The notes: a model not told the origin generated them from the sequence alone. A stretch of 64,000 nucleotides of DNA from Candidatus Brocadiia bacterium (GCA_050015075.1 JBEKCB010000016.1:1-64000), one strand, 5' to 3'; numbered from the stretch's first letter, positions 1 to 64,000 are shown. A program made the numbers and translations.

Positions 1-1739
1 TTGTCCTGCACCCCGATCGGTTCCACGCCGAGAACGTTTCCCCATATCCGGGCCAGCCGCTCTTCCACCGCGTTCCGCGGCGCCAGGCACACGCTGTCCA
101 ACGGCGGCCGCTCGGGCGGAGGCTCGGGAAGCGCCAGGCGGTCCACCTTTCCGTTGGGCGTCGTCGGCAATGAATCCAGGAACACGAACGCGGAAGGCAC
201 CGCCTGGGCGGGCAGCGATTTCATCAAGGCCGCGCGCAACCGCCCGACGGATGGGAAACGCTCTCCCTGGGCCGCGACGACATAGGCGACCAGCCGTTTG
301 TCGCCGCGTGCATCCTCGCGTGCGACGACGGCGGACTCCTTGACTTCCGGGATGTCCAGCAGGACCGCTTCAACCTCCATCAGTTCAATCTTGATGCCCC
401 TGACTTTGACCTGCATGTCCTTGCGTCCGAGATGTTCGAGGCATCCGTCCGGGGACAGACGCCCCAGGTCACCGGTCAGGTAGATTCGGACGTCTCCTCC
501 CGCCGGGTCCGGCAGGAAAGAAGCGCGAGTCAGTTCCGGCTTCTTCCAGTATCCGGGAGAAAGATACCGGCTCCTCACGGCGATTTCACCCGCCTCATTG
601 CAGCCGATCCGGTTCCTGTTCTCATCGAGTATCCATATCTCTTTGTCCTGCACGCCATATCCGGCGGGGACGATGCTTCCGGCGATCTCCGTCCGCTGAT
701 CAATAAGCAGCAACGTCGCCGCGCCCTGGGTCTCCGTCACGCTGAAACCGCACCGCACAAGGCAATGCTCGGAGAAGTGTTCCTTGCAAAGCTGGATATC
801 CCGCTTGCAGACCGTTTCGCCGCCGAAGAGGAGCAAGCGAAGCTTTGGGAATCTGCGGTCCTTGGGCAGGCAGGTTGCAAAGTTGCGAAACACGGTGGGA
901 ACCAGATGGGAAATCGTAATTTCCTGGCCGTCCAGCCATTCGGCCAGGTTTCCCAAACCTTCAGCCTTCAGGTCGAACGGCAACAGGCACGCACCGTTGA
1001 GGAGCGCTCCGAATGTGTCCGTCCCCGATGCCGCATAACATTGCGACGCCGTGAGGCAGATGCGATCCTCCGGGCAAATGTGATAGGCGTTGGTCTGATT
1101 CATGATGTCATGAAGCGTATTTCGATTGACACGGATCACCCCCTTGGGTTGGCCCGTTGAGCCGGAAGTGTAGTAGATCGCGTTCGGGGAACCGGGCGAT
1201 ATGGAAAGATCGAGATTGGCGTCGGAAATCCCCGCATCCATCTCGTCTAGGTTAGCGATCGCCACCTCCGCGCCCGCCAGTTCGCCGGCCAGGGCGCGGT
1301 TCCTGCTGTTGGTCACGATGACCGAAGACTGCGAATCCGCCAGGATGTATTGGATTCGCGCCCTGGGATACAATGGGTCCACCGGCACGCAGCATTTGCC
1401 GGCTTTCAGGACGCCCATCAGGCCGATGACCGCGCCCGCGCCGTGTTCGAAGAGCAGCGCAATCTGCTCTTCCCCTTCGCCGCGGAGCGCCAGGATCGCG
1501 CGCGCAACGCGATTGGCAGCCCGGTTCAACTCGTCATAGGTCAACGTGCAACTGCTGCTCTTGACCGCCATTCGCGCCCGGTGTTTTCCGACTTGCTTCT
1601 CGAAGCGCTGAGAGATGGACTGCTCGATCTCCTTCCTTTCAAACGGGACGAAGGGATTCACGGGGACGACCTCTCGTCGTTCGGGGAGACGCGCACCCTT
1701 GGCCGAGGATTCGGCGACAGCTTCGGGAACATTGCGCAT
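1..1739 (-). CDS. NRPS-like protein, copy 2: adenylation domain plus start of a carrier domain; runs off the window edge
   Basis: ATG at 1739 with AGGAG RBS. Colinear with 1764..4568 (net one-codon offset). Hand translation gives YYTSGSTGQPKG, CYAASGTDTF and GFSVTE. Absent from the ORF track because there is no stop in the window. Confidence 0.9.
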   Translation of the reverse strand, partial: MRNVPEAVAESSAKGARLPERREVVPVNPFVPFERKEIEQSISQRFEKQVGKHRARMAVKSSSCTLTYDELNRAANRVARAILALRGEGEEQIALLFEHGAGAVIGLMGVLKAGKCCVPVDPLYPRARIQYILADSQSSVIVTNSRNRALAGELAGAEVAIANLDEMDAGISDANLDLSISPGSPNAIYYTSGSTGQPKGVIRVNRNTLHDIMNQTNAYHICPEDRICLTASQCYAASGTDTFGALLNGACLLPFDLKAEGLGNLAEWLDGQEITISHLVPTVFRNFATCLPKDRRFPKLRLLLFGGETVCKRDIQLCKEHFSEHCLVRCGFSVTETQGAATLLLIDQRTEIAGSIVPAGYGVQDKEIWILDENRNRIGCNEAGEIAVRSRYLSPGYWKKPELTRASFLPDPAGGDVRIYLTGDLGRLSPDGCLEHLGRKDMQVKVRGIKIELMEVEAVLLDIPEVKESAVVAREDARGDKRLVAYVVAAQGERFPSVGRLRAALMKSLPAQAVPSAFVFLDSLPTTPNGKVDRLALPEPPPERPPLDSVCLAPRNAVEERLARIWGNVLGVEPIGVQD

Positions 1740-1763
1740 ACCGACTCCTGAATTAGTGCGTCC

Positions 1764-4568
1764 TCATGCTCTCGTGCCGCGCGAGTACCTTCGCGCTTCT
1801 TCGAGGTGGGCCTTGAAATATCTCGCGAGGATGCGCACGTTCGGCTCGCGCAGCATGTGCTCGTGCATCCCCGAGACCGTGTGCGCCTCTGCGCCGCCCG
1901 CGGCGAGTTCGCGCCAGGCCAACCTCGCTCCATATTTCGGAGCCTCAGTGGTCTCGCTCGCCAGGAAGAGGATCAGGCGGCCCGGGTAGGGCCTTGGCTT
2001 GTAGCGCCGGCTGGCGTTTCCGCTGGCATGCAACAGGGCCACGGTGTAGCGATTCAACTGCTGCAGGTACTTGTTCTGTCGTCTCTCGAATTCCGCGCGT
2101 CCGGTGAGACGGGAGGCGGCCTGAATGCGCGCGGCCCGCCTCGCGGCCAACTGCCGGATATATGCCATCTGGCCGTCAAGCGAGAGCTGCGAAAGGTTGC
2201 GCGCATGTTTTGCGCTCCGCCGAAGCTGGTGCGCGATGAATTCGCCGGCGGGGCGGAAAAGCTCGCGGTTCGACCACTCCCGCATTGCGTCAAGGGCGCG
2301 GGAGGCGTCGTAGCCGAACCGGCGCGGTCTTGTGCTGAAGGTATCCAACAGAGCCAGGAAGGCAACCTCGTCGCCCTGCCCCTTGAGTTGTTGCGCCATC
2401 TCGAAGGCCACCGCCCCGCCTGCGCACAATCCGCACAGGAAATACGGCCCCTCGGGCTGGACCTTTCGCACCTCTTCGAGATAGAGGGACGCCAACTGCT
2501 CGATACTGACGCGCGGCTTCCGCGCAGGGGCCAGGCCGAACAGGTGCAGCCCGTAGCAGGGTTGTTCCGGTCCCAGGCGGCGAGCCAGTTGCAGGAAGAT
2601 GCGCGCGTTGATCGTGTGTACGCAGAAAAGCGGGAGTTGTGAACCCTTCGGCTGAATCTCCATCAGGAAGGCCCCGGGCTGGTCCCAGTTACCCTGTTCA
2701 AGAGCCGGGGCGAGTTGCTCGATCGTGGGCGCTTGCAGCAGCAGTGGGAGCGGCAGGCTTTTTCCGAAAACTTCTTCAATCCGCGCGAATAGCCGCGCCG
2801 CCGAAAGGGAATGCCCGCCCAGTTCGAAGAAGTCGTCCTGCACCCCGATCGGTTGTACGCCGAGAATGTCTTCCCACAGCCGGGTCAGCCGCTCTTCCAC
2901 TGGGTTCCGGGGCGCCGTGCACTCACCGTCCAACAGGGGCCGCGCGGCCGGAGGCTCGGGAAGCGCCAGGCGATCCACCTTTCCGCTGGGCGTCGTCGGC
3001 AACGAATCCAGGAACACGAACGTGGACGGCGCCATGTGGGCCGGCAGCGATTTCAGCAAAGCCGCGCGCAATCTCCCGACAGGCGGCGGAGTCTCTTGTC
3101 GGGCCACCACATAGGCGACCAGTCGTTTGTCGCCATGTGCGTCCTCGCGCGCGACGACAGCGGTCTCCTGGACCTCCGGAATGTCCAGCAGCGCCGCTTC
3201 AATCTCCACCAGTTCAATTCTGAGACCTCTGACTTTCACCTGCAAGTCTTTGCGTCCGAGGTGTTCGAGGCGTCCGTCCGGGGCCAGGCGCCCCAGATCG
3301 CCGGTCAGGTAGATCCGGGCGTCTCCTCCTTCCGGATCCGGCAGGAAAACAGCTTCGGTGAGTTCCGGCTTCCTCCAGTATCCGGGAGAAAGATATCGGC
3401 TCCTCACGGCGATTTCGCCCACCTCGTTGCAGCCGACCCGGTTCCTGTTCTCATCGAGGATCCATATCTCGTCGTCGGACATGGCATAGCCGGCGGGGGC
3501 GATGTTGCCGGCGATCTCCGTCCGCTGATCAATGAGCATCAACGCCGGCCACCCGTTGGCCTCCGTGACGCCGTAACCGAAGCGCAACAGGCAACGCTCG
3601 GAAAAATGTTCCTTGTAAAGCTGGATATCCCGCTTGTAGATCGTCTCGCTGCCCAGCAGGATCAAGCGGACCTTGGGGAATCTCCGGCCTTTGGGCAGGC
3701 AGGCGATGAAGTTGCGAAACAGGGTGGGAACCGGATCGAAGATCGTAATCTCCTGGCCGGCCAGCCATTCGGCCAGATTTTTCAAGCCATCGGCGTTCAC
3801 GTCGTACGGCATCAGGCACCCGCCATTGAGAAGCGCCGCGAAGGTGTCGGTCGCCGACGCCGCAAAACATTGCGACGACGTAAGGCAGATGCGGTCTTCC
3901 GCGCAAGTGTGATAGGCGTTGGTCTGATTCATCGCGTGATGAAGCGCATTTCGGTGGGCGTAGATCACTCCTTTCGGCTGCCCCGTCGTGCCCGAAGTGT
4001 AATAGATCGCATACCGGGAACCGGGTGATATGCGAAGCTTGAGATCGGCTTCGGACACTCCCGCGTCCACCTCGTCTATGTTCATGATCGTCGTCCCGGC
4101 GCCCGCCAGTTCGCCGGCCAGCGCTCGGTTCCTGCTGTTGGTCACGATGACCGAAGGCTGCGAATCCTCCAGAACATATTGGATTCGCGCTCTTGGGTAC
4201 GATGGGTCCACCGTCACGTAGCATTTGCCGGCCTTCAGGACGCTCATCATGCCGATCACCGTAGCCGCGCCGTGTTCGAAGAGCAGGGCAATCTGCTCCT
4301 CCCGTTCGCCGCGGAGCGCCAGGATCGCGCGCGCAAGGCGGTTCGCCGCCCGGTTCAACTCGTCGTACGTCAACTGACAGTCTTTGCTCTTGACCGCCAT
4401 TCGCTCCGGGTATTTGCTGACTTGTTTCTCGAAGCGTTCGGAGATGGACTGCTCGATCTCCGTTCTTTCAAACCGGACGAAGGGATTCGCGGGCACGACC
4501 TTTCGCCGTTCGGGCAGCAGCGCGCCCTCTGTTGGGGATTCGGCCACAACTTCGGCAAGGTTGCGCAT
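1764..4568 (-). CDS. Standalone NRPS-like A-PCP-TE protein
   Basis: A-domain motifs YYTSGTTGQPKG, YLTGDL, GRKDLQVKVRG and PSGKVDR; PCP motif FFELGGHSL; TE elbow GLCAGG and C-terminal His; no condensation domain. Confidence 0.93.
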   Translation of the reverse strand: MRNLAEVVAESPTEGALLPERRKVVPANPFVRFERTEIEQSISERFEKQVSKYPERMAVKSKDCQLTYDELNRAANRLARAILALRGEREEQIALLFEHGAATVIGMMSVLKAGKCYVTVDPSYPRARIQYVLEDSQPSVIVTNSRNRALAGELAGAGTTIMNIDEVDAGVSEADLKLRISPGSRYAIYYTSGTTGQPKGVIYAHRNALHHAMNQTNAYHTCAEDRICLTSSQCFAASATDTFAALLNGGCLMPYDVNADGLKNLAEWLAGQEITIFDPVPTLFRNFIACLPKGRRFPKVRLILLGSETIYKRDIQLYKEHFSERCLLRFGYGVTEANGWPALMLIDQRTEIAGNIAPAGYAMSDDEIWILDENRNRVGCNEVGEIAVRSRYLSPGYWRKPELTEAVFLPDPEGGDARIYLTGDLGRLAPDGRLEHLGRKDLQVKVRGLRIELVEIEAALLDIPEVQETAVVAREDAHGDKRLVAYVVARQETPPPVGRLRAALLKSLPAHMAPSTFVFLDSLPTTPSGKVDRLALPEPPAARPLLDGECTAPRNPVEERLTRLWEDILGVQPIGVQDDFFELGGHSLSAARLFARIEEVFGKSLPLPLLLQAPTIEQLAPALEQGNWDQPGAFLMEIQPKGSQLPLFCVHTINARIFLQLARRLGPEQPCYGLHLFGLAPARKPRVSIEQLASLYLEEVRKVQPEGPYFLCGLCAGGAVAFEMAQQLKGQGDEVAFLALLDTFSTRPRRFGYDASRALDAMREWSNRELFRPAGEFIAHQLRRSAKHARNLSQLSLDGQMAYIRQLAARRAARIQAASRLTGRAEFERRQNKYLQQLNRYTVALLHASGNASRRYKPRPYPGRLILFLASETTEAPKYGARLAWRELAAGGAEAHTVSGMHEHMLREPNVRILARYFKAHLEEARRYSRGTRA

Positions 4569-4634
4569 ACCGACTCCTGATTGGCGCGTCCTGATGCCTC
4601 TCGCCCCACACGACGGTCAGACATCAAACATCAT

Positions 4635-4663
4635 ATTCTGGCGAGAGCGGGCGCCCCCGTCAA
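4635..4663 (-). promoter_or_regulatory. Candidate sigma70 promoter for the NRPS-like pair
   Basis: TTGACG-N17-CAGAAT on the minus strand, about 65 nt upstream of ATG 4568. Confidence 0.4.
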
Positions 4664-4706
4664 GAACTTTTCCGCCTAGGCACGCACCCGGTCGCGCGGT
4701 TCGCCG

Positions 4707-4735
4707 TGTAACCGCCCTGCTACGCCGGGCCACTA
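4707..4735 (+). promoter_or_regulatory. Candidate ECF-sigma promoter
   Basis: TGTAACC-N17-CACTA upstream of the Spy-like/ECF genes; the AAC-containing -35 is ECF-like. Confidence 0.3.
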
Positions 4736-4804
4736 TCAAAGGGACAGCGATGGTGTGCATCGGCCTGCCAGGCATGAGAAATCAACCTTTCGGAGGGTGT
4801 GGTG

Positions 4805-5323
4805 ATGAACAGGGAATCAATTGTCGGGTGCGCGGTCGCGGCGCTGATGTTTGCCGGGACGTTCGTGGGGACCGCGGCGTGGGCCGCTGACCAAGCACCG
4901 CCCGCGCCGGCCGGCCAGACGGCGGAACCGGCGCAACATCCGCTGCGCCGGCTGTTCTTCGGCAACCTCCGCCAGCTCGGCGAGACGTTCAAGGGGCTGA
5001 ACCTGACGCCGGACCAGAAGGCGCAGATCGGCGCGATCCTCAAGTCGCACAAAGCGGAGATCGTCGGCGCGCTGCAAGCGCTGCACGCCAAGCATGAAGC
5101 GCTGCTCGATGCGGTCCGCGCCGGCGCCGTCAACGAGGCGGCCATCCGCGCGGCGGCCCGGGAGATGGGCGACGCCATCGCCGACGCCTCCATTCTGCGG
5201 GCGAAGATCCGGCTGGAAATCCGCGCCGTCCTCACGCCGGACCAGTGCAGGCAGGTGGACCAGGCGCTCGACCAGGTCAGCCGGTCGGTCACCGATGCGC
5301 TCGACGGCCTGGCGAACCCATGA
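4805..5323 (+). CDS. Spy/CpxP-family periplasmic protein
   Basis: Signal peptide ending AWA; LNLTPDQK and VLTPDQ (LTxxQ) motifs; GGAGG RBS. Confidence 0.85.
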   Translation: MNRESIVGCAVAALMFAGTFVGTAAWAADQAPPAPAGQTAEPAQHPLRRLFFGNLRQLGETFKGLNLTPDQKAQIGAILKSHKAEIVGALQALHAKHEALLDAVRAGAVNEAAIRAAAREMGDAIADASILRAKIRLEIRAVLTPDQCRQVDQALDQVSRSVTDALDGLANP

Positions 5324-5451
5324 TGATCGCCGCCGGGACCTGCGCACCGGAGCCGCGGGCGGGAAGCCGTTCCATTGGAGCGGCTTTCCGCCTATACTAT
5401 TGGGCGGCGGGCGCACAGAGTCGCACGGCGTGGAACCGGGAGGCGCGGACA

Positions 5452-6054
5452 TTGAGAGCGCGGGAAACCGACCCGACGGACCTCGCGCCCGCCGCCGTCC
5501 TGCAATTCCCGGACATGGAAGAAGTCGAGCGGGCGCGGTCGGGCGACGGCGACGCCTACGCGCGCCTGATCGAACGGTACCGCGGGCCGATCGCGCAGCA
5601 GATGTGGCGTTTCACACGCGACCCGGACCGGCACGCGGAACTCGTGCAGGACGTCTTCGTGAACGCGTACACCAGTCTGCGGAGCTATCGCGGCGCCGCG
5701 CCGTTTCTGCACTGGCTGCGGAAAATCGCGGTCCGCACCGGCTACGCGTACTGGCGGCAGTCGAAACGCGCGCGCCGGGAGCGATCCCTCGACGAGCAGG
5801 CGGCGCGCCTGCCGGCCGACGGCCCCGCCGGCCACGACGCGCGGGAGGCCGGCGAACTGGTGCACCTGGTCCTGGCCGAACTGTCGCCGCGCGACCGGCT
5901 GGTGCTGACGCTGATGTATCTGGAGGAGCGTTCCGTCGCGGAGATCGCCGAGCTCAGCGGATGGAGCGTCGCGATGGTGAAAGTCCAGTTGTGGCGCGCG
6001 CGGGCCCGGCTGAAGAAGGCGCTGCTCGCGCGCAGAGACTTGTGGGAAGGATGA
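5452..6054 (+). CDS. ECF RNA polymerase sigma factor
   Basis: Region 2 (ELVQDVFVNAY...FLHWLRKIA) and region 4 (LSPRDRLVL...SVAEIAE...VKVQLWRAR). Probable TTG start after GGGAGG; alternative ATG at 5515. Confidence 0.92.
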   Translation: MRARETDPTDLAPAAVLQFPDMEEVERARSGDGDAYARLIERYRGPIAQQMWRFTRDPDRHAELVQDVFVNAYTSLRSYRGAAPFLHWLRKIAVRTGYAYWRQSKRARRERSLDEQAARLPADGPAGHDAREAGELVHLVLAELSPRDRLVLTLMYLEERSVAEIAELSGWSVAMVKVQLWRARARLKKALLARRDLWEG

Positions 6055-6066
6055 AGGAGGCCCGGC

Positions 6067-6336
6067 ATGGATGAACTGAAACAATTCGAGCGCTGGGCGG
6101 TCCGCGCCCGGGAAGAACGATCACCGGAACCGGATGTGACGCCGGCCGTGCTGGCGCGACTCCGGCACACGGACGCCGAGGCGCCGACCGGGCCGGGCGC
6201 CTGGATATGGGCGGCTTCCGCCCTCGCCGGCTGCGCGGCCGTCCTCGCCGCCGTCGTCGGATACGCCGCATGGGCCGAACTGGCCGCGCCGTGGACGAGC
6301 TGGTTTTCGGACCTTTCGAACTGGGGAGCGCTATGA
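6067..6336 (+). CDS. Small single-pass membrane protein, probable anti-sigma factor
   Basis: Directly follows the ECF gene; AAGGAGG RBS; one hydrophobic helix. Confidence 0.65.
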   Translation: MDELKQFERWAVRAREERSPEPDVTPAVLARLRHTDAEAPTGPGAWIWAASALAGCAAVLAAVVGYAAWAELAAPWTSWFSDLSNWGAL

Positions 6337-6836
6337 GCGAATCAGAAATCGTTCAACCGGCCGCATCCGCAGTGCCGCCGCCGCGCCGCAAGCGCCAGTG
6401 GCTGACCGCGCTGCTGCTCGTCGCCGTATTCCTGTGCGGCATCGTCTGCGGCGCGGGCGCAACCGCCATCGCCGCCGTCCGCATCGTGCGCCATGCGATC
6501 CTGCACCCGGAAGGCCATCCCGAGCGCGGCGCGCGGTGGCTGAAGAGCCGCCTCAATCTGACCGATGACCAATTCGAGCAGGTCCGGAAGATCCTCACCG
6601 AGCAGAACGCAGACTTCGCCCTCATCCGCAGCGAAGTCCGCCCGCGCATCCTCGAGCGGCTGAAGAAAACGAACGAGGAGGTCGCGAAAATCCTCACCCC
6701 CGAGCAGGAGGCAAAATGGCGCACCCTGGTCCGCCGCCTCCGCGAACGCTGGCTGCTGAACCTGCCCGAATCTCCGGAGCCGAAAGCGCCCGCGAAGGAA
6801 CCGGCTGAATCGCAAGGCAAGGGGACCCGCCGATGA
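6333..6836 (+). CDS. Membrane-anchored LTxxQ (CpxP/heavy-metal-sensor-like) protein
   Basis: ATGA overlap with the anti-sigma gene; N-terminal TM helix; LNLTDDQ and ILTPEQ motifs. Confidence 0.75.
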   Translation: MSESEIVQPAASAVPPPRRKRQWLTALLLVAVFLCGIVCGAGATAIAAVRIVRHAILHPEGHPERGARWLKSRLNLTDDQFEQVRKILTEQNADFALIRSEVRPRILERLKKTNEEVAKILTPEQEAKWRTLVRRLRERWLLNLPESPEPKAPAKEPAESQGKGTRR

Positions 6837-7777
6837 AGACCGGAGTGTCGTACATGGGTTGCCACAGCCCAAGGCATCTCGCAACCGATATTCAGGACAT
6901 GGCAAAGCTCGGGATTGACGACGTGCTCCTGGCCATCCAGGAGAATGACTTCGCATACTTCACCGGGAAAATGTGTTTTACACCCCGGATCGCGAAAGAC
7001 CACGGACTGCGGCCGCTGGCGGTTTTCTGGGGCGCGCTGAATCTGTTCGGCGGAGGACGGTCGAGCCAGTTCCTTCTGGACCATCCCGAGGGATTCCAGG
7101 TGACGCTCGATGGCGCTCACCTGCCGCAGGGATGCTACGTCAATCCCGCGTGCGTGGGCAGGGTCAAGGAAATGATTGACGCGGTTGCGGACAGCGGGTT
7201 CGAGGGGTACTTCGTGGACGAACCCACTCCGCTGCGGAACTGTTTCTGCAAGTCCTGCCGGCGGCGCTTCGAAGACTGGTACGGCGCCGACCTCGCGCGC
7301 GCTCCGCGAGACCGCCAGGAGGAGTTCCGCCGGCGCTGCTGCATCGAATACGTACGCACAATCTGCGATTACTGCAAGACCGCTCATCCCAGCCTGGAGA
7401 CGCTCTGCTGCGTCATGCCGTGCGATGAAGCGCTGTGGGAGACGATGGCGGCCCTGCCGGGCCTGGACAGCCTGGGGACGGACATCTATTGGACCAACAA
7501 TGACCGGAACGTGGAGGAGATGGTTCCATTGGTGCGGAGAATGGCAGCGACCTGCCGCACGCATCGAAGGCGGCATCATGAGTGGTTGCAGTGCTGGGAC
7601 GTCAGACGAGGATGCGAGGAGCGCGTGCTTCAGCAAGGCAAGGTCCTCATCCATGAGAAACCTGACGCGCTCTACATCTGGGCGTGGGAAGGGCAGACCG
7701 GCGTCACGGAGACTTGCGACGACCCTGTCCGCGCCTGGGCGAAGGCCTGTGAAGTCCTGGCGCTGGCGAAGCGATGA
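6833..7777 (+). CDS. Glycoside-hydrolase-like TIM-barrel protein
   Basis: ATGA-coupled; GYFVDEP followed by CFCKSC (GH42-like Zn motif); exact family uncertain. Confidence 0.6.
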   Translation: MKTGVSYMGCHSPRHLATDIQDMAKLGIDDVLLAIQENDFAYFTGKMCFTPRIAKDHGLRPLAVFWGALNLFGGGRSSQFLLDHPEGFQVTLDGAHLPQGCYVNPACVGRVKEMIDAVADSGFEGYFVDEPTPLRNCFCKSCRRRFEDWYGADLARAPRDRQEEFRRRCCIEYVRTICDYCKTAHPSLETLCCVMPCDEALWETMAALPGLDSLGTDIYWTNNDRNVEEMVPLVRRMAATCRTHRRRHHEWLQCWDVRRGCEERVLQQGKVLIHEKPDALYIWAWEGQTGVTETCDDPVRAWAKACEVLALAKR

Positions 7778-7844
7778 TGGACGCGCTGCCGCGACTGGCA
7801 GGCTTGTTTGACCCCGACGGCCGGTTCTGTCATAGATATGCGGC

Positions 7845-8597
7845 ATGGAACTGACCGTCAGCCAGATCATTCAGGGCGCGGCCGCCGCCTTCCTGACCGG
7901 CTTTTCGAAGACCGGAATGGTCGGGCTCGGCGTGCTGATCGTGCCGCTCATGGCGGGCGTCTTCCCGGCCAAAGCCTCCACCGGCGCGCTGCTGCCGATG
8001 CTCATCTTCGGCGACCTCTTCGCAGTGGCCTGGTACCGGCAGCACGCGCAATGGCGCGTCCTGGCGAGAATCCTCCCCTGGGTCCTGCCCGGGCTGGTGC
8101 TGGGGACGATCACGCTGAAATACACGTCCAGCGACGCCCTCGGGCACGTGATGGGCTGGCTGATCCTGGCGCTGATTGTCTTTCAACTCGTGCGCGAGCG
8201 CGGCGGCGAGTGGCTCGAGGAGCGCCTGCCGCATGTCTGGTGGTTCTCCGCCCTCATGGGCACGCTTGCGGGATTCACGACGATGGTCGGCAACCTCGGC
8301 GGGCCGATCGCGACGGTGTACCTCCTGAGCATGGGCCTGGAGAAGCGCGAATTCATGGGGACCGGCGCGTGGTACTACCTGATCGGCAACGTCGCGAAAG
8401 TGCCGTTCAGCGCCGGGCTCGGCCTCATCACGGCGCGGTCGCTCGTGTTCGACCTCGAGACCGCGCCCATCATCCTCATCGGCGCGGTGATCGGGCTTTT
8501 GACCTTCCGCCTGATTCCGCAGAAGTGGTTCAACCGCGCCGTGCTGCTCCTCGCTGCGCTGGCCGCGCTCAAGCTGCTGCTCACCCCGCACGGCTGA
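7845..8597 (+). CDS. TauE/SafE (TSUP) family membrane transporter
   Basis: 250 aa, about 8 TM helices, GFSKTG and GFTTMVGNLGGP repeats. Confidence 0.85.
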   Translation: MELTVSQIIQGAAAAFLTGFSKTGMVGLGVLIVPLMAGVFPAKASTGALLPMLIFGDLFAVAWYRQHAQWRVLARILPWVLPGLVLGTITLKYTSSDALGHVMGWLILALIVFQLVRERGGEWLEERLPHVWWFSALMGTLAGFTTMVGNLGGPIATVYLLSMGLEKREFMGTGAWYYLIGNVAKVPFSAGLGLITARSLVFDLETAPIILIGAVIGLLTFRLIPQKWFNRAVLLLAALAALKLLLTPHG

Positions 8598-8660
8598 GGC
8601 CTTTGCGGCGGCGCATGGATTTTCGTGCTATAGTATTCCCGGACTGGAAGGAGCCTGCAC

Positions 8661-9539
8661 GTGAAAGTGACCGACATCCACACGCACGTCGTCCTGCGAC
8701 GCGGTTTCCTGGACAGCAAGGGCGAGACGGCCGCGACGGCGGCCGAGCTGGTGCAGATCCAGGACCGCTGCGGCATTGACCGCATGGTCGCGCTGCCGCT
8801 CGCATCGCCGGAGGCGCTCCATTTCCAGCAATCCAACGAGGAAGTGTTCGAGGCGTGCGACCAGTTCCCCGGCCGGTTCATCAAGTTCTGCAGCGTGGAC
8901 CCGCGGCTCCAGTACAACAGCCCGGAGACCGACTTCACGCCCATCCTCGAGTATTACAAGAGCTGCGGCGCGCGAGGGCTGGGCGAGCTGGTGGCGAACC
9001 TCTGGTGGGACGATCCGCGCGTGCATCAGCTCCTGTCGGCGTGCGAGCGGGTCGGTTTCCCGGTGATCTTCCACGTGGGGGCGCGGGAGTTCCGCACGTA
9101 CGGCCTGATCAGCGAACCGGGCCTGGGCGGCCTCGAACACGCGCTGAAGAAATTCCCGAAGCTCCAGCTCGTCGGCCACTCCCAGGCGTTCTGGTCCGAA
9201 GTCGGGCCGGTGAGCGAGCAGGAGCGCAGCGGCTATCCGCCGGGAAAAGTCCTGCCCGGCGGCGCCGTGCCGCGGCTGCTGCGCGAGTATCCGAACCTCT
9301 GGGGCGATCTCTCCGCCGGCAGCGGCTTCAACGCCGTCAGCCGCGATCCCGAGTGGGGCTGCCGGTTCCTGGAGGAATTCCAGGACCGCCTCTGCTTCGG
9401 CCTCGACATCTGCAGGCCGAGCGACAAGACGCCGCTGGTGGACTTCATGCGCGATGCCGGCGCCACCGGCAAGATCTCCCGTCCCGCGCACGAGAAGATC
9501 ATGGGCGGAAACGCCGCGCGGCTGCTGAACCTGGATTAG
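8661..9539 (+). CDS. Amidohydrolase_2 family metal-dependent hydrolase
   Basis: DIHTH, GLGEL, VIFH, VGH, WGDLSA and LCFGLD motifs. Confidence 0.88.
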   Translation: MKVTDIHTHVVLRRGFLDSKGETAATAAELVQIQDRCGIDRMVALPLASPEALHFQQSNEEVFEACDQFPGRFIKFCSVDPRLQYNSPETDFTPILEYYKSCGARGLGELVANLWWDDPRVHQLLSACERVGFPVIFHVGAREFRTYGLISEPGLGGLEHALKKFPKLQLVGHSQAFWSEVGPVSEQERSGYPPGKVLPGGAVPRLLREYPNLWGDLSAGSGFNAVSRDPEWGCRFLEEFQDRLCFGLDICRPSDKTPLVDFMRDAGATGKISRPAHEKIMGGNAARLLNLD

Positions 9540-9599
9540 GACGGCGGCATAAGTCATATTTCACCGCGAAGAGCACAAAGGCCGTCGTCCCTCGTCTCT

Positions 9600-9629
9600 T
9601 TGACAGCCCCGCCGAACGGTTGATATAAT
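9600..9629 (+). promoter_or_regulatory. sigma70 promoter of ribH-nusB-PHP-ftsY
   Basis: TTGACA-N18-TATAAT with extended TG, 47 nt before ribH. Confidence 0.8.
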
Positions 9630-9676
9630 CGTGGACCATTGAGAAACCATTCGAGCCCTTCAAGAAGGCATGAACC

Positions 9677-10162
9677 ATGGGCAACGTGATCCAGGGCGAA
9701 CTCCTCGGCCAGGGGAAAAACTTCGCGATCGTGATCAGCCGCTTCAACGAATTCATCACCTCGCGGCTGCTCTCCGGCGCACAGGATTGTCTCGAGCGGC
9801 ACGGCGTCGCGGCGAAGGACATTGACGTCGTCTGGGTGCCGGGCTCGTTCGAGATCCCGGTCACCGCCCTGCGCATCGCGCAGACGCACCGGTACGACGC
9901 GGTGGTCTGCCTGGGCGCGGTGATCCGCGGCCAGACGCCGCACTTCGATTACATCGCCGCCGAGGTCTCCAAAGGCGTGGCGCAGGTCGCCATGGCCTCC
10001 GGCGTTCCGACGATCTTCGGCGTCATCACCGCCGACACGATCGAGCAGGCCGTCGAGCGCGCCGGCACCAAGGCCGGCAACAAGGGCGCCGATGCGGCCG
10101 CCTCCGCCATCGAAATGGCCAACCTCTTCGGAAAGCTGCCCAAAGCCCCGGCGAAGAAGTAA
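9677..10162 (+). CDS. ribH: 6,7-dimethyl-8-ribityllumazine synthase
   Basis: [28 protein letters not shown] and GNKG motifs. Confidence 0.97.
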
Positions 10163-10190
10163 ATGCCTCCGCGCTCTCGCGTGGCAAGAA

Positions 10191-10223
10191 CCATCGTCCA
10201 TCGTCTATCGTCATTCGTTCATC
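10191..10223. repeat. Heptamer (CCATCGT-like) tandem repeat
   Basis: ccatcgt ccatcgt ctatcgt cattcgt; same family as 17421-17510. Confidence 0.7.
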
Positions 10224-10239
10224 TTTTTGAGCCATAATC

Positions 10240-10701
10240 ATGCGAAAAAGGACTGCGGGAAGAATTCTGGCTGTCCAGGCGCTCTACCAGTGGGACGTTC
10301 GCGGCGCCCCCTTTCTCAAGGAGTTGCCGGACTTCCTCCGAGGTTCCTCCGAGGACGCCGAGGTGATCGCACTGGCGGAGGAGCTGTTCCACGGCTGCGC
10401 GGAGCACAGCGAGGAGATTGATGCAAGCCTCGGCGCTTCGGCCGAGCATTACGACCTCGGGCGCATGGCGGCGGTGGACCGCGCGATCCTCCGCCTCGGC
10501 GCGTACGAACTCCTCCACCGGCCGGACGTCCCGCCCAAGGTGGCGATTGACGAGGCGATCCGCATCGCCCAGAAATTCAGCACCGCCGAGTCCGGCGCCT
10601 TCGTCAACGGCATCCTCGACCGCGTCATGGCGCGCGCCCGCCCCGGCGCCGGCCGCGTGGCCCATGGGCCGGCCGGCGCGACCGATGGGAAGAAGAAATG
10701 A
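10240..10701 (+). CDS. nusB: Transcription antitermination factor NusB
   Basis: R..A.QALYQ, DRAILRLG.YEL, IDEAI and FVNGILD motifs; follows ribH. Confidence 0.96.
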   Translation: MRKRTAGRILAVQALYQWDVRGAPFLKELPDFLRGSSEDAEVIALAEELFHGCAEHSEEIDASLGASAEHYDLGRMAAVDRAILRLGAYELLHRPDVPPKVAIDEAIRIAQKFSTAESGAFVNGILDRVMARARPGAGRVAHGPAGATDGKKK

Positions 10702-11561
10702 CCGTCCGGAAGCCCCACGGCGCCGACCTGCACCTCCACACCGTGTACAGCGACGGCGTCTACACGCCCGAGACGCTCGTCGCTGCGGCGCGCGAGCGCG
10801 ACCTGCTCACGATCGCCCTGACCGATCACGATTCGGTGGACGGCGTCGAGCCGACCCGCCGTGCCGCCCGCGACACCGGCCTCGGGGTGATCGCCGGCGC
10901 GGAATTCGGCGTGCCGGTTTCCGATGAGGGCGACGAGGAAATCCATCTCGTCGGCCTCTTCCTCGACGTTGAATCCGCCGCGCTCCGGGAAGGGCTCCTG
11001 CGAAACCGCGCGCAGCGCAAGCAGCGCGTGATGGAGATGATCGAGAAGCTCAACCGCATCGGCGTGACCCTGCGGACCGAAGACGTGCTCAATCTCGCAG
11101 CGCCGGGCAACGTGACGCGCCTGCACCTGGCGCGCGCGCTGGTCCAGACCGGCCGCGTGCGGTCCGTCCGCACGGCGTTCAAGCGCTGGCTCAGGCCCGG
11201 CACTCCGGCCTTCGTGCCGCGCTCGGGCGTGCCCGCCGCCGAGGTCATTGCGCTGATCCATCGCGCCGGCGGCCTGGCGATCATGGCGCATCCCGGCAAG
11301 ACCCTGCGCGACGGCGAAATCCCCGCGCTCGCCCAGGCCGGCCTGGACGCGCTCGAGGCGTATTGCCCGGACCACTCCGCCTCGCAGGAACTCCATTACC
11401 TCAAGCTCGCCGCGCAGTATGGCCTGCTCGCCGGCGCCGGCTCGGACTGCCACGGAGATTGCAACGGCCGCATTCTCATCGGCAAAGTGCGGCTCCATGA
11501 GGACCAGGTCGAGGCGCTCCGCGCGCGCGCCGCAACCTGGCGGGAGCCGCGACATGGGTGA
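10698..11561 (+). CDS. PHP-domain phosphoesterase (TrpH/YciV-like)
   Basis: DLHLHT.YSDG, ALTDHD, IHLVG, AHPG and GSDCHG motifs. Confidence 0.92.
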   Translation: MTVRKPHGADLHLHTVYSDGVYTPETLVAAARERDLLTIALTDHDSVDGVEPTRRAARDTGLGVIAGAEFGVPVSDEGDEEIHLVGLFLDVESAALREGLLRNRAQRKQRVMEMIEKLNRIGVTLRTEDVLNLAAPGNVTRLHLARALVQTGRVRSVRTAFKRWLRPGTPAFVPRSGVPAAEVIALIHRAGGLAIMAHPGKTLRDGEIPALAQAGLDALEAYCPDHSASQELHYLKLAAQYGLLAGAGSDCHGDCNGRILIGKVRLHEDQVEALRARAATWREPRHG

Positions 11562-12480
11562 AGGCAAGACCTCGTTCTTCGGCCGGCTGAAGGCGGGCCT
11601 GACCAAGACGCGCGCCAAGTTCTCCTCGAGCATCCGCTCCGTCCTCACCCTCGGCCGCAAGCTCGACGCCGCGGCGATTGACGAATTGTCCGACGCCCTG
11701 ATCGCCGGCGACGTCGGCCCGCGCTCCGCGGAGCGCATGGCGCGCGACGTCCAGGAAGCCTTCCGCGCCGGCAAGTTCAAAAACCCCGAGGACGCGATCG
11801 CGTTCCTCAAGGAGGACATCAAGTCCTCGCTGCGTGGCTGGGACACCTCGCTCCACTGGAGCGAGTCCGGGCCGACGGTCTGGCTGGTCGCCGGCGTCAA
11901 CGGCGTGGGCAAGACCACCTCCATCGCGAAGCTGGCCCATTTCTACACCGGGCAGAAGAAGCGCGTGCTGATCGCCGCCGGCGACACCTATCGCGCCGCG
12001 GCGGTCGAGCAGCTCGAGATCTGGAGCCAGCGCGTCGGCGTGGACCTGGTCAAGCACCAGCACGGCGGCGACCCGGCCGCAGTGGCGTTCGACGCGATCG
12101 AGGCGGCCGTCGCGCGGAAGATGGACCTGCTGATCGTGGATACCGCCGGCCGCCTGCACACCAAAGACCACCTGATGCGCGAGCTGGCGAAGATCGAGAC
12201 CGTGATCCGCCGCCGCCTGCCCGGCGCGCCGCACGAGGTGCTGCTCGTCCTCGACGCCACCACCGGCCAGAACGCCGTGCAGCAGGCGAAGCTCTTCCAC
12301 GAATCCATCAAGCTGACCGGCATCTTTCTCGCGAAGCTCGACGGCACCGCCAAGGGCGGCATCGTCGTCGGCATGCGCGACCAGATTGACCTGCCCGTCA
12401 AGTTCGTCGGCCTCGGCGAAAAGGCCGAGGACATCGAGCCGTTCGACCCGGACCGGTTCGTGGACGCGCTCTTCGAGTGA
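11554..12480 (+). CDS. ftsY: SRP receptor FtsY
   Basis: GVNGVGKTT, DTYRAAA, DTAGR, DATTGQN and KLDGTAKGG motifs; ATG at 11554. Confidence 0.97.
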   Translation: MGEGKTSFFGRLKAGLTKTRAKFSSSIRSVLTLGRKLDAAAIDELSDALIAGDVGPRSAERMARDVQEAFRAGKFKNPEDAIAFLKEDIKSSLRGWDTSLHWSESGPTVWLVAGVNGVGKTTSIAKLAHFYTGQKKRVLIAAGDTYRAAAVEQLEIWSQRVGVDLVKHQHGGDPAAVAFDAIEAAVARKMDLLIVDTAGRLHTKDHLMRELAKIETVIRRRLPGAPHEVLLVLDATTGQNAVQQAKLFHESIKLTGIFLAKLDGTAKGGIVVGMRDQIDLPVKFVGLGEKAEDIEPFDPDRFVDALFE

Positions 12481-12525
12481 TGGGAGCCCTTCCCGGAATT
12501 TCGTCCAGTTTCGCCGTTTCGGCCC

Positions 12526-12555
12526 TTGACTTCCGCCGCCGTCCCTCTCTATATT
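12526..12555 (+). promoter_or_regulatory. Candidate sigma70 promoter of the encapsulin operon or its leader RNA
   Basis: TTGACT-N18-TATATT. Confidence 0.55.
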
Positions 12556-12674
12556 GGAACTGTGGGCAGTGAACGCCCGTCGGGCATTTGGGCGGGGCGA
12601 CTTGGGGAATCGGCGTGGCGCCGGAAACGGCGCTGAACGCGATGGGATCTTTCTGACGGATTGCCCCCAGTTCC
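12556..12674 (+). ncRNA. Candidate structured RNA (rod-like fold), family unknown
   Basis: 12556-70 pairs with 12660-74; 12577-84 pairs with 12652-59; GGCGCCG-GAAA-CGGCGCT terminal hairpin at 12617-34. Confidence 0.4.
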
Positions 12675-12734
12675 GCCGAAACGATGATCAACTGACGCGC
12701 AGGCGCGGGATATCTTCAGTGAGGGAGGTGTGCA

Positions 12735-13088
12735 ATGCCTGAATTCGTCAATCCGTTCACCGGCGTAGTGCCGGGGCGCAAACTGACGCCGCGCGAACTC
12801 ACCCGCGCGATCCGCATGGCGCTCTCGGCGGAGGAGGAAGCGGTGCATCAATACCAGTCGGTGGCCGACGCGACGGACGACCCGCTCGCGAAGGCGCTGC
12901 TCAATGAGATCGCCGACGAGGAACGCGTCCACAAAGGCGAGTTCCAGCGGCTGCTCAATATCCTGCTCCCGGACGAGGCGAACTATCTCGCCCAGGGCGC
13001 CGCCGAGGTGAATGAACTGGCCTCGAAGGTCAAGGGCCAGCCCGCAGCCGAGAGCGCGCCGCCCTCGGTCGGGAGCCTGAAGTCTTGA
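12735..13088 (+). CDS. Encapsulin-associated ferritin-like cargo protein
   Basis: EEEAVHQY and DEERVH ferroxidase-type motifs; C-terminal SVGSL targeting peptide; GGAGG RBS. Confidence 0.9.
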   Translation: MPEFVNPFTGVVPGRKLTPRELTRAIRMALSAEEEAVHQYQSVADATDDPLAKALLNEIADEERVHKGEFQRLLNILLPDEANYLAQGAAEVNELASKVKGQPAAESAPPSVGSLKS

Positions 13089-13156
13089 CGCGCCGCCGCT
13101 ACGGCGCGAACGTCGAGAGCGGTCGTCAGCGAGTTCATTTTTAGAGGAGACGGACC

Positions 13157-13972
13157 ATGGCCACAGAACTTCTCAATCGCGGCGATGCGCCGTTCAGCGA
13201 CAAGGTCTGGGCGGCGATTGACGCCGCCGTCGTCGGGGCGGCCAAGAGCCAACTGGGCGCGCGGCGCGTGCTGCCGGTCGAAGGCCCGTACGGCCTCGGC
13301 TTAAAGTCGCTGCCGGTCCGCGACGCGCCGGCTGCGGAGCAACTGACGCCCGGCAGCGCGATCATGACCGGAGCGGTGCCGCCGCCGGTGGTCAACATCG
13401 CCAGCGGGTTCAGGCTGGCCGCGCGCGACATCGCGGCGTTCGAGGAACGCGGCATGCTGCTCGACCTGGGCGAAGCGGCCCGCGCGGCGATCTCCGTGGC
13501 GTTCCAGGAAGACGCGCTGCTCTTCAACGGGGCGAAGGATTTCGGCGTGGAAGGATTGCTGACGGCGAAGGGGGTCCATTCGGCGAAGCTCAAGGACTGG
13601 GCGCAGGTCGGGACGGCGGCGACCGACATCATCGAGGCGGTGACCAAGCTCGACGCCGCCGGCTTCCATGGCCCGTACGCCCTGGCGCTGGCCCCGGACC
13701 GCTACAACCTGCTGCTGCGCCGCTATCCGCAGGGCGCCGGCACGGAACTCGAGCACCTGCGCCTGATCGCGTCGGAAGGCGTCTCCAAGGCGGCGGCCAT
13801 CCGCGCCGGCGGCGTGCTGCTGGCCTGGGGCGTCCAATATTCCTCCATCGTCCTCGGGCAGGACCTGATGGCCGGGTTCGTCGGACCCGCCGGGCGCGAC
13901 TACGAACTCACCGTTTCCGAGAGCCTGGCGCTGCGTCTTTTGCAGCCGGCGTCGGTGGTCGCGCTGAAGTAA
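13157..13972 (+). CDS. Family 1 encapsulin shell protein (Linocin M18-like)
   Basis: LLNRGDAPF...W..ID, GARRVLPVEGPYG, EDALLFNG and GFHGPYAL motifs; 271 aa. Confidence 0.95.
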   Translation: MATELLNRGDAPFSDKVWAAIDAAVVGAAKSQLGARRVLPVEGPYGLGLKSLPVRDAPAAEQLTPGSAIMTGAVPPPVVNIASGFRLAARDIAAFEERGMLLDLGEAARAAISVAFQEDALLFNGAKDFGVEGLLTAKGVHSAKLKDWAQVGTAATDIIEAVTKLDAAGFHGPYALALAPDRYNLLLRRYPQGAGTELEHLRLIASEGVSKAAAIRAGGVLLAWGVQYSSIVLGQDLMAGFVGPAGRDYELTVSESLALRLLQPASVVALK

Positions 13973-13980
13973 ACGCGGCG

Positions 13981-14130
13981 CGCCGCAGAGAGAAACGCAG
14001 AAGAACCTGACGGCTCGAATTGCCGCAAAGAAGCGCAGGAAACAAGGGCGACGTGATGTTCCGTTAAGCCGTTCCCCTTGCGCCTCTTTGCGGCAATATT
14101 TGTCGCCGTTTTTCGCGTCCTCGCGTTTTC
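13981..14130. repeat. Nested 9-bp-periodic inverted repeats (REP-like)
   Basis: ttgccgcaaagaagcgcagg pairs with ccttgcgcctctttgcggcaa; further related units flank them. Confidence 0.6.
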
Positions 14131-14146
14131 CTGGTGATCCATTCCG

Positions 14147-14827
14147 ATGCGGACCGTTTTACGCAAAGTGACGCGGCCGTTCGCTGCGTTTCGGGATCGG
14201 GCCGACGCCGGGCGCGCGCTGTCGCGGGCGATGCCGCCTCTTCCGGGCGCCGATTCAGTCGTGCTGGCGGTGCCGCGAGGCGGCGTAGCGGTGGCTGCGC
14301 CGCTGGCAGAGGCGCTCGGGGCGCCGCTCGAACTGATGCTCGTCCGGAAACTCCCGATGCCGCATTCCCCCGAAGCCGGGTTCGGCGCCGTGGCGCTCGG
14401 CGGCCAGGTGGTTCTCAACGAGCCGCTCGTCCGTGAACTCGACCTTTCGCCCGAGCGCATTGCTGCGATCGTAAAGGAAGTGCTCGCCGAGGTGCGCCGC
14501 CGCGCCAGGGAGTACACCGGCCGCGACCGCCCGCCGGAGGTGCGCGGGAAGTGCGTCTACCTCGTAGATGACGGCCTCGCCACGGGCTTCACCATGATCG
14601 CCGCCGCGCGGATGGTCAAGGCGTGCGGGCCGAGCCGCATGACGCTCTGCGTGCCCGTCTCGCCGCACGATTCGCTGCGCGCGGTCGAGCCGTACTTCGA
14701 CGATCTCTGCTGCCTCATCGAGCAGGCGCACCCGCCCTTCGCGGTCGCCTCGTTCTACGAGGACTTCCACGACCTCACCGACGATGAAGTGCGCGCCATC
14801 CTCCGCAAGCCGGCGAACCCCGCCTGA
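14147..14827 (+). CDS. Phosphoribosyltransferase family protein
   Basis: FRDRADAG, LAVPRGGV, VRKL and LVDDGLATG motifs. Confidence 0.9.
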   Translation: MRTVLRKVTRPFAAFRDRADAGRALSRAMPPLPGADSVVLAVPRGGVAVAAPLAEALGAPLELMLVRKLPMPHSPEAGFGAVALGGQVVLNEPLVRELDLSPERIAAIVKEVLAEVRRRAREYTGRDRPPEVRGKCVYLVDDGLATGFTMIAAARMVKACGPSRMTLCVPVSPHDSLRAVEPYFDDLCCLIEQAHPPFAVASFYEDFHDLTDDEVRAILRKPANPA

Positions 14828-14841
14828 CCCGCTATTCGCGC

Positions 14842-14868
14842 TCAGGAAACCGCGAAAATCCACGATAA
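14842..14868 (+). promoter_or_regulatory. sigma28-like promoter (variant -10)
   Basis: TCAG-N15-CACGATAA upstream of CHASE2-HD-GYP. Confidence 0.5.
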
Positions 14869-15007
14869 TAGCAGTGTCGGAAGCGGTGGAACGCCCGGAT
14901 TAGCTTGAATTGCGCTGCATCCGGTCCGCGGCGGACCGGTGGCGCTCCCAATGTCGCATGGCTCCGCCACGGTTTTCTTCGAGGCGGCTGCTGAAGCTGC
15001 GTAACCG

Positions 15008-17428
15008 ATGTCCCGGGATATTTCAGGACGAAGAACGGCGATGATCGTCAACGCTTTCAAATCCCTGCTGCGCGGCCTTCGCGTTCTTCGCGGCGCGACG
15101 TTCCTCAGGCAGCTCTGGCGGATGGACGATTTGGTTCGGCGGCTGGCGGCCGGGCTGGCAATCGCCGCTCTGGTCCTGGCGGTCTGGTCGCTGAACGCCT
15201 TCGACTGGCTGCAACTGGACGCGATGAATCTGGGAGCCAGGGCGAGGGCCGTTCCGCCCTGTCCGAACGTCGTGGTGGTGGGCATTGACGACGCGTCGCT
15301 GAGCCGGTTCGGCCAGCTTCCCTGGCCGCGAACGCGCTATGCGAAAGCGATCCAGGAGTTGAGCGCGGCCGGAGCGGAGTCCATTGCGCTGGACATGTGG
15401 TTCCCGGAAGCGGATGATCCCGCCGCCGACGACGTCCTGAGGCAGGCGGCGCAGCAGGCAGGCAACGTCTATCTCGGGCTTTGTTTTGCGGAGGACAAAC
15501 CGCGCGTCAAGGTCACCCGCAGCAACAGCCGCCTGGTCCAGGGCGCGATTAGCGAAGCCCACGTCAACGTCATCGCGGACTCGGATGGGCAGGTTCGCCG
15601 CGTGCCGTGGGAGAGACACACGCTGGCCGACCGTTTCCTCTTCATGCCGGTGGCGCTGGCGGCGCGCCATTTCGGGGTTAAGCCGGAAGACGTGCGGGCC
15701 GAGCAAAATGTGCTGCGGATCGGCGACGTCCATCTTCCGCTCGAGACGCAGCCGGACGGCTCCGACGCGTTCCTGGTGGATCTGCCGGATACGCCCGATT
15801 ACTTCGAAGAGAACTACATCTCCTTTCTGAACGTCGAGAACGGGCTTTTCAAGCCCGAGCAGGTGCGCGGCAAGATTGTGTTCATCGGGCAGGTCATCGT
15901 GGGCGGCGGCTATGCGGACACGTGGGAGACGGCCCGCGGCCGGAAGTTCGGCGTGATCCTTCTGTCGGAGATCACGCAGCAGATCCTGGACGGCCGCGGC
16001 CTGATCCCCGCTCCGAAGGCGTGGACTTTCCTGCTGGTGCTGATGCTCGGCTTGAGCGGCGCGTTCCTGTTTTACCCGCGCCACGCGGTGCTCGGATTCG
16101 GCGCGCATCTGTGTCTGCTGGCGTTCATCTGGGCGTTCTTCTTTTTCGCGATCGTGCGGTACGGTCGCGTGCTTGAGCCGCTGCCGCTGACGGCGGCGGT
16201 CGTCGGTTCGCTGGCCGTCGGCATGGTCCGATCGCTGCGCCGCGCCAGTCACGAGCTGGTGCAGGACGCGCGCGCGATGGAGATCCTCCGCCAGCTCAGC
16301 GAAACGCTCGTCTCGTCCTCGGGCATGCCCTCGATCGTCACCGGCAAGCGGCCGGACGTGAGCCAGTCGTTCGTGCTGCCCGGCCAGACGCCGCAGGTGC
16401 TCCTGCAGACCATCGCGCAGGCGGTCGGCGCCCGGCAAGGAGCATTGTTCATTTCGCGGCAGCCGGGCCAGGGACTGACACGCATCGCGTCGCTCATCGG
16501 TGACGGGGCGCTCCCGACATCCGGGTTCGCCGACCGGGTCAATGAGCGCCTTTTCCAGGGCGGAGGCGCCTTCGCCAGTTGCGATCCCGCGCGCGATCTG
16601 GCCTTCAATGCCGCACCCGTTCCGAACACGCTGCTGGCCATGCCGCTCTCATTCAACGGCCAGGTCATGGGCGCGGTGCATCTCTACGGCAAGTTCTCAA
16701 CAGAGGCTTCCTCCGGAGAGCGCTTCACGCCGGCCGACCTGCGCCTGGTCGCCGTTATGGCGCAGCAGACGATGATCGGGCTGGAGAACGCCTCGCTCTA
16801 CGAAGGGATGCGCGGCATCTTCATGAGCGCCACACTCGCGCTGGCCAACGCGGTGGACGCGAAGGACCCGTACACGCGCGGCCATTCCGAGCGCGTGCTC
16901 GGCTACAGCGAGCAGCTCGCCCGCGCGATGAACCTGCCTCCGCAGGACGTGGAGAGCGTCAAAATGGGCGCCGTGCTGCACGACATCGGAAAAATCGCGA
17001 TCCCGGACAAGATCCTGCACAAGCCGGGCCGGCTCACGGTGGAGGAGTTCGACGTGGTCCGCACTCACCCGGCGCGCGGCGAGGCCATCCTGGCGCCGCT
17101 CGAAGAACTCCGGCCGCTCCGGCCGGGCATCCGCCATCATCATGAGCGATTCGACGGCAAGGGTTACCCGGACCAACTCGCCGGCACGGACATCCCGCTG
17201 CACGCGCGCATCATCTGCGTGGCGGACGCCTTCGATGCGATGACCTCGAAGCGTTACTACCACAAGGCGAAGAGCCTGGAAGAGGGATTGGACGAGATCG
17301 CGCGTTGCAGCGGCGCCCAGTTCGACCCCGAGTTGGCGGAGACCTTCATCAAGGCGCTCAGCAAACGCGCCTCGGCCCCGGTCCTGCCGCAAGCCGTGCT
17401 TCAGGCCTTGGCGGATTACGGACGATAG
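15008..17428 (+). CDS. CHASE2-GAF-HD-GYP cyclic-dinucleotide phosphodiesterase
   Basis: CHASE2 motifs (VVVGIDD.SL..FG.LPWPR, D.DG.VRR, RGKIVFIG); 3 TM helices; GAF; HDIGK...HHERFDGKGYP...ADAFDAM. Start uncertain (15008, 15041 or 15122). Confidence 0.93.
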   Translation: MSRDISGRRTAMIVNAFKSLLRGLRVLRGATFLRQLWRMDDLVRRLAAGLAIAALVLAVWSLNAFDWLQLDAMNLGARARAVPPCPNVVVVGIDDASLSRFGQLPWPRTRYAKAIQELSAAGAESIALDMWFPEADDPAADDVLRQAAQQAGNVYLGLCFAEDKPRVKVTRSNSRLVQGAISEAHVNVIADSDGQVRRVPWERHTLADRFLFMPVALAARHFGVKPEDVRAEQNVLRIGDVHLPLETQPDGSDAFLVDLPDTPDYFEENYISFLNVENGLFKPEQVRGKIVFIGQVIVGGGYADTWETARGRKFGVILLSEITQQILDGRGLIPAPKAWTFLLVLMLGLSGAFLFYPRHAVLGFGAHLCLLAFIWAFFFFAIVRYGRVLEPLPLTAAVVGSLAVGMVRSLRRASHELVQDARAMEILRQLSETLVSSSGMPSIVTGKRPDVSQSFVLPGQTPQVLLQTIAQAVGARQGALFISRQPGQGLTRIASLIGDGALPTSGFADRVNERLFQGGGAFASCDPARDLAFNAAPVPNTLLAMPLSFNGQVMGAVHLYGKFSTEASSGERFTPADLRLVAVMAQQTMIGLENASLYEGMRGIFMSATLALANAVDAKDPYTRGHSERVLGYSEQLARAMNLPPQDVESVKMGAVLHDIGKIAIPDKILHKPGRLTVEEFDVVRTHPARGEAILAPLEELRPLRPGIRHHHERFDGKGYPDQLAGTDIPLHARIICVADAFDAMTSKRYYHKAKSLEEGLDEIARCSGAQFDPELAETFIKALSKRASAPVLPQAVLQALADYGR

Positions 17429-17510
17429 ATGACAGACGATGGACGATGGAAGAGGCTCGCCTCTCGTCCATCGTCCACCGTCCATCGTCCATCATCTATC
17501 GTCTATCGTC
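17421..17510. repeat. Heptamer-based inverted repeat between convergent genes
   Basis: GACGATG/A units at 17421-50 face CCATCGT/CTATCGT units at 17464-510. Confidence 0.75.
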
Positions 17511-17515
17511 CGCCG

Positions 17516-18706
17516 TTACTCCACGCTCAGCGAGTAGTTCGATCCTTCCGTCTGGACCGCCACCTGCACCAGCAGTGTCACCTCCTGCCCGGGGCTGATG
17601 GTGCGCAGCGATGAAGATCCCAGCCAGGAGGAAGAAATGGTCGTGTTGACCGGCACCGGGAAACAGCTGGCGTAGATCAAGCTGCCGTTGACCGTGATCA
17701 CGCTCAACGTGTTGTCGCCGGGCCCGCTCAACGAAATCCGGTTGATCGTGAACGCCTGTTGGCTGACGTTCTGCAGCGTCCAGGTGACGTAGCCGTCGCC
17801 GATGTTCGGCCCGGTCACCACGATCGGGCCCGGGTTCGGCTGCGTTGCGGGCTGCGTCATGGTGAAGGTGTGCGAGCTGCCCGCCGGAAGCGCCATGGTG
17901 CTCGGCCCCGGCCAGACCGTGTCCACCCAGACCGTGCCTTCCGTCACAGCGACGTTCGTCTCGTATTCGCCGGAGGACTTCGAGGTGGTGACGGTGAACT
18001 GCGTGCCGCGCACACCGGCGGTGCAGGCCGGCGTGGCCACGTCGAAGTGCGTCCCATGCGCCGCCTTCACCTCAATGGTGCCCAGCGAGCCGATCGGAAT
18101 TTTCACCGCGCTGTAGATCCGGCCCTGTCCTTCATCGAACGAGACCAGCACGACCACGTTCACTCCGGAGTTAATGGTGACGGTGGTCCCGTCGGCGAAG
18201 GCCAGCGTGCCGCCGGTAACCTGGCTTCCGGCCGCGACAGGCTGATTATTCCAGAGGACCGGCTCGGTCTTGCCCTTCAGGGTCAATCCCGCGCCGAAGG
18301 CGCCGAAGGTCGAATTCTCCACGGTATGGTTCGGGCAGCCGAGGAGGAAGCCGGTGGCCGTCGTCGGCTCGCGCGGCACATAATACTGCGAGTAGCTGTC
18401 GGTGGTCGGATATGGCGAGGACGGGCAGACGAACACCTCCGGCTCGGAGATCACGTTGGACAGCAGCGTCGGCAGCGTTGTCAAGGCGAACGACGGCGTT
18501 TGCTCGTACTCCGTGTAGTACGTCAGCAATCCGGTTGCGATCTGGCGCAGGTTGTTCGCGCACGTCATGCCGCGCGACACCTGTCGGGCGCGGACAATGA
18601 CCCCCGCCGAGAGCGCCGACACCGCGGCGATCACACCGAGCACGACCAGAAGCTCAACCAGCGAAAAGGCTCGTCCGCGACGTTTCCTGCAATCTTGTGT
18701 GTGCAT
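17516..18706 (-). CDS. Prepilin-type N-terminal (DUF1559-like) protein fused to a FecR-like domain
   Basis: RRGRA|FSLVELLVV class III signal; C.NNLRQI; FVCPS; FecR-like FDVATP..TAGVRGTQF.V...VAVTEGTV. Confidence 0.8.
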   Translation of the reverse strand: MHTQDCRKRRGRAFSLVELLVVLGVIAAVSALSAGVIVRARQVSRGMTCANNLRQIATGLLTYYTEYEQTPSFALTTLPTLLSNVISEPEVFVCPSSPYPTTDSYSQYYVPREPTTATGFLLGCPNHTVENSTFGAFGAGLTLKGKTEPVLWNNQPVAAGSQVTGGTLAFADGTTVTINSGVNVVVLVSFDEGQGRIYSAVKIPIGSLGTIEVKAAHGTHFDVATPACTAGVRGTQFTVTTSKSSGEYETNVAVTEGTVWVDTVWPGPSTMALPAGSSHTFTMTQPATQPNPGPIVVTGPNIGDGYVTWTLQNVSQQAFTINRISLSGPGDNTLSVITVNGSLIYASCFPVPVNTTISSSWLGSSSLRTISPGQEVTLLVQVAVQTEGSNYSLSVE

Positions 18707-18998
18707 GGCACCCTCTTACTCTAAAGTTATCAGGCCGATCACACTTCACGCTCAGTGAACAAGTACAATTCCGTTGCAATCTGATGCATCTTATTCTCAC
18801 GTGTCATAGTTCGGCACGTTTGCCTTGTCCGGATGCAACTTCCGGCCACGTTGGCCGACAGCGCAAAGATCACGCCGATCACAGTCTCAAGATAAATAAT
18901 ACCAGTGGCTTACGTATAGGGCTGTCTGCCTTGATGCGCATACGGAAGTCACTTTCCATGAACTCAGTTGCACGTAACTTGATCCAGCTTGCTGATGT

Positions 18999-19014
18999 TG
19001 CGAATTCCGTGCCA
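18999..19014 (-). promoter_or_regulatory. sigma54 promoter candidate for the prepilin-FecR gene
   Basis: TGGCACGGAATTCGCA (GG-N10-GC) on the minus strand. Confidence 0.6.
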
Positions 19015-19180
19015 GGTTTTGGCTCCAAAGTTCCGGTTCGCGTGCAACGGCATTGCACGTCCGCAGCCCGCTTGCGCGCCGCGCGGTAAGGCCGTAACAT
19101 GGGAAGGCTTTCCAGGCGTTCCTTTGTGAGCGAGGGCGGGATGAACCGAGGAGAGATCGAGGCGCTGCTGGCTTTGCCGC

Positions 19181-20058
19181 TGGCCGAACTGCTCAGCCGG
19201 GCCGACGCGGTGCGGCACAACGAGGCCGGCGACGGCATCGAACTCTGCAACATCATGAACGCCAAGTCGGGCCGATGCGGCGAGGACTGCAAGTTCTGCG
19301 CGCAGTCGGCCCGCCACGCCACCGGCGCGGCCGCGTACCCGCTCAAGAGCCGGGCCGAGATGCTGCAGGCGGCGCGCCAGGCCAAAGAGATCGGCGCCGC
19401 GCGGTTCGACATCGTGACCAGCGGCAACCGGCTCACCGGCGAGGAGATCGCCCGCATCGCAGAGGCCGTCTCGGAGATCACCTCGACCGTGGGCATCGCC
19501 ATGTGCGCCTCGCTCGGCCGGCTCAGCGAGGAAAGCCTCACGCTCCTGAAGCAGGCGGGCCTCTCGCGTTACCATCACAACATCGAGACGTCGCCCGCCT
19601 TCTACTCGCGCGTCGTCACCACGCACCGTTTCGAGGAGCGGATCGAGACGATCCGCGCCGCGCAGCGCGCCGGGCTCGAAGTCTGCAGCGGCGGCATCAT
19701 CGGCCTGGGCGAGAGCTGGGCCGACCGCATCGAGATGGCGCTCCTGCTGAAAGAGCTCGGCGTCACCTCGGTGCCGATCAACCTCCTCGTGCGCATCCCC
19801 GGCACGCCGTTCGAGAGCCTGGCGCCCATCTCCTGTGTGGACGCGATCCGCACCATCGCGCTGTTCCGGTGCATCCTGCGCGACCGGATCATCAAGATCG
19901 CCGCCGGGCGCGAATCCGTGCTGAAGGACTTCCAGGCGATGGCGTTCATGGCCGGCGCCAACGGGATGCTGATCGGCGGCTACCTGACCTTGCGCGGCCG
20001 GGAGGCGCAGGAGGACCGCGGACTGCTCGAGGAAGTGAAGAAGGCATGGCGGCGATAG
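19181..20058 (+). CDS. bioB: Biotin synthase
   Basis: NAKSGRCGEDCKFCAQS, YHHNIET, VCSGGIIG, SVPIN and AAGRE motifs. Confidence 0.96.
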
Positions 20059-21197
20059 AGGAATTTCTGAGCGCGCGGCGCCGCGAGGGCCTGCTGCGCG
20101 AGCTGCGGCCGATCTCCGCGCGCCGCGAGGGCCGGGTGCGCGTCGGCGCGCGGGAGTACCTGGACCTTTCCTCGAACGACTACCTGGGCCTGGCGGGCCA
20201 TCCGCGAATGGCGCAGGCGGCAACGCAGGCCCTCGAAGAGTTCGGCACGGGCGCGTGCGCCTCGCGTCTGATGGGCGGCGACCTCGACATCTTCCACTGC
20301 CTCGAAGAGCGCGTCGCGGAATTCAAATCCACGGAAAGCGCGCTGGTCTTCAACTCCGGCTACCAGGCCAACGTCGGCATCTTCAGCGCGCTGCTGGGCC
20401 GCGGAGACGCCGCCTTCTGCGACCGCGCCAGCCATGCCAGCATCCTGGACGGCATCCGCCTCTCCGGCGCGCGGCTCTTCCGGTTCCGGCACAACGATCC
20501 GGCGCACCTCGAATCGCTCCTGAAGAAGGAGCGCGCCAAGTTCAAGAGCGCGCTGATCGCGACGGAAACGATCTTCAGCATGGACGGCGACCGCGCGCCG
20601 CTGCGCGAACTCGTTGAGCTGAAGGAGCGCCACGGCTGCCGGATGCTCGTGGACGAGGCGCACGCGACCGGCGTCTTCGGCGCGACCGGCTCGGGCGTGG
20701 TCGAGGCGGACGGGCTGGCAGGGCGGATCGAGCTGGTCCTGGGGACTTTCAGCAAGGCGCTCGGGAGCTTCGGCGCTTACCTGGCGACATCGCGGCCGAT
20801 CGTGGAATACCTGGTCAACACCTGCCGGAGCTTCATCTACTCCACGGCATTGCCGCCGGCGGTCATCGCGTGCAACCGCGTCAGCCTCGACCTCGTGGCC
20901 GAGGAGCCCTGGCGGCGCGAAACGGTCCTGGACCGTTCCAGCCGGTTCCGCGAACTGCTCCGGGAGCGAGGATTCGCTGCCGTCGGCGTTTCTCAGATCG
21001 TGCCGGTCATCCTCGGCGAGAATCGCCGCGCGCTCTCGTTCGCGAAGGCGCTGCAGGAGAAAGGCTACTGGGTCGTGGCGGTGCGTCCGCCGACCGTGCC
21101 GCCGGGCCAGGCGCGCCTGCGGTTCTCGCTGACGGCCCTGCACACGTGGGATGCCCTGCGGAAGCTTGCCGATGACATGTCCGACATCGGAATTTGA
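20046..21197 (+). CDS. bioF: 8-amino-7-oxononanoate synthase
   Basis: SSNDYLGL, SGYQAN, HASILDG, FSMDGD, DEAHA, GTFSKA and RPPTVP motifs; ATG at 20046. Confidence 0.96.
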   Translation: MAAIEEFLSARRREGLLRELRPISARREGRVRVGAREYLDLSSNDYLGLAGHPRMAQAATQALEEFGTGACASRLMGGDLDIFHCLEERVAEFKSTESALVFNSGYQANVGIFSALLGRGDAAFCDRASHASILDGIRLSGARLFRFRHNDPAHLESLLKKERAKFKSALIATETIFSMDGDRAPLRELVELKERHGCRMLVDEAHATGVFGATGSGVVEADGLAGRIELVLGTFSKALGSFGAYLATSRPIVEYLVNTCRSFIYSTALPPAVIACNRVSLDLVAEEPWRRETVLDRSSRFRELLRERGFAAVGVSQIVPVILGENRRALSFAKALQEKGYWVVAVRPPTVPPGQARLRFSLTALHTWDALRKLADDMSDIGI

Positions 21198-21870
21198 GTT
21201 TTTTCCGCGCCGCGGGTTCGCGGAGACGCTCCTCCTGGTCCCCGGCTGGGCGACCGATCACCGGATCTTCAGGCCGCTGGACCTGGAGTTCAATTATCTC
21301 GCGGCGGTGTCTTTTTCGCCCCGCGATTTCCAGGAGAGCCTTCTCTCCGCGCTGCGGAGACATCGGCTCGACCGCGTCGCCGTGCTGGGCTGGTCGCTGG
21401 GAGGATACCTGGCGCTGGAGTTCGCCCGCGCGCATCCGGAGCGGGTGATGGAGGGCGCGCTCTTCGCCATTGGCATGCGGGAACGTTATGACGCGGAGGT
21501 CATCGAGGGAATCAAGGCACGGCTGGCGCGAAATAAGGCCGCGTATCTGCGCCGGTTCTACGAGGCGTGCTTCTCTCCCGGCGAGCGCGAGGCGCGCGAC
21601 TGGTTCGAGCGGGAGTTGCTCCAGAGCTACCTGGACCAGATGGAGTTGGAGACGCTGCTGGCCGGGCTCGACTATCTCGTCTCCGCGTCGCCGGCTGATG
21701 CGAAGGCCCGGTTCATCCACGGGCGCGAGGACCGGATCGCGCCGGTCGGGGAGATGCTGGCGATGAAGGAGCGACTGCCGGGCATGCGGCTGGTCTGCAT
21801 GGAGAGCGCGGGCCATGCGGCATTCCTGAACCCGGAGTTCAAGAAGGTGTTCCATGCCCTCCTTGGATAA
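21172..21870 (+). CDS. Alpha/beta hydrolase, probable pimeloyl-ACP methyl ester esterase (BioH-like)
   Basis: PGWA oxyanion motif, GWSLGG, HGREDRI and GHA; lies between bioF and bioC. Confidence 0.8.
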   Translation: MTCPTSEFEFFPRRGFAETLLLVPGWATDHRIFRPLDLEFNYLAAVSFSPRDFQESLLSALRRHRLDRVAVLGWSLGGYLALEFARAHPERVMEGALFAIGMRERYDAEVIEGIKARLARNKAAYLRRFYEACFSPGEREARDWFERELLQSYLDQMELETLLAGLDYLVSASPADAKARFIHGREDRIAPVGEMLAMKERLPGMRLVCMESAGHAAFLNPEFKKVFHALLG

Positions 21871-22630
21871 GGCGAAGATGGTCCGCGACTTCTCGCGCTC
21901 CGCGCCGCTTTACGACCGGTATGCGAATGTCCAGTTCAAGGTCGCCGACGCGCTGCTCGCGGAATTGCCCGGCGCGCGCGAGAGCATCTTTGAGATCGGC
22001 TGCGGCACAGGCTACTACACGCGCCTGCTCCGGGAGCGGTACCCGACGGCGCACCTGAAGGCCTGCGACATCTCCCCGCGCATGATCGAGGTCGCACGGG
22101 AGAAACTGCGGGATGAGGCGATCGAGTTCCTCGTCGCCGACGCTGAGACGCTGGTCCTGGACGAGCGGTTCGACCTGGTCACCTCGAACGCGGCCCTGCA
22201 GTGGTTCGAGGACCTGGCGGCTGCGCTGAAGCGGTGCCGCAACGCCCTCAACGACGGCGGGCTGCTCGCCTTCTCCATCTTCGGCCCGGAGACGTTCCGC
22301 GAGCTGGACCATTGCCTGCGCCTGGCCCTCGGCCGCGCGGAAGGCAACCTGGTCCGCTCGAGGACGTTCCTGGAGAAGGAGCGCATCGCCGAGATGCTCC
22401 GCGCCTCTTTCGGCCGGGTGACCGTCCGCGACGCGACTATCCACGAAGAGTACCCTTCGCTCCGCGCCCTGCTGGAGAAAATCAAGCGCACCGGCGCGCG
22501 CGGCGGCGGGTTGCCGGGCGGTTCGCTCGCGCAGCCCGGGCTGCTCGGACGGGTGGAGAAGCTCTTCCAGGCGGAGTTCGGCCGCGTCGAGGCGACGTAT
22601 CAGGCATTCCTTTTCCTGGCGGAACGATGA
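21854..22630 (+). CDS. bioC: Malonyl-ACP O-methyltransferase
   Basis: FSRSA..YD..A.VQ, EIGCGTG, SNAALQW and FGPETF.EL motifs. Confidence 0.93.
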   Translation: MPSLDKAKMVRDFSRSAPLYDRYANVQFKVADALLAELPGARESIFEIGCGTGYYTRLLRERYPTAHLKACDISPRMIEVAREKLRDEAIEFLVADAETLVLDERFDLVTSNAALQWFEDLAAALKRCRNALNDGGLLAFSIFGPETFRELDHCLRLALGRAEGNLVRSRTFLEKERIAEMLRASFGRVTVRDATIHEEYPSLRALLEKIKRTGARGGGLPGGSLAQPGLLGRVEKLFQAEFGRVEATYQAFLFLAER

Positions 22631-23337
22631 GCGCAATCTTCGTGGCCGGGACGGACACCGGCGTAGGCAAGACCGTGGTCACCGGCCTGCTGGCGCGCAG
22701 TCTGGCCCTGCGCGGATACCGCGTGGCGACTCAGAAATGGGTCCAGACAGGCGGCGCGAGCGACCTGGACGCGCACCTGCGCTGGATGGGCCGCAGTCGA
22801 AGCGAGTTCCGGGGCTTCCTGCGCGCGATGGTTCCTGTGGCGCTCGCGGCGCCGGTGTCGCCGCACCTCGCCGCAGAACTGGGCGGCGCGCGGATCACCG
22901 CGTGCAGGATCCGCCGCGCTTTCCTGCGCCTGTCGCAGCATTTCGATTTCGTGATCGTCGAGGGCACCGGCGGCCTGATGGTTCCCTTCAGCCGCAAGCG
23001 ACTGCTGGTTGACCTGGCGCAGGAACTTGACCTGCCGGTCCTGCTGGTGGCCGGCAACCGGCTAGGCGCGATCAATCACACGTTGCTCAGCCTGGAAGCG
23101 CTGAAGGCGCGGAAGATGAAGCTGCTGGGCGTCGTCTTTAACAATTTTGCCGGCGCGGGAAACGCGCGCGTCCTGCGCGACAATCCGAAAGTCATCGAGT
23201 CCCTGAGCGGGCAACGCGCTCTCGGTGCGCTGCCCCGGACGCGGCGTCCGGGCACGCTGATAAAGCGCTTTGCGCCTATAGCGGAGAAGGTGCTGGCCGC
23301 CTATGAACGACTGGATCACAAGAGACCTGAAGCATAA
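22627..23337 (+). CDS. bioD: Dethiobiotin synthase
   Basis: FVAGTDTGVGKT, SPHLAA, EGTGG and LGAINHT motifs; ATGA overlap with bioC. Confidence 0.95.
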   Translation: MSAIFVAGTDTGVGKTVVTGLLARSLALRGYRVATQKWVQTGGASDLDAHLRWMGRSRSEFRGFLRAMVPVALAAPVSPHLAAELGGARITACRIRRAFLRLSQHFDFVIVEGTGGLMVPFSRKRLLVDLAQELDLPVLLVAGNRLGAINHTLLSLEALKARKMKLLGVVFNNFAGAGNARVLRDNPKVIESLSGQRALGALPRTRRPGTLIKRFAPIAEKVLAAYERLDHKRPEA

Positions 23338-24640
23338 CTGGCACCCGTACACGCAGATGAAGGACTGCCGGCGCCTGCCGCCGGTCCTCATCGAAAAGGC
23401 CCGCGGCCTCAAGCTCTACGGCGCCGGCGGACAGTGGTATTACGACACCATCTCAAGCTGGTGGTGCAACGTGCACGGACACAACCATCCGCGCGTCCGC
23501 GAGGCGATCCGCAGGCAGGCCGCCTCGCTCGACCACGTCCTCTTCGCCGGGTTCACGCACAGGCCGGCCATTCTCCTGGCGGAGAAGCTCACCGCCCTGG
23601 CGCCGCGCCGGCTGACGAAGCTCTTCTTTTCCGACAACGGCTCGACCGCCGTCGAGGTCGCGCTGAAGATGTCCTTCCAATACTGGCAGAACGTCGGCAA
23701 GCCGGAGAAGCGGCGGTTCGTCGCGCTGGACCGGGCCTACCACGGCGACACAGTCGGCGCGATGAGCGTCAGCGGGGCCAGCCTGTTCAACGAGCGGTTC
23801 GCGCCGCTCCTGTTCCCGACGCACAAGATACCCTCGCCGTACTGCTATCGCTGCCCGGAAGGCCGGGAACCGGGGAACTGCGCGACCGAGTGCGCGCGCC
23901 CGCTGGAACAGCTCCTTGGGAAGCACGGCCGGGAAATCGCCGGAATCATCCTCGAGCCGCTGGTCATGGCGGCGGGCGGGATGATCATCTACCCGCCGAA
24001 GTACCTCGACCGGGTGGGAAAGCTGGCGGCAAAGCATGGAGTGCACCTCATCCTGGATGAGGTCGCCACGGGCTTCGGCCGCACCGGGAAGATGTTCGCC
24101 TGCGAGCATGCGCACGTCCAGCCGGACTTCATCTGCCTAGCCAAGGGCATCACCTCCGGCGCGCTGCCCCTGGGCGCAACGCTGACGACGGAGCGCGTCT
24201 ACCGGGCGTTCTATGCCGACTATGCGCAACATAAAACCTTTTATCATGGGCACACGTACACGGCGAATCCCATCGCCTGCGCCGCCGCGCTGGCGAGCCT
24301 GCGCGTCTTCGAGGAGGAGAACACTCTCGCGCGGGTGCGCGCGCTGCTGCCGCAATTCCACGACGGGCTGCTGCGGTTTCGATCGCTGCCGATCGTCGGG
24401 GACGTCCGGCAGATCGGATTGATTGGGGCGATCGAGCTGGTCAAGGATCGCCGCACGAAGGAGCCGTTCGGCGCGCGGGAGCGCATCGGGCTGAAAATCT
24501 ACCACGAGGGACTGAAGAGAAACCTGGTCCTGCGGCCGCTTGGGCACATCATTTACCTGTTCCTGCCCTTGTGCGTCCGGGAGCGGGAATTGCGCTATAT
24601 CCTCGACAACACCTACGCAGTGGTTCAGGCGCAATCCTAA
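23303..24640 (+). CDS. bioA: Adenosylmethionine-8-amino-7-oxononanoate aminotransferase
   Basis: WHPYTQM, SSWW..VHGH, DNGSTAVE, DEVATGFGRTG and HGHTY motifs. Confidence 0.96.
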   Translation: MNDWITRDLKHNWHPYTQMKDCRRLPPVLIEKARGLKLYGAGGQWYYDTISSWWCNVHGHNHPRVREAIRRQAASLDHVLFAGFTHRPAILLAEKLTALAPRRLTKLFFSDNGSTAVEVALKMSFQYWQNVGKPEKRRFVALDRAYHGDTVGAMSVSGASLFNERFAPLLFPTHKIPSPYCYRCPEGREPGNCATECARPLEQLLGKHGREIAGIILEPLVMAAGGMIIYPPKYLDRVGKLAAKHGVHLILDEVATGFGRTGKMFACEHAHVQPDFICLAKGITSGALPLGATLTTERVYRAFYADYAQHKTFYHGHTYTANPIACAAALASLRVFEEENTLARVRALLPQFHDGLLRFRSLPIVGDVRQIGLIGAIELVKDRRTKEPFGARERIGLKIYHEGLKRNLVLRPLGHIIYLFLPLCVRERELRYILDNTYAVVQAQS

Positions 24641-24811
24641 GCAAACGGCTCAAGATTTCGTGATGTTCGGTCGCAGGAGACCGCGGCGCTCGCTCCGGCG
24701 TTTGCCACTGTTGCAGCAGAACCTTTGATTGTGGCATAATCCCGTCGCCGTGGGAATCCGCACCGGTCGCTGGCCTGGCAAGTTCGGAGGCGAGCAGGAG
24801 GGGTCGCAAGA

Positions 24812-26377
24812 ATGGCAAGCCACGAAGTGAATCCGGAAACGCCTGAGGCGCGCGCGTTGCTGGAAAAGGTCTGCAGCAGCAAAACGCTGCCGTCGGTTCC
24901 GGTTGTAGCGGCCAACATCCTGACGCTCTGCAAAGACCCGGATGTGGATTTTGCGAAGCTGGGGGAAATGACCTCGGCCGATGCGGCGCTCGTGGCCAAG
25001 CTTTTGCAGATGGCCAACTCCGCGTTTTTCGCCAGCCATCAGAAGGTTTTCTCGGTCAACGCGGCGGTCGTGCGAATGGGGTTGAAGGTAACGCGCATCG
25101 CGGTCCTCGGGTTCAGCCTGGAGACTGAAATCAGCGGCAAGATGCCCGAGGAGTTCAAGGTCGATCGTTTCTGGCGCTACTCGCTGACGACCGCCAGCGC
25201 CGCCCGCGTCATTGCGGAGACCGTCTGCCCGGCCCAGCGCGACGAGTGTTTTTCCGCCGGAATCCTCCAGGATATCGGGATGGTGGCTCTCCAGTGCGCG
25301 CTGCCGGAGGAGTACGCAAAAGTCCTGGCCGAACACCGGCTGCATCCCACGGTGGAGATCCACGACCTCGAGAAGCGGTTGCTGGGCGTGACACACACGG
25401 AAGTGGGCAGCCGGCTCCTGCGGCAGTGGAACCTGCCCGAAGAGGTCTACGCGCCGATCCGCTACCACCACGGCCTGGACCAGGCGATGGCGGACGGCCT
25501 TTCGCCCGATTTGGTCCAGGTGGCGCGGACGCTCGTCTTGGGCACCCTGGTGGCCGCGCTCTTCCAAGGCAAAACCAAGGGCATTACGTATAAACGGGTC
25601 ATAGACACGGCGCAGCGATACTTCGGGCTGGAGCCGGAAGCCGTCGAGCTGATGTTCGGGAAGATCGAAAAGGTCGTGCGGAGCACGTGCGAGCTGTTCC
25701 AGGTTGACCCGCGCTCGATGCCCGCTTATGAGCAGATCCGGCTGCGGGCCACTCACGAAGTGGCCCGGCTGGCCGCCGAACTAGGCCAAGAGGCGCGCTC
25801 GGCCGAGAACCTCGCCGACCAGCGCACCGAGGAGTTGCGCCAGCTCAAGCAGGAAAGCGATGAACTGAGAAGACTCATCTCTCTTGACGACCTGACCCTT
25901 TTGCTCAATCGCCGGGAGTTTCTGAAGAGGTTCATGGCCGAGATCGTGCGCAGTCGCCGCCATGAGCACGAGCTGGCGCTCGTGATGGTGGACATTGACG
26001 ACTTCAAGTCGGTCAACGACACCTACGGTCACGCGGCCGGTGACGAAGTGCTGAAGCACCTGGGCGGTTTCCTGCAAGCCGAAAGCCGCAAGTCGGACGT
26101 GGCTGCCCGCGTGGGCGGGGACGAGTTCGTGGTGATGCTGCCCGAGACGGACCTCGACGGCGCAATCGCCGCCGCCGAAAAGCTGCGTTTCGGCATTGCC
26201 ACGTCGTCAAAGGGATGGACCCAGAGAGTGCCCGGCATCACCGTCAGCGTGGGCGTGGTCCACTCCCGATACAGCTCGCACTCCTTCGACGAGGGTATTA
26301 TCCTCGATCAGGCGGATAAGTGCATGTACCAGGCAAAGCGGGACGGACGAAATTGCACGCGCTACGCCACCATCTAG
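24812..26377 (+). CDS. HDOD-GGDEF diguanylate cyclase
   Basis: HDOD (LPSVP, D.ALVAKLL..ANS, GILQDIG), coiled coil, RKSD I-site and GGDEF. Confidence 0.93.
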   Translation: MASHEVNPETPEARALLEKVCSSKTLPSVPVVAANILTLCKDPDVDFAKLGEMTSADAALVAKLLQMANSAFFASHQKVFSVNAAVVRMGLKVTRIAVLGFSLETEISGKMPEEFKVDRFWRYSLTTASAARVIAETVCPAQRDECFSAGILQDIGMVALQCALPEEYAKVLAEHRLHPTVEIHDLEKRLLGVTHTEVGSRLLRQWNLPEEVYAPIRYHHGLDQAMADGLSPDLVQVARTLVLGTLVAALFQGKTKGITYKRVIDTAQRYFGLEPEAVELMFGKIEKVVRSTCELFQVDPRSMPAYEQIRLRATHEVARLAAELGQEARSAENLADQRTEELRQLKQESDELRRLISLDDLTLLLNRREFLKRFMAEIVRSRRHEHELALVMVDIDDFKSVNDTYGHAAGDEVLKHLGGFLQAESRKSDVAARVGGDEFVVMLPETDLDGAIAAAEKLRFGIATSSKGWTQRVPGITVSVGVVHSRYSSHSFDEGIILDQADKCMYQAKRDGRNCTRYATI

Positions 26378-26447
26378 TGTTTAGTTCCGTAAATTGGCGT
26401 ACCAATTTTCGCAACTAAACACGGCCCAACGGAACGTGTAACTCCTA

Positions 26448-26476
26448 AGAAAATGCGCGCTCGGCGCGCATTTTCT
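26448..26476. terminator. Hairpin, probable bidirectional terminator
   Basis: AGAAAATGCGCGC-TCG-GCGCGCATTTTCT, a perfect 13-bp inverted repeat 70 nt after the GGDEF stop. Confidence 0.55.
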
Positions 26477-26548
26477 ATTGATGCACCAGCCGCGCAGCCG
26501 TCGGCGCGGCTAATGCGCTCGGCGTAACGACGCGGCTTATTGCGGTCA

Positions 26549-26591
26549 TGCTTCCTTGCGGAAATAGGACGCCTATTTCCGCAAGGAAGCA
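26549..26591. repeat. Perfect 20-bp inverted repeat
   Basis: TGCTTCCTTGCGGAAATAGG-ACG-CCTATTTCCGCAAGGAAGCA. Confidence 0.85.
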
Positions 26592-26653
26592 CTAGCGCCC
26601 TGTCCCGTAAATAACACATAAGCCCAACCCGCATCCCTTCTGCCGCCTCGAGC

Positions 26654-26680
26654 TAAAGAACGCGCCCTTTCTTACGATAA
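26654..26680 (+). promoter_or_regulatory. sigma28-like promoter (variant -10)
   Basis: TAAA-N15-TACGATAA, 48 nt upstream of the EAL-HDOD ATG. Confidence 0.65.
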
Positions 26681-26728
26681 TCCCTATGGAGTTTGTTGCC
26701 ATACCGCGGAAGTTTCAGGTGGGACGCC

Positions 26729-28060
26729 ATGGGCAGTCTTGCCGCAACAACTGCGCCGGGCAGTGCCGGCGCAGCCGGTGTCGCCAGCGCCGCCAGCGTT
26801 GCAAACACAGCAAAGGGCGCAGGTGTATCCCTGTCCAGGGTCTTCATCGCCCGGCAGCCCATCTTCGACGTGCAGCAGAAGGTCTACGGCTACGAACTCC
26901 TCTTCCGCTCCGGGCCCGAGAACGTCTTCAAACACGCGGAACCTGATCAAGCCAGCGCCAAAGTCATGACCGACGGCACTCTGATCCTCAGCATGGAGGC
27001 CATCAGCGGGGGCAAGCTCGTCTTCATCAACGTCACGCGCAACATCCTGCTCAACGACTATATCAGCCTTCTGCCCAGGGATCTGACCGCGGCGGAGATC
27101 CTGGAGACCATCGAGCCGGACCGGGAGGTCGTCGGCGCCTGCAGCAGACTCAAGAAGGCCGGCTACATGATCGTCCTGGATGACTTCGTCTACGGAGAGC
27201 AGTACGCCGACCTCATGAACCTGGCGGACATCGTCAAGGTGGATTTCCTGTCCACTTCGGCGGAGGAACGCCGGCAGGTCCTGTCGCGGTTCACAGGCCC
27301 GAACGTCCGTTTCCTGGCCGAGAAAGTCGAGACGCACGAAGTCTTCAAGGAGGCGAGCGGTCTGGGATACAGTTATTTTCAGGGGTACTTCTTCAGCAAG
27401 CCTGTGATCGTCTCATCCCGGGATGTGCCGGGCTTCAAGCTCAACTACCTGCAGATGCTCCAGGAGATTCAGTTGCCCGGCGTCAACTTCCATCACTTGG
27501 AAGCGATTATCAAGCGCGACATGGCGCTCTCTTTCAAGCTGTTGCGTTACATCAACTCCGCATATTTCGGCTTGAGCAACAAGGTCAGCTCCATCATGCA
27601 TGCCATAACGCTGCTCGGGGCGCGGGAATTCAAACAATGGGCCTCGCTCGTCGTTATGGCCAGTATGGGCAGCGACAAGCCCGACGAACTCGTCGTCCAG
27701 GCGCTCATCCGCGGGAGGTTCTGTGAGTCCCTCGCCCCGATGCTCGGCATGAAGCAGCGGTCGCAGGAACTCTTCCTCCTGGGAATGTTCTCCGTGATTG
27801 ATGCGATCCTGGACCGCCCGCTGGAAGAGATCCTCAAGGACCTGCCCCTGTCCGATGAGATCAAGGACGCGCTCACTGGAAAGCCCAACCGCCTGCGCGC
27901 CGTCTTTGACTACGTCCTGGCTTACGAGAAAGGGGACTGGAATCATTTGACCGAAATGGCCCGCGCCCTGGGGCTCGACGAGTCCGACATTCCGGCGGTC
28001 TATTGGCACGCCGTGCATTGGGCGCAGAAGAGCTTTGGCGAAGTCAACGCTGCGGTGTGA
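26729..28060 (+). CDS. EAL-HDOD c-di-GMP phosphodiesterase (YuxH/PdeH-like)
   Basis: FIARQPI, YELLFR, LDDF, LAEKVE and FQGYFF motifs, followed by HDOD. Confidence 0.92.
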   Translation: MGSLAATTAPGSAGAAGVASAASVANTAKGAGVSLSRVFIARQPIFDVQQKVYGYELLFRSGPENVFKHAEPDQASAKVMTDGTLILSMEAISGGKLVFINVTRNILLNDYISLLPRDLTAAEILETIEPDREVVGACSRLKKAGYMIVLDDFVYGEQYADLMNLADIVKVDFLSTSAEERRQVLSRFTGPNVRFLAEKVETHEVFKEASGLGYSYFQGYFFSKPVIVSSRDVPGFKLNYLQMLQEIQLPGVNFHHLEAIIKRDMALSFKLLRYINSAYFGLSNKVSSIMHAITLLGAREFKQWASLVVMASMGSDKPDELVVQALIRGRFCESLAPMLGMKQRSQELFLLGMFSVIDAILDRPLEEILKDLPLSDEIKDALTGKPNRLRAVFDYVLAYEKGDWNHLTEMARALGLDESDIPAVYWHAVHWAQKSFGEVNAAV

Positions 28061-28265
28061 GGCAGACACTCCTGGCGTCTTTTCAGGCCGTTTACCGCCT
28101 GGATTTGCTACACGGGCTATGCCTCGGCTGAAGCAATGCCGGGTTGTCAGACTTGCGCTTACGCTATTTCGAGGAAGGCGATTTCAGTCCAATCCCTGCA
28201 AAACCCGCGGATTCGCCTGCGAGCCGCCTCCGTCGGCGCCCGAATCGGTCCCATTTGCAGACCTA

Positions 28266-28281
28266 TGGCACGAGTATTGCT
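28266..28281 (+). promoter_or_regulatory. sigma54 promoter
   Basis: TGGCACGAGTATTGCT, a consensus -24/-12 site. Confidence 0.75.
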
Positions 28282-28371
28282 TTCGTTCATGCCGGCGGAG
28301 ATAGCACGAGAGACTTTCTGCGGTCCGACTGCGGGGAACCTTCCGGAATATCGCCGCTGCCATAAACTTTA

Positions 28372-28400
28372 TTGACATACCGGCTTTAGCTGCGTAAAAT
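28372..28400 (+). promoter_or_regulatory. sigma70 promoter of the G1 peptidase gene
   Basis: TTGACA-N17-TAAAAT. Confidence 0.7.
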
Positions 28401-28497
28401 TGCTCAAGCGGGGTTTGGCCTCCGTCGGTCGCGCGGCGGGCTCAATGGTCGCAAAATTTTCAGGCGCGACCTCAGAAACACAGGAGGAGTAAGAGCC

Positions 28498-29406
28498 ATG
28501 AAGTTTATCGTTCGGGGTATGGCGGGGATCGTTGTGCTTGGGCTATGCATGCTCCGCGGGCCGGCGCCGGCCGGCGTCGTCGCGCACGGCCAATTCTATC
28601 TGAGAGCGATTCCCTCGAGCGCAGTGCATCACGTCCAGGCGCCTCACTTGCACCTCCGCGACGGCACCAGCCTCAACTGGAGCGGGTACGCCGTCGAGAC
28701 GAACCTGTCGAAGCCCGCATCGAACGCCGTGAGCTACGTCGTCGGAAGCTGGATCGTGCCGGGCGTTAAAGCAAGCGCCCCCACCAAGGACACGTATTCC
28801 TCCGCCTGGGTCGGGATTGACGGGTACTCGGACAACACCGTCGAGCAAATCGGCACGGAGCAGGACTGGACGGGGCGCGCGGCAAGTTACTACGCGTGGT
28901 TCGAGCTGTATCCGAACTACGCCTACGAGATCGTGGGCTTCCCCGTAGATCAAGGGGACACGATCACCGCCCAGGTTGAATATCTCGGCAGCGAGACTGT
29001 CGTGGTCGGGGATCCCTGGGGCTGGCGCGGCCACGGCCGGGAGCACTGGCGCAAGGATTCCTGGGGCCGGGAGACCACCGAGGTCGTCCAGACTTTCCAA
29101 CTGACGCTCACCAACGTCACCAAGGACGTCACTTTCTCGATTGATGAGCAAATTCAGGGCGCGGAACTGCAGTCGGCGGAATGGGTCATGGAGGCTCCGT
29201 CGGAGAACAGCGTGCTGCCGCTGAGCGATTTTGGAGCCATCTCTTTCTCCGGTTGCGAGGCCACGCTCCAGGGCGTCACCGGACCGATCAGCGCGTGGCC
29301 GGACGACGAGCTGACCATGGAGACCAGCAAGGCCGTCACCAAGGCCGCGCCTTCGAAGTTAGGATCAACCGGCGAGACCTTCTCGGTCACCTGGGAGCAC
29401 CAATAA
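28498..29406 (+). CDS. Secreted G1-family glutamic endopeptidase (eqolisin-like)
   Basis: Signal peptide; SLNWSGY, AWVGIDG, EQIGT (catalytic Gln), AWFE.YP and SAEWVME (catalytic Glu); AGGAGG RBS. Confidence 0.9.
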   Translation: MKFIVRGMAGIVVLGLCMLRGPAPAGVVAHGQFYLRAIPSSAVHHVQAPHLHLRDGTSLNWSGYAVETNLSKPASNAVSYVVGSWIVPGVKASAPTKDTYSSAWVGIDGYSDNTVEQIGTEQDWTGRAASYYAWFELYPNYAYEIVGFPVDQGDTITAQVEYLGSETVVVGDPWGWRGHGREHWRKDSWGRETTEVVQTFQLTLTNVTKDVTFSIDEQIQGAELQSAEWVMEAPSENSVLPLSDFGAISFSGCEATLQGVTGPISAWPDDELTMETSKAVTKAAPSKLGSTGETFSVTWEHQ

Positions 29407-29616
29407 TCCGCAGGCCCGCCGGCCTCGTCGCCGAAACGAAAGACGCCGGCCGGCCTTAGTCGAATCGCAAGCAGGCAACGACCGTCCATCGGGGCGGTCG
29501 TTGCCTCTTTCGTTTCCGGCCGCTCGTAGTGGCGCCGTCAGGCGCTGCTTCATATGCCTTGACGGGCACGCTGTGAACGGCCACGCTTTTTCAACGGACT
29601 TGTGGCGCACGGATGC

Positions 29617-29645
29617 TTGACGCGTCGCGCGAATGCGAGTAATAT
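29617..29645 (+). promoter_or_regulatory. Candidate sigma70 promoter of the rhaA fusion
   Basis: TTGACG-N17-TAATAT. Confidence 0.55.
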
Positions 29646-29721
29646 TTTGCTTCCGCACTGTGCGGCCGAGCCGCCTGGCCGGCGTGATCCTCTGAAATCA
29701 GCAAGTAAGGGAATTGCGGTC

Positions 29722-32133
29722 ATGGGAACCTCAAGCGAAACTGCGTATGCCCTGGCGCGCGAGCGGTACGGCGCGCTCGGGGTCGACACCGACGAAGCCA
29801 TCCGCGTGCTGCTCGCCACGCCGATTTCTTTGCACTGCTGGCAAGGTGACGACGTCGCCGGCTTCGAGGGCGACTCCGTGCTTTCGGGCGGCATCCTGGC
29901 CACCGGCAACTACATGGGGCGAGCTTCCGGCGGCGACGAGCTTCGGGCCGACCTCGAGGAGGCGCTGAGGCTGCTCCCCGGCAAGAATCGCGTCAATCTC
30001 CACGCCATGTATGCCGAGACCGGCGGCGTGCGGGTCGAGCGCGATCAACTTGAACCCGCGCACTTCAGCCGCTGGATTGACTGGGCGCGCGCACATACGT
30101 CGGGTCTCGACATGAACCCCACTTTCTTCTCGCATCCCAAGGCCGCCAGCGGGTTCACCCTCGCGAGCCGCGACGAGGCGGTCCGCACGTTCTGGATCAA
30201 TCACGCGATCGCGTGCCGCAAGATCGCGGCGGCTATGGGCCGGGCGCTCGGGAGCCCGTCCGTCAATAACATCTGGATCCCCGACGGCTACAAAGACATG
30301 CCGGCTGACCGCGCCATCCATCGGCGATTGCTCAAAGACTCACTCGACCGGATCCTGGCCGAGCCGATTTCGCGCAGTGAGTGCCTCGACGCCGTGGAGG
30401 GCAAGCTCTTCGGCCTCGCCAGCGAAAGCTACGTCGCCGGTTCGCAGGAGTTCTACCTGGGTTATGCCCTCTCAAAGAACCTGCTCATGTGCCTGGACAT
30501 GGGGCATTTCCACCCGACGGAAGACGTGGGCGACAAGATTTCGTCGCTGATGCTCTACCTCGAAGGCCTCCTGCTGCACGTCAGCCGCGGCGTGCGCTGG
30601 GACAGCGACCACGTCGTCGTCACCGACGACCCGCTGAACCGGCTCATGTCCGAGATCGTGCGCGGCGGCTTCCTGCCGCGGGTCAAGATCGCGACCGACT
30701 TCTTCGACGCCTCCATCAACCGCATCGGCGCGTGGGCGATCGGCGCGCGGGCGACGCAGAAGGCGCTCCTTCGCGCGCTCTGCGAACCGGCCGCCCTCCT
30801 GCGCAAGCACGAGGCGGACGGCGATTTCACGGGACGGCTGATGCTGCTCGAAGAGGCCGCGATGCTGCCGCTGGGCGCCGTGTGGGAACACGTATGCCTC
30901 ATGAGCAATGTGCCGACGGAACGGGGCCTTCTCGAGGAAGTGCGCCGGCACGAGCGAACCGTGCTTGCGCCCAGGGCGCGGGCGGCGCTCCCGGCGAGCC
31001 ATTCGCGCGCGCTCGAGGAACTCCTGCACGTGTCGCACGCGGTGGGCGCGAATACGCGGTTCGTCCAGGCCGGCGGCGGGAATACCTCCGTCAAAACGGC
31101 GGACGGGACTCTCATGTTCATCAAGGCCAGCGGCACACCGCTCGCCGGCATGGACGCGCGCCGCGGCTGGGCGCTCGTGGACACGGCCAAGGTAATGCAG
31201 ATCTTCGACCAGCGCCGCCTGCTCACCGCGCCGTCTTCCGAGCGCGAGGCCGAAGTCCTGCGGATGCTGAACGAGAGCGTAATCGCCCCCGCCGGCGCGC
31301 GGCCGTCGGTCGAAGCCCCGCTCCACGCGCTCCTCGGCAAGGTCGTCATCCACAGCCATCCGCCGGCGGTCAACGCATTGACCTGTCATCGCCGCTCAAA
31401 GGAACTGCTGGAGAGCCTGTGGCGCAAGGACGAAGAGCAGCCCCTGTGGGTCCCGTACGCCGACCCGGGCGTCATGCTCGCATTCCGCGTGCGCGAGCTG
31501 ATTGACGAATACCGCCGCCGCAATGGCGCGTTGCCCAGGGTCATTCTCTTGCAGAATCACGGCCTCATCTGCTCGGCGGAATCCGCCGTCGACGCCCTTC
31601 GACTGCACGCGTCGGTCATTGACAAAATTGAAAGCGCGTTCTCGAAGAAAGCCGCATCGGAGGCGGACCCGGTCGCGCAGATGGTCGGACGTATTGTCGG
31701 AGAGGCCGCCGGCGCGGCGATGCAAGCGCGCCGATTCGCATTCTCCGGGCAGACCATAGACCCGCGCGCGCATTCGGCCATCTTCTCCGGCGCGCTCACG
31801 CCCGATCACGTGGTGTTCTCCGGACCGAGGGTCTGCGTCGTGGAAGAGCCCGCGAGCGAGGAAAAACTCCGCGCGGCGGTCGAAAGCTTCCGCCGCGACA
31901 ACAAGACCGTGCCGCGGATCCTGTCGCTCGGCGCGAAAGGGATCTGGGTCGCGGGCGAGAACGAAAAGAAGATCGCCGCATCGCAGGAACTCTTCGCATC
32001 CGCCGTCGCCTCATCGCTCCTGGCCGCAGGAGACCTGCAGCCGCTCGGCCCGCGCGAGGTGGAGTTCATCCTGAATTGGGAAGTCGAACACTACCGGGCC
32101 AAGATGATAGAGAACTCGAATCGCAAGGGATGA
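29722..32133 (+). CDS. rhaA: L-rhamnose isomerase fused to a class II aldolase (RhaD-like) domain
   Basis: PISLHCWQGDDV, DAVE.KLFG, LDMGHFHPTE, LHVSRGVRWDSDHV and DFFDASINR, then in frame GGGNTSVK, PSVEAPLH, HSHP and LQNHGL. Confidence 0.9.
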   Translation: MGTSSETAYALARERYGALGVDTDEAIRVLLATPISLHCWQGDDVAGFEGDSVLSGGILATGNYMGRASGGDELRADLEEALRLLPGKNRVNLHAMYAETGGVRVERDQLEPAHFSRWIDWARAHTSGLDMNPTFFSHPKAASGFTLASRDEAVRTFWINHAIACRKIAAAMGRALGSPSVNNIWIPDGYKDMPADRAIHRRLLKDSLDRILAEPISRSECLDAVEGKLFGLASESYVAGSQEFYLGYALSKNLLMCLDMGHFHPTEDVGDKISSLMLYLEGLLLHVSRGVRWDSDHVVVTDDPLNRLMSEIVRGGFLPRVKIATDFFDASINRIGAWAIGARATQKALLRALCEPAALLRKHEADGDFTGRLMLLEEAAMLPLGAVWEHVCLMSNVPTERGLLEEVRRHERTVLAPRARAALPASHSRALEELLHVSHAVGANTRFVQAGGGNTSVKTADGTLMFIKASGTPLAGMDARRGWALVDTAKVMQIFDQRRLLTAPSSEREAEVLRMLNESVIAPAGARPSVEAPLHALLGKVVIHSHPPAVNALTCHRRSKELLESLWRKDEEQPLWVPYADPGVMLAFRVRELIDEYRRRNGALPRVILLQNHGLICSAESAVDALRLHASVIDKIESAFSKKAASEADPVAQMVGRIVGEAAGAAMQARRFAFSGQTIDPRAHSAIFSGALTPDHVVFSGPRVCVVEEPASEEKLRAAVESFRRDNKTVPRILSLGAKGIWVAGENEKKIAASQELFASAVASSLLAAGDLQPLGPREVEFILNWEVEHYRAKMIENSNRKG

Positions 32134-32344
32134 TGAACCCTGACGGGGCTGTCCCCTGCCGGCAATGCACGTCGGCCGCGCAGTGCGACGAATGGGATAG
32201 CTGGCTATTTTAGCTCCCTATAATCGGCGGGAATCCAGGATTTCGGCGCGCGGGTCCGGGTTCCAGCCGTTCGGCCCTGAGCTCACGGCCGAAGGCCTTT
32301 CGCGGGATTGGCAGCTAGCGCATAAAGCGTTTTCAGATCAACCT

Positions 32345-32580
32345 TTACTACACGCTGGGTTCGTTTTTTCAAATCGCCTTCCGCGCACAACCCTCCTTTC
32401 CGTCAACGACGGGTTCACGCAAAGCCGCAACGGACGGCAACTTCCGCCGGAACGACCGCAAGGCATATAACCCCTTTCGCTAATGGGCGTTACTACACGC
32501 TGGGTTCGTTTTTTCAAATCGTTTCGCGCGCGCAATCCTCGTACTACGTAACAACGGGTTTCACGCAAAGCCGCAAAAGC
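32345..32580. repeat. Two direct repeats of about 88 bp (identical 32-bp core, period 145)
   Basis: TTACTACACGCTGGGTTCGTTTTTTCAAATCG at 32345 and 32490; both copies end in ACGGGTT(T)CACGCAAAGCCGCAA. Confidence 0.85.
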
Positions 32581-32632
32581 CTGCCCCCGGATTTCGTAAA
32601 CGGGGGCGCCAAGAACGCCAACTGATATTGCA

Positions 32633-32780
32633 ACCACGGAATACACGGAAGATACTGAAGCTATTTAGGTAAATCATTCGGTGTGCTCCGTGTATTCCGT
32701 GGTGGAGGCCTTTGTCTCTTTGCGCCTTTGCGAGAGACACGTCGTTTCCGGTCCTTCGTCTTTGAGCCTTCGCGTGAGAC
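32633..32780. repeat. 9-bp-periodic inverted repeat cluster
   Basis: accacggaatacacggaa pairs with ctccgtgtattccgtggt; also ctttgcgcctttgcgagag and ctttgagccttcgcgtgag. Confidence 0.65.
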
Positions 32781-32851
32781 ACTTTTCTTTTTCAAAAAAA
32801 TCGCCATGTATTATAACATGGGATTTTCGTCGCCGAGCGGACGGGGAAAAG

Positions 32852-32935
32852 TCAGTGCGCTTCGAAGCGGGTTCAGTGCGGTTGGGAGCGGCTTGAGTGC
32901 GCTTCGGTGCGCTTCGCAGCGGTTTGAGTGCGCTT
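32852..32935. repeat. Degenerate tandem repeat of about 21 bp
   Basis: Recurrent T(C/G)AGTGCGCTT..AGCGG units. Confidence 0.6.
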
Positions 32936-33173
32936 TTTTCGGCCGGTTGAATTTGACAGCATGCTTGGTTGCCGACTTGTCCGCCGAAGCCTTGGAGGAG
33001 CTGGATTGTAGAATGACGAATAGAGCAGATGCTGCCAAGGTGCTTTCGCCGCGCACTTGTCAATGCCGGGAAAGCGGAAAAGAGCTCAGCAGATCACAAA
33101 TGTTTCGTAATCCAATCAAGAATTCTTAAAATGGGTGCCTGTCCCCGGTTTTTCTATGACGGGGGCCGCATCA

Positions 33174-33773
33174 CTAACCAATACGCTTACGCCACGACCC
33201 GTTGTTGATGTTCGTAGCGATAATCTTGATGGTTCGTTCTCGAACCTCAAAGGGAAGCCCTGAAAGTTCATATTTGACCCGGCACCCGGAAAGTTCATAT
33301 TTGAACCGGCAGGCTGGGCTTTCGCAGTCGAGGTACGTTGTATTCGGCACACCTATGGGAATCCTCGGCGCATGTTCATATAAGCCGTCAAGGATGCTCC
33401 CGCAGCCGGGACATATCGCCTGTAAGTTAACTATCTTTGGCTTTATCCAATGGTAGCTCCACCGAAATCGCATACCGCCAAATGAATCTTGTCGGTAACG
33501 CCTATACGGTTGCAGCACTAGCCGTACAACCCACAAGAGAATGAGCATGGCAAACAGGCCAGCCAACACAGCGGCAAGTAGGGTGAAAACCTGCCGCCAT
33601 GTAAGCCCGTAGTCTTTGGTCACAAAGGGGGTAATCCAGCGAGCGACAAACAAGAGGGTTATTCCCAGCCCGATTAGTAGCAGACGCGCTATCCACCCGT
33701 GTATGCCTTTTTCAAACGAGGCGAGAATTTTGTCCTTGTGATACGCAAGCCTCTTTTTGATTGCACCGGACAT
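33174..33773 (-). CDS. Hypothetical membrane protein with a C-terminal Cys cluster
   Basis: Two TM helices; CPGC...CESPAC; lower GC; in-frame 27-bp duplication. Confidence 0.6.
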   Translation of the reverse strand: MSGAIKKRLAYHKDKILASFEKGIHGWIARLLLIGLGITLLFVARWITPFVTKDYGLTWRQVFTLLAAVLAGLFAMLILLWVVRLVLQPYRRYRQDSFGGMRFRWSYHWIKPKIVNLQAICPGCGSILDGLYEHAPRIPIGVPNTTYLDCESPACRFKYELSGCRVKYELSGLPFEVRERTIKIIATNINNGSWRKRIG

Positions 33774-33918
33774 AGCTACTTCTCTCAGATTATGCTTGCG
33801 CCACCATCAGACCAACTTCGTGACCTTTAGGTTGCGGAAGCATGCACGCTCGCCGATGCCCGGTCCGCTTGGCCCGCTGTCGCGGGCCGGCCCGATGTTG
33901 CCTGAATAAAGTACGGAC

Positions 33919-34551
33919 CTACCGGTTAGGGCGCGCGACGCCATCTGTACCGATAGTATACGACCTTCCATCATTGCCTATAAAATATCGCTCTGATTGC
34001 CAGGACGATATAACGCCCTCACGGACGTAAATATTGTACTCTGTGCCGAAAACCTGAGCCCCTGTGTTCGGATTGGGCTTGGCCTTATCTGTGATAATAG
34101 CAATGTAGATAGTGCCATCTGAGCTATCCTGCATCTGTTTGAGCTTGACACCCAGGGCACTTTCCGCATCGGCAACCGTCATGCCCTTAATCAGGCGGTG
34201 CTCCGCAATGGCCTTTTTTATATCGTCAACCGGGCTGGCAGGCGCTTGCGAACGCGCCAGCGCCGCTGCGTTGGAAGCTTTCAAGTCGGCAATCTGCTTA
34301 TTGAGCGCCGTGATTGTCTTGAGCTGGCCGCGTACCGTGATTTTCAGCATCTCATTCTCTGTCCGCAAGGTCTCATTCTCTGTCCGCAACGCTGCCAGTT
34401 CTGCCGACGCATCGTGCGCTCTGGTCGTGGACGCGGCAGAACCTTGAACCGGCCCTGGGGCGGCAGATGGGGCCGGCTCCGGCGCATCAGCGGCAATGGC
34501 CGAGCCCGACGCCAAGAAAAGGAACAGGACAACACTCATAAGCCCCTTCAT
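33919..34551 (-). CDS. Hypothetical secreted coiled-coil protein
   Basis: GGGAGG RBS; signal peptide (AIA); coiled coil; IKGMT...ES.LG motif. Confidence 0.7.
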   Translation of the reverse strand: MKGLMSVVLFLFLASGSAIAADAPEPAPSAAPGPVQGSAASTTRAHDASAELAALRTENETLRTENEMLKITVRGQLKTITALNKQIADLKASNAAALARSQAPASPVDDIKKAIAEHRLIKGMTVADAESALGVKLKQMQDSSDGTIYIAIITDKAKPNPNTGAQVFGTEYNIYVREGVISSWQSERYFIGNDGRSYTIGTDGVARPNR

Positions 34552-34671
34552 GTTGCGCCTCCCTTTCGCAACCTCGCATGAAGAAGAGGGGGCGGCAGCC
34601 CGTGCGAGTTGCGGCCCCGGTTGCAATCCGGTCGCCGCCCCGTGCGCTATTTATAGGTGCAAGGAATGAAC

Positions 34672-35400
34672 TCAGTCCAACCGAACACCACTTGTTCGCA
34701 TTCCGCCGGTTGCGAGCCAGTAGGACAAAATGATTAGGCCGGCCAGAGCGCAAAGACCCGCGCCTACCCGAAGCGCCAATGTGATGTGCGCGCCGGTTTT
34801 TTCGATTTGTGCCTCAAGCGGCCCATATTTTTTCGCAATGGCGTCCAATTGGGATTCATAGGCAGACCACCGGGCGTTCGTCGCGGCAGTATAGGCATCA
34901 GAGAGGACCTGCAATCGGGAAGAATCAATCGGCGTCGCATTGTAATCAGCCCGCGCCTTCTGTTGGGCGACTTCCGTAGCTTCAAGGATTTTGTCCGTCG
35001 CGGCTTTCCATTGTTGCTGGACCCTGGCTACCGCCCCGGCAGTGTGGGACACCTCGTCGACGGAGAGGAAGAAGGCGATTATTCCCAGGACGATGAGACC
35101 CCAGCCCCAAACGAAGGAAGCCAGCGACCGTCGCGGCGGCGAATCCCGTCGTCCCTGCGGCGGTCGAACCGACCGGTTCGGCCGCCAAGCCGCCTCGAAA
35201 TCGGCGTAATGGCCGCCGATTATCTTCCCGTCCTTGGGTTGGTTCGATTCCGCAACGGCCTCTGGTTCAGACGCGGCCGGCCGTTCCTGCGGCGGCACGC
35301 GGTTCAACGTTCCACATTTCGGGCACTTCCCTGTCTTGCCCGCCAGACTCGGCGGCGCTTTCACTCTCGCCCCGCAGGACTCGCAATTGAACCCGATCAT
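34672..35400 (-). CDS. Zinc-ribbon-containing membrane protein
   Basis: MIGFNCESCG...AGKTGKCPKCG N-terminus; two TM helices flanking a helical domain. Confidence 0.75.
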   Translation of the reverse strand: MIGFNCESCGARVKAPPSLAGKTGKCPKCGTLNRVPPQERPAASEPEAVAESNQPKDGKIIGGHYADFEAAWRPNRSVRPPQGRRDSPPRRSLASFVWGWGLIVLGIIAFFLSVDEVSHTAGAVARVQQQWKAATDKILEATEVAQQKARADYNATPIDSSRLQVLSDAYTAATNARWSAYESQLDAIAKKYGPLEAQIEKTGAHITLALRVGAGLCALAGLIILSYWLATGGMRTSGVRLD

Positions 35401-35628
35401 GCCGCCACCCGCCTTTCTCCCCTTGCCCGAATTGCGCCCGCCATTCTATGCCCCGCCTCTGCCCGCTGCAACCGGCGAATCAGATTATTTTCCAGCATAA
35501 ATAAAACGTTTTTGTTTGGTGGCGGCCCAGACAGTCAAGAGATTTTCCCCTCCTGAAAGAACCTAAGAAAATTCTCCAACCCCGGCCGGCCAGTGTCGCC
35601 AGCCCGCCCCCGACAGAGGGTGAGCACG

Positions 35629-35922
35629 TCAGGTTCCCTTCGTCGCCCTCACCATCGCCAGAATGCCCGCGCGGAGCGGTTCCGGGAGCTTGGGCCAGGC
35701 CCTCACCACGTCCGCCAGGTCAGGCGATTTCTCGGAAAGAAACGCCAAGCAGGACGCCAAGACGTTTTCCTTGCTTGCGGAATCGCCTTTGTTTACAATG
35801 CCTTCCGTAGAGTGGGCGGCGGACTCATAATCCGTCTGTCCGCCGTTAGAGTCGGGGCCGTGCCCAACTGATGACGGGGCGGACGTGCCAAGCCCTTTCG
35901 CTCCGTGTGCGTTGTTCTTCAA
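35629..35922 (-). CDS. Small hypothetical ORF (PDLA.VV.AWP.LP...RAGILAMV) overlapping the tRNA remnant
   Basis: Protein-like C-terminal helix motif; start uncertain because the N-terminal part reads antisense through the tRNA fragment. Confidence 0.45.
   Translation of the reverse strand: MKNNAHGAKGLGTSAPSSVGHGPDSNGGQTDYESAAHSTEGIVNKGDSASKENVLASCLAFLSEKSPDLADVVRAWPKLPEPLRAGILAMVRATKGT
35816..35866 (+). pseudogene. Degenerate 3' fragment of a tRNA with CAT anticodon (Met/Ile2); possible att-site scar
   Basis: Anticodon arm GCGGA-CTCATAA-TCCGT; T-arm CGCCG-TTAGAGT-CGGGG; 3' end GTGCCCA; no 5' acceptor strand or D arm. Confidence 0.7.
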
Positions 35923-36017
35923 CCCGTCCTAAGGTACAATGTTTACAGAGGGCAAGAAGCCCTCGCGAGCCGCCTTCTTCACACAACTTCATACAAATCC
36001 CAACGGAAAAACATCCC

Positions 36018-37448
36018 ATGCGCCTGTTGCTCATCAATCCGTCCAATCCGCTGGTGAGTATCGTCCACCTGCGGGAGAGCCGCTGGAACCGGTATCGCGT
36101 TTGGAAGCCGCTGAGCCTGATGACCCTCGCCGGGCTGACTCCGCCGGACTGGGAGGTCACTATCCTCGACGAGAACCTCGGCGCGCCGGACTACGATGCG
36201 CTGCCGCGCCCGGACCTGGTGGGCATTACGGCGTTCACCTCGCAGGCCTGCCGCGCGTACGAGCTGGCCGCGCATTTCCGGCGCCTGGGCGTGCCGGTCG
36301 TCATGGGCGGCATTCACGCCACGATGTGTCTCGATGAAGCCCTCGAGCGCGTGGACTCGGTCGTTACGGGCGAAGCGGAAAAAGTCTGGGGGCAGGTCCT
36401 GGAGGATGTCCGGCGCGGCGCGCTCCAGCGCCGGTATGAGGGCGGACTGGCCGACATCGCCGGGATCGCGCCCGCGCGGCACGACCTCCTGGAGGCCGGA
36501 TACGCCCTCGGCGCGATCCAGACCACCCGCGGCTGCCCGCTCAACTGCAACTTCTGCAGCGTCTCGGCGTTCAACGGCACCCATTACCGCCAGCGCCCCA
36601 TCGCCGACGTGATCCGCGAGTTCCAGACGATCCGCGAGAAACGCGTCCTGGTGGTGGATGACAATCTCATCGGCATCAGCGCCGATCACATTGCGCGGGC
36701 CAAGGACCTGTTCCGCGCCATGATCCGGGCGGACCTGCGCAAGGAATGGATTGCGCAGGCGACGATCAATTTTGCCGACGACGAGGAAATGCTGGCCCTC
36801 GCGGCGAAAGCGGGCTGCAGAGGCGTGTTCATCGGCTTCGAGACCTTGTCGCCGGAAGGGCTGCGGGAACTCGGGAAGAAGTTCAACCTGTTGCGCGGCC
36901 GAGATTTTGCCGCGTCGGTGCGGCGCATTCAGCGGCACAAGATACAGATCGTGGGGTCCTTCATCATCGGTCTGGACGTCGATCAACCGGGCATCGGCAA
37001 CCGTATCGCCGAGGTGGCCGCCCAGTACGGCGTGGACAACGTCAATGTCCTGTTCCTGACGCCCCTGCCCGGCACTCGCCTGTGGGACAAGATGAAGGCC
37101 GAAGACCGCATTACCCTCGGCGACTTTCCGCACGACTGGCAATACTACACGTTGACCTTCCCGATGGCCCGTTACACCCATTTGTCGCTGGACCAGAGCA
37201 TTGACGAGATGCTCCGCTGCGGCGAGAAATTCTATTCCGTCAGCCACATCCTGGCCCGGATATGGGGCAACCTGGTGCGATGGCGCAAGCCGTTCGTCAC
37301 CACGGTGGCCAACTTCTCCTACCGGAGCAACCTGCGGCTGGATCGCAAGACCTACGCCGCCTTCCGCCGCGAGCACGGCCACAGGTACCACGAGACGACT
37401 TCACCACGACGACACAACGGGCACGACGGTCACGACGAACGGAGTTGA
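36018..37448 (+). CDS. B12-binding-domain radical SAM protein
   Basis: LVGIT, GGIHAT, GEAE, TRGCPLNCNFCSV, DDN and IGFET motifs; ATG at 36018. Confidence 0.93.
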   Translation: MRLLLINPSNPLVSIVHLRESRWNRYRVWKPLSLMTLAGLTPPDWEVTILDENLGAPDYDALPRPDLVGITAFTSQACRAYELAAHFRRLGVPVVMGGIHATMCLDEALERVDSVVTGEAEKVWGQVLEDVRRGALQRRYEGGLADIAGIAPARHDLLEAGYALGAIQTTRGCPLNCNFCSVSAFNGTHYRQRPIADVIREFQTIREKRVLVVDDNLIGISADHIARAKDLFRAMIRADLRKEWIAQATINFADDEEMLALAAKAGCRGVFIGFETLSPEGLRELGKKFNLLRGRDFAASVRRIQRHKIQIVGSFIIGLDVDQPGIGNRIAEVAAQYGVDNVNVLFLTPLPGTRLWDKMKAEDRITLGDFPHDWQYYTLTFPMARYTHLSLDQSIDEMLRCGEKFYSVSHILARIWGNLVRWRKPFVTTVANFSYRSNLRLDRKTYAAFRREHGHRYHETTSPRRHNGHDGHDERS

Positions 37449-37500
37449 AATGTACTAAAACTCCTCGTCTTTCTTCGTGTCCTTCGTGCCTTTCGTGGTA
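37403..37500. repeat. 9-bp-periodic inverted repeat overlapping both convergent gene ends
   Basis: accacgacg acacaacgg gcacgacgg tcacgacg faces cttcgtgtc cttcgtgcc tttcgtggt. Confidence 0.7.
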
Positions 37501-38492
37501 AGAGCCGGCGGAGAGAGAATGGCGGCTTCGGACGCGGCGGGGGACCATAGGCAGACCCGGTTGCGGCCCTGCCGCTTGGCGCAAATGAGCCCTTCATCGG
37601 CGCGGACGGCCAGTTGTTCCTCGCTCCGAACCTCCGGCGTCAGGACCGCCGCCCCGATGCTGAGGGTGACGCGGATTTCCGCCTGGTCGTTGCGGAAGCC
37701 GGCGGCGGCCACGGCGTTGCGGACGTTCTCGGCGCACTTGAGCGCGCCGGCCGCGCCGGTATTCGGCAGGATGATGCCGAACTCCTCGCCGCCGTATCGC
37801 GCCAGGATGTCCACTTCGCGCACGGTGGAGAACATCGTCTTGGCCACCCGCTGCAAGACCTCGTCGCCCGTGCGGTGGCCGTACTTGTCATTCACGTCCT
37901 TGAACCGGTCCAGGTCCGCCATGAGGCAGGCGAGCGGCTGCGCGTAACGGACGCTTCGGACGTATTCGTACCGCAGCCGCGCCCAGAAGTAACGGACGTT
38001 GTAGATGCCGGTCAGGTCATCGGTAATCGAAAGGTACTTCAGCCGGTCCACCAGCCGCTGCTGCTCGGCCATGTCGCGGACGTGGAGGATGGAATATACG
38101 CCGGCTCCGCCGCGACTGTCCCCCGGCTGCTCGACCTGGCCGGTAACCTGGCCGAACTCCGCGCACGAGAGGAGCAGCAGCGCCGGGAAGGTGGAGCCGT
38201 CCTTCCGCCGGGCGAGGCCTTCGCCGAACCAGGTCTTCCGGCTCGCGAGCGCCTTGACCACCTCCTGCTCCGCGCCCTCGGGTCCCTTCGGAGGAAAAAG
38301 CGCGGTCGCAGTCAACTGGAGAAACTCGTCGGGGGAGTATCCGAAAGCGCGCGAAGCGGTGGCGTTGATGAGCGCCGTCCGGCCGCGCTCGTCCACCGTC
38401 AGGATGGAGTCCATCGCGCCTTCGAGGATTTGACGAAGGAGCGCGTTCTGGCCTTGAAGGGTCTCGATCGTAACGGCCGCGTCGTCCGCCAT
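37455..38492 (-). CDS. PAS-GGDEF diguanylate cyclase
   Basis: PAS (RRKDGSTFP); TDDLTG.YN, DLDRFK.VND.YGH, REVD I-site and GGEEF. Confidence 0.94.
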   Translation of the reverse strand: MADDAAVTIETLQGQNALLRQILEGAMDSILTVDERGRTALINATASRAFGYSPDEFLQLTATALFPPKGPEGAEQEVVKALASRKTWFGEGLARRKDGSTFPALLLLSCAEFGQVTGQVEQPGDSRGGAGVYSILHVRDMAEQQRLVDRLKYLSITDDLTGIYNVRYFWARLRYEYVRSVRYAQPLACLMADLDRFKDVNDKYGHRTGDEVLQRVAKTMFSTVREVDILARYGGEEFGIILPNTGAAGALKCAENVRNAVAAAGFRNDQAEIRVTLSIGAAVLTPEVRSEEQLAVRADEGLICAKRQGRNRVCLWSPAASEAAILSPPALTTKGTKDTKKDEEF

Positions 38493-38542
38493 TCGACGGC
38501 CCGCTTCCTGATGATCCGGACATGGACGTCGTCGCGGGCGTC

Positions 38543-38571
38543 AATATACCGCCGCCGCCGTCAACCGTCAA
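38543..38571 (-). promoter_or_regulatory. sigma70 promoter of PAS-GGDEF
   Basis: TTGACG-N17-TATATT on the minus strand. Confidence 0.6.
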
Positions 38572-38605
38572 GAAAGATTATCGCCGGAGGAACGCGGCGC
38601 CCGGG

Positions 38606-40579
38606 TCAGTGCTCGGTCATCTTCTCCAGGCTCAGGTCCAGGAACGCGCTGACCAGCGCCGGGTCGCAGCGCGATCCGGCCCCCTCGGCCATCATGCTGC
38701 GCGCCGCGGCGAAATCCATCGCCGCGCGGTAGATGCGATGGGAAACCAGCGCGTCGAACATGTCGCAAATGGCCACAATTCGCGCCCCGAGCGGGATCGC
38801 CTCGCCGCAAAGGCGGTCGGGATATCCCTGGCCGTCGAAGCGCTCATGGTGATGGCGGACAATCGGGGCGAGTTCGCGCAGGTGAACGGTGCGGGCGAAC
38901 ATGCTCGCGCCGATCACCGGGTGCGCCGCGACGATCCCGGACTCCTCCACGGTCAACGGGCCGGGCTTGCAGAGCAGCGTGTCCGGGATGCAGATCTTGC
39001 CCACGTCGTGCAGCAGGGCTGCGTCCTCGACGACGAAGACGTCCCTCGAGGCGATGTTCAGGGTGCGCGCAAGTTCGCCGGCGTAGGTGCGGACCTGCCG
39101 CGAATGGCCGTGCGTGTCCGGGCTGCGCGCGTCCACCATGCCGGCGAAGAATTCCAGGGTCTCCTGGTACGTGCGCGAGATTCGCGAGAGCGCCTCGGCG
39201 TTGTCGGCGGCCGCGGAAGCGCCTTCGGCCAGGGCGGAGAGCCTCCGCGCGTCCTCGGCGGAGAAGGCGTGCGGCCTGGAGGAGAACACCGCGAGCAGAC
39301 CGAACGGCTTTTCGCCGGCGGTCAGCGGCGCGCTGAGGCAGGAGACCAGCGCGCGGTGCGTCTCAAAGGCGAAGCGGCCGGGCGTCAGCGCCGGGGACGG
39401 AAGCGCTCCTGTCCCGGCGGCGTCGCCCCTGTCCAGCGACGCCGCCATCTTGCCCTGGATCGCTTCGAGAATCGGCGAACCCACGGGAACGTCCGGCGCG
39501 GTCCGGAGTTCGGCATCCTTCTCCGTCAGCAGCAGCACGGCGCAGATCTCGGCGGCGGTCAGACGCGCCGCGCTGGTGAGGAGCTGCCGGCACATGCGGT
39601 CGCGGTCTGCGTTGAGCGAAAGGCTGCGGCTGACCGTGACCAATTCCTCCAGCTCGGCCACCTGTTCGGCGGCCGTCTCGTAGAGCCGGGCGCTCTCGAG
39701 GGTCACCGCCAGGTGCGCGGCGAACATCTCCATCAGCTCGATGGAATTCTCCTGGAACCCGGGCCCGTCCACACGGCGCAGGCACAGCGCGCCGAGCGGG
39801 CGGTCGGACACGAACAGCGGCATGAAGGCGTAGCAGTCGCCGGACGGGACATCGGCATCGAGAAGGACGGCCTTCCGGCGGACGGCTTCCAGGCACTGCT
39901 CGATCAGCGAATCGGTGCGGCACCGCCGCGTCAGGGAGCGGCCGGAATGCGCTGTGACGAAGAGAGTCTCCTGCGCCGGCTCATAGTGGAAGAGGATGCC
40001 GCTGTCCGCACCGAAGTTTCGGCAGGCCAGTTCGAGGGCCTTCTGCGGCAAGGCGTGCGGGTCGGTGGTTTTCGACAGGTTCCGCGCCAGGTCGAGCAGG
40101 GCCGAGGTCTCGTTCAGGAAAACGCCGCAACGCTGAGTGTTGACCGCCCCGAGGCAGCACGCGACAGTGCGCTGCAGCGCGCGCGCCTCGAACGGCAGAG
40201 GGATAAAATCGGCGGCGCCGCGACGCATGGCCTCCATGGCGTCGCCGATCGTCCCGCCGGAGGACATCACCACCACGCAGGTGTCCGGATACATCTCCTT
40301 GAGGTTCGCCAGGAGCTGCATGCCGTCCATCCGCGGCATGGCCATCTCGGTCAGGACGAGGTCGGACGCGCGCTCGCGCATCAGTTCGAGCGCCTCGGCG
40401 CCCGACTGGGCCGCGCGCACGGCGTAACCGGCCTCCTTCAGGGCCGAGATGCAATGCTCTGCAGTGTCCGCCTCATGATCCACCACCAGGATTTGCCAGA
40501 GTCCGTTTTTGCGCTCCGATGCCGATCTGGGAAGCTGCAGCATGATTCCGGCCACCTTTTCGTTATGAAGTCTCCACAT
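38606..40579 (-). CDS. Atypical REC-GAF-GAF-HD-GYP phosphodiesterase
   Basis: REC fold (ILVVDH, LVLTEMAMP); two GAF domains; HDVGK, HHERFDGQGYP and CDMFDAL. Confidence 0.92.
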   Translation of the reverse strand: MWRLHNEKVAGIMLQLPRSASERKNGLWQILVVDHEADTAEHCISALKEAGYAVRAAQSGAEALELMRERASDLVLTEMAMPRMDGMQLLANLKEMYPDTCVVVMSSGGTIGDAMEAMRRGAADFIPLPFEARALQRTVACCLGAVNTQRCGVFLNETSALLDLARNLSKTTDPHALPQKALELACRNFGADSGILFHYEPAQETLFVTAHSGRSLTRRCRTDSLIEQCLEAVRRKAVLLDADVPSGDCYAFMPLFVSDRPLGALCLRRVDGPGFQENSIELMEMFAAHLAVTLESARLYETAAEQVAELEELVTVSRSLSLNADRDRMCRQLLTSAARLTAAEICAVLLLTEKDAELRTAPDVPVGSPILEAIQGKMAASLDRGDAAGTGALPSPALTPGRFAFETHRALVSCLSAPLTAGEKPFGLLAVFSSRPHAFSAEDARRLSALAEGASAAADNAEALSRISRTYQETLEFFAGMVDARSPDTHGHSRQVRTYAGELARTLNIASRDVFVVEDAALLHDVGKICIPDTLLCKPGPLTVEESGIVAAHPVIGASMFARTVHLRELAPIVRHHHERFDGQGYPDRLCGEAIPLGARIVAICDMFDALVSHRIYRAAMDFAAARSMMAEGAGSRCDPALVSAFLDLSLEKMTEH

Positions 40580-40634
40580 CCTGTCCGGTCACCGTCGTTG
40601 CCTCACCGGAGATAGCGGCAACCGGTTAATGGGA

Positions 40635-40661
40635 TATTCGTGGAGAAGGCAATGAACTTTA
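40635..40661 (-). promoter_or_regulatory. sigma28-like promoter (variant -10)
   Basis: TAAA-N15-CACGAATA (-35 extends to TAAAGTT) on the minus strand, 55 nt before ATG 40579. Confidence 0.6.
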
Positions 40662-40715
40662 GCGAAGGGCGGGGAATTCCGCAGCGGAGCGCCTAAAGCG
40701 CAATGATCGCCGGGC

Positions 40716-40970
40716 TCAGGCTTCGAAGTCCAGGAGTCCGTCGTCGTCGGCCGCGGCGGAGGAAGCGGAGGCTTCGGGTTGCGTCTCGTCCTTGGCATCG
40801 GCCGGTTCGTCGGCCTCAGCCTTTTGATCGGGATCCTCGGAAGATTTCTGCTCCTTCGAGAGCTGCGCCTCGAAGCGGCGCGGGTTACCGGAACCTCGCT
40901 CGCGTTTCGCCGCCGCCGCGACTATGCGGTCGGTCTGAAGGTTCCTCGGGATCGAAATGTCGCCGTCCAT
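40716..40970 (-). CDS. Small charged hypothetical protein at the end of the flagellar operon
   Basis: GAGG RBS; 20 nt after fliA; ends in GLLDFEA. Confidence 0.65.
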   Translation of the reverse strand: MDGDISIPRNLQTDRIVAAAAKRERGSGNPRRFEAQLSKEQKSSEDPDQKAEADEPADAKDETQPEASASSAAADDDGLLDFEA

Positions 40971-40990
40971 GGCAACCTCTCAAACTCCGC

Positions 40991-41809
40991 TCAGGGCGCA
41001 CCAAGCCCCGCGCGGCTCAGGGTGCGCTTGAGCCGCTGAAGGGCCTGCGTATGGAGCTGGCACGCGCGCGACGCGGTCACGTCGAGCACCTTGCCGATCT
41101 CCTGCAGCATCAGGTTCTCGTGATAGCGCAGGACGATGACCTGGCCTTCGCGCTCCGGCAAGTTGCGGATCGCCTCGGCCAGGACGCGTTTCTGGTCGGT
41201 GAATTCGGCCTGCTCATACGGATTCCGAGGCGCGCGCAGGCCCAGTTCGGAGGAGAGAAGGCTGACTTCCGCGTTCAGCGTCTCCCCTTCGCTCGAACTC
41301 CGGTGATCCGCCTTCGACAGCGCGAGCAGCCACGTCAGGCGATCCGCCGACACGTGGAGACCCTCGGCCAGTTCCTCCGTGGTTGCCGCCTGGCCCGTTT
41401 GCCGCGCGTCGTCCACGCTCTTCCGGAGGCGCTTCACCTGGCCGCGCAGGTCCGAGGAGAGCCAGTCATAGCGGCGCAGTTCGTCGAGCATCGCGCCCCA
41501 GATGCGCGGGATCGCGTAGCTGTGAAACGGAACTTTCCGGCCGGCGTCGAACCTCTGCGCGGCCTCGGTGAGCCCCAGCAAGCCGGCCGCGAGCAGGTCG
41601 TCGCGGTCCACGTGCGGCGGCAGGTTGCGCGCGACTTTACTGAGCACGTACTTGACCAGCGGCACATTGCGCTCCACGAGGCTTTCGACGCCGCTCTCGC
41701 CGGCGGCGCTCTTGCGATCGCCTGCGGAGGAGAGATGCGGGGCGTCCGCGTGCGCTTTATCTCTCGGGAGCGCGGCGTGCTGCGCGTGAGTCGCTGCTTT
41801 CGAGCCCAT
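40991..41809 (-). CDS. fliA: FliA/WhiG family sigma factor (sigma28)
   Basis: LPPHVDRDDL, YA..RI.GAMLDELR..DW, LPERE..V..L.Y.E.L and VT.SR.CQLH motifs. Confidence 0.93.
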   Translation of the reverse strand: MGSKAATHAQHAALPRDKAHADAPHLSSAGDRKSAAGESGVESLVERNVPLVKYVLSKVARNLPPHVDRDDLLAAGLLGLTEAAQRFDAGRKVPFHSYAIPRIWGAMLDELRRYDWLSSDLRGQVKRLRKSVDDARQTGQAATTEELAEGLHVSADRLTWLLALSKADHRSSSEGETLNAEVSLLSSELGLRAPRNPYEQAEFTDQKRVLAEAIRNLPEREGQVIVLRYHENLMLQEIGKVLDVTASRACQLHTQALQRLKRTLSRAGLGAP

Positions 41810-41847
41810 CGTTCACCTCCGCAGACTCAGGGGGATTCGTTTCGCAC

Positions 41848-42129
41848 TCAAGCCTTCGGCCGCCGCGCGGAAGCGCCGTTGCCGTTTCCGCCTTGCTGAT
41901 TCTTGACCTGCCGCTGAGCCATTTGCTCGCCGACGGCCGAGTACACGCAGTTGAGGAAGAACTTTCCCGCGACGAGCCCGAGCAGCCAGAACACCGCTGC
42001 GGCGGCCGTCGCACGAAGCGCTATGGCGTGGGCCGGCACGTCCGAAGCCAAGCCAACCATCCACGCGACGGCGAACGCCGCGACCGACAAAAGGATCGCG
42101 AACACCGGCGGAATCAGTTCCAGATTCAT
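41848..42129 (-). CDS. Small two-TM protein between flhA and fliA
   Basis: GAGGTG RBS; two hydrophobic helices; in operon. Confidence 0.7.
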   Translation of the reverse strand: MNLELIPPVFAILLSVAAFAVAWMVGLASDVPAHAIALRATAAAAVFWLLGLVAGKFFLNCVYSAVGEQMAQRQVKNQQGGNGNGASARRPKA

Positions 42130-42164
42130 ACGGTCACCTCAAGTGGCCAAGCCCTGCTTTCGCG

Positions 42165-44222
42165 TCACTCGTCGAGCGTCACCGTCGCGCGTCCCTCAAG
42201 CCGCATTGCCGGGACCAGTTCGTCGTACGCCAGCACCGGCAACTCGGGGACCGCGTGCTGCACCATGCGCCGGACGTGCCGGCGGATGGGGCTGGAAGTC
42301 AGCAAGACCGCCTCGAACCCGCCGGCGACCGTGTCGCGGACCGCGGCGGCGACCTTGTGGATCAGTTGTTCCGCACGGCTCGGTTCGAGAATGACCGCTG
42401 CGCCGCTGCCGCCTTCGTGGATGCACTGCGCGATGAGCCGTTCCAGCGACGGGTCGAGCGTGATGGCGCCGACGTTGCCGCGGCTCTCGACCGTCGCACA
42501 GATCGTCCGCGCGATGGACTTGCGCACCAGCTCGGTGAGCTGCACCGGGTCCTTGGTCGTGGCGGCATGGTCGGCGATCGCTTCGAGTATGCCGCCGAGA
42601 TCGGTGATCGGAATTCCCTCGGCGAGCAGGTTTTGCAGGACTTTCTGCACGCCGCCGAGCCCGATGACGGCCGGCGTGAGTTCCTCGATCACGGTCGGAT
42701 AGACCTCTTTCAGGCCGTCCACCAGCGTCTTGACGTCATCGCGGCTGAGGATTTCCGGCGCCTGCTTGCGAATGATTTCGGTGAGGTGCGTGATGAGGAC
42801 CGAGCGCGGGTCGGCCACGGTGTAGCCGGCGGCCTCGGCCTCGTCTTTCTGCGAGGGCGCAATCCAGAGCGCGGGCAGGCCGAACGCCGGCTCGCGCGTC
42901 TCCTGGCCCTTGACGGGCTTCTGGACCATGCCGGAATCAATCGCCAGCAGGTTGTTGGCCAGCAGCGTGCCGCGCGCCAGCTCGTTGCCGCGGAGGCGGA
43001 CGAGGTACTCGTTCGGCTTCACCTGCAGGTTGTCGTGGATGCGGATCGGCGGCACGATGATGCCGAGCTTCTGCGCCATCTGCTTGCGCACCGCGCGGAT
43101 CTTGCGGAGCATCTCGTCGTTCTGGCTCGGGTCCAGCAGCGGGATAAGTTGATATCCGACTTCGATGGACATGCGGTCTACGCGCAGGGCCTTATGCAGC
43201 TCGGCGTTCTCGTCCATCGCCTTCGCCTGGGCGGCGGCCTTGGGCTGCGGCTTGGCGGCCTCCTCGGCGGAGCGGCGCATCGCCCAGGAAAGGCCCATGA
43301 AGAGGGCGGCAATGACCAGGAAAGGCGCCGTCGGCAGGCCGGGGATGAGCCCGAACAGCGCCATGATGCCTGCGCCGATGGCGAGCGCGCGCGGGTGCGT
43401 CAGCAGTTCGCTGCCCACGTCGCGCGCGAGGTTCGTCGAGGAGGAAGCCTTCGTCGTGATGATGCCCGACGTCGTCGCGATGATGAGCGACGGGATCTGC
43501 GTCACCAGGCCGTCGCCGACCGTCAGGATCGAATAGGTCTGGACCGCGTCGCCGATGGCCATGCCGCGGAGCTTGCCCATGATGATGCCGCCGATCAGGT
43601 TGACGGCGATGATGATCATGCCGGCCACCGCGTCGCCGCGGACGAACTTGCTCGCGCCGTCCATCGCGCCGTAGAACTCCGCCTCCTGCGCGATCTTCTG
43701 GCGGCGGTCGCGGGCCTGGTGTTCGTTGATCAGGCCCGCGTTCAAATCGGCGTCAATCGCCATCTGCTTGCCCGGCATCGCGTCCAGCGTGAACCGCGCC
43801 GCCACTTCCGAAATGCGGCCCGAGCCCTTGATGATGACGACGAACTGGATGACGCACAGGATCAGGAACACCACCAGCCCGACCACCATATTGCCGCCGA
43901 CGACGAAGTGACCGAACGCATTGATGACCTGGCCGGCGTAGCCGTTCAGCAGCACCAGCCGCGTGGAGGCCACGTTCAGCGCCAGGCGGAACAGCGTGGT
44001 GAAAAGCAGCAGAGAGGGGAAGGTCGAGAACTCCAGCGCCTTCGAGGCGCTCAGGGCCACCATCAGCAGCAGCAAGGAAACCGCGATGTTCAGGCTCAGC
44101 AGCACGTCCACCATGAAGGTGGGAATCGGCACGATCAACACGAGCAGCACGCCGACCACGCCGAGGGCCAGCACCACGTCGCTGTTCCGCGCCAGCCTTC
44201 CCATGTTCATCTCAGGCGTCAT
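42165..44222 (-). CDS. flhA: Flagellar export protein FlhA
   Basis: FPSLLL, ALNVASTR, EVAARFTLDAMPGKQM, FYGAMDGASKFVRGD and TVGDGLV motifs. Confidence 0.97.
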   Translation of the reverse strand: MTPEMNMGRLARNSDVVLALGVVGVLLVLIVPIPTFMVDVLLSLNIAVSLLLLMVALSASKALEFSTFPSLLLFTTLFRLALNVASTRLVLLNGYAGQVINAFGHFVVGGNMVVGLVVFLILCVIQFVVIIKGSGRISEVAARFTLDAMPGKQMAIDADLNAGLINEHQARDRRQKIAQEAEFYGAMDGASKFVRGDAVAGMIIIAVNLIGGIIMGKLRGMAIGDAVQTYSILTVGDGLVTQIPSLIIATTSGIITTKASSSTNLARDVGSELLTHPRALAIGAGIMALFGLIPGLPTAPFLVIAALFMGLSWAMRRSAEEAAKPQPKAAAQAKAMDENAELHKALRVDRMSIEVGYQLIPLLDPSQNDEMLRKIRAVRKQMAQKLGIIVPPIRIHDNLQVKPNEYLVRLRGNELARGTLLANNLLAIDSGMVQKPVKGQETREPAFGLPALWIAPSQKDEAEAAGYTVADPRSVLITHLTEIIRKQAPEILSRDDVKTLVDGLKEVYPTVIEELTPAVIGLGGVQKVLQNLLAEGIPITDLGGILEAIADHAATTKDPVQLTELVRKSIARTICATVESRGNVGAITLDPSLERLIAQCIHEGGSGAAVILEPSRAEQLIHKVAAAVRDTVAGGFEAVLLTSSPIRRHVRRMVQHAVPELPVLAYDELVPAMRLEGRATVTLDE

Positions 44223-44260
44223 CGTTCACCTCCGCAGAAAGAGCGTTGTCCAAACCGTCC

Positions 44261-45325
44261 TCAGCGCGCGCCCGGCGGATTCTGTCCGCGCAGCTTGTAC
44301 ACGTGCAGCAGCAGCCGGGCCACGGCGCGGTACAGTTTCTCCGGGATCACTTCACCCACTTCAACCGTCTTGTAGAGCGCCTGGGCCAGCGGCGCGTCGC
44401 GGACCGTGTGGACGCGGTGTTCGCGGGCCAGCTCGACGATGCGCAACGCCAGGTAATCGGCGCCCTTCGCCAGGACGATGGGAGCGGAGGCCTTGGCCGG
44501 GTCGTACTTCAGCGCCACGGCGTAGTGCGTCGGGTTGCGGACGACCACGTCGGCCTTTTTCACGTTGCGGAGCATGCGGCTTCGCGACAGGGTGATCTGC
44601 ATGCGCCGGATGCGCGCCTCGACCTCGGGGTTTCCTTCCAGGAGCTTCTGCTCCTCCTTCACCTCGTCCTTGCTCATGCGCAGGTCGCGCTCGTACTGCC
44701 AGCGCTGATAACCGTAGTCGGCCGCGGCGATGAGCGCGAGCAGAATCCCCACCCGCAGGCCAAGGTCCAGCGTCGCCATGCACAGCGTGCTGAACATGAT
44801 CGCCGGCGTGGCATGGTGCAGGCCGAGAATGCCCGGAAGGTGCGAGCGGATCGTCAGGTACCCGATGCCGAGAATGGCGATAATCTTCAAGGACGATACG
44901 ATCAAGTGCGTGACGGAGCGTAATGAGAAAAGCCGCGTCATGCCGTTGATCGGGTCGAGTCTTTCGAGGTTGATTTCCAACACGTCGCCCGTAATCTGCA
45001 GGCCGACCTGCCCATAGCCGGCGAAGGCCGAGACCGCGGCCATGCAGATCAGGACGGGCGCCACGGGGACCAGGACGCTGATCATGATACCGGTGAGCAA
45101 CTGCGTCGCGGAGCTGACGTTGAATTCCGGATGGACCAGCCCGCCGAAACTGCGGCGGTAGACGCCCATCAGCGCTTCCATCAGGCTGGGGCCGGCCGCC
45201 CAGAGGATCAGCATGGATCCGAGCAGCACGGCGGCGTGCTCGATCTCCGCGCTCCGCGCCACCTTGCCCTTCTTGCGGGCCTCACTGCGCCGGCGCGGTG
45301 TTGCGGGTTCGGTCTTATTGTCCAT
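44261..45325 (-). CDS. flhB: Flagellar export switch protein FlhB
   Basis: KTEPATPRR, LRMSK.EVKEE and the NPTH autocleavage site. Confidence 0.97.
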   Translation of the reverse strand: MDNKTEPATPRRRSEARKKGKVARSAEIEHAAVLLGSMLILWAAGPSLMEALMGVYRRSFGGLVHPEFNVSSATQLLTGIMISVLVPVAPVLICMAAVSAFAGYGQVGLQITGDVLEINLERLDPINGMTRLFSLRSVTHLIVSSLKIIAILGIGYLTIRSHLPGILGLHHATPAIMFSTLCMATLDLGLRVGILLALIAAADYGYQRWQYERDLRMSKDEVKEEQKLLEGNPEVEARIRRMQITLSRSRMLRNVKKADVVVRNPTHYAVALKYDPAKASAPIVLAKGADYLALRIVELAREHRVHTVRDAPLAQALYKTVEVGEVIPEKLYRAVARLLLHVYKLRGQNPPGAR

Positions 45326-45336
45326 GCCTCATCCGT

Positions 45337-46134
45337 TCACAAAGCGCGCGACAGGGCGATCAGTTGCGTGTGCAGATCGCTGAAGGCGTCGTGCATCACC
45401 GGCCAGGTCAGCGGGAACGTCAGCGCCAGGGCCAGCACGCCGACGAACACCTTGACCGGATACCCGACGACCAGGATGTTCATCTGCGGCACGGCCTTGG
45501 CCATCAGCGCGAGCATCACGTTCACCAGGAACATGATTCCCATCAGCGGCGCGACGCCGCGCAAGGCGTAGAGGAACAGGTTGGAGAAACTGGTCTGCAT
45601 GGCCGCGGCGATCGCGGGCGAGAAATGCACCTGGCCCAGCGGGATATCGCGATAACTGATCGCCAGCGCCTGGATGAACCAGTGGTGGCCGTCCACCGCC
45701 AGGAAGACGAGCAGACAGAAGATGTCGAAGAAGGTGGAAATCTCGTCGGCGGTGTCCTCTTCGTCGGGCAGCGACACGTCGCTCATGCCCAGCCCGATCG
45801 TCTGCGCCGCCAGGCTGCCTGCGGCGCGCATCGCGCCCAGCACCAGGCCGCCGGCGAATCCCATGAGCAGGCCGAGACCGAGTTCCCGCAGAACCAGCGG
45901 CGCGTAGCCGAGCACGCCCGCCGGCAGGACGCCCGCGTGCTGCGCCGCGAGCGGATACATGATCAGCGACAACAGGCATGTCAGGCCCACCTTCACCCGG
46001 TCGGGAATCTCGACGCTGCTGAGGATCGGCGCGGTCAGCATGATGCCGCTCGCACGGCACAGCACCAGCACAAAGACCGGCAGGTTGAGCGCCATACCCA
46101 GCAAGTCGTTCACGAGGCCGTTCCTTTGCGCCAT
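45337..46134 (-). CDS. fliR: Flagellar export gate FliR
   Basis: R..G....AP, GL.MG, DGHH and PQMNILVVGYP motifs. Confidence 0.95.
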   Translation of the reverse strand: MAQRNGLVNDLLGMALNLPVFVLVLCRASGIMLTAPILSSVEIPDRVKVGLTCLLSLIMYPLAAQHAGVLPAGVLGYAPLVLRELGLGLLMGFAGGLVLGAMRAAGSLAAQTIGLGMSDVSLPDEEDTADEISTFFDIFCLLVFLAVDGHHWFIQALAISYRDIPLGQVHFSPAIAAAMQTSFSNLFLYALRGVAPLMGIMFLVNVMLALMAKAVPQMNILVVGYPVKVFVGVLALALTFPLTWPVMHDAFSDLHTQLIALSRAL

Positions 46135-46158
46135 CCCCGCGTCCGGGCGGGACGGCGC

Positions 46159-46428
46159 TCACATGGAAAGTTTCGCCAGGTTCGACAGGAGCGTTGTGGT
46201 GTACTGGCAGATCGTCTGGAGCATCCAGGGCATCAGCAGCGCCAGGGTGATCAGGACGGCGCCCACCTTCGCGACGAAGGTCAGCGTCTGCTCCTGAACG
46301 CTCGTGATCGTCTGAACCACGCTGACCAGAAGGCCGACGACGACCGCCACCAGCAGCAGCGGCGCCGTGAGCATCGCCGTGACGGCCAGCGTGTCGCGCC
46401 CGAGTTGCATAATCGTCTGTTCGTTCAT
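46159..46428 (-). CDS. fliQ: Flagellar export gate FliQ
   Basis: VGLLVSVVQTITSVQEQTLTFV.K. Confidence 0.96.
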   Translation of the reverse strand: MNEQTIMQLGRDTLAVTAMLTAPLLLVAVVVGLLVSVVQTITSVQEQTLTFVAKVGAVLITLALLMPWMLQTICQYTTTLLSNLAKLSM

Positions 46429-46437
46429 GGGCCTGTC

Positions 46438-47283
46438 CTACGAGAAGCTCTGCGCGAGTGAGCCGATCACCAGATGCCAGCCGTCCACGAGCACGAATAG
46501 CAATATCTTCAAGGGAACCGAGACCGTCGCCGGCGGCAGCATGAACATGCCCATCGAGGTCAGCAGCGTGGCGACGACCATATCCACGACCAGCATGGGC
46601 AGATAAATGATGAAGCCCATCTGGAAAGAGGTCTTGATTTCGCTCAGCGCAAAAGCCGGCAGCAGGACGTGCGTGGGCACATCGTCGCGCGTCCGGGGCT
46701 TCGCCATCTTGGCCACGCGCAGGAAAAGCGCCAGGTCCTTATTCCGGGTCTGCTTGAACATGAACTCGCGCAGCGGTCCCAGGGCTTTCTCGAACGCCTG
46801 CATGTCCGTGATTTCGCCCCGGACGTCGGGCTGAATCGCGACTTCGTTGATCTTGCTGAACACCGGGGCCATGACGAAGAGCGTCAGGAACAGCGAGATG
46901 CCGATGAGGATCTGGTTCGGCGGCAGACCCTGCACCGCCAGCGCGCGACGGACGAACGACAAAACGATGACAATCCGCGTGAACGCCGTCATCGTGAGCA
47001 GCAACGACGGGACGAGCGTCAGGACGGACAGGACCAGAACGATTTTCATCAAGTCCGAAAGCTGCGCGCTGCCGGTGCCCGTGTTCAGGTTCAGATTGAA
47101 CTTGACGTCCGCCGGCGCCGCCGCTGCCGGGACCGTAGTCGCGGTGGCCGGCGCGGTCTGCGCGCCGCACGGCGCCGCCGCCAGCGCCGCCAGAATCAAC
47201 AGCGCGCCGCACAGGCGTTTCGCGGCATCCAGCCGCAGCAGGGACCTCCGCCGACCCGCAGGTTTCGAAGGCAGGATCATCAT
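46438..47283 (-). CDS. fliP: Flagellar export gate FliP
   Basis: MTAFTRI, PPNQ, LPAFALSEIK and MGMFMLPP...SVPLK motifs. Confidence 0.96.
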   Translation of the reverse strand: MMILPSKPAGRRRSLLRLDAAKRLCGALLILAALAAAPCGAQTAPATATTVPAAAAPADVKFNLNLNTGTGSAQLSDLMKIVLVLSVLTLVPSLLLTMTAFTRIVIVLSFVRRALAVQGLPPNQILIGISLFLTLFVMAPVFSKINEVAIQPDVRGEITDMQAFEKALGPLREFMFKQTRNKDLALFLRVAKMAKPRTRDDVPTHVLLPAFALSEIKTSFQMGFIIYLPMLVVDMVVATLLTSMGMFMLPPATVSVPLKILLFVLVDGWHLVIGSLAQSFS

Positions 47284-47284
47284 C

Positions 47285-47881
47285 TCAGTTGGCGCTCCTC
47301 TTCTGCGTCCCGGCGGCTGCGTCGGCCGTTGCAGCGCCCGCCAGCAGGGCGGCGAAATCCCTCGGCGCGCTTTCATCGCCGGGAAGCGTGACTTCCATGA
47401 GGACGTTGATCTCTTTCTCCGTGACGCCGATCACCAGGTAACGCCCGCAGGCGTTCAGGAGGCAGAGATGAGTCTTGGCGCCGAGCGAGATTTTCTCCAC
47501 GATGCGCAGCGGTTTCTCGGTTCCGCCGCGAGCGAACTTCAGCGTGCGGCCGGCGAGGCGCTTGAAGAGGACCAGGCCGCCGAGCAGCAGCGCGCCGATG
47601 AGCACCAGGGCGCCGACCAGGCGCGCCAGCGTGACGCCCACGTGGGGCACCGCCGAGCCGGTCGTATCGGCAGCGCCTTCGGGCGCGTCCATGAACGACG
47701 TCTCCGGCTTGGCGGCCGGGACCGCGGCGGAACTGGACGCCGTGTCCGCGGCGGAGCCGGCGGTCGCGGCCACGGTCGAGGCCGTCCCGGGATCTGCCGC
47801 GGCGACCGCCCCGGCGCACAGCAACACGGCGACCGTCATCGCGACAGGCAGCCATCGGCACTCGGCAGCGATGCGTTTCAC
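47285..47881 (-). CDS. fliO: FliO/FliZ export-gate chaperone
   Basis: GTG start with GGAAGGAG RBS; TM helix, then LRIVEKISLG...YLVIGVT...I. Confidence 0.88.
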   Translation of the reverse strand: MKRIAAECRWLPVAMTVAVLLCAGAVAAADPGTASTVAATAGSAADTASSSAAVPAAKPETSFMDAPEGAADTTGSAVPHVGVTLARLVGALVLIGALLLGGLVLFKRLAGRTLKFARGGTEKPLRIVEKISLGAKTHLCLLNACGRYLVIGVTEKEINVLMEVTLPGDESAPRDFAALLAGAATADAAAGTQKRSAN

Positions 47882-47940
47882 TTTCGGCGCTCCTTCCGTT
47901 GTTCTTCGCCGGCGAATCGGCGGATAAATCGGCAATCGCC

Positions 47941-48363
47941 TTATTTCTCGTTGTCGTTGCGGCTTACGATCTTCGTCACGCGGATTCCGAAACTTTCGTC
48001 CACGATGACCACTTCGCCCTGGGCGAAGAGTTGGCCGCGGACGAAAAGGTCCACCGGCTCGCCGGCTAGCTTGTCGAGCGCGACCACCGAGCCGGGCGTC
48101 AGCCGGAGGATTTCGCGGATTCGCATTTCCGTGGATCCGAGTTGCGCGACGACCGGCACCGACACGTCCATGAGCAGGTCCATATTCCCGGCCTCGCCCG
48201 CCGCCGAGGCGGGACTCAACGGCGCCAGGTCGTGCGGCCGCACGGCCGCCTTGGGGCGCTCATAGCCGGGCGCTGCGGGCGCCGTCTTCGGAGCGGCGGC
48301 CGCCGTGTCATTCGCGCTCTGAGGTTGTCCTGCGGTTTCCGATGCCATCGCCTGTTCCTCCAT
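47941..48363 (-). CDS. fliN: C-ring protein FliN
   Basis: LLMDVSV....LG, LDKLAGEPVD and GEVVIVDESFGIRV motifs. Confidence 0.95.
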   Translation of the reverse strand: MEEQAMASETAGQPQSANDTAAAAPKTAPAAPGYERPKAAVRPHDLAPLSPASAAGEAGNMDLLMDVSVPVVAQLGSTEMRIREILRLTPGSVVALDKLAGEPVDLFVRGQLFAQGEVVIVDESFGIRVTKIVSRNDNEK

Positions 48364-48375
48364 GAAAATGACCTG

Positions 48376-49413
48376 TCAGCCGTCTGTGGATGACTTTTCC
48401 AACCGTTCCACGATCTGCACAGCCTTGACGCGGCCGCGAAGTCCCATCCGCGCCAGGAATGCCGGCCTTCCGCCGATGGAGAGGAGCACGGGCCCTTCGG
48501 CCGGCTGGTCGAGGCGGACGATGTCGCCCGCGCCGAGCTTCAGCAGGTTGCGCAGCGGCACCTCGGCGACGCCGACCGTGATCGTGATCGGCAGGCTGGC
48601 TTGCTCGAGCGTGAAGTTCAGCGCGGCGCGGATGGCGGCGGCCTTCTCGGGGCCCGGGCGCACAGCCATGCGGGTGGAGTCGCCGCCGACCATCGCCTTC
48701 AGGCCGCCGACGGGGACGCAAAGCTGAATCCGTCCCTCGCCCAAGTCGCCCTTCAGCACGAGCGCCGCGGTGAGCACCGGCTCGCCGGTGCTGACGAACT
48801 GCACCTGGTCGAACTCCGGCCGGCGGTCCACCGCCGCCATCTTCACAGGGCAGAAGTCTTTCCATCCTTCTCGGAAACAACGGAGGATCACCTCAATCAC
48901 CCCTTCCGCGGCGGCCTGGTCAATCGAGGTGAGCGGGCGCGGCGCCGGCGGCGTCTTGGAGCGGCCGCCGAGGATCCGGTCCACGAAGGCCAGGCATAGC
49001 TGCGAGTCGAGCATCAGCAGTCCTCGGTCCTGCAGCGGCGCCAGGTCGAGCAGCACCGTGTAGGTGTGTTCGGGAATGCTCTCGGCCAGGAGCCCGAACG
49101 CGAGTTCCTCGCTGCTCTCCATCCGCACGTCCACGTCGGCGCCCACGAAACGGGTCAGCCGTTCCTGGATCAGGTCGGCCACGCCGGAGTGGATGCGGTT
49201 GAGGTTCTTCATCTGCTCGGCGGAGAGGTACTTCGGCCGGCGGAAGTCGTACGCGCGGACAGCCTTCTTCAAGGCCGACGGCCGATCCGCCTTCGCAGGC
49301 TTATCCTCCGCGGCCTGGGCGGCGGTGGAAACTGCGGCGGACGGGTTGCCGGCGGCCGAACCGCCCGCCGGCGCCTGGACTTCGGTCTTCACTTCCTGGG
49401 TCGTCTCGGTCAT
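48376..49413 (-). CDS. fliM: C-ring protein FliM, lacking the N-terminal CheY-binding motif
   Basis: YDFRRP, DRILGG and RPLTSID motifs; C-terminal SpoA domain; ATG at 49413. Confidence 0.92.
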   Translation of the reverse strand: MTETTQEVKTEVQAPAGGSAAGNPSAAVSTAAQAAEDKPAKADRPSALKKAVRAYDFRRPKYLSAEQMKNLNRIHSGVADLIQERLTRFVGADVDVRMESSEELAFGLLAESIPEHTYTVLLDLAPLQDRGLLMLDSQLCLAFVDRILGGRSKTPPAPRPLTSIDQAAAEGVIEVILRCFREGWKDFCPVKMAAVDRRPEFDQVQFVSTGEPVLTAALVLKGDLGEGRIQLCVPVGGLKAMVGGDSTRMAVRPGPEKAAAIRAALNFTLEQASLPITITVGVAEVPLRNLLKLGAGDIVRLDQPAEGPVLLSIGGRPAFLARMGLRGRVKAVQIVERLEKSSTDG

Positions 49414-49445
49414 TTCTTTACCCTGCAATTCCAACTGAAGCCGGT

Positions 49446-50042
49446 TTACTGAACCACGAACTGGGTGAAATACACGCGCGTGATGCCCTGGTCCAGATCG
49501 AGTTTGGTGTTGGCCGTCTCCTGGATCTCCCGGCCGAGCACGTTGCCCGCGTCCGGGTCGTCGAGTTGATCGAGCGTCTTGCCTTTGAGGATTCCGATGA
49601 GGATGTGTTGCAGTTCCGCCTGATTGGTCTTGACCTTCTCCAGCATCGCGGCTCCCGTCAGGACGAACACCGGTTTGACGGAAAGGTAGCGGCGTTCCTG
49701 GGTCTGGTAGACGTTGACGACCAGCGGGTTGTCTATCGTGTACTCGCAAGGTTTCTGTTCCTTCTCGCCGGCAGCGGTCTTTTCGGCCGGCTTGGTTGTT
49801 TCAGCCTCGGCAGGAGCAGGCGCGTTGCGCAGGAGCAGCGAGGCCACCACCAGCGCCGCGCTCGCGGAGCCGATGACCATTCCGACCAGCAGGGCCACCC
49901 CCAGCAGCGGCGAGGGACCCGCCTTGGCCGTTTTCTCGCCCGGCGTCTTGGCTTCCCCGGCGGCTGCGGGCGCGCGGGCCGGTTTTTCCGCGGTCGCCTC
50001 GGCCTGCGGAGCGTCGTTCTTTTTCTCGTTGTTCTCAGCCAT
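49446..50042 (-). CDS. fliL: Basal-body-associated FliL
   Basis: Single TM helix; LVVNV...RYL; ends VYFTQFVVQ. Confidence 0.92.
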   Translation of the reverse strand: MAENNEKKNDAPQAEATAEKPARAPAAAGEAKTPGEKTAKAGPSPLLGVALLVGMVIGSASAALVVASLLLRNAPAPAEAETTKPAEKTAAGEKEQKPCEYTIDNPLVVNVYQTQERRYLSVKPVFVLTGAAMLEKVKTNQAELQHILIGILKGKTLDQLDDPDAGNVLGREIQETANTKLDLDQGITRVYFTQFVVQ

Positions 50043-50057
50043 GCCTGGACTCCATTT

Positions 50058-50858
50058 CTAGCGGACCACTTCGTACTGTGTCACCGGTTTCTTGCGCAGC
50101 GGCTCGGCCTCCGGAAGCGGCGACGTGCCGTAGACAACCTTGGGACGCATGACGAGCGTCACGGAAGCTTCGGCGGCCCTGCCCTTGGGATCGGGCATGG
50201 CGACGCGGCCGATCGCCACGAGACGATCAGCCGGAATTTTCTCGGTCACCGCCAGGTGTCGCCCGATCAACAGCGCCCACTCGGCGGCGCGGCGCAGCAC
50301 TTCGTCCGGCGGCTGGGCGGAGTTTTCCACCGGCAGCGTCGCGCACACCATGACGGTGTGGTCGGTTTGGCGAATCAGGCGCGCGGCCGCAGCCAGTTGG
50401 GCGCGAGCCGGCTCGTTGAGCGGCTCCGGGCGCCCCGTCTCGAGACCGGCGGGCAGGCTCAGCGGCAGCGGCAGGACGACGTCGTTGACGGACTTCACCA
50501 GGTGGCTCAGCGCCTGCTTCAGGTCGCGATCGGGCATTTCGATCAGCCGGCCGGTGTAGACCTCGCCCTGCCCTTCCGGCGTATCTTCCGGGAGGAACTT
50601 GTCGCCCCAGGCGAAGAAGTCGGCCACGCGCCGTGCGCCGCGCAACAGGCCGGGCGTGCCATGGTCGGTGAATCCCTGCCTGAACAGCCCGCTGCCGGGA
50701 CCGGCGTAGCCGAGATTGCGCGCCGAACTCATGCTCGCCCCGTTCACCGTTAAAATGATGAAGAAAGTCATCAGGATCGTCGTCAGGGTCGAAAAGCCCA
50801 CGTACCAGCGCGGCGCGCCATGCGGTTCGTGCTCATGGATTTTAATTCCTCGGCTCAC
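50058..50858 (-). CDS. Divergent MotB-like protein 2, without the conserved Asp
   Basis: PRWYVGFSTLTTILMTFFIIL TM segment; degenerate OmpA-like domain (IPADRLVAIG); GTGA overlap with MotB 1. Confidence 0.8.
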   Translation of the reverse strand: MSRGIKIHEHEPHGAPRWYVGFSTLTTILMTFFIILTVNGASMSSARNLGYAGPGSGLFRQGFTDHGTPGLLRGARRVADFFAWGDKFLPEDTPEGQGEVYTGRLIEMPDRDLKQALSHLVKSVNDVVLPLPLSLPAGLETGRPEPLNEPARAQLAAAARLIRQTDHTVMVCATLPVENSAQPPDEVLRRAAEWALLIGRHLAVTEKIPADRLVAIGRVAMPDPKGRAAEASVTLVMRPKVVYGTSPLPEAEPLRKKPVTQYEVVR

Positions 50859-51598
50859 AGCGCATTCTTCCTTGAAATCGGGAGCACGGTAATCGTCACC
50901 TGCGAGCGCCGGTCCGGCGTCCACGCCGCGGCATGCGGCAGCACCGTGGTTGCGACGGAGAGTTGCTCCATCGGCAGCCGCGCTTTGGCGTGCAGGAAGT
51001 TGCAGACGACGGAGGCACGCTTGAGCGCCAGGGATTCCTCGTTTCCGAAGTTCTCGTCCGGCACGAACAGGTCGTCGGCGTACGCCTGAACGCGCACCTG
51101 GTGCGGCAGGCTGCGGCAGGCATCGGCGATGACGTTCAGTATCCGGTTATCCTCGGCCCCGCCCTTGAGCTCGGCGGAGTTGTCCTCGAAGAGCGTGCCG
51201 CAGAGGACCTCGATTTCAAATCCCTTCTCCGTCAGCTTGTACTGCAGCGCATTCGAAAGGACCGAGGCGCGCACCCGCACGTCGAGCCCTTGATAGACGG
51301 TGTTCAGGTTCCCCGTTTGGTCGCCGGAGAGAGTCTCATATCCGCTCATCTGGACACGGCCGCCGGCGGTATCGGGGTGCGCAATGACGCTGTCGTTGTC
51401 AATGAGCGATGTTCCCGCCACGCCCGCGCCTCCACCGAGCAAGCCCGGCCCCTTGCCGTAAGTGCCCTTGCCGGTTCCCGAGAACCCGGCCAGCAGGACG
51501 AAGAAGCACAGCAGCACCACGCGCATGTCGGAGAACGTCACCATCCAATGCGGGACCAGGGGCGGATGCGACTTGCCCATCACGATCTTTTTGCTCAT
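50855..51598 (-). CDS. motB: Stator MotB-like protein 1
   Basis: PHWMVTFSDM...LLCFFVLL; OmpA-like LF...SAEL and N..LA..RA.VV. Confidence 0.87.
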   Translation of the reverse strand: MSKKIVMGKSHPPLVPHWMVTFSDMRVVLLCFFVLLAGFSGTGKGTYGKGPGLLGGGAGVAGTSLIDNDSVIAHPDTAGGRVQMSGYETLSGDQTGNLNTVYQGLDVRVRASVLSNALQYKLTEKGFEIEVLCGTLFEDNSAELKGGAEDNRILNVIADACRSLPHQVRVQAYADDLFVPDENFGNEESLALKRASVVCNFLHAKARLPMEQLSVATTVLPHAAAWTPDRRSQVTITVLPISRKNAL

Positions 51599-51634
51599 CC
51601 GGTTTCTTCACCTTTCATTCGCGGTCCGGATTGA

Positions 51635-52420
51635 CTACGCCGCCTTCTTGGCATGTTCCAGGCGCAGGCTGGCGCGCTGCTTCGGCTCGATGAACGACTT
51701 GAGTTTCTCTTCGACCAGGCGCGGGTTGAGGCCGGCCTGAATCGCCGAGATGCCTTCGATCACCAGTTGCCGCGAGAGCGTCTCCTGCTTGCTGCGCAGT
51801 TCGAGCTTTCCGGCGAGCGGGATGCAGACCAGGTTGGCCAGCAGCGAGCCGTAGAACGTGGCGACGAGCGCCGTGGCCATGCCCTCGCCGATCGCCGAGG
51901 CATCCTTCATGTTCGACATCATGCCCACCAGCCCGATCAGCGTCGCGATCATGCCGAAAGAGGGAAACATCGCGCCCATATGGTCGAGCACGCTCTTGCC
52001 GACCATGTGGCGCTGGCGCAGTTGCTCGACCTCGGTCGTCAGCACCTCGTTAAGAACGGTGGCATCCGTGCCGTCCACGACCAGTTGGATCGCTTTCTGG
52101 ACGAACGGGTCCTTGACCTCGTCGAGCGAATTTTCCAGCGCGAGCAGTCCCTCCGACCGCGCGACGCGCGCGAGCTTGACCATCCGCGCGATCTCCTCCG
52201 TCGGCGAAGGGAGTTTGTACAGGAATGTCTTCTTCACCACCGAGAACATGCCGACGAAGCGGCTCAGCGGGAAGTGGATCATCGTCGAGGTCATGGTGCC
52301 GCCGACGCAGATCAGGATGCCGGGGATGTCAATGAAGATCCCCACTCCGGGTCCCATGACGAGCGAGACCAGGATCAGCGTCAGTCCGAGGAAGATGCCG
52401 CCTATCGTCGCGATGTCCAT
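51635..52420 (-). CDS. motA: Stator MotA/PomA-like protein
   Basis: MDIATIGG, VGGT, ARSEGLLALE, PSFGMI.TLIGL, TFYG and IQAG.NP motifs. Confidence 0.95.
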   Translation of the reverse strand: MDIATIGGIFLGLTLILVSLVMGPGVGIFIDIPGILICVGGTMTSTMIHFPLSRFVGMFSVVKKTFLYKLPSPTEEIARMVKLARVARSEGLLALENSLDEVKDPFVQKAIQLVVDGTDATVLNEVLTTEVEQLRQRHMVGKSVLDHMGAMFPSFGMIATLIGLVGMMSNMKDASAIGEGMATALVATFYGSLLANLVCIPLAGKLELRSKQETLSRQLVIEGISAIQAGLNPRLVEEKLKSFIEPKQRASLRLEHAKKAA

Positions 52421-52472
52421 GATTCTCTTCCCTCAAAAAGTCCATTCTGCAAACGGCGTCCGGCCATCCGGC

Positions 52473-53186
52473 TTACTCCGTCACCGGCTTCATCAGCGCC
52501 ATCCGTTCGGTCAGCTTGGCGGCGGTATCCTGGTCGAGTTGCTCGATGATCTTGCCGGCCGCGCGCTCGCGCATGAGGAAGAGCGTCTTCGCGGCGGTCT
52601 GCTCGTCGAGTTTCTTGACGATCAGCACGGCGCGTTCCGGTTTCATCGCCTCGTAGGATGCGGCGAGCTGTTTGAGGTTCTTGGCCTCGAGCGTCTGAAT
52701 TTCGGTGACCTGCCGGTCCATGCCCTCGCGGGCTTTCTTGATCTCTTCCCATTGCGAGACGACCTTCTCGCGCAGCGCCAGCAACTGCTCGCGCTCCTTG
52801 GCGATCTCCGCGCGGCTCAAGTCCACGCGTTTCTTCTCGCGGTCGAGCTCCTGCGCCCGCTCGACGCAGAGTTGCCGCTCGCCTTTGAGGTCCTCGATCA
52901 ACTGCGCGATCTCCGCGCCGGAGAGCGGCTTCATGTCGCGGTAAGTCGGGACGTCTTCCTTCACTTCCTCCACGGGCTTGGGCTCAAGGGAGCCGCCGTG
53001 GCGCCAGGTGGCGATGGACACGGCCATCGGCCCGATGACCGGCAGGCGCGCGACGGCCGGCGCGGCGGCCGGAGAGTGCGTGACGGCCACCGTCAGCGCG
53101 GCGGTCAGGCTGACGAAGAACGCCAGAACGCAGGCGAGCACGGTGATGATGCGTCGCCGCCATGTGCCGAATAGCATCTGGATCAT
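52473..53186 (-). CDS. MotE/FlbB-like protein (MgtE_N-like C-terminus)
   Basis: TM helix and coiled coil; LAASYEAMKPERA...M.ER.AGKI; lies after fliJ. Confidence 0.8.
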   Translation of the reverse strand: MIQMLFGTWRRRIITVLACVLAFFVSLTAALTVAVTHSPAAAPAVARLPVIGPMAVSIATWRHGGSLEPKPVEEVKEDVPTYRDMKPLSGAEIAQLIEDLKGERQLCVERAQELDREKKRVDLSRAEIAKEREQLLALREKVVSQWEEIKKAREGMDRQVTEIQTLEAKNLKQLAASYEAMKPERAVLIVKKLDEQTAAKTLFLMRERAAGKIIEQLDQDTAAKLTERMALMKPVTE

Positions 53187-53752
53187 GCTGAGACTCCTGT
53201 AGTAAGGCCGGATTGGGACTGCCGGAGGTCGGTCGTGGCATGCCGCGAGCGTTCCCTGGAAGCGTCATGCCGGTCGTGGTGCGCCGAGACGTCCTGGGTT
53301 GTCGCCCCGGTTCTGGCGGTTGCCACGCGGACGGACGCCGTGTCGTCGGCGACCTGGACCTGCTGCCGCGTATCTTCCGTCTGGTACTCCGCGTGCAGGC
53401 GCTCGCGGAGCCGCTCGTAGGACTTGCGTGCGGTCGCGGCTTCTTTGAGGCGCTCGCGGACGGCCTCGGCCTGCCGCTCGGCGGCGCGGAGCAGTTCGCG
53501 TTCGCGGCCGGCGCGCTGCCGCAGCGTTTCCGTGGCGTGCAGCAGTTCCCTCAGCAGGCGCGGCTCGATCCGGCCTTTCTGGCTCTCGCGGATCCGCCCT
53601 TCCCATTCCGCCCAGAGACGCATCGTCTGCTCGAGCTGCCGGCGCGCTTCCGTCTCGGCCGCCTGGGCCCGGGCGAGTTCGATCTGCACGCTGCGTTCGC
53701 GCTGCGCCGCGACGTCGAGCAGGGTCTGATGGCGGAACTGGAATCGCTTCAT
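53183..53752 (-). CDS. fliJ: Export chaperone FliJ
   Basis: MKRFQFR.QTLL N-terminus; coiled coil; K.YERLRE; ATGA overlap with fliI. Confidence 0.85.
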   Translation of the reverse strand: MKRFQFRHQTLLDVAAQRERSVQIELARAQAAETEARRQLEQTMRLWAEWEGRIRESQKGRIEPRLLRELLHATETLRQRAGRERELLRAAERQAEAVRERLKEAATARKSYERLRERLHAEYQTEDTRQQVQVADDTASVRVATARTGATTQDVSAHHDRHDASRERSRHATTDLRQSQSGLTTGVSA

Positions 53753-55092
53753 GTCAGATTTGCTCCCTTGAGATTCGGGGCCGGTTCCTGCACCAGTTCG
53801 ACGAGGCGCTGCACGTCGCGCTGCATGTCGTGCGAGCACTCGTTGACGGTCTGCCGGCGATACTCGTTCGCGCGCGGGCAGAAGGCGATGGCCTGGTCAA
53901 TGTCGGCGCTCGAGCCTTTCTTATAGGCGCCGATGTTGACCATGTCCTCGGCCTCGCGGTACGTGTAGGTGATCGCCTTGAACCGCTGCGCCGCGCCCAG
54001 GTGTTCCTTGGTCACGATGTCCGGCATGGTGCGGCTGACGCTCTCGTGAATGTCAATGGCCGGGTAGAACCCGCGCGAGGCGAGCTTGCGCGAGAGGACG
54101 ATGTGCCCGTCGAGGATCGAGCGCACCTGGTCGGAAAGCGGCTCGTTGGTGTCGTCGCCTTCGACGAGCACGGCGTAGAAGCCGGTGATGCTGCCTTTGC
54201 GGTTGCGGCCGGCGCGTTCGAGCAGCTTGGGCAGCATGGCGAAGACCGAAGGCGTGTAGCCGCGCGTCGTCGGCGGCTCGCCGATCGCCAGGCCCACCTC
54301 GCGCATGGCCGTGGCGACCCGCGTGACGGAATCCATAATGAGCATCACGTCATGGCCCAGGTCGCGGAAATACTCCGCGATCGTGGTCGCCACGAAGGCG
54401 CCCTTCATCCGCACCAGCGCCGGCTGGTCCGACGTCGCGGCCACCACCACGGAATGTTCCAGGGCGTCCTGCAGGTTGTGCTGCAGGAAGTCCCGCACTT
54501 CGCGGCCGCGCTCGCCGACCAGCGCAATGACGTTGACGGAGGCCTTGGTGTGCTTGGCGATGGCGCCCAGGAGCATGCTCTTGCCCACGCCGCTGCCGCC
54601 GAAGATGCCGATGCGCTGCCCTTTGCCGCAGGTGAGCAGGCCGTCAATCGCGCGCACGCCGATCGGCAGCGGCTCGACGATGCACGGACGGTCCATCGGG
54701 CAAGGCGCATGGCCGTGCACCAAGCGCTCCTGCGAGGAGAGGATCGGCCCGCGCCCGTCAATCGGATTTCCCAGTCCATCCACCACGCGGCCGAGTAGGT
54801 TCTCGGAAACGCCCAGGCTGAACAGGCGGCCGCGCGAGACGACTTCGTCGCCGTACGCGATGCCGCTCATTTCGGAGAGCGGCATCAGCAGCGTGCGGTC
54901 GTCGCGGAAGCCGACGACTTCGGCCGTGACCACGCGGCTGCCGTCGAGCGAGCGGATCTCGACCATCTCGCCGACGGAGGCCGCCGGCCCGTTCGATTCG
55001 ACCACCAGCCCGATGATCTTGCTGACGCGCCCCAGCCAGCGGTACGGCCGGGTGCGCTCGATCCGGGCGATGTATTCCTGTTGAATGCTCAT
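53749..55092 (-). CDS. fliI: Type III export ATPase FliI
   Basis: GQRIGIFGGSGVGKS, GERGREV, MDSVTR, GEPP and LDGH motifs. Confidence 0.97.
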   Translation of the reverse strand: MSIQQEYIARIERTRPYRWLGRVSKIIGLVVESNGPAASVGEMVEIRSLDGSRVVTAEVVGFRDDRTLLMPLSEMSGIAYGDEVVSRGRLFSLGVSENLLGRVVDGLGNPIDGRGPILSSQERLVHGHAPCPMDRPCIVEPLPIGVRAIDGLLTCGKGQRIGIFGGSGVGKSMLLGAIAKHTKASVNVIALVGERGREVRDFLQHNLQDALEHSVVVAATSDQPALVRMKGAFVATTIAEYFRDLGHDVMLIMDSVTRVATAMREVGLAIGEPPTTRGYTPSVFAMLPKLLERAGRNRKGSITGFYAVLVEGDDTNEPLSDQVRSILDGHIVLSRKLASRGFYPAIDIHESVSRTMPDIVTKEHLGAAQRFKAITYTYREAEDMVNIGAYKKGSSADIDQAIAFCPRANEYRRQTVNECSHDMQRDVQRLVELVQEPAPNLKGANLT

Positions 55093-55823
55093 GACGCTGG
55101 TTCCGATTCCAGGTTTCCGCCGGCCGACTGATCAGCGGTTTCGGAGCGGGCCGCGGCGGCTTCCGACTTTTGATTTCCCAGCAGCGCCGCGGTCATCTCG
55201 TCGAGGCGCGTTTCCAGCCGCGCGTCGAGTTTGCCGAAGCCGGTTTCGAGGATGACGCCGCCGGGCTTGATCTCCTGCGAGGCCTGCAACGCAATCTTGG
55301 CTTTCTCGAGGCGTTCGGCGGCGCCCGGCGACTGCTTGAGGCGCTCGAGGTCGTCCGGATGCAGGCGCACGGCGAAGACCTTGCGGCCTTCGGCTTCGGC
55401 CAGCAGGGCGTTGACCATCTCGCCGACGATGGCGGGGTTCGTTTTCATTTCGCCCATGACCACGCGCCGCGCGATGGCCAGGCTCAGTTCGAGAATCTCC
55501 GCGCGACGCGTCTGTTCGGCCGCCGGGGAGAACTGCGCCTGCAGTTGTTCGACCGCGCCGGCCAGGGCGTTGGCGGCCTGGAATGTCTTGCGCTGCTCGG
55601 CCTGGCGCAGGCCGTCTTCGAGCCCCTTCTGATAGGCTTCCCGCCGGATTTTCTCGCTGCCGCTTTCGCCGGGATCCTCGCTCGAATAGTCAAGCGCGGA
55701 ACCGAGCGGTTCGAGGACGTGGCAAACGACCTCCGATTTCCGGTCTCCGCTTTCCGAATGCGCCGCGGCCGGCTCGTCGGGCATTTCGCATTCGCTGATC
55801 TGGAGGATAGTGCTTCGCTTCAT
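55089..55823 (-). CDS. fliH: FliH export ATPase regulator
   Basis: AYQKGLEDG, LAIARRV, VRLHPDD and GGVILETGFG.LDA motifs. Confidence 0.9.
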   Translation of the reverse strand: MKRSTILQISECEMPDEPAAAHSESGDRKSEVVCHVLEPLGSALDYSSEDPGESGSEKIRREAYQKGLEDGLRQAEQRKTFQAANALAGAVEQLQAQFSPAAEQTRRAEILELSLAIARRVVMGEMKTNPAIVGEMVNALLAEAEGRKVFAVRLHPDDLERLKQSPGAAERLEKAKIALQASQEIKPGGVILETGFGKLDARLETRLDEMTAALLGNQKSEAAAARSETADQSAGGNLESEPAS

Positions 55824-56842
55824 ACGAGCGGGTCCTCCTCGGAGCTGCCGCCGCGCAGGTTGACTTCGCCGGTGGAGCCCAGCTTCCGTACGATGTCCAC
55901 GATCTGCTGCTGCGCGGCCTTGACCTGCGAGCGCGGCTTGGGGCCGAGCAATTCGAGTTCTTCAGTCACGGTCTCGGCGGCGCGCCGGGAGAGGTTCGCG
56001 AAGATCTTCTGCTTCAACGGCTCCGAAGCGGTCTTCAGCGCCATGGCCAGGATCTGCGTGTCCACGGACATCAGCACCTTGCGCATGCCCGCGTCGTTGA
56101 GGGTGAGGAGGTCCTCGAAAGTGAACATCATGTCGCGGATGCGCTTGACCATCTCGGGGGACTCGCCGGAGAGTTCCTTCAGGATCTTCTCTTCAGCGGC
56201 GGGGCCGAGCAGGTTGATGAGTTCCGCGACGCGCTTGAATTTCTTTTCGGTGCCGCTGGAGCCCTTGTCGCGCGAGGCGTCCACGGCGCCCTTGTTGCGG
56301 ATGAGGTCGCCGAGTTTCTTGAGAATGTTGCCGTCGGTCTGCTGGCTGACCGCCATGCGCCGGATGACGTCGGTCTGCATGTCGGGACTGAAGAGGGCCA
56401 GCGTGGGCGCGGCGAGCTTGGGGTCCACGTGCGTCAGGATGACGGAGATGGTCTGCGGGTGCTCGTCGGCGAGCAGCTTGTAGAGTTCCTCGGCGGGCAG
56501 CGAGCGCAGCGGCTGGAAGATTTTCTCGGTGGACGTGTCGGCGCCGATCTCCTGGAGCAGGTGCCGCGCGCCGTCATGTCCGACGGCCAGCTCGAGGCGC
56601 TCGCGAAGGACCAACGGGTTGGCCGCGATGCCGCTGGACGATTCGTTCGAGCGGAGCGCGAATTCGTGCAGAACGGCCGAGGCGATCTGCGGCTGCACGT
56701 CGCCAAGGCCGTGCATCTCGCGCGTGACCGCGGCCAGGTCGCTTTCCGAAAGGTTCTTCAGCACCGCCGCGGCGGTCTCCGAATCCACCGACAGCAGCAC
56801 GGTCGCCGCCTTTTGTCCGCCTGAGAGTTCCACGATGTCCAT
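55820..56842 (-). CDS. fliG: Rotor protein FliG
   Basis: QKAA..LL, EHPQ and MFTFEDL motifs; torque helix NLSRRAAETVTEE. Confidence 0.95.
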   Translation of the reverse strand: MDIVELSGGQKAATVLLSVDSETAAAVLKNLSESDLAAVTREMHGLGDVQPQIASAVLHEFALRSNESSSGIAANPLVLRERLELAVGHDGARHLLQEIGADTSTEKIFQPLRSLPAEELYKLLADEHPQTISVILTHVDPKLAAPTLALFSPDMQTDVIRRMAVSQQTDGNILKKLGDLIRNKGAVDASRDKGSSGTEKKFKRVAELINLLGPAAEEKILKELSGESPEMVKRIRDMMFTFEDLLTLNDAGMRKVLMSVDTQILAMALKTASEPLKQKIFANLSRRAAETVTEELELLGPKPRSQVKAAQQQIVDIVRKLGSTGEVNLRGGSSEEDPLV

Positions 56843-56873
56843 TCCTTACAAAGCCGTTATCGGCGTTCCGCCG

Positions 56874-58397
56874 TCAACTTCTGGGCTCGCTGATCCATCG
56901 CTGGAGGAGCCGCGCGGCCGCCTCCGGATCCTTGGCCATGACGTCCTTGACTCGGTTGCGCAACTGAACGTGACCGTCGCCGCCGGTTGCGCCGCCGTAG
57001 AATTCCGGCGCGATGAGGGCTTCTCTGCCGGTCTCAGGCGCGGAAGCGCCCGGCTTCGGGACGGAGCGCAGGATTTTGCGCAGCGACAGCCCGGCGAAGA
57101 CGACGAAAATGAGGGCCGCCAGCACGGGAACCGCCTGCTTGGCGACCTGGGCTATTTTCGCTGATCCTTTTTCCGGGGCCGGCGCGGCGGCATCGTCCGC
57201 CTTGGGCTCTTTGTGGAAGGCCATGGCGGTCAGTTGAAACGAGTCCTTGCGCGTGGCGCCGGTCTCTTCGAATCCCACGGCGCGCTTGACGACCATGCCC
57301 AGGTCCTCGATCTGCTGCGGGGTCAAAGCGGTGTCTTTTCCGTCCTTGTCGGTGGTGGACGGATCAATGATGACCGCGACGTCGAGGTGCTTGATCGTGC
57401 CGGCGGCCATCTGCGTGGTGCGGACGGTCTTGGGCACGTCGTAGTTGGTCTCGTTAGTTTCTTCGGACATTCCGCCGCCTGCCGCGGCCGCGGCGCCTTC
57501 GCCCGCCGCGGTGGAGGTCTTGGAGGTGGTCTTCTCCGTGCGCGCCACGCGGTTCGCGGCGTCAACCTGCTCTTTGGTCTCCGTGATGCGGTCCATGTCA
57601 ACGATCGCGCTGATCTTCACGACCGACTTGCCCGGCCCGAGGGCGCGGTCGAGCATGACCTGGGCCTTCTGGGCGAGCTGCTCTTCGCAGTTCCGGCGGA
57701 AGGCCTGCAGGTCCGCGGCCTCGGCGCTGTCCGCGTCGTTGTGGGGCGAGCTCAGTAGGTTGCCCTGCTCGTCAATGACCGTCACGTTTTTCAGGTCGAG
57801 TCCCTCGACGCTGGCGGCGACCAGCCGGGCGATGCCGCCGACCTGGATGGCGCTCAGCGACTGGCCCGGATGGAGTTTCAAGGTGATCGCCGCGGTGGTC
57901 TGGCGCTGGTCCTCGGCGAAGAGGCTCGCCTCGGCCTGGGCGATCTGGACATCCGCCCAGGCGATCTGTTCGATGTGCATGATCGTGCGGGCCAGTTCGC
58001 CCTGGATGGCGCGGCGCTTCATCATCTGCTCCGCGAGCGGGCTGGTGCCCCAGCCGGGCCCTTCCCAAAGCTCGAGCCCGACGCGGTTGCCCGTCATCAA
58101 GCCCTTGTTGGCGAGGGCGATGCGCAGGTCGTACTTCTGCCCTTCGGGGACCATCAGCGCCTTGCCGCCCGCCGTGATCTGGTAGGGCACCTTCGAGTCC
58201 TTCAGGTATCCGACGACCTGGGCCATGTCTTTCTCTTCCAGGTCGGAGTAGAGCAACTCGTAGGAAGGCTGCCGCGCGACGCAAACCAGCACCACCCCGC
58301 CCGCGATGACACCGAGGGCGACGAGGAGCAGGCTCACCTTCTGGTTGATCCCCAGCTTGTTCCAGATGGCCGTCACTTGCTTGATTAGGCTGCCCAT
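56874..58397 (-). CDS. fliF: MS-ring protein FliF
   Basis: Two TM helices; LYSDL, RAIQGELARTI, VAASVEGL...NVTVID and DPE.AARLLQRW. Confidence 0.95.
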   Translation of the reverse strand: MGSLIKQVTAIWNKLGINQKVSLLLVALGVIAGGVVLVCVARQPSYELLYSDLEEKDMAQVVGYLKDSKVPYQITAGGKALMVPEGQKYDLRIALANKGLMTGNRVGLELWEGPGWGTSPLAEQMMKRRAIQGELARTIMHIEQIAWADVQIAQAEASLFAEDQRQTTAAITLKLHPGQSLSAIQVGGIARLVAASVEGLDLKNVTVIDEQGNLLSSPHNDADSAEAADLQAFRRNCEEQLAQKAQVMLDRALGPGKSVVKISAIVDMDRITETKEQVDAANRVARTEKTTSKTSTAAGEGAAAAAGGGMSEETNETNYDVPKTVRTTQMAAGTIKHLDVAVIIDPSTTDKDGKDTALTPQQIEDLGMVVKRAVGFEETGATRKDSFQLTAMAFHKEPKADDAAAPAPEKGSAKIAQVAKQAVPVLAALIFVVFAGLSLRKILRSVPKPGASAPETGREALIAPEFYGGATGGDGHVQLRNRVKDVMAKDPEAAARLLQRWISEPRS

Positions 58398-58429
58398 GGG
58401 TTCTCTCTAAGCTAAAAGAAGCTGTCCGC

Positions 58430-58732
58430 TCAGATCGGCATCTGCATCACTTGCTTGTACGCGTCGAGCAGCCGGTTGCGGACTTCGAGCATGTAATTGA
58501 AGGAGACTTCGGCTTTGCCGAGGGCGATCATGACTTGATGGACGTTGTCGGTCTTGCCCGCGGCCAGTTGGGCGACCGCGTCGGCGGCCTGGTTCTGGGA
58601 CTGGTTGACATCCTGGAGCAGATTGCCGACGACCTGTCCGAAATCGCCGGCGCCGGAGGCGGCCGGTTTCAGAGGCTGGATCTGGGTCACGGCCTGTGCG
58701 GGCTGCAACGGCTGGATCGGGGCGAGCGACAT
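58430..58732 (-). CDS. fliE: FliE
   Basis: VHQVMIA..KA.....EVRNRLL.AY...MQM.I. Confidence 0.95.
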   Translation of the reverse strand: MSLAPIQPLQPAQAVTQIQPLKPAASGAGDFGQVVGNLLQDVNQSQNQAADAVAQLAAGKTDNVHQVMIALGKAEVSFNYMLEVRNRLLDAYKQVMQMPI

Positions 58733-58742
58733 GGCGTTCCTC

Positions 58743-59180
58743 CTACTGTCTCAGGATCGTGAGGGAACTGCGGATCATTTCGCGGTACGCCTTCATCGCG
58801 GAGAGGTTGGCTTCGTACTCGCGTTGCGCGGAGACCATATCCACCATTTCCTTGGTCACGTCCACGTCCGGCACCTGAACAAATCCCTTCTTGTCCGCCA
58901 TGGGGTGCTCCGGGTCGTAGATCGTTTTCGGCGGCGCCTTGCTGACCGTGACGGAGGCCACGGACACGCCGCCGAGGTTCTCGCCGGGCATGCCATCCGC
59001 CGCGGCGTTCTTGAGGACGGTGGAGAACGTCACCTCGCGGCGGCGATACGGTCCGCCTTCGGGGGTGACGAGGCTGTTGGCGTTGGCGATGTTGCTCGCG
59101 ATGACATTCATGCGCATCCGCTGCGCGCTCAGGCCGGAGGCGCTGATGTCCAGGGCCCCCATCGGATCATTATCTGGCAT
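58743..59180 (-). CDS. flgC: Proximal rod protein FlgC
   Basis: SASGL.AQR.RM..IASNIANA, GPYRR, YDPEHP.AD and EMVDM.SAQR.YEAN motifs. Confidence 0.96.
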   Translation of the reverse strand: MPDNDPMGALDISASGLSAQRMRMNVIASNIANANSLVTPEGGPYRRREVTFSTVLKNAAADGMPGENLGGVSVASVTVSKAPPKTIYDPEHPMADKKGFVQVPDVDVTKEMVDMVSAQREYEANLSAMKAYREMIRSSLTILRQ

Positions 59181-59201
59181 CGCTATCTCCCTTATTCGGC
59201 T

Positions 59202-59537
59202 TTACTTGGAGGTCACGGCCGTGCGCAGCATCCGAAGGCGATAAGCTGCAATTTCGGCGAAAGCGTTGAAGTTGAGTTCGTTCTTCGCGCCGCCGGCGGC
59301 TTCCACCTCGGTGTCCACGCCGGGCTGCCGGGCCTTTTCGACATGCAACTGGACATTTCGGATTTTTTGGGGGTCGCCGCTCTCGATCGCCTCCCGGAGT
59401 TCCGCGCTGAAACTGACGTGCAGCTTGTGGTAATCCTTGACCCCGGCGTTGGCGGTGTTGTGGGCGGTGATTCTCTGCTGCGCCGCGTAAAGGTCCATCA
59501 TTTTTTCGGGAATCGCGAGATCATTGTCGCCAATCAT
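59202..59537 (-). CDS. flgB: Divergent proximal rod protein FlgB
   Basis: Lies before flgC; Q.I.AHNTANA...Y...VSF, VD.E.E and N.L.F motifs. Confidence 0.82.
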   Translation of the reverse strand: MIGDNDLAIPEKMMDLYAAQQRITAHNTANAGVKDYHKLHVSFSAELREAIESGDPQKIRNVQLHVEKARQPGVDTEVEAAGGAKNELNFNAFAEIAAYRLRMLRTAVTSK

Positions 59538-59655
59538 CGAATTCCACTCCTTTTTTCACGCGCGGCCTGTGCGAAACGGTCGGTTGATGAAAAAATCCTC
59601 AAAACGTTGACTTCCTCAACAGATTTGGCTGGTCTCAGGTGCACGTTCATGAAAA

Positions 59656-59671
59656 CGCAAAACGCGTGCCG
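59656..59671 (-). promoter_or_regulatory. sigma54 promoter of the flgB operon
   Basis: CGGCACGCGTTTTGCG (GG-N10-GC) on the minus strand, about 120 nt before flgB. Confidence 0.7.
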
Positions 59672-59738
59672 GAACTACAGACTGCGGAGTGCAGAGTGCC
59701 AGGGAGTGCGGAGTACGGCGGCCTTCGTGCGGCGTCTT

Positions 59739-60446
59739 CTACTTCGTGCTCTGGCCCCAGAGGATCCACCATTTGATTTCGCCCGCCCACCACGTGGCTT
59801 CGTCGGTCCAGGGACTGGTCGGCGAGGCCGTCATCAGCGCTTCGTAGGCCGCGCCGGCGGCCTGAAGATCGTTGCTGTGCCGGGCGCAGTTCCCAACCTG
59901 AAACCGTGACCACGCCAGGATGTCCGCCTTGGGCTTGGACTCGATGATCCGCTGGTACGCGGCCCGCGCCAGGTCGTATTTGCCCATCGCGTAAAGGGCG
60001 TTTGCGTATTCCTCTTCCAGGCCTTTGGCCGGCTCTTTCGGGACTTCTTTCGGATCCGGCGCCGGTTTCACCACCGGGACTTTGACTACGGGAGCCGCCG
60101 CCGAGGGAAGCGGCAGGGATTCCACGGCCTTGAGCTCCGCTTCCATTTTCTGCAGCTTGGAGGTCTCTTGCTCGAGATCTTTCTCCAGTGCGTCGCCCGG
60201 GACCGGCTGTTCGGCGCGCGCGGGGGCCGGGGCCGGAGCAACTTCGAGCGGCTTCGGAGCTTGGGCGGCCGCCGGCGCGGCGGGCGCGGATTCCACCGCC
60301 TTGGCGGGCTGAGGTTGAGCCGCCTGGATTGCGGCGGGCGGATCTTTCGCCGCTTCGTCGGCGCGAACGGGCCACGCAGCGATCAGGCAGACGGCCGCCG
60401 CCGTTCCCAGACGCATCAATCGGGTCAACGATTTCATGGGTCTCAT
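59739..60446 (-). CDS. Exported Pro/Ala-rich protein with a C-terminal TPR
   Basis: Signal peptide (VRA); ANALYAMGKYDLA and YEAL....P.SPW; ATGA-coupled. Confidence 0.75.
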   Translation of the reverse strand: MRPMKSLTRLMRLGTAAAVCLIAAWPVRADEAAKDPPAAIQAAQPQPAKAVESAPAAPAAAQAPKPLEVAPAPAPARAEQPVPGDALEKDLEQETSKLQKMEAELKAVESLPLPSAAAPVVKVPVVKPAPDPKEVPKEPAKGLEEEYANALYAMGKYDLARAAYQRIIESKPKADILAWSRFQVGNCARHSNDLQAAGAAYEALMTASPTSPWTDEATWWAGEIKWWILWGQSTK

Positions 60447-62293
60447 TCAGTCTTCCCTCCGTAAGCCATGGCGGCGCGAACGGGTTCTTTCATCAGGCTG
60501 CGGCAGTCGCCGACCAGGCGGCAGGCTTGCGCGCGGGTCTCGTCGTCCTTCGCCATGGCGGCGACCGCCGTGGCCTTCTCCAGCGCGGGTTCCACGAGGC
60601 CGGAGCCGAAAGCGGCCTGGGCGGCCAGGAGCAGCACCTGCGGATCCGCGTCGTACTTGTACGGCCAGCGCGGTTCAGCCATCAGCGCGAGCACGCGCTC
60701 GTACTGGCCGTTCTGGAGATAATTCCGGGCCAGGCTGATGAGGATGGGCTCCATCTCGGCGGGCGCGGGCGAGGAGGCCGGCATCAGCTTCAACACGTCC
60801 TCGGCCCTGACGTAGAGCCCCATTTGAAGATACGCCTGGGCCATCCGGACCGGCGCCAGCCGCAACATCGTCCCTTCCGGGAACCGGCTCACGGCGCCGC
60901 GATAGACCTCCAGCGCCGCGACGGTATTCCCTTCCGCCAACTGCGAATCGCCCAGCGCATAGAGCGCGCGCTCGGCCAGGGCTGCGTCGGCCGATTTCTC
61001 GTAGACCTCCTTGAGCCGCACGCGCGCGGGACCGAACTGCTTGAGCTTCATCTGGCAATCGGCCATGGCCAGGTTGAGCTCGTCCCGCCGCGGGAACGAA
61101 GCGTAATTCTGCTCGATGATTTCGAGTTGGGCCACCGCCTGGTCGTAGTGCTCCTGCTGCTCCAGGCACTCCGCCAGCCGCATCCGCGCGAAGGGGGCCG
61201 AGTCGCTCTTCGGCCATTGCCGGATGGTCTCCTCGAGCACCGGCATCGCCTCGTCGGACTTGTGCTCCTTGATCCAGGTCTCGGCGATCATCACCATGAC
61301 CGCCGGCGCCTGCTCCGCGCCGGGGAAGAGGTCGGCATAACGATAGTAGGTCTTGCGCGCCGTCTCGTATTCCCGCAGCGCCTCGTAGCAATTCCCGATC
61401 AGCAGCAACGCGGATTCGACCACGTTCGCGGCGCCGTTCACGGAGTCGCGCGGCGCCGGGCCGTCCGCGGAGGAAGTCTTCTGCCAGCGGTCCAGAATAT
61501 TCTGCGCCGTCTGGATGGCGGCCGTGGGAAAGTTATTGGCGGCATAATGCCGCGCGATGCCCAGGTACGCGGCCGGCGCCTCGGCGCTCGCCGGGTACTT
61601 GAAGAGCGCCTGTTGATACGCCTCCACGGCCAGTTCCCGCAGGCGCTTCTCGACAGGCCGGTCGCTCAGTGCGGTCAGCGGCGCGACCACGATTCCATCG
61701 CCGTCGGTCATCGCGTCCAGCGACTGCGTCCCCGCGGCGATCCGCAGCAACTCCGACATTTCCACGCCGTTCAGGTCCATCCACAGCCGGTTCAGCAGGC
61801 GCTCCTGCGGGACCTGGCGCGTCTCCAGCGGAAGCCCGGAGGTCTTCGACACGGCTTCGAGAACCTGCAGCAGGGAAACGTTCCGCGCTGAAATCGTGTA
61901 AATCAGGCCGTTATCCGCCTCGACGCGCTCGACGCGAAGGTTCTCCGACACCACCGAAGCCGGCACGTTGGCCAGCGACCGCTCGCGCGGAGCGGCGTCG
62001 GTGCCGTCGCGGGAGAGGTCCTGCCGCCGCTGCATACCTTCCTTCAAGTATTTCTCCATCTGGTGCAACTGCTGCTTCAACTGCTCCAGCCGGCCGGTCT
62101 CCACCTCCAATTGCACGTTGAGGTCCGCAGGGCCGCTGTCGGGCGCCGCGGCGCCGCCGGGTTTTTCGTCCGCGGCCGAGGCTGCGGCGCCGAAGGCGCT
62201 GAATGCAGCGACGATCAAAAGGCAGAATGCGAAATGCGGCGCGCGGAATACCAGTGGGCGAATTCCGGGCGTTCTTCGGGAGAACATGGTCAT
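60443..62293 (-). CDS. Exported multi-TPR protein with an STN (secretin/TonB N-terminal)-like domain
   Basis: Signal peptide; coiled coil; TISARNVSLLQVLEAVSKTSG...L.GV....LL...A; then many TPRs with YP.S/FP.. caps. Confidence 0.78.
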   Translation of the reverse strand: MTMFSRRTPGIRPLVFRAPHFAFCLLIVAAFSAFGAAASAADEKPGGAAAPDSGPADLNVQLEVETGRLEQLKQQLHQMEKYLKEGMQRRQDLSRDGTDAAPRERSLANVPASVVSENLRVERVEADNGLIYTISARNVSLLQVLEAVSKTSGLPLETRQVPQERLLNRLWMDLNGVEMSELLRIAAGTQSLDAMTDGDGIVVAPLTALSDRPVEKRLRELAVEAYQQALFKYPASAEAPAAYLGIARHYAANNFPTAAIQTAQNILDRWQKTSSADGPAPRDSVNGAANVVESALLLIGNCYEALREYETARKTYYRYADLFPGAEQAPAVMVMIAETWIKEHKSDEAMPVLEETIRQWPKSDSAPFARMRLAECLEQQEHYDQAVAQLEIIEQNYASFPRRDELNLAMADCQMKLKQFGPARVRLKEVYEKSADAALAERALYALGDSQLAEGNTVAALEVYRGAVSRFPEGTMLRLAPVRMAQAYLQMGLYVRAEDVLKLMPASSPAPAEMEPILISLARNYLQNGQYERVLALMAEPRWPYKYDADPQVLLLAAQAAFGSGLVEPALEKATAVAAMAKDDETRAQACRLVGDCRSLMKEPVRAAMAYGGKTE

Positions 62294-63201
62294 TTCCCTT
62301 CAGTCCTAGTGCTTGCGTTATGCAGCGGTGTTTCACTTCCGGCCTTCGCAGGCGAAGCAACCGGGTCGGCGGACCGGCCGTTGGGCGGCGTCGGAAGGGA
62401 CGGGTGAAGCGGCGCATCCAGCGACTCCGCTTCGGCCTCGTAGCATCGCGCCACGAAGAAATAGGCCCGCTCCACGCCGGGCTTATCCGCCGGGCTCAAG
62501 CGGTCCCGCGCGGCCATCAGCTCGTAAAGCACGCGGCGCGCCTGGGCGTAGCTCTTTTTCTGGAAAAGCAACTGCGCCGTTTCCATCGCCGCCGACGCAA
62601 AATAAGGGCTGCCGGGGAAACTGGTCTCGACAGTTTGGAATTCGGCCAGCGCGCCGTCGAACTTGCCGGTCTTCAGCAGGGACTGCGCGTAACGATAATG
62701 CGTTTCGTCGGTGAATGACCCGACCAGGTCCATTTCCATCGCCGTGCGGAACGAAGTCGCGGCTTCCTGGAATTGTCCCTCGCGATAGCGCAGGTTCGCC
62801 GCGTCGAGAAGGCCGGAACTCTCGGGCGCCGGGCGTGGCGAGCGATCTCCGGCGGCGGAAGTGCTCGCGCCGCGCGCTTCGGAAGTCGCGATCTGCCGTT
62901 CCATCCGCCCGAGCGACTGCCGCAAATCCTCGAAAGCGGCTCTCTGCTCTCCGCGAGAGGCGGACCGGGATGACCAGTACAGCGCAAGGCTCGCCGAGGC
63001 CGCTGCGATCGCCAGGATCAGGAGCGCTGCGGCGGCGAACAGAAGCCGCCATGAGCCAATGGCGAGCATAAGCCGCCACGAGCCTGGAACCGTGGCGCTG
63101 CCGCCTGCCGGGGTTTCAGGCTCTCCGCCCGCTTCATCTTTCTCCGCGGCTTCGCGGCTTGGCGGAAGAACTTCGGATTCGTTTTCAGATTTCTCGCCCA
63201 T
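62290..63201 (-). CDS. Membrane-anchored coiled-coil TPR protein (CpoB/BamD-like repeats)
   Basis: One TM helix; GQFQEA, GKFDGA and FPGSPY motifs; AGAGG RBS; ATGA-coupled. Confidence 0.78.
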   Translation of the reverse strand: MGEKSENESEVLPPSREAAEKDEAGGEPETPAGGSATVPGSWRLMLAIGSWRLLFAAAALLILAIAAASASLALYWSSRSASRGEQRAAFEDLRQSLGRMERQIATSEARGASTSAAGDRSPRPAPESSGLLDAANLRYREGQFQEAATSFRTAMEMDLVGSFTDETHYRYAQSLLKTGKFDGALAEFQTVETSFPGSPYFASAAMETAQLLFQKKSYAQARRVLYELMAARDRLSPADKPGVERAYFFVARCYEAEAESLDAPLHPSLPTPPNGRSADPVASPAKAGSETPLHNASTRTEGK

Positions 63202-63320
63202 ATGGCCTCTCTTTGCGTTCTTCGTGTCTTTCCGTCGGCACTCCCAACGTCGAGAAATTCATCAACCCGTCGAAAATCTGCGCGTCGGATACCGGGCATT
63301 CGCGATTGCCGGGACACTTA

Positions 63321-63336
63321 AGCAAAACGCATGCCC
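63321..63336 (-). promoter_or_regulatory. sigma54 promoter of the TPR operon
   Basis: GGGCATGCGTTTTGCT (GG-N10-GC) on the minus strand, 120 nt before ATG 63201. Confidence 0.65.
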
Positions 63337-63442
63337 TTCACTGCGCGCCCATCGCCGGGACGCCGACTCACCAAGAGAACATTGTGGCTGCGCTCGCAGA
63401 TTGCCCTTGCTTGCGCCGGGCTGTCCCGGCGTCAAAACGTTA

Positions 63443-63458
63443 CGGCACAGGTTTTGCG
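63443..63458 (+). promoter_or_regulatory. Divergent sigma54 promoter of the lipoprotein gene
   Basis: CGGCACAGGTTTTGCG (GG-N10-GC). Confidence 0.65.
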
Positions 63459-63514
63459 AGACTGGCGGCTGCCTCGAAATCTTTTCCGCTCCATATGAGA
63501 CAGGAGATGACCGG

Positions 63515-64000
63515 ATGCAGATAGCGATGCGAACCTGCATAAGCGCCGCGATTTCCTTGACTGTGTTGCTGTTTTCCGGCTGCGCGGAGTTAATGCCGGC
63601 CCCGGTGAGCACCGCCAAGCTCGAAGAGCCCGTCGTCCAGCCGGAGCCGTGCGTCTCCACCGAGACGACTTCGCTGCAGCGTTACCAGGAACTGAGCCAG
63701 TCGTACGAAGCGGAGAAGACACGGTCCGCCGGGCTCGCCGCCGAGTTGGCCGAGCAGAAGACCGCCCGGCAGAAGGCCGAGACGGAAAACGAGGGTCTGC
63801 GCCACCAGGTAGAGTCCCTCACCGCGAAAGCCGCTGAGCTGGACCTGCTTAAAACAAAATTCGATGAAGTGCAGAAGACCGGCTTCGAGGTGGAGAACTC
63901 GCTCCGCGACGTCAAGCGGCAGCTCCTCGAAGAGCGCCTCGCCGGCGTCAAACGCGAAGAAACGATTGTGGCGTTGAAGATCGAGCGCGCCAAGGACTTG
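63515..64000 (+). CDS. Coiled-coil lipoprotein, truncated by the window edge
   Basis: AGGAG RBS; MQIAMRTCISAAISLTVLLFSG|C lipobox; heptad helix; open to the end of the window. Confidence 0.8.
   Translation, partial: MQIAMRTCISAAISLTVLLFSGCAELMPAPVSTAKLEEPVVQPEPCVSTETTSLQRYQELSQSYEAEKTRSAGLAAELAEQKTARQKAETENEGLRHQVESLTAKAAELDLLKTKFDEVQKTGFEVENSLRDVKRQLLEERLAGVKREETIVALKIERAKDL

Follow-up and report, generated by a model that had tools for sequence, protein, structure and literature searches.

A variant flagellar σ28 without the extended −10 arginine, and candidate promoters without GC, in a Candidatus Brocadiia bacterium

The window analysed here, a 64,000-nucleotide stretch of DNA from a Candidatus Brocadiia bacterium, carries a flagellar σ28 gene (fliA) and three genes for predicted c-di-GMP phosphodiesterases, and it raises the question of what promoter sequence a σ28 that has lost a DNA-reading arginine would recognize, and before which genes. 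The original prediction held that this FliA keeps D81 and R84 and lacks R91 (E. coli numbering), that promoters with “YA” in place of the extended −10 GC precede all three phosphodiesterase genes, and that the two form a co-evolved, possibly orthogonal regulon. The loss of R91 and the absence of GC from the best candidate targets are borne out; “YA” as a rule is not. We consider it probable, judging from sequence, that FliA belongs to a variant σ28 subfamily that no longer needs the GC, with a regulon comprising fliC, three EAL-HDOD genes and probably two HD-GYP genes.

A σ28 subfamily altered beside the −10 reading residues

The fliA gene (40991–41809, minus strand; 272 aa) lies directly 3′ of flhB-flhA and closes that flagellar export operon. 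The same synteny is found in the related loci L112 and L114, where the order flhA, small ORF, fliA, small ORF, REC-GAF(-HD-GYP) is repeated, and the order fliA, small ORF, REC-GAF-HD-GYP is kept down to 50% FliA identity. The small ORF that separates fliA from the HD-GYP gene (40716–40970, minus strand) encodes a conserved acidic protein of 84 aa, has an in-frame indel in the same-genus genome G001, and gave no match to FlgM or any other family in a family profile search. FliA itself contains Pfam Sigma70_r2 and Sigma70_r4; its top NCBIfam matches are FliA_WhiG, WhiG and FliA; and WhiG and FliA are also its best matches in the PDB (E 4e-38 to 2e-32). Its score against TIGR02479 (FliA_WhiG) is a near miss (187.4 bits vs. 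a cut-off of 189.6) because region 3 is divergent.

Alignment to σ28 of E. coli (6pmi_F) and P. aeruginosa (9wsm_F) confirmed that D81 and R84 are kept and R91 is lost: FliA reads RIWGAMLDELRRYDWLSSDLR against RIRGAMLDELRSRDWVPRSVR, with the changes R76W, P90S, R91S and S92D in E. coli numbering, and retains the core −10 reading residues R74, D81 and R84 (PRIWGAMLDELR aligned with QRIRGAMLDELR). Position 91 is thus Ser, not the Arg that reads the extended −10 GC. That assignment, on which the original prediction drew, agrees with a P. aeruginosa study, in which R97 (E. coli R91) touches the guanines at −15/−14 and mutation of R97 or double mutation of the GC causes a severe defect (PMC12784957). 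For E. coli, the same source reports severe defects on mutation of R91 and on double mutation of the GC, cites work in which single-base changes of the GC had little effect in E. coli, and describes P. aeruginosa R82 (E. coli R76) as acting both in melting and in the binding of FlgM. In the accessible part of a bioRxiv report on an E. coli σ28 structure, the contacts named are R58, R74, Q73, Q63, T69 and H26, and R91, D81 and R84 are not mentioned.

The substitutions extend well beyond this genome. R91 is absent from 55/55 of the closest FliA homologues (47–97% identity), a sample made up mostly of metagenome proteins; W76 is present in 52 of the 55, most also have R76W, P90S and S92D/E, position 91 is S/T/A/Q, and position 92 is conserved as acidic (D/E). 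The Arg is kept, as [P/T]RS, in 66/66 more distant matches. By these alignments, R91S is part of a subfamily signature. A search at E ≤ 1e-44 through 400 genomes sampled from the phylum, and through the remaining 130 of the class, returned no variant FliA.

The genome also encodes two canonical σ28 paralogs, which had escaped the original prediction; they score 221.1 and 198.4 bits against the TIGR02479 cut-off of 189.6. One is surrounded by HD-GYP, GGDEF, PilZ and T2SSE ATPase genes, and near both genes no σ28-like site of at least 9/10 was found.

Candidate promoters of the flagellin and phosphodiesterase genes

The closest match among the three motifs precedes the EAL-HDOD gene (26729–28060, plus strand; 443 aa; Pfam EAL and HDOD). 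The promoter TAAAgaacgcgccctttctTACGATAA(t) at 26654–26680 (plus strand), which the ATG at 26729 follows after about 48 nt, reads TAAA-N15-TACGATAA, an exact match to TAAA-N15-NNCGATAA that has every element of a canonical σ28 promoter except the GC. Its −35 and −10 are identical in G001, with three spacer changes, and the related metagenome contig L107 has TAAA-N15-TACGATGA. The EAL domain scores 34.2 bits in Pfam (cut-off 31.3), with only profile positions 121–236 covered; the translation, read by eye, contains ELLFR, DDF, KVD, EKVE and FQGY, of which ELL, DDF, KVD, EKVE and FQG would correspond to catalytic motifs of EAL domains; phosphodiesterase activity is putative. An EAL inventory found three EAL-HDOD paralogs and no other EAL genes in the genome, and perfect sites precede all three; a fourth EAL-HDOD paralog, present in G001, is without such a site.

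Across the 4.64 Mb genome, exact TAAA-N15-NNCGATAA occurs 9 times, compared with 0–3 times at spacings N12–14 and N16–18, and the EAL-HDOD site is therefore significant. Six of the nine exact sites lie upstream of genes; by dinucleotide ahead of the core, they are fliC (TT), the EAL-HDOD paralogs (TA, TG and CT), a hybrid kinase (GC) and an EF-hand protein (GC). The flagellin gene had not been seen in the original prediction: its predicted promoter (C16:88990–89016), TAAA-N15-..CGATAA, is conserved in G001, and flagellin promoters in this genus have TT or CT ahead of CGATAA.

The positions of all three motifs originally proposed hold, and only the EAL-HDOD site has the exact consensus; both HD-GYP sites score 8/10. 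The first, TCAG-N15-CACGATAA(t) at 14842–14868 (plus strand), has a good −10, a poor −35 (TCAG) and no GC, and departs in this from a canonical σ28 promoter. The gene that follows encodes a CHASE2-GAF-HD-GYP protein (HD-GYP1; 15041–17428, plus strand; Pfam and G001 alignment), its ATG at 15041 lying 172 nt from the site; a 1-nt indel that G001 carries between 15008 and 15041 favours this start. The second, cTAAAGTTcattgccttctcCACGAATAtccc at 40635–40661 (minus strand), is separated by 55 nt from the ATG of the REC-GAF-GAF-HD-GYP gene (HD-GYP2; 38606–40579, minus strand; Pfam), whose place downstream of the variant fliA is conserved; the site reads TAAA-N15-CACGAATA, whose core is CGAATA and not CGATAA, again with no GC. 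The HD_5 (HD-GYP) domains score 145 and 123.6 bits (cut-off 27.2), and both proteins are predicted phosphodiesterases. A conserved GGAATTCC palindrome lies directly upstream of the HD-GYP2 element.

It is possible, although unlikely, that the σ28 targets are fliC and the EAL-HDOD genes only, and that one or both HD-GYP motifs arose by chance or are conserved for another σ factor or regulator. With two mismatches, both sites match the background, and on sequence alone they are not above chance: sites of that quality occur in 125/2975 upstream regions (4.2%; gene calls from a rough home-made codon-usage caller) at N15 and 79–139 at other spacings, an antisense-strand control being uninformative here, as divergent genes share upstream regions; and the window holds 13 matches with at most two mismatches, compared with 10.4 ± 3.2 in shuffles. 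The palindrome just 5′ of the HD-GYP2 element would suit another regulator, and the HD-GYP1 comparison involves a single genome, G001. Support for the two sites comes from their position and from their conservation in relatives. The HD-GYP2 site is conserved in G001, and in an alignment of 7 rows (6 distinct sequences; FliA 83–100% identical) the intergenic region has no invariant blocks longer than CTAAAGTT and CCACGAATATCCC, which fall exactly on the −35 and −10 at σ28 spacing, with a variable spacer between them. The locus L112, whose FliA is 51% identical, has CAAGTT-N13-CCGAATAT, with a similar CGAATAT, before the same HD-GYP gene. The 27-nt HD-GYP1 block has one change in G001 (CA to TA), against about 19% divergence in the rest of the intergenic region (~81% identity; rough count from the alignment). 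We retain both HD-GYP genes as probable members of the regulon.

The claim that the cyclase genes are without the motif is upheld. Upstream of the two cyclase genes in the window we found no site of at least 8/10, the best match being 6/10 for each: HDOD-GGDEF (24812–26377, plus strand) and PAS-GGDEF (37455–38492, minus strand), which lies 3′ of the HD-GYP gene after a 113-nt gap with a terminator-like hairpin and a σ70-like promoter (38571–38543). Genome-wide, sites of at least 8/10 precede 3/3 EAL, 3/11 HD-GYP and 1/11 GGDEF genes, over the background given above.

The dinucleotide ahead of the −10 core

Across relatives, FliAs with R91 go together with flagellin promoters that have G at −15, a covariation that spans few independent lineages (about three with R and about three without); within the variant subfamily it covers the genus analysed here, the members of 50–56% identity being on metagenome contigs. 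In class relatives whose FliA has R91, the flagellin promoter has GC in 7/10 genomes and GT in 2/10, and is unclear in 1/10; in the K91-type family, it has [T/G]C in 6/7. In Selenomonadales and Anaerotignum, whose FliAs have T or V as residue 91, flagellin sites reach 7–9/10 at best, none individually above chance; no GC precedes an intact CGATA core, and the sole GC precedes TGATAA. Genomes of low GC content would be expected to have no GC by default.

The variant FliA may, as originally proposed, positively read a new YA dinucleotide, which would make its regulon orthogonal to canonical σ28; we regard this as distinctly unlikely. A pyrimidine occupies −15 in each of the six candidate genes and throughout the species seen, “CCA” ahead of CGAATAT is invariant in the 6 distinct HD-GYP2 sequences while the spacer varies, the acidic residue 92 is conserved in the subfamily, and the coexistence of canonical paralogs with GC-type promoters would press for insulation. 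Against this, −14 is A in three, T in two and G in one of the six genes, the TT/CT of fliC and the TG and CT of EAL paralogs contradict “YA” as a replacement for GC, and six promoters with a pyrimidine at −15, some of them paralogous, make a weak statistical case; no sign of discrimination against GC was seen. A genome scan with the degenerate YA pattern likewise failed to bear the proposal out, returning 7 matches at N15 and 0–6 at other spacings, with no upstream match besides the three founding sites.

Less likely still is that loss of R91 is neutral or compensated, with the three paralogs redundantly reading TAAA-N15-nnCGATAA and the GC/non-GC split reflecting drift: TAAA, the spacing and CGATAAT are common to both promoter types, one site has AC in G000 and its G001 counterpart GC, and the small effect of single-base GC changes in E. 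coli would fit, but the severe defects of R91 and double GC mutants there, the fixation of the four-residue signature, with its loss of R91, in 55/55 homologues and the covariation of R91 with G at −15 all argue against it.

We favour instead a mechanism in which FliA has been altered on the surface turned towards the 5′ edge of the −10 (R76W, P90S, R91 to S/T/A/Q, S92 to D/E) and the CGA core readers R74, D81 and R84 have remained unchanged. We infer that such a FliA would still recognize TAAA-N15-nnCGATAA(T), with the extended −10 GC neither needed nor read; its late regulon would include fliC, the three EAL-HDOD paralogs and, probably, both HD-GYP genes of the window; and finishing the flagellum would thereby be linked to a fall in c-di-GMP, as with E. 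coli YhjH.

The loss of GC is not genome-wide, because conserved GCCGATAA promoters precede other genes of the genus (the hybrid kinase, C15:21866, and a site at C21:52767). As these promoters coexist with two canonical paralogs, orthogonality of the regulon to canonical σ28 is possible. A fuller partition, in which the flagellar σ28 and the two canonical paralogs are insulated from one another by pyrimidine-first promoters for flagellin and phosphodiesterases versus GC promoters for other genes, is a tentative suggestion that we would not expect to hold.

Relation to known σ28 systems

FliA resembles σ28 of E. coli and P. aeruginosa (6PMI, 9WSM; TAAA-N15-GCCGATAA) in family, domain order, its gene in a flagellar locus and R74/D81/R84, and the promoters share TAAA, the spacing and the CGATAA core before flagellin; unlike those systems, this one has Trp76, P90S, Ser91 and S92D, and flagellin and phosphodiesterase promoters without GC. 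Campylobacter jejuni σ28 promoters, with a “CGATwt” −10, have likewise been described with no GC ahead of it, but in the accessible part of that report no link to σ residue changes is stated (PMC4626219).

A σ28 regulon that lowers c-di-GMP is a known design and not new: E. coli YhjH (PdeH), a c-di-GMP phosphodiesterase, is a class 3 flagellar gene product under σ28 (PMC4238805), and P. putida BifA is partly under FliA control (PMC5300878). The present system would similarly place phosphodiesterases under a late flagellar σ factor, a placement predicted here from sequence; unlike YhjH and BifA, it would involve several genes, three EAL-HDOD and probably two sensor HD-GYP. In Actinomycetota, the σ28 family is split into WhiG1 and WhiG2, one clade flagellar-cluster and the other non-flagellar, whose regulons extend to type IV pili and the metabolism of c-di-GMP (PMC12871210). 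The canonical paralog among HD-GYP, GGDEF, PilZ and T2SSE ATPase genes recalls that arrangement, whereas the divergent copy here is the flagellar one.

Mutational and structural work has assigned E. coli R91 (P. aeruginosa R97) to the extended −10 GC, and a clade that as a whole has no Arg at position 91, with flagellin promoters that have no GC, puts that assignment to a natural test. If the paralogs were to prove insulated, they would represent a natural partitioning of promoter specificity after σ28 duplication or acquisition, and the four-residue signature (W76, S90, S/T/A/Q91, D/E92) would be a compact specificity switch, of interest for σ-factor evolution and for the building of orthogonal promoters.

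A σ28 factor without Arg91 in the flagellar gene cluster

In the 4.64-Mb genome (64.7% G+C), fliA (40991-41809, minus strand) directly follows flhB-flhA as the last gene of a long fliE-to-flhA flagellar operon; the same contig (C16, of which the window is positions 1-64000) carries, beyond the window, fliK, flgDE, a PilZ gene, flgFGAHIJ, flgN, flgKL, fliW and csrA and, at 89 kb, fliC-fliS-fliD. Our HMMER alignments to the solved σ28 chains of E. coli (6pmi_F) and P. aeruginosa (9wsm_F) place RIWGAMLDELRRYDWLSSDLR of the window protein opposite RIRGAMLDELRSRDWVPRSVR. They bear out the original prediction that D81 and R84 (E. coli numbering) are kept and that residue 91 is Ser in place of Arg, and they add three further changes relative to E. 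coli: R76 to Trp, P90 to Ser and S92 to Asp. In the available text of PMC12784957, on the P. aeruginosa open complex, R97 (E. coli R91) touches the guanines at −15 and −14; R82 (E. coli R76) stabilizes template −12C, promotes melting and aids FlgM binding; and Koo et al. 2009 is cited for severe defects upon mutation of R91 or change of both GC bases, and for mild effects of changing one. The window FliA is a σ28-family member without one defining residue, R91, and its score is slightly short of one curated cut-off (187.4 vs. 189.6 bits for FliA_WhiG).

We scored the signature on the 121 best database homologues of the window FliA: position 91 is S, T, A or Q, never Arg, in 55/55 of the closest (47–97% identity), with W76 in 52 of these 55 and S90 and D/E92 in most, whereas the 66 others (~36–44% identical) all read [P/T]-R-S. 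The substitutions constitute a clade signature rather than a local accident. The R91-less subfamily is rare in reference genomes: across 132 genomes of the class only this genome and its congener G001 have it, and 400 genomes sampled from the phylum yielded no member. Independent losses of R91 have occurred in Schwartzia, other Selenomonadales and Anaerotignum, where residue 91 is A, T or V. A narrow literature search found neither a description of a W76/S90/x91/D92 σ28 subfamily nor a natural R91 loss tied to GC-less promoters, although absence from the literature is thereby unproven.

The order flhA, small ORF, fliA, small ORF, REC-GAF(-HD-GYP) is kept on metagenome contigs with 50–56% identical FliA; the REC-GAF-HD-GYP gene (HD-GYP2; 38606..40579, minus strand) is therefore a conserved companion of the variant fliA. 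The small window ORFs encode 84 acidic residues downstream of fliA (40716-40970, minus strand) and 93 residues upstream (41848-42129, minus strand; by eye hydrophobic and membrane-like). ORFs of similar size flank the variant fliA on L112 and L114, metagenome contigs with 51% and 50% identical FliA; none of these small ORFs has a Pfam match, nor does the 84-aa ORF match FlgM or NCBIfam.

Outside the window, and so not visible to the original prediction, the genome encodes two canonical σ28 paralogs (C9:40720-41442 and C7:73463-74413, both minus strand), which read RIRGAMLDxLR..DWLPRSVR, keep R91 and score above the FliA_WhiG cut-off. In a maximum-likelihood tree both cluster with FliA of the same-order genome G004 (support 97/94), whose gene lies behind a MinD/FlhG-type ATPase gene, and the flagellar-cluster FliA stands alone on a long branch. 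The C7 paralog neighbours three REC-HD-GYP genes, genes for a REC-GGDEF protein, a hybrid kinase, PilZ-T2SSE and MshE-type ATPases and a GAF-SpoIIE phosphatase, and a weak FlgN-like ORF; the C9 paralog adjoins a GAF-SpoIIE phosphatase gene. A split into flagellar and non-flagellar σ28 paralogs has already been described for Actinomycetota, in the available text of PMC12871210.

Candidate promoters and their conservation

The three motifs originally reported are all located before the genes named: TCAG-N15-CACGATAA (14842-14868, plus strand; 8/10 consensus positions) before the CHASE2-GAF-HD-GYP gene (HD-GYP1), TAAA-N15-TACGATAA (26654-26680, plus strand; 10/10) before the EAL-HDOD gene, and TAAA-N15-CACGAATA (40661-40635, minus strand; 8/10) before HD-GYP2. 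Judged by sequence alone, one of the three, the exact-form EAL-HDOD site, is significant, and both HD-GYP sites are at chance level. The window holds 13 matches with ≤2 mismatches against a shuffle expectation of 10.4 ± 3.2, and at N15, 125 of 2975 upstream regions (4.2% background) contain a match of 8/10 quality, compared with 79–139 at N11–N19. The exact form, TAAA-N15-NNCGATAA, occurs nine times in the genome vs. 2, 1, 2, 3, 0 and 1 times at N12–14 and N16–18; G001 has seven such sites vs. four for the reversed pattern. Called genes follow six of these sites: fliC (TT at −15/−14, the two bases before the CGATAA core), the window EAL-HDOD gene (TA), its paralogs on C10 (TG) and C25 (CT), a PAS hybrid histidine kinase (GC) and an EF-hand protein (GC). 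The next base is T at most exact sites, giving CGATAAT. The degenerate pattern first proposed has 7 matches in the genome at N15 vs. 0–6 at other spacings, and in upstream regions it recovers only its three founder sites.

Because of conservation footprints in relatives, the HD-GYP2 element is nevertheless convincing, and the HD-GYP1 element plausible, as a conserved promoter-like element. In G001 (FliA 92% identical), matched DNA around the promoters is 83–90% identical, and the EAL-HDOD promoter retains GCTAAAGAACGC and TTACGATAATCC unchanged, with three spacer changes. The 27-nt HD-GYP1 block differs by one change (CA to TA) vs. ~81% identity, by a rough count from the printed alignment, over the rest of the intergenic region; the same alignment shifts the HD-GYP1 start codon to 15041. 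In a seven-row HD-GYP2 alignment (six rows distinct; this genome, G001 and five metagenome contigs with 83–91% identical FliA), CTAAAGTT and CCACGAATATCCC, with a variable spacer between them, are the longest two invariant stretches of the intergenic region. CAAGTT-N13-CCGAATAT precedes the orthologous gene on L112, and only a loose TAAA-N15-GGCGAAGA does so on L114. A palindrome, GGAATTCC (40690-40700, minus strand), lies ~12 nt upstream of the HD-GYP2 −35 element, is nearly invariant in the seven rows and could be a regulator site.

GC-type sites are also conserved: at the hybrid kinase and C21:52767 sites, GCCGATAA is unchanged in G001 and the spacers have diverged, the C35 site reads AC here and GC in G001, and the C17 site reads AA in both. 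The C21:52767 promoter (minus strand), TAAA-N15-GCCGATAAT, is present in both genomes; the 900 nt read downstream contain no ORF of at least 35 aa with gene-like GC3, the transcript start is GGA-rich (caggaagtataaggagga), and the product may be a small RNA that perhaps binds CsrA.

Residue 91 and the bases at −15/−14

For relatives in the class, we compared FliA residue 91 with the best σ28-like site in the 350 nt upstream of flagellin genes. With P-R-S/T FliA the two bases are GC in seven genomes (G004, G006, G012, G020, G026, G040 and G022), and with P-R-S they are GT in two (G038 and G032); with G-K/R-S they are TC (G033, G007, G031 and G027) or GC (G013 and G039), with TGW they are GG (G037), and with Ser91 they are TT in this genome and CT in G001. 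G016 has no FliA match at E ≤ 1e-20, leaving its residue unscored, and its bases are unclear; other members of its genus, g13, are P-R-S. For Schwartzia, a Selenomonadales MAG and Anaerotignum (T/V at 91), the best flagellin sites, of the form TAAG-N15-NN-CGATA[T/A/G] (7–9/10 match), carry AA, TT, AC, AA, TC, AT or TA, and the sole GC precedes TGATAA, without an intact core. Thus, G stands at −15 in 9/9 scorable Arg91 cases and is rare without Arg91, a covariation drawn from few independent lineages, against a low-GC Firmicutes background and with 7–9/10 sites not individually proven. It supports the core of the original prediction, that loss of R91 goes with loss of GC.

The proposed replacement of GC by YA fits only three of six candidate targets: fliC reads TT/CT; the EAL-HDOD copies read TA (window; three species), TG (C10) and CT (C25; two species); HD-GYP1 reads CA/TA; and HD-GYP2 reads CA in six sequences and CC in L112. 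Position −15 is a pyrimidine in 6/6 targets and −14 is A or T in most; this pyrimidine preference is suggestive only, as the candidate promoters partly descend from one another, and the window and C10 EAL-HDOD promoters have spacer sequence in common. GC-less σ28 promoters ('CGATwt') have already been described in Campylobacter, in the available text of PMC4626219.

TAAAG-N14-[GA][AC]CGAGAA occurs upstream of TPR, CHAT-protease and Ser/Thr-kinase genes (C10:46643 and 48147, C28:51038; all minus strand), and CGAGAA/CGACAA cores also precede flagellin in the K91-type family f5. The fliC start codon is 206 nt downstream of its promoter (C16:88990-89222), leaving a long leader that may be a target of CsrA, encoded with fliW on this contig.

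Phosphodiesterase genes and a proposed regulon

Family searches of the whole genome found 3 EAL, 11 HD-GYP and 11 GGDEF genes, with N15 sites scoring 8/10 or better before 3/3 EAL (all 10/10), 3/11 HD-GYP and 1/11 GGDEF genes (background 4.2%); as first proposed, phosphodiesterases rather than cyclases carry the sites. Between HD-GYP2 and the PAS-GGDEF gene immediately downstream lies a terminator-like hairpin, and the PAS-GGDEF gene carries a σ70-like promoter of its own, TTGACG-17-TATATT. The EAL domain of the window protein gives a weak Pfam match, to the second half of the domain only; by eye the protein contains ELLFR, DDF, KVD, EKVE and FQGY, which we take to be EAL motifs, and phosphodiesterase activity is predicted as likely.

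The interval from the HDOD-GGDEF stop to the EAL-HDOD promoter contains, at 26374-26600, about three tandem copies of a ~70–80-bp palindromic unit, apparently a dispersed repeat of REP/MITE type, which G001 carries in >40 copies on both strands. An extra EAL-HDOD copy in G001 (L064, G001:C67; DNA 87% identical to the window gene) has a different, by eye AT-richer upstream region with no σ28-like site. A 3.9-kb stretch (32134-36017) has no gene by our home-made codon-usage caller, contains minus-strand ORFs of 199–242 aa and may be foreign or lower-GC DNA. A 405-aa PilZ-domain protein encoded between flgE and flgF (C16:68622-69839, plus strand; L037:4622-5839) may act as a c-di-GMP brake or effector.

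Lowering of c-di-GMP through σ28 is not new: E. coli YhjH, a phosphodiesterase under σ28, already has this design (PMC4238805, available text), and P. putida BifA is likewise reported under σ28 (PMC5300878, available text). The variant FliA and the GC-less motifs are real and the core of the earlier interpretation is right; YA, orthogonality and the novelty of the c-di-GMP logic are wrong or unproven. We infer that flagellar FliA is the σ factor that uses the candidate promoters; it may also discriminate against GC promoters. Upon hook-basal body completion, the variant FliA would be freed to use TAAA-N15-YnCGATAAT promoters for transcription of fliC and the EAL-HDOD genes, with both sensor HD-GYP genes as probable further targets, all without the Arg-GC contact; the resulting phosphodiesterase expression would lower c-di-GMP while the filament is built.
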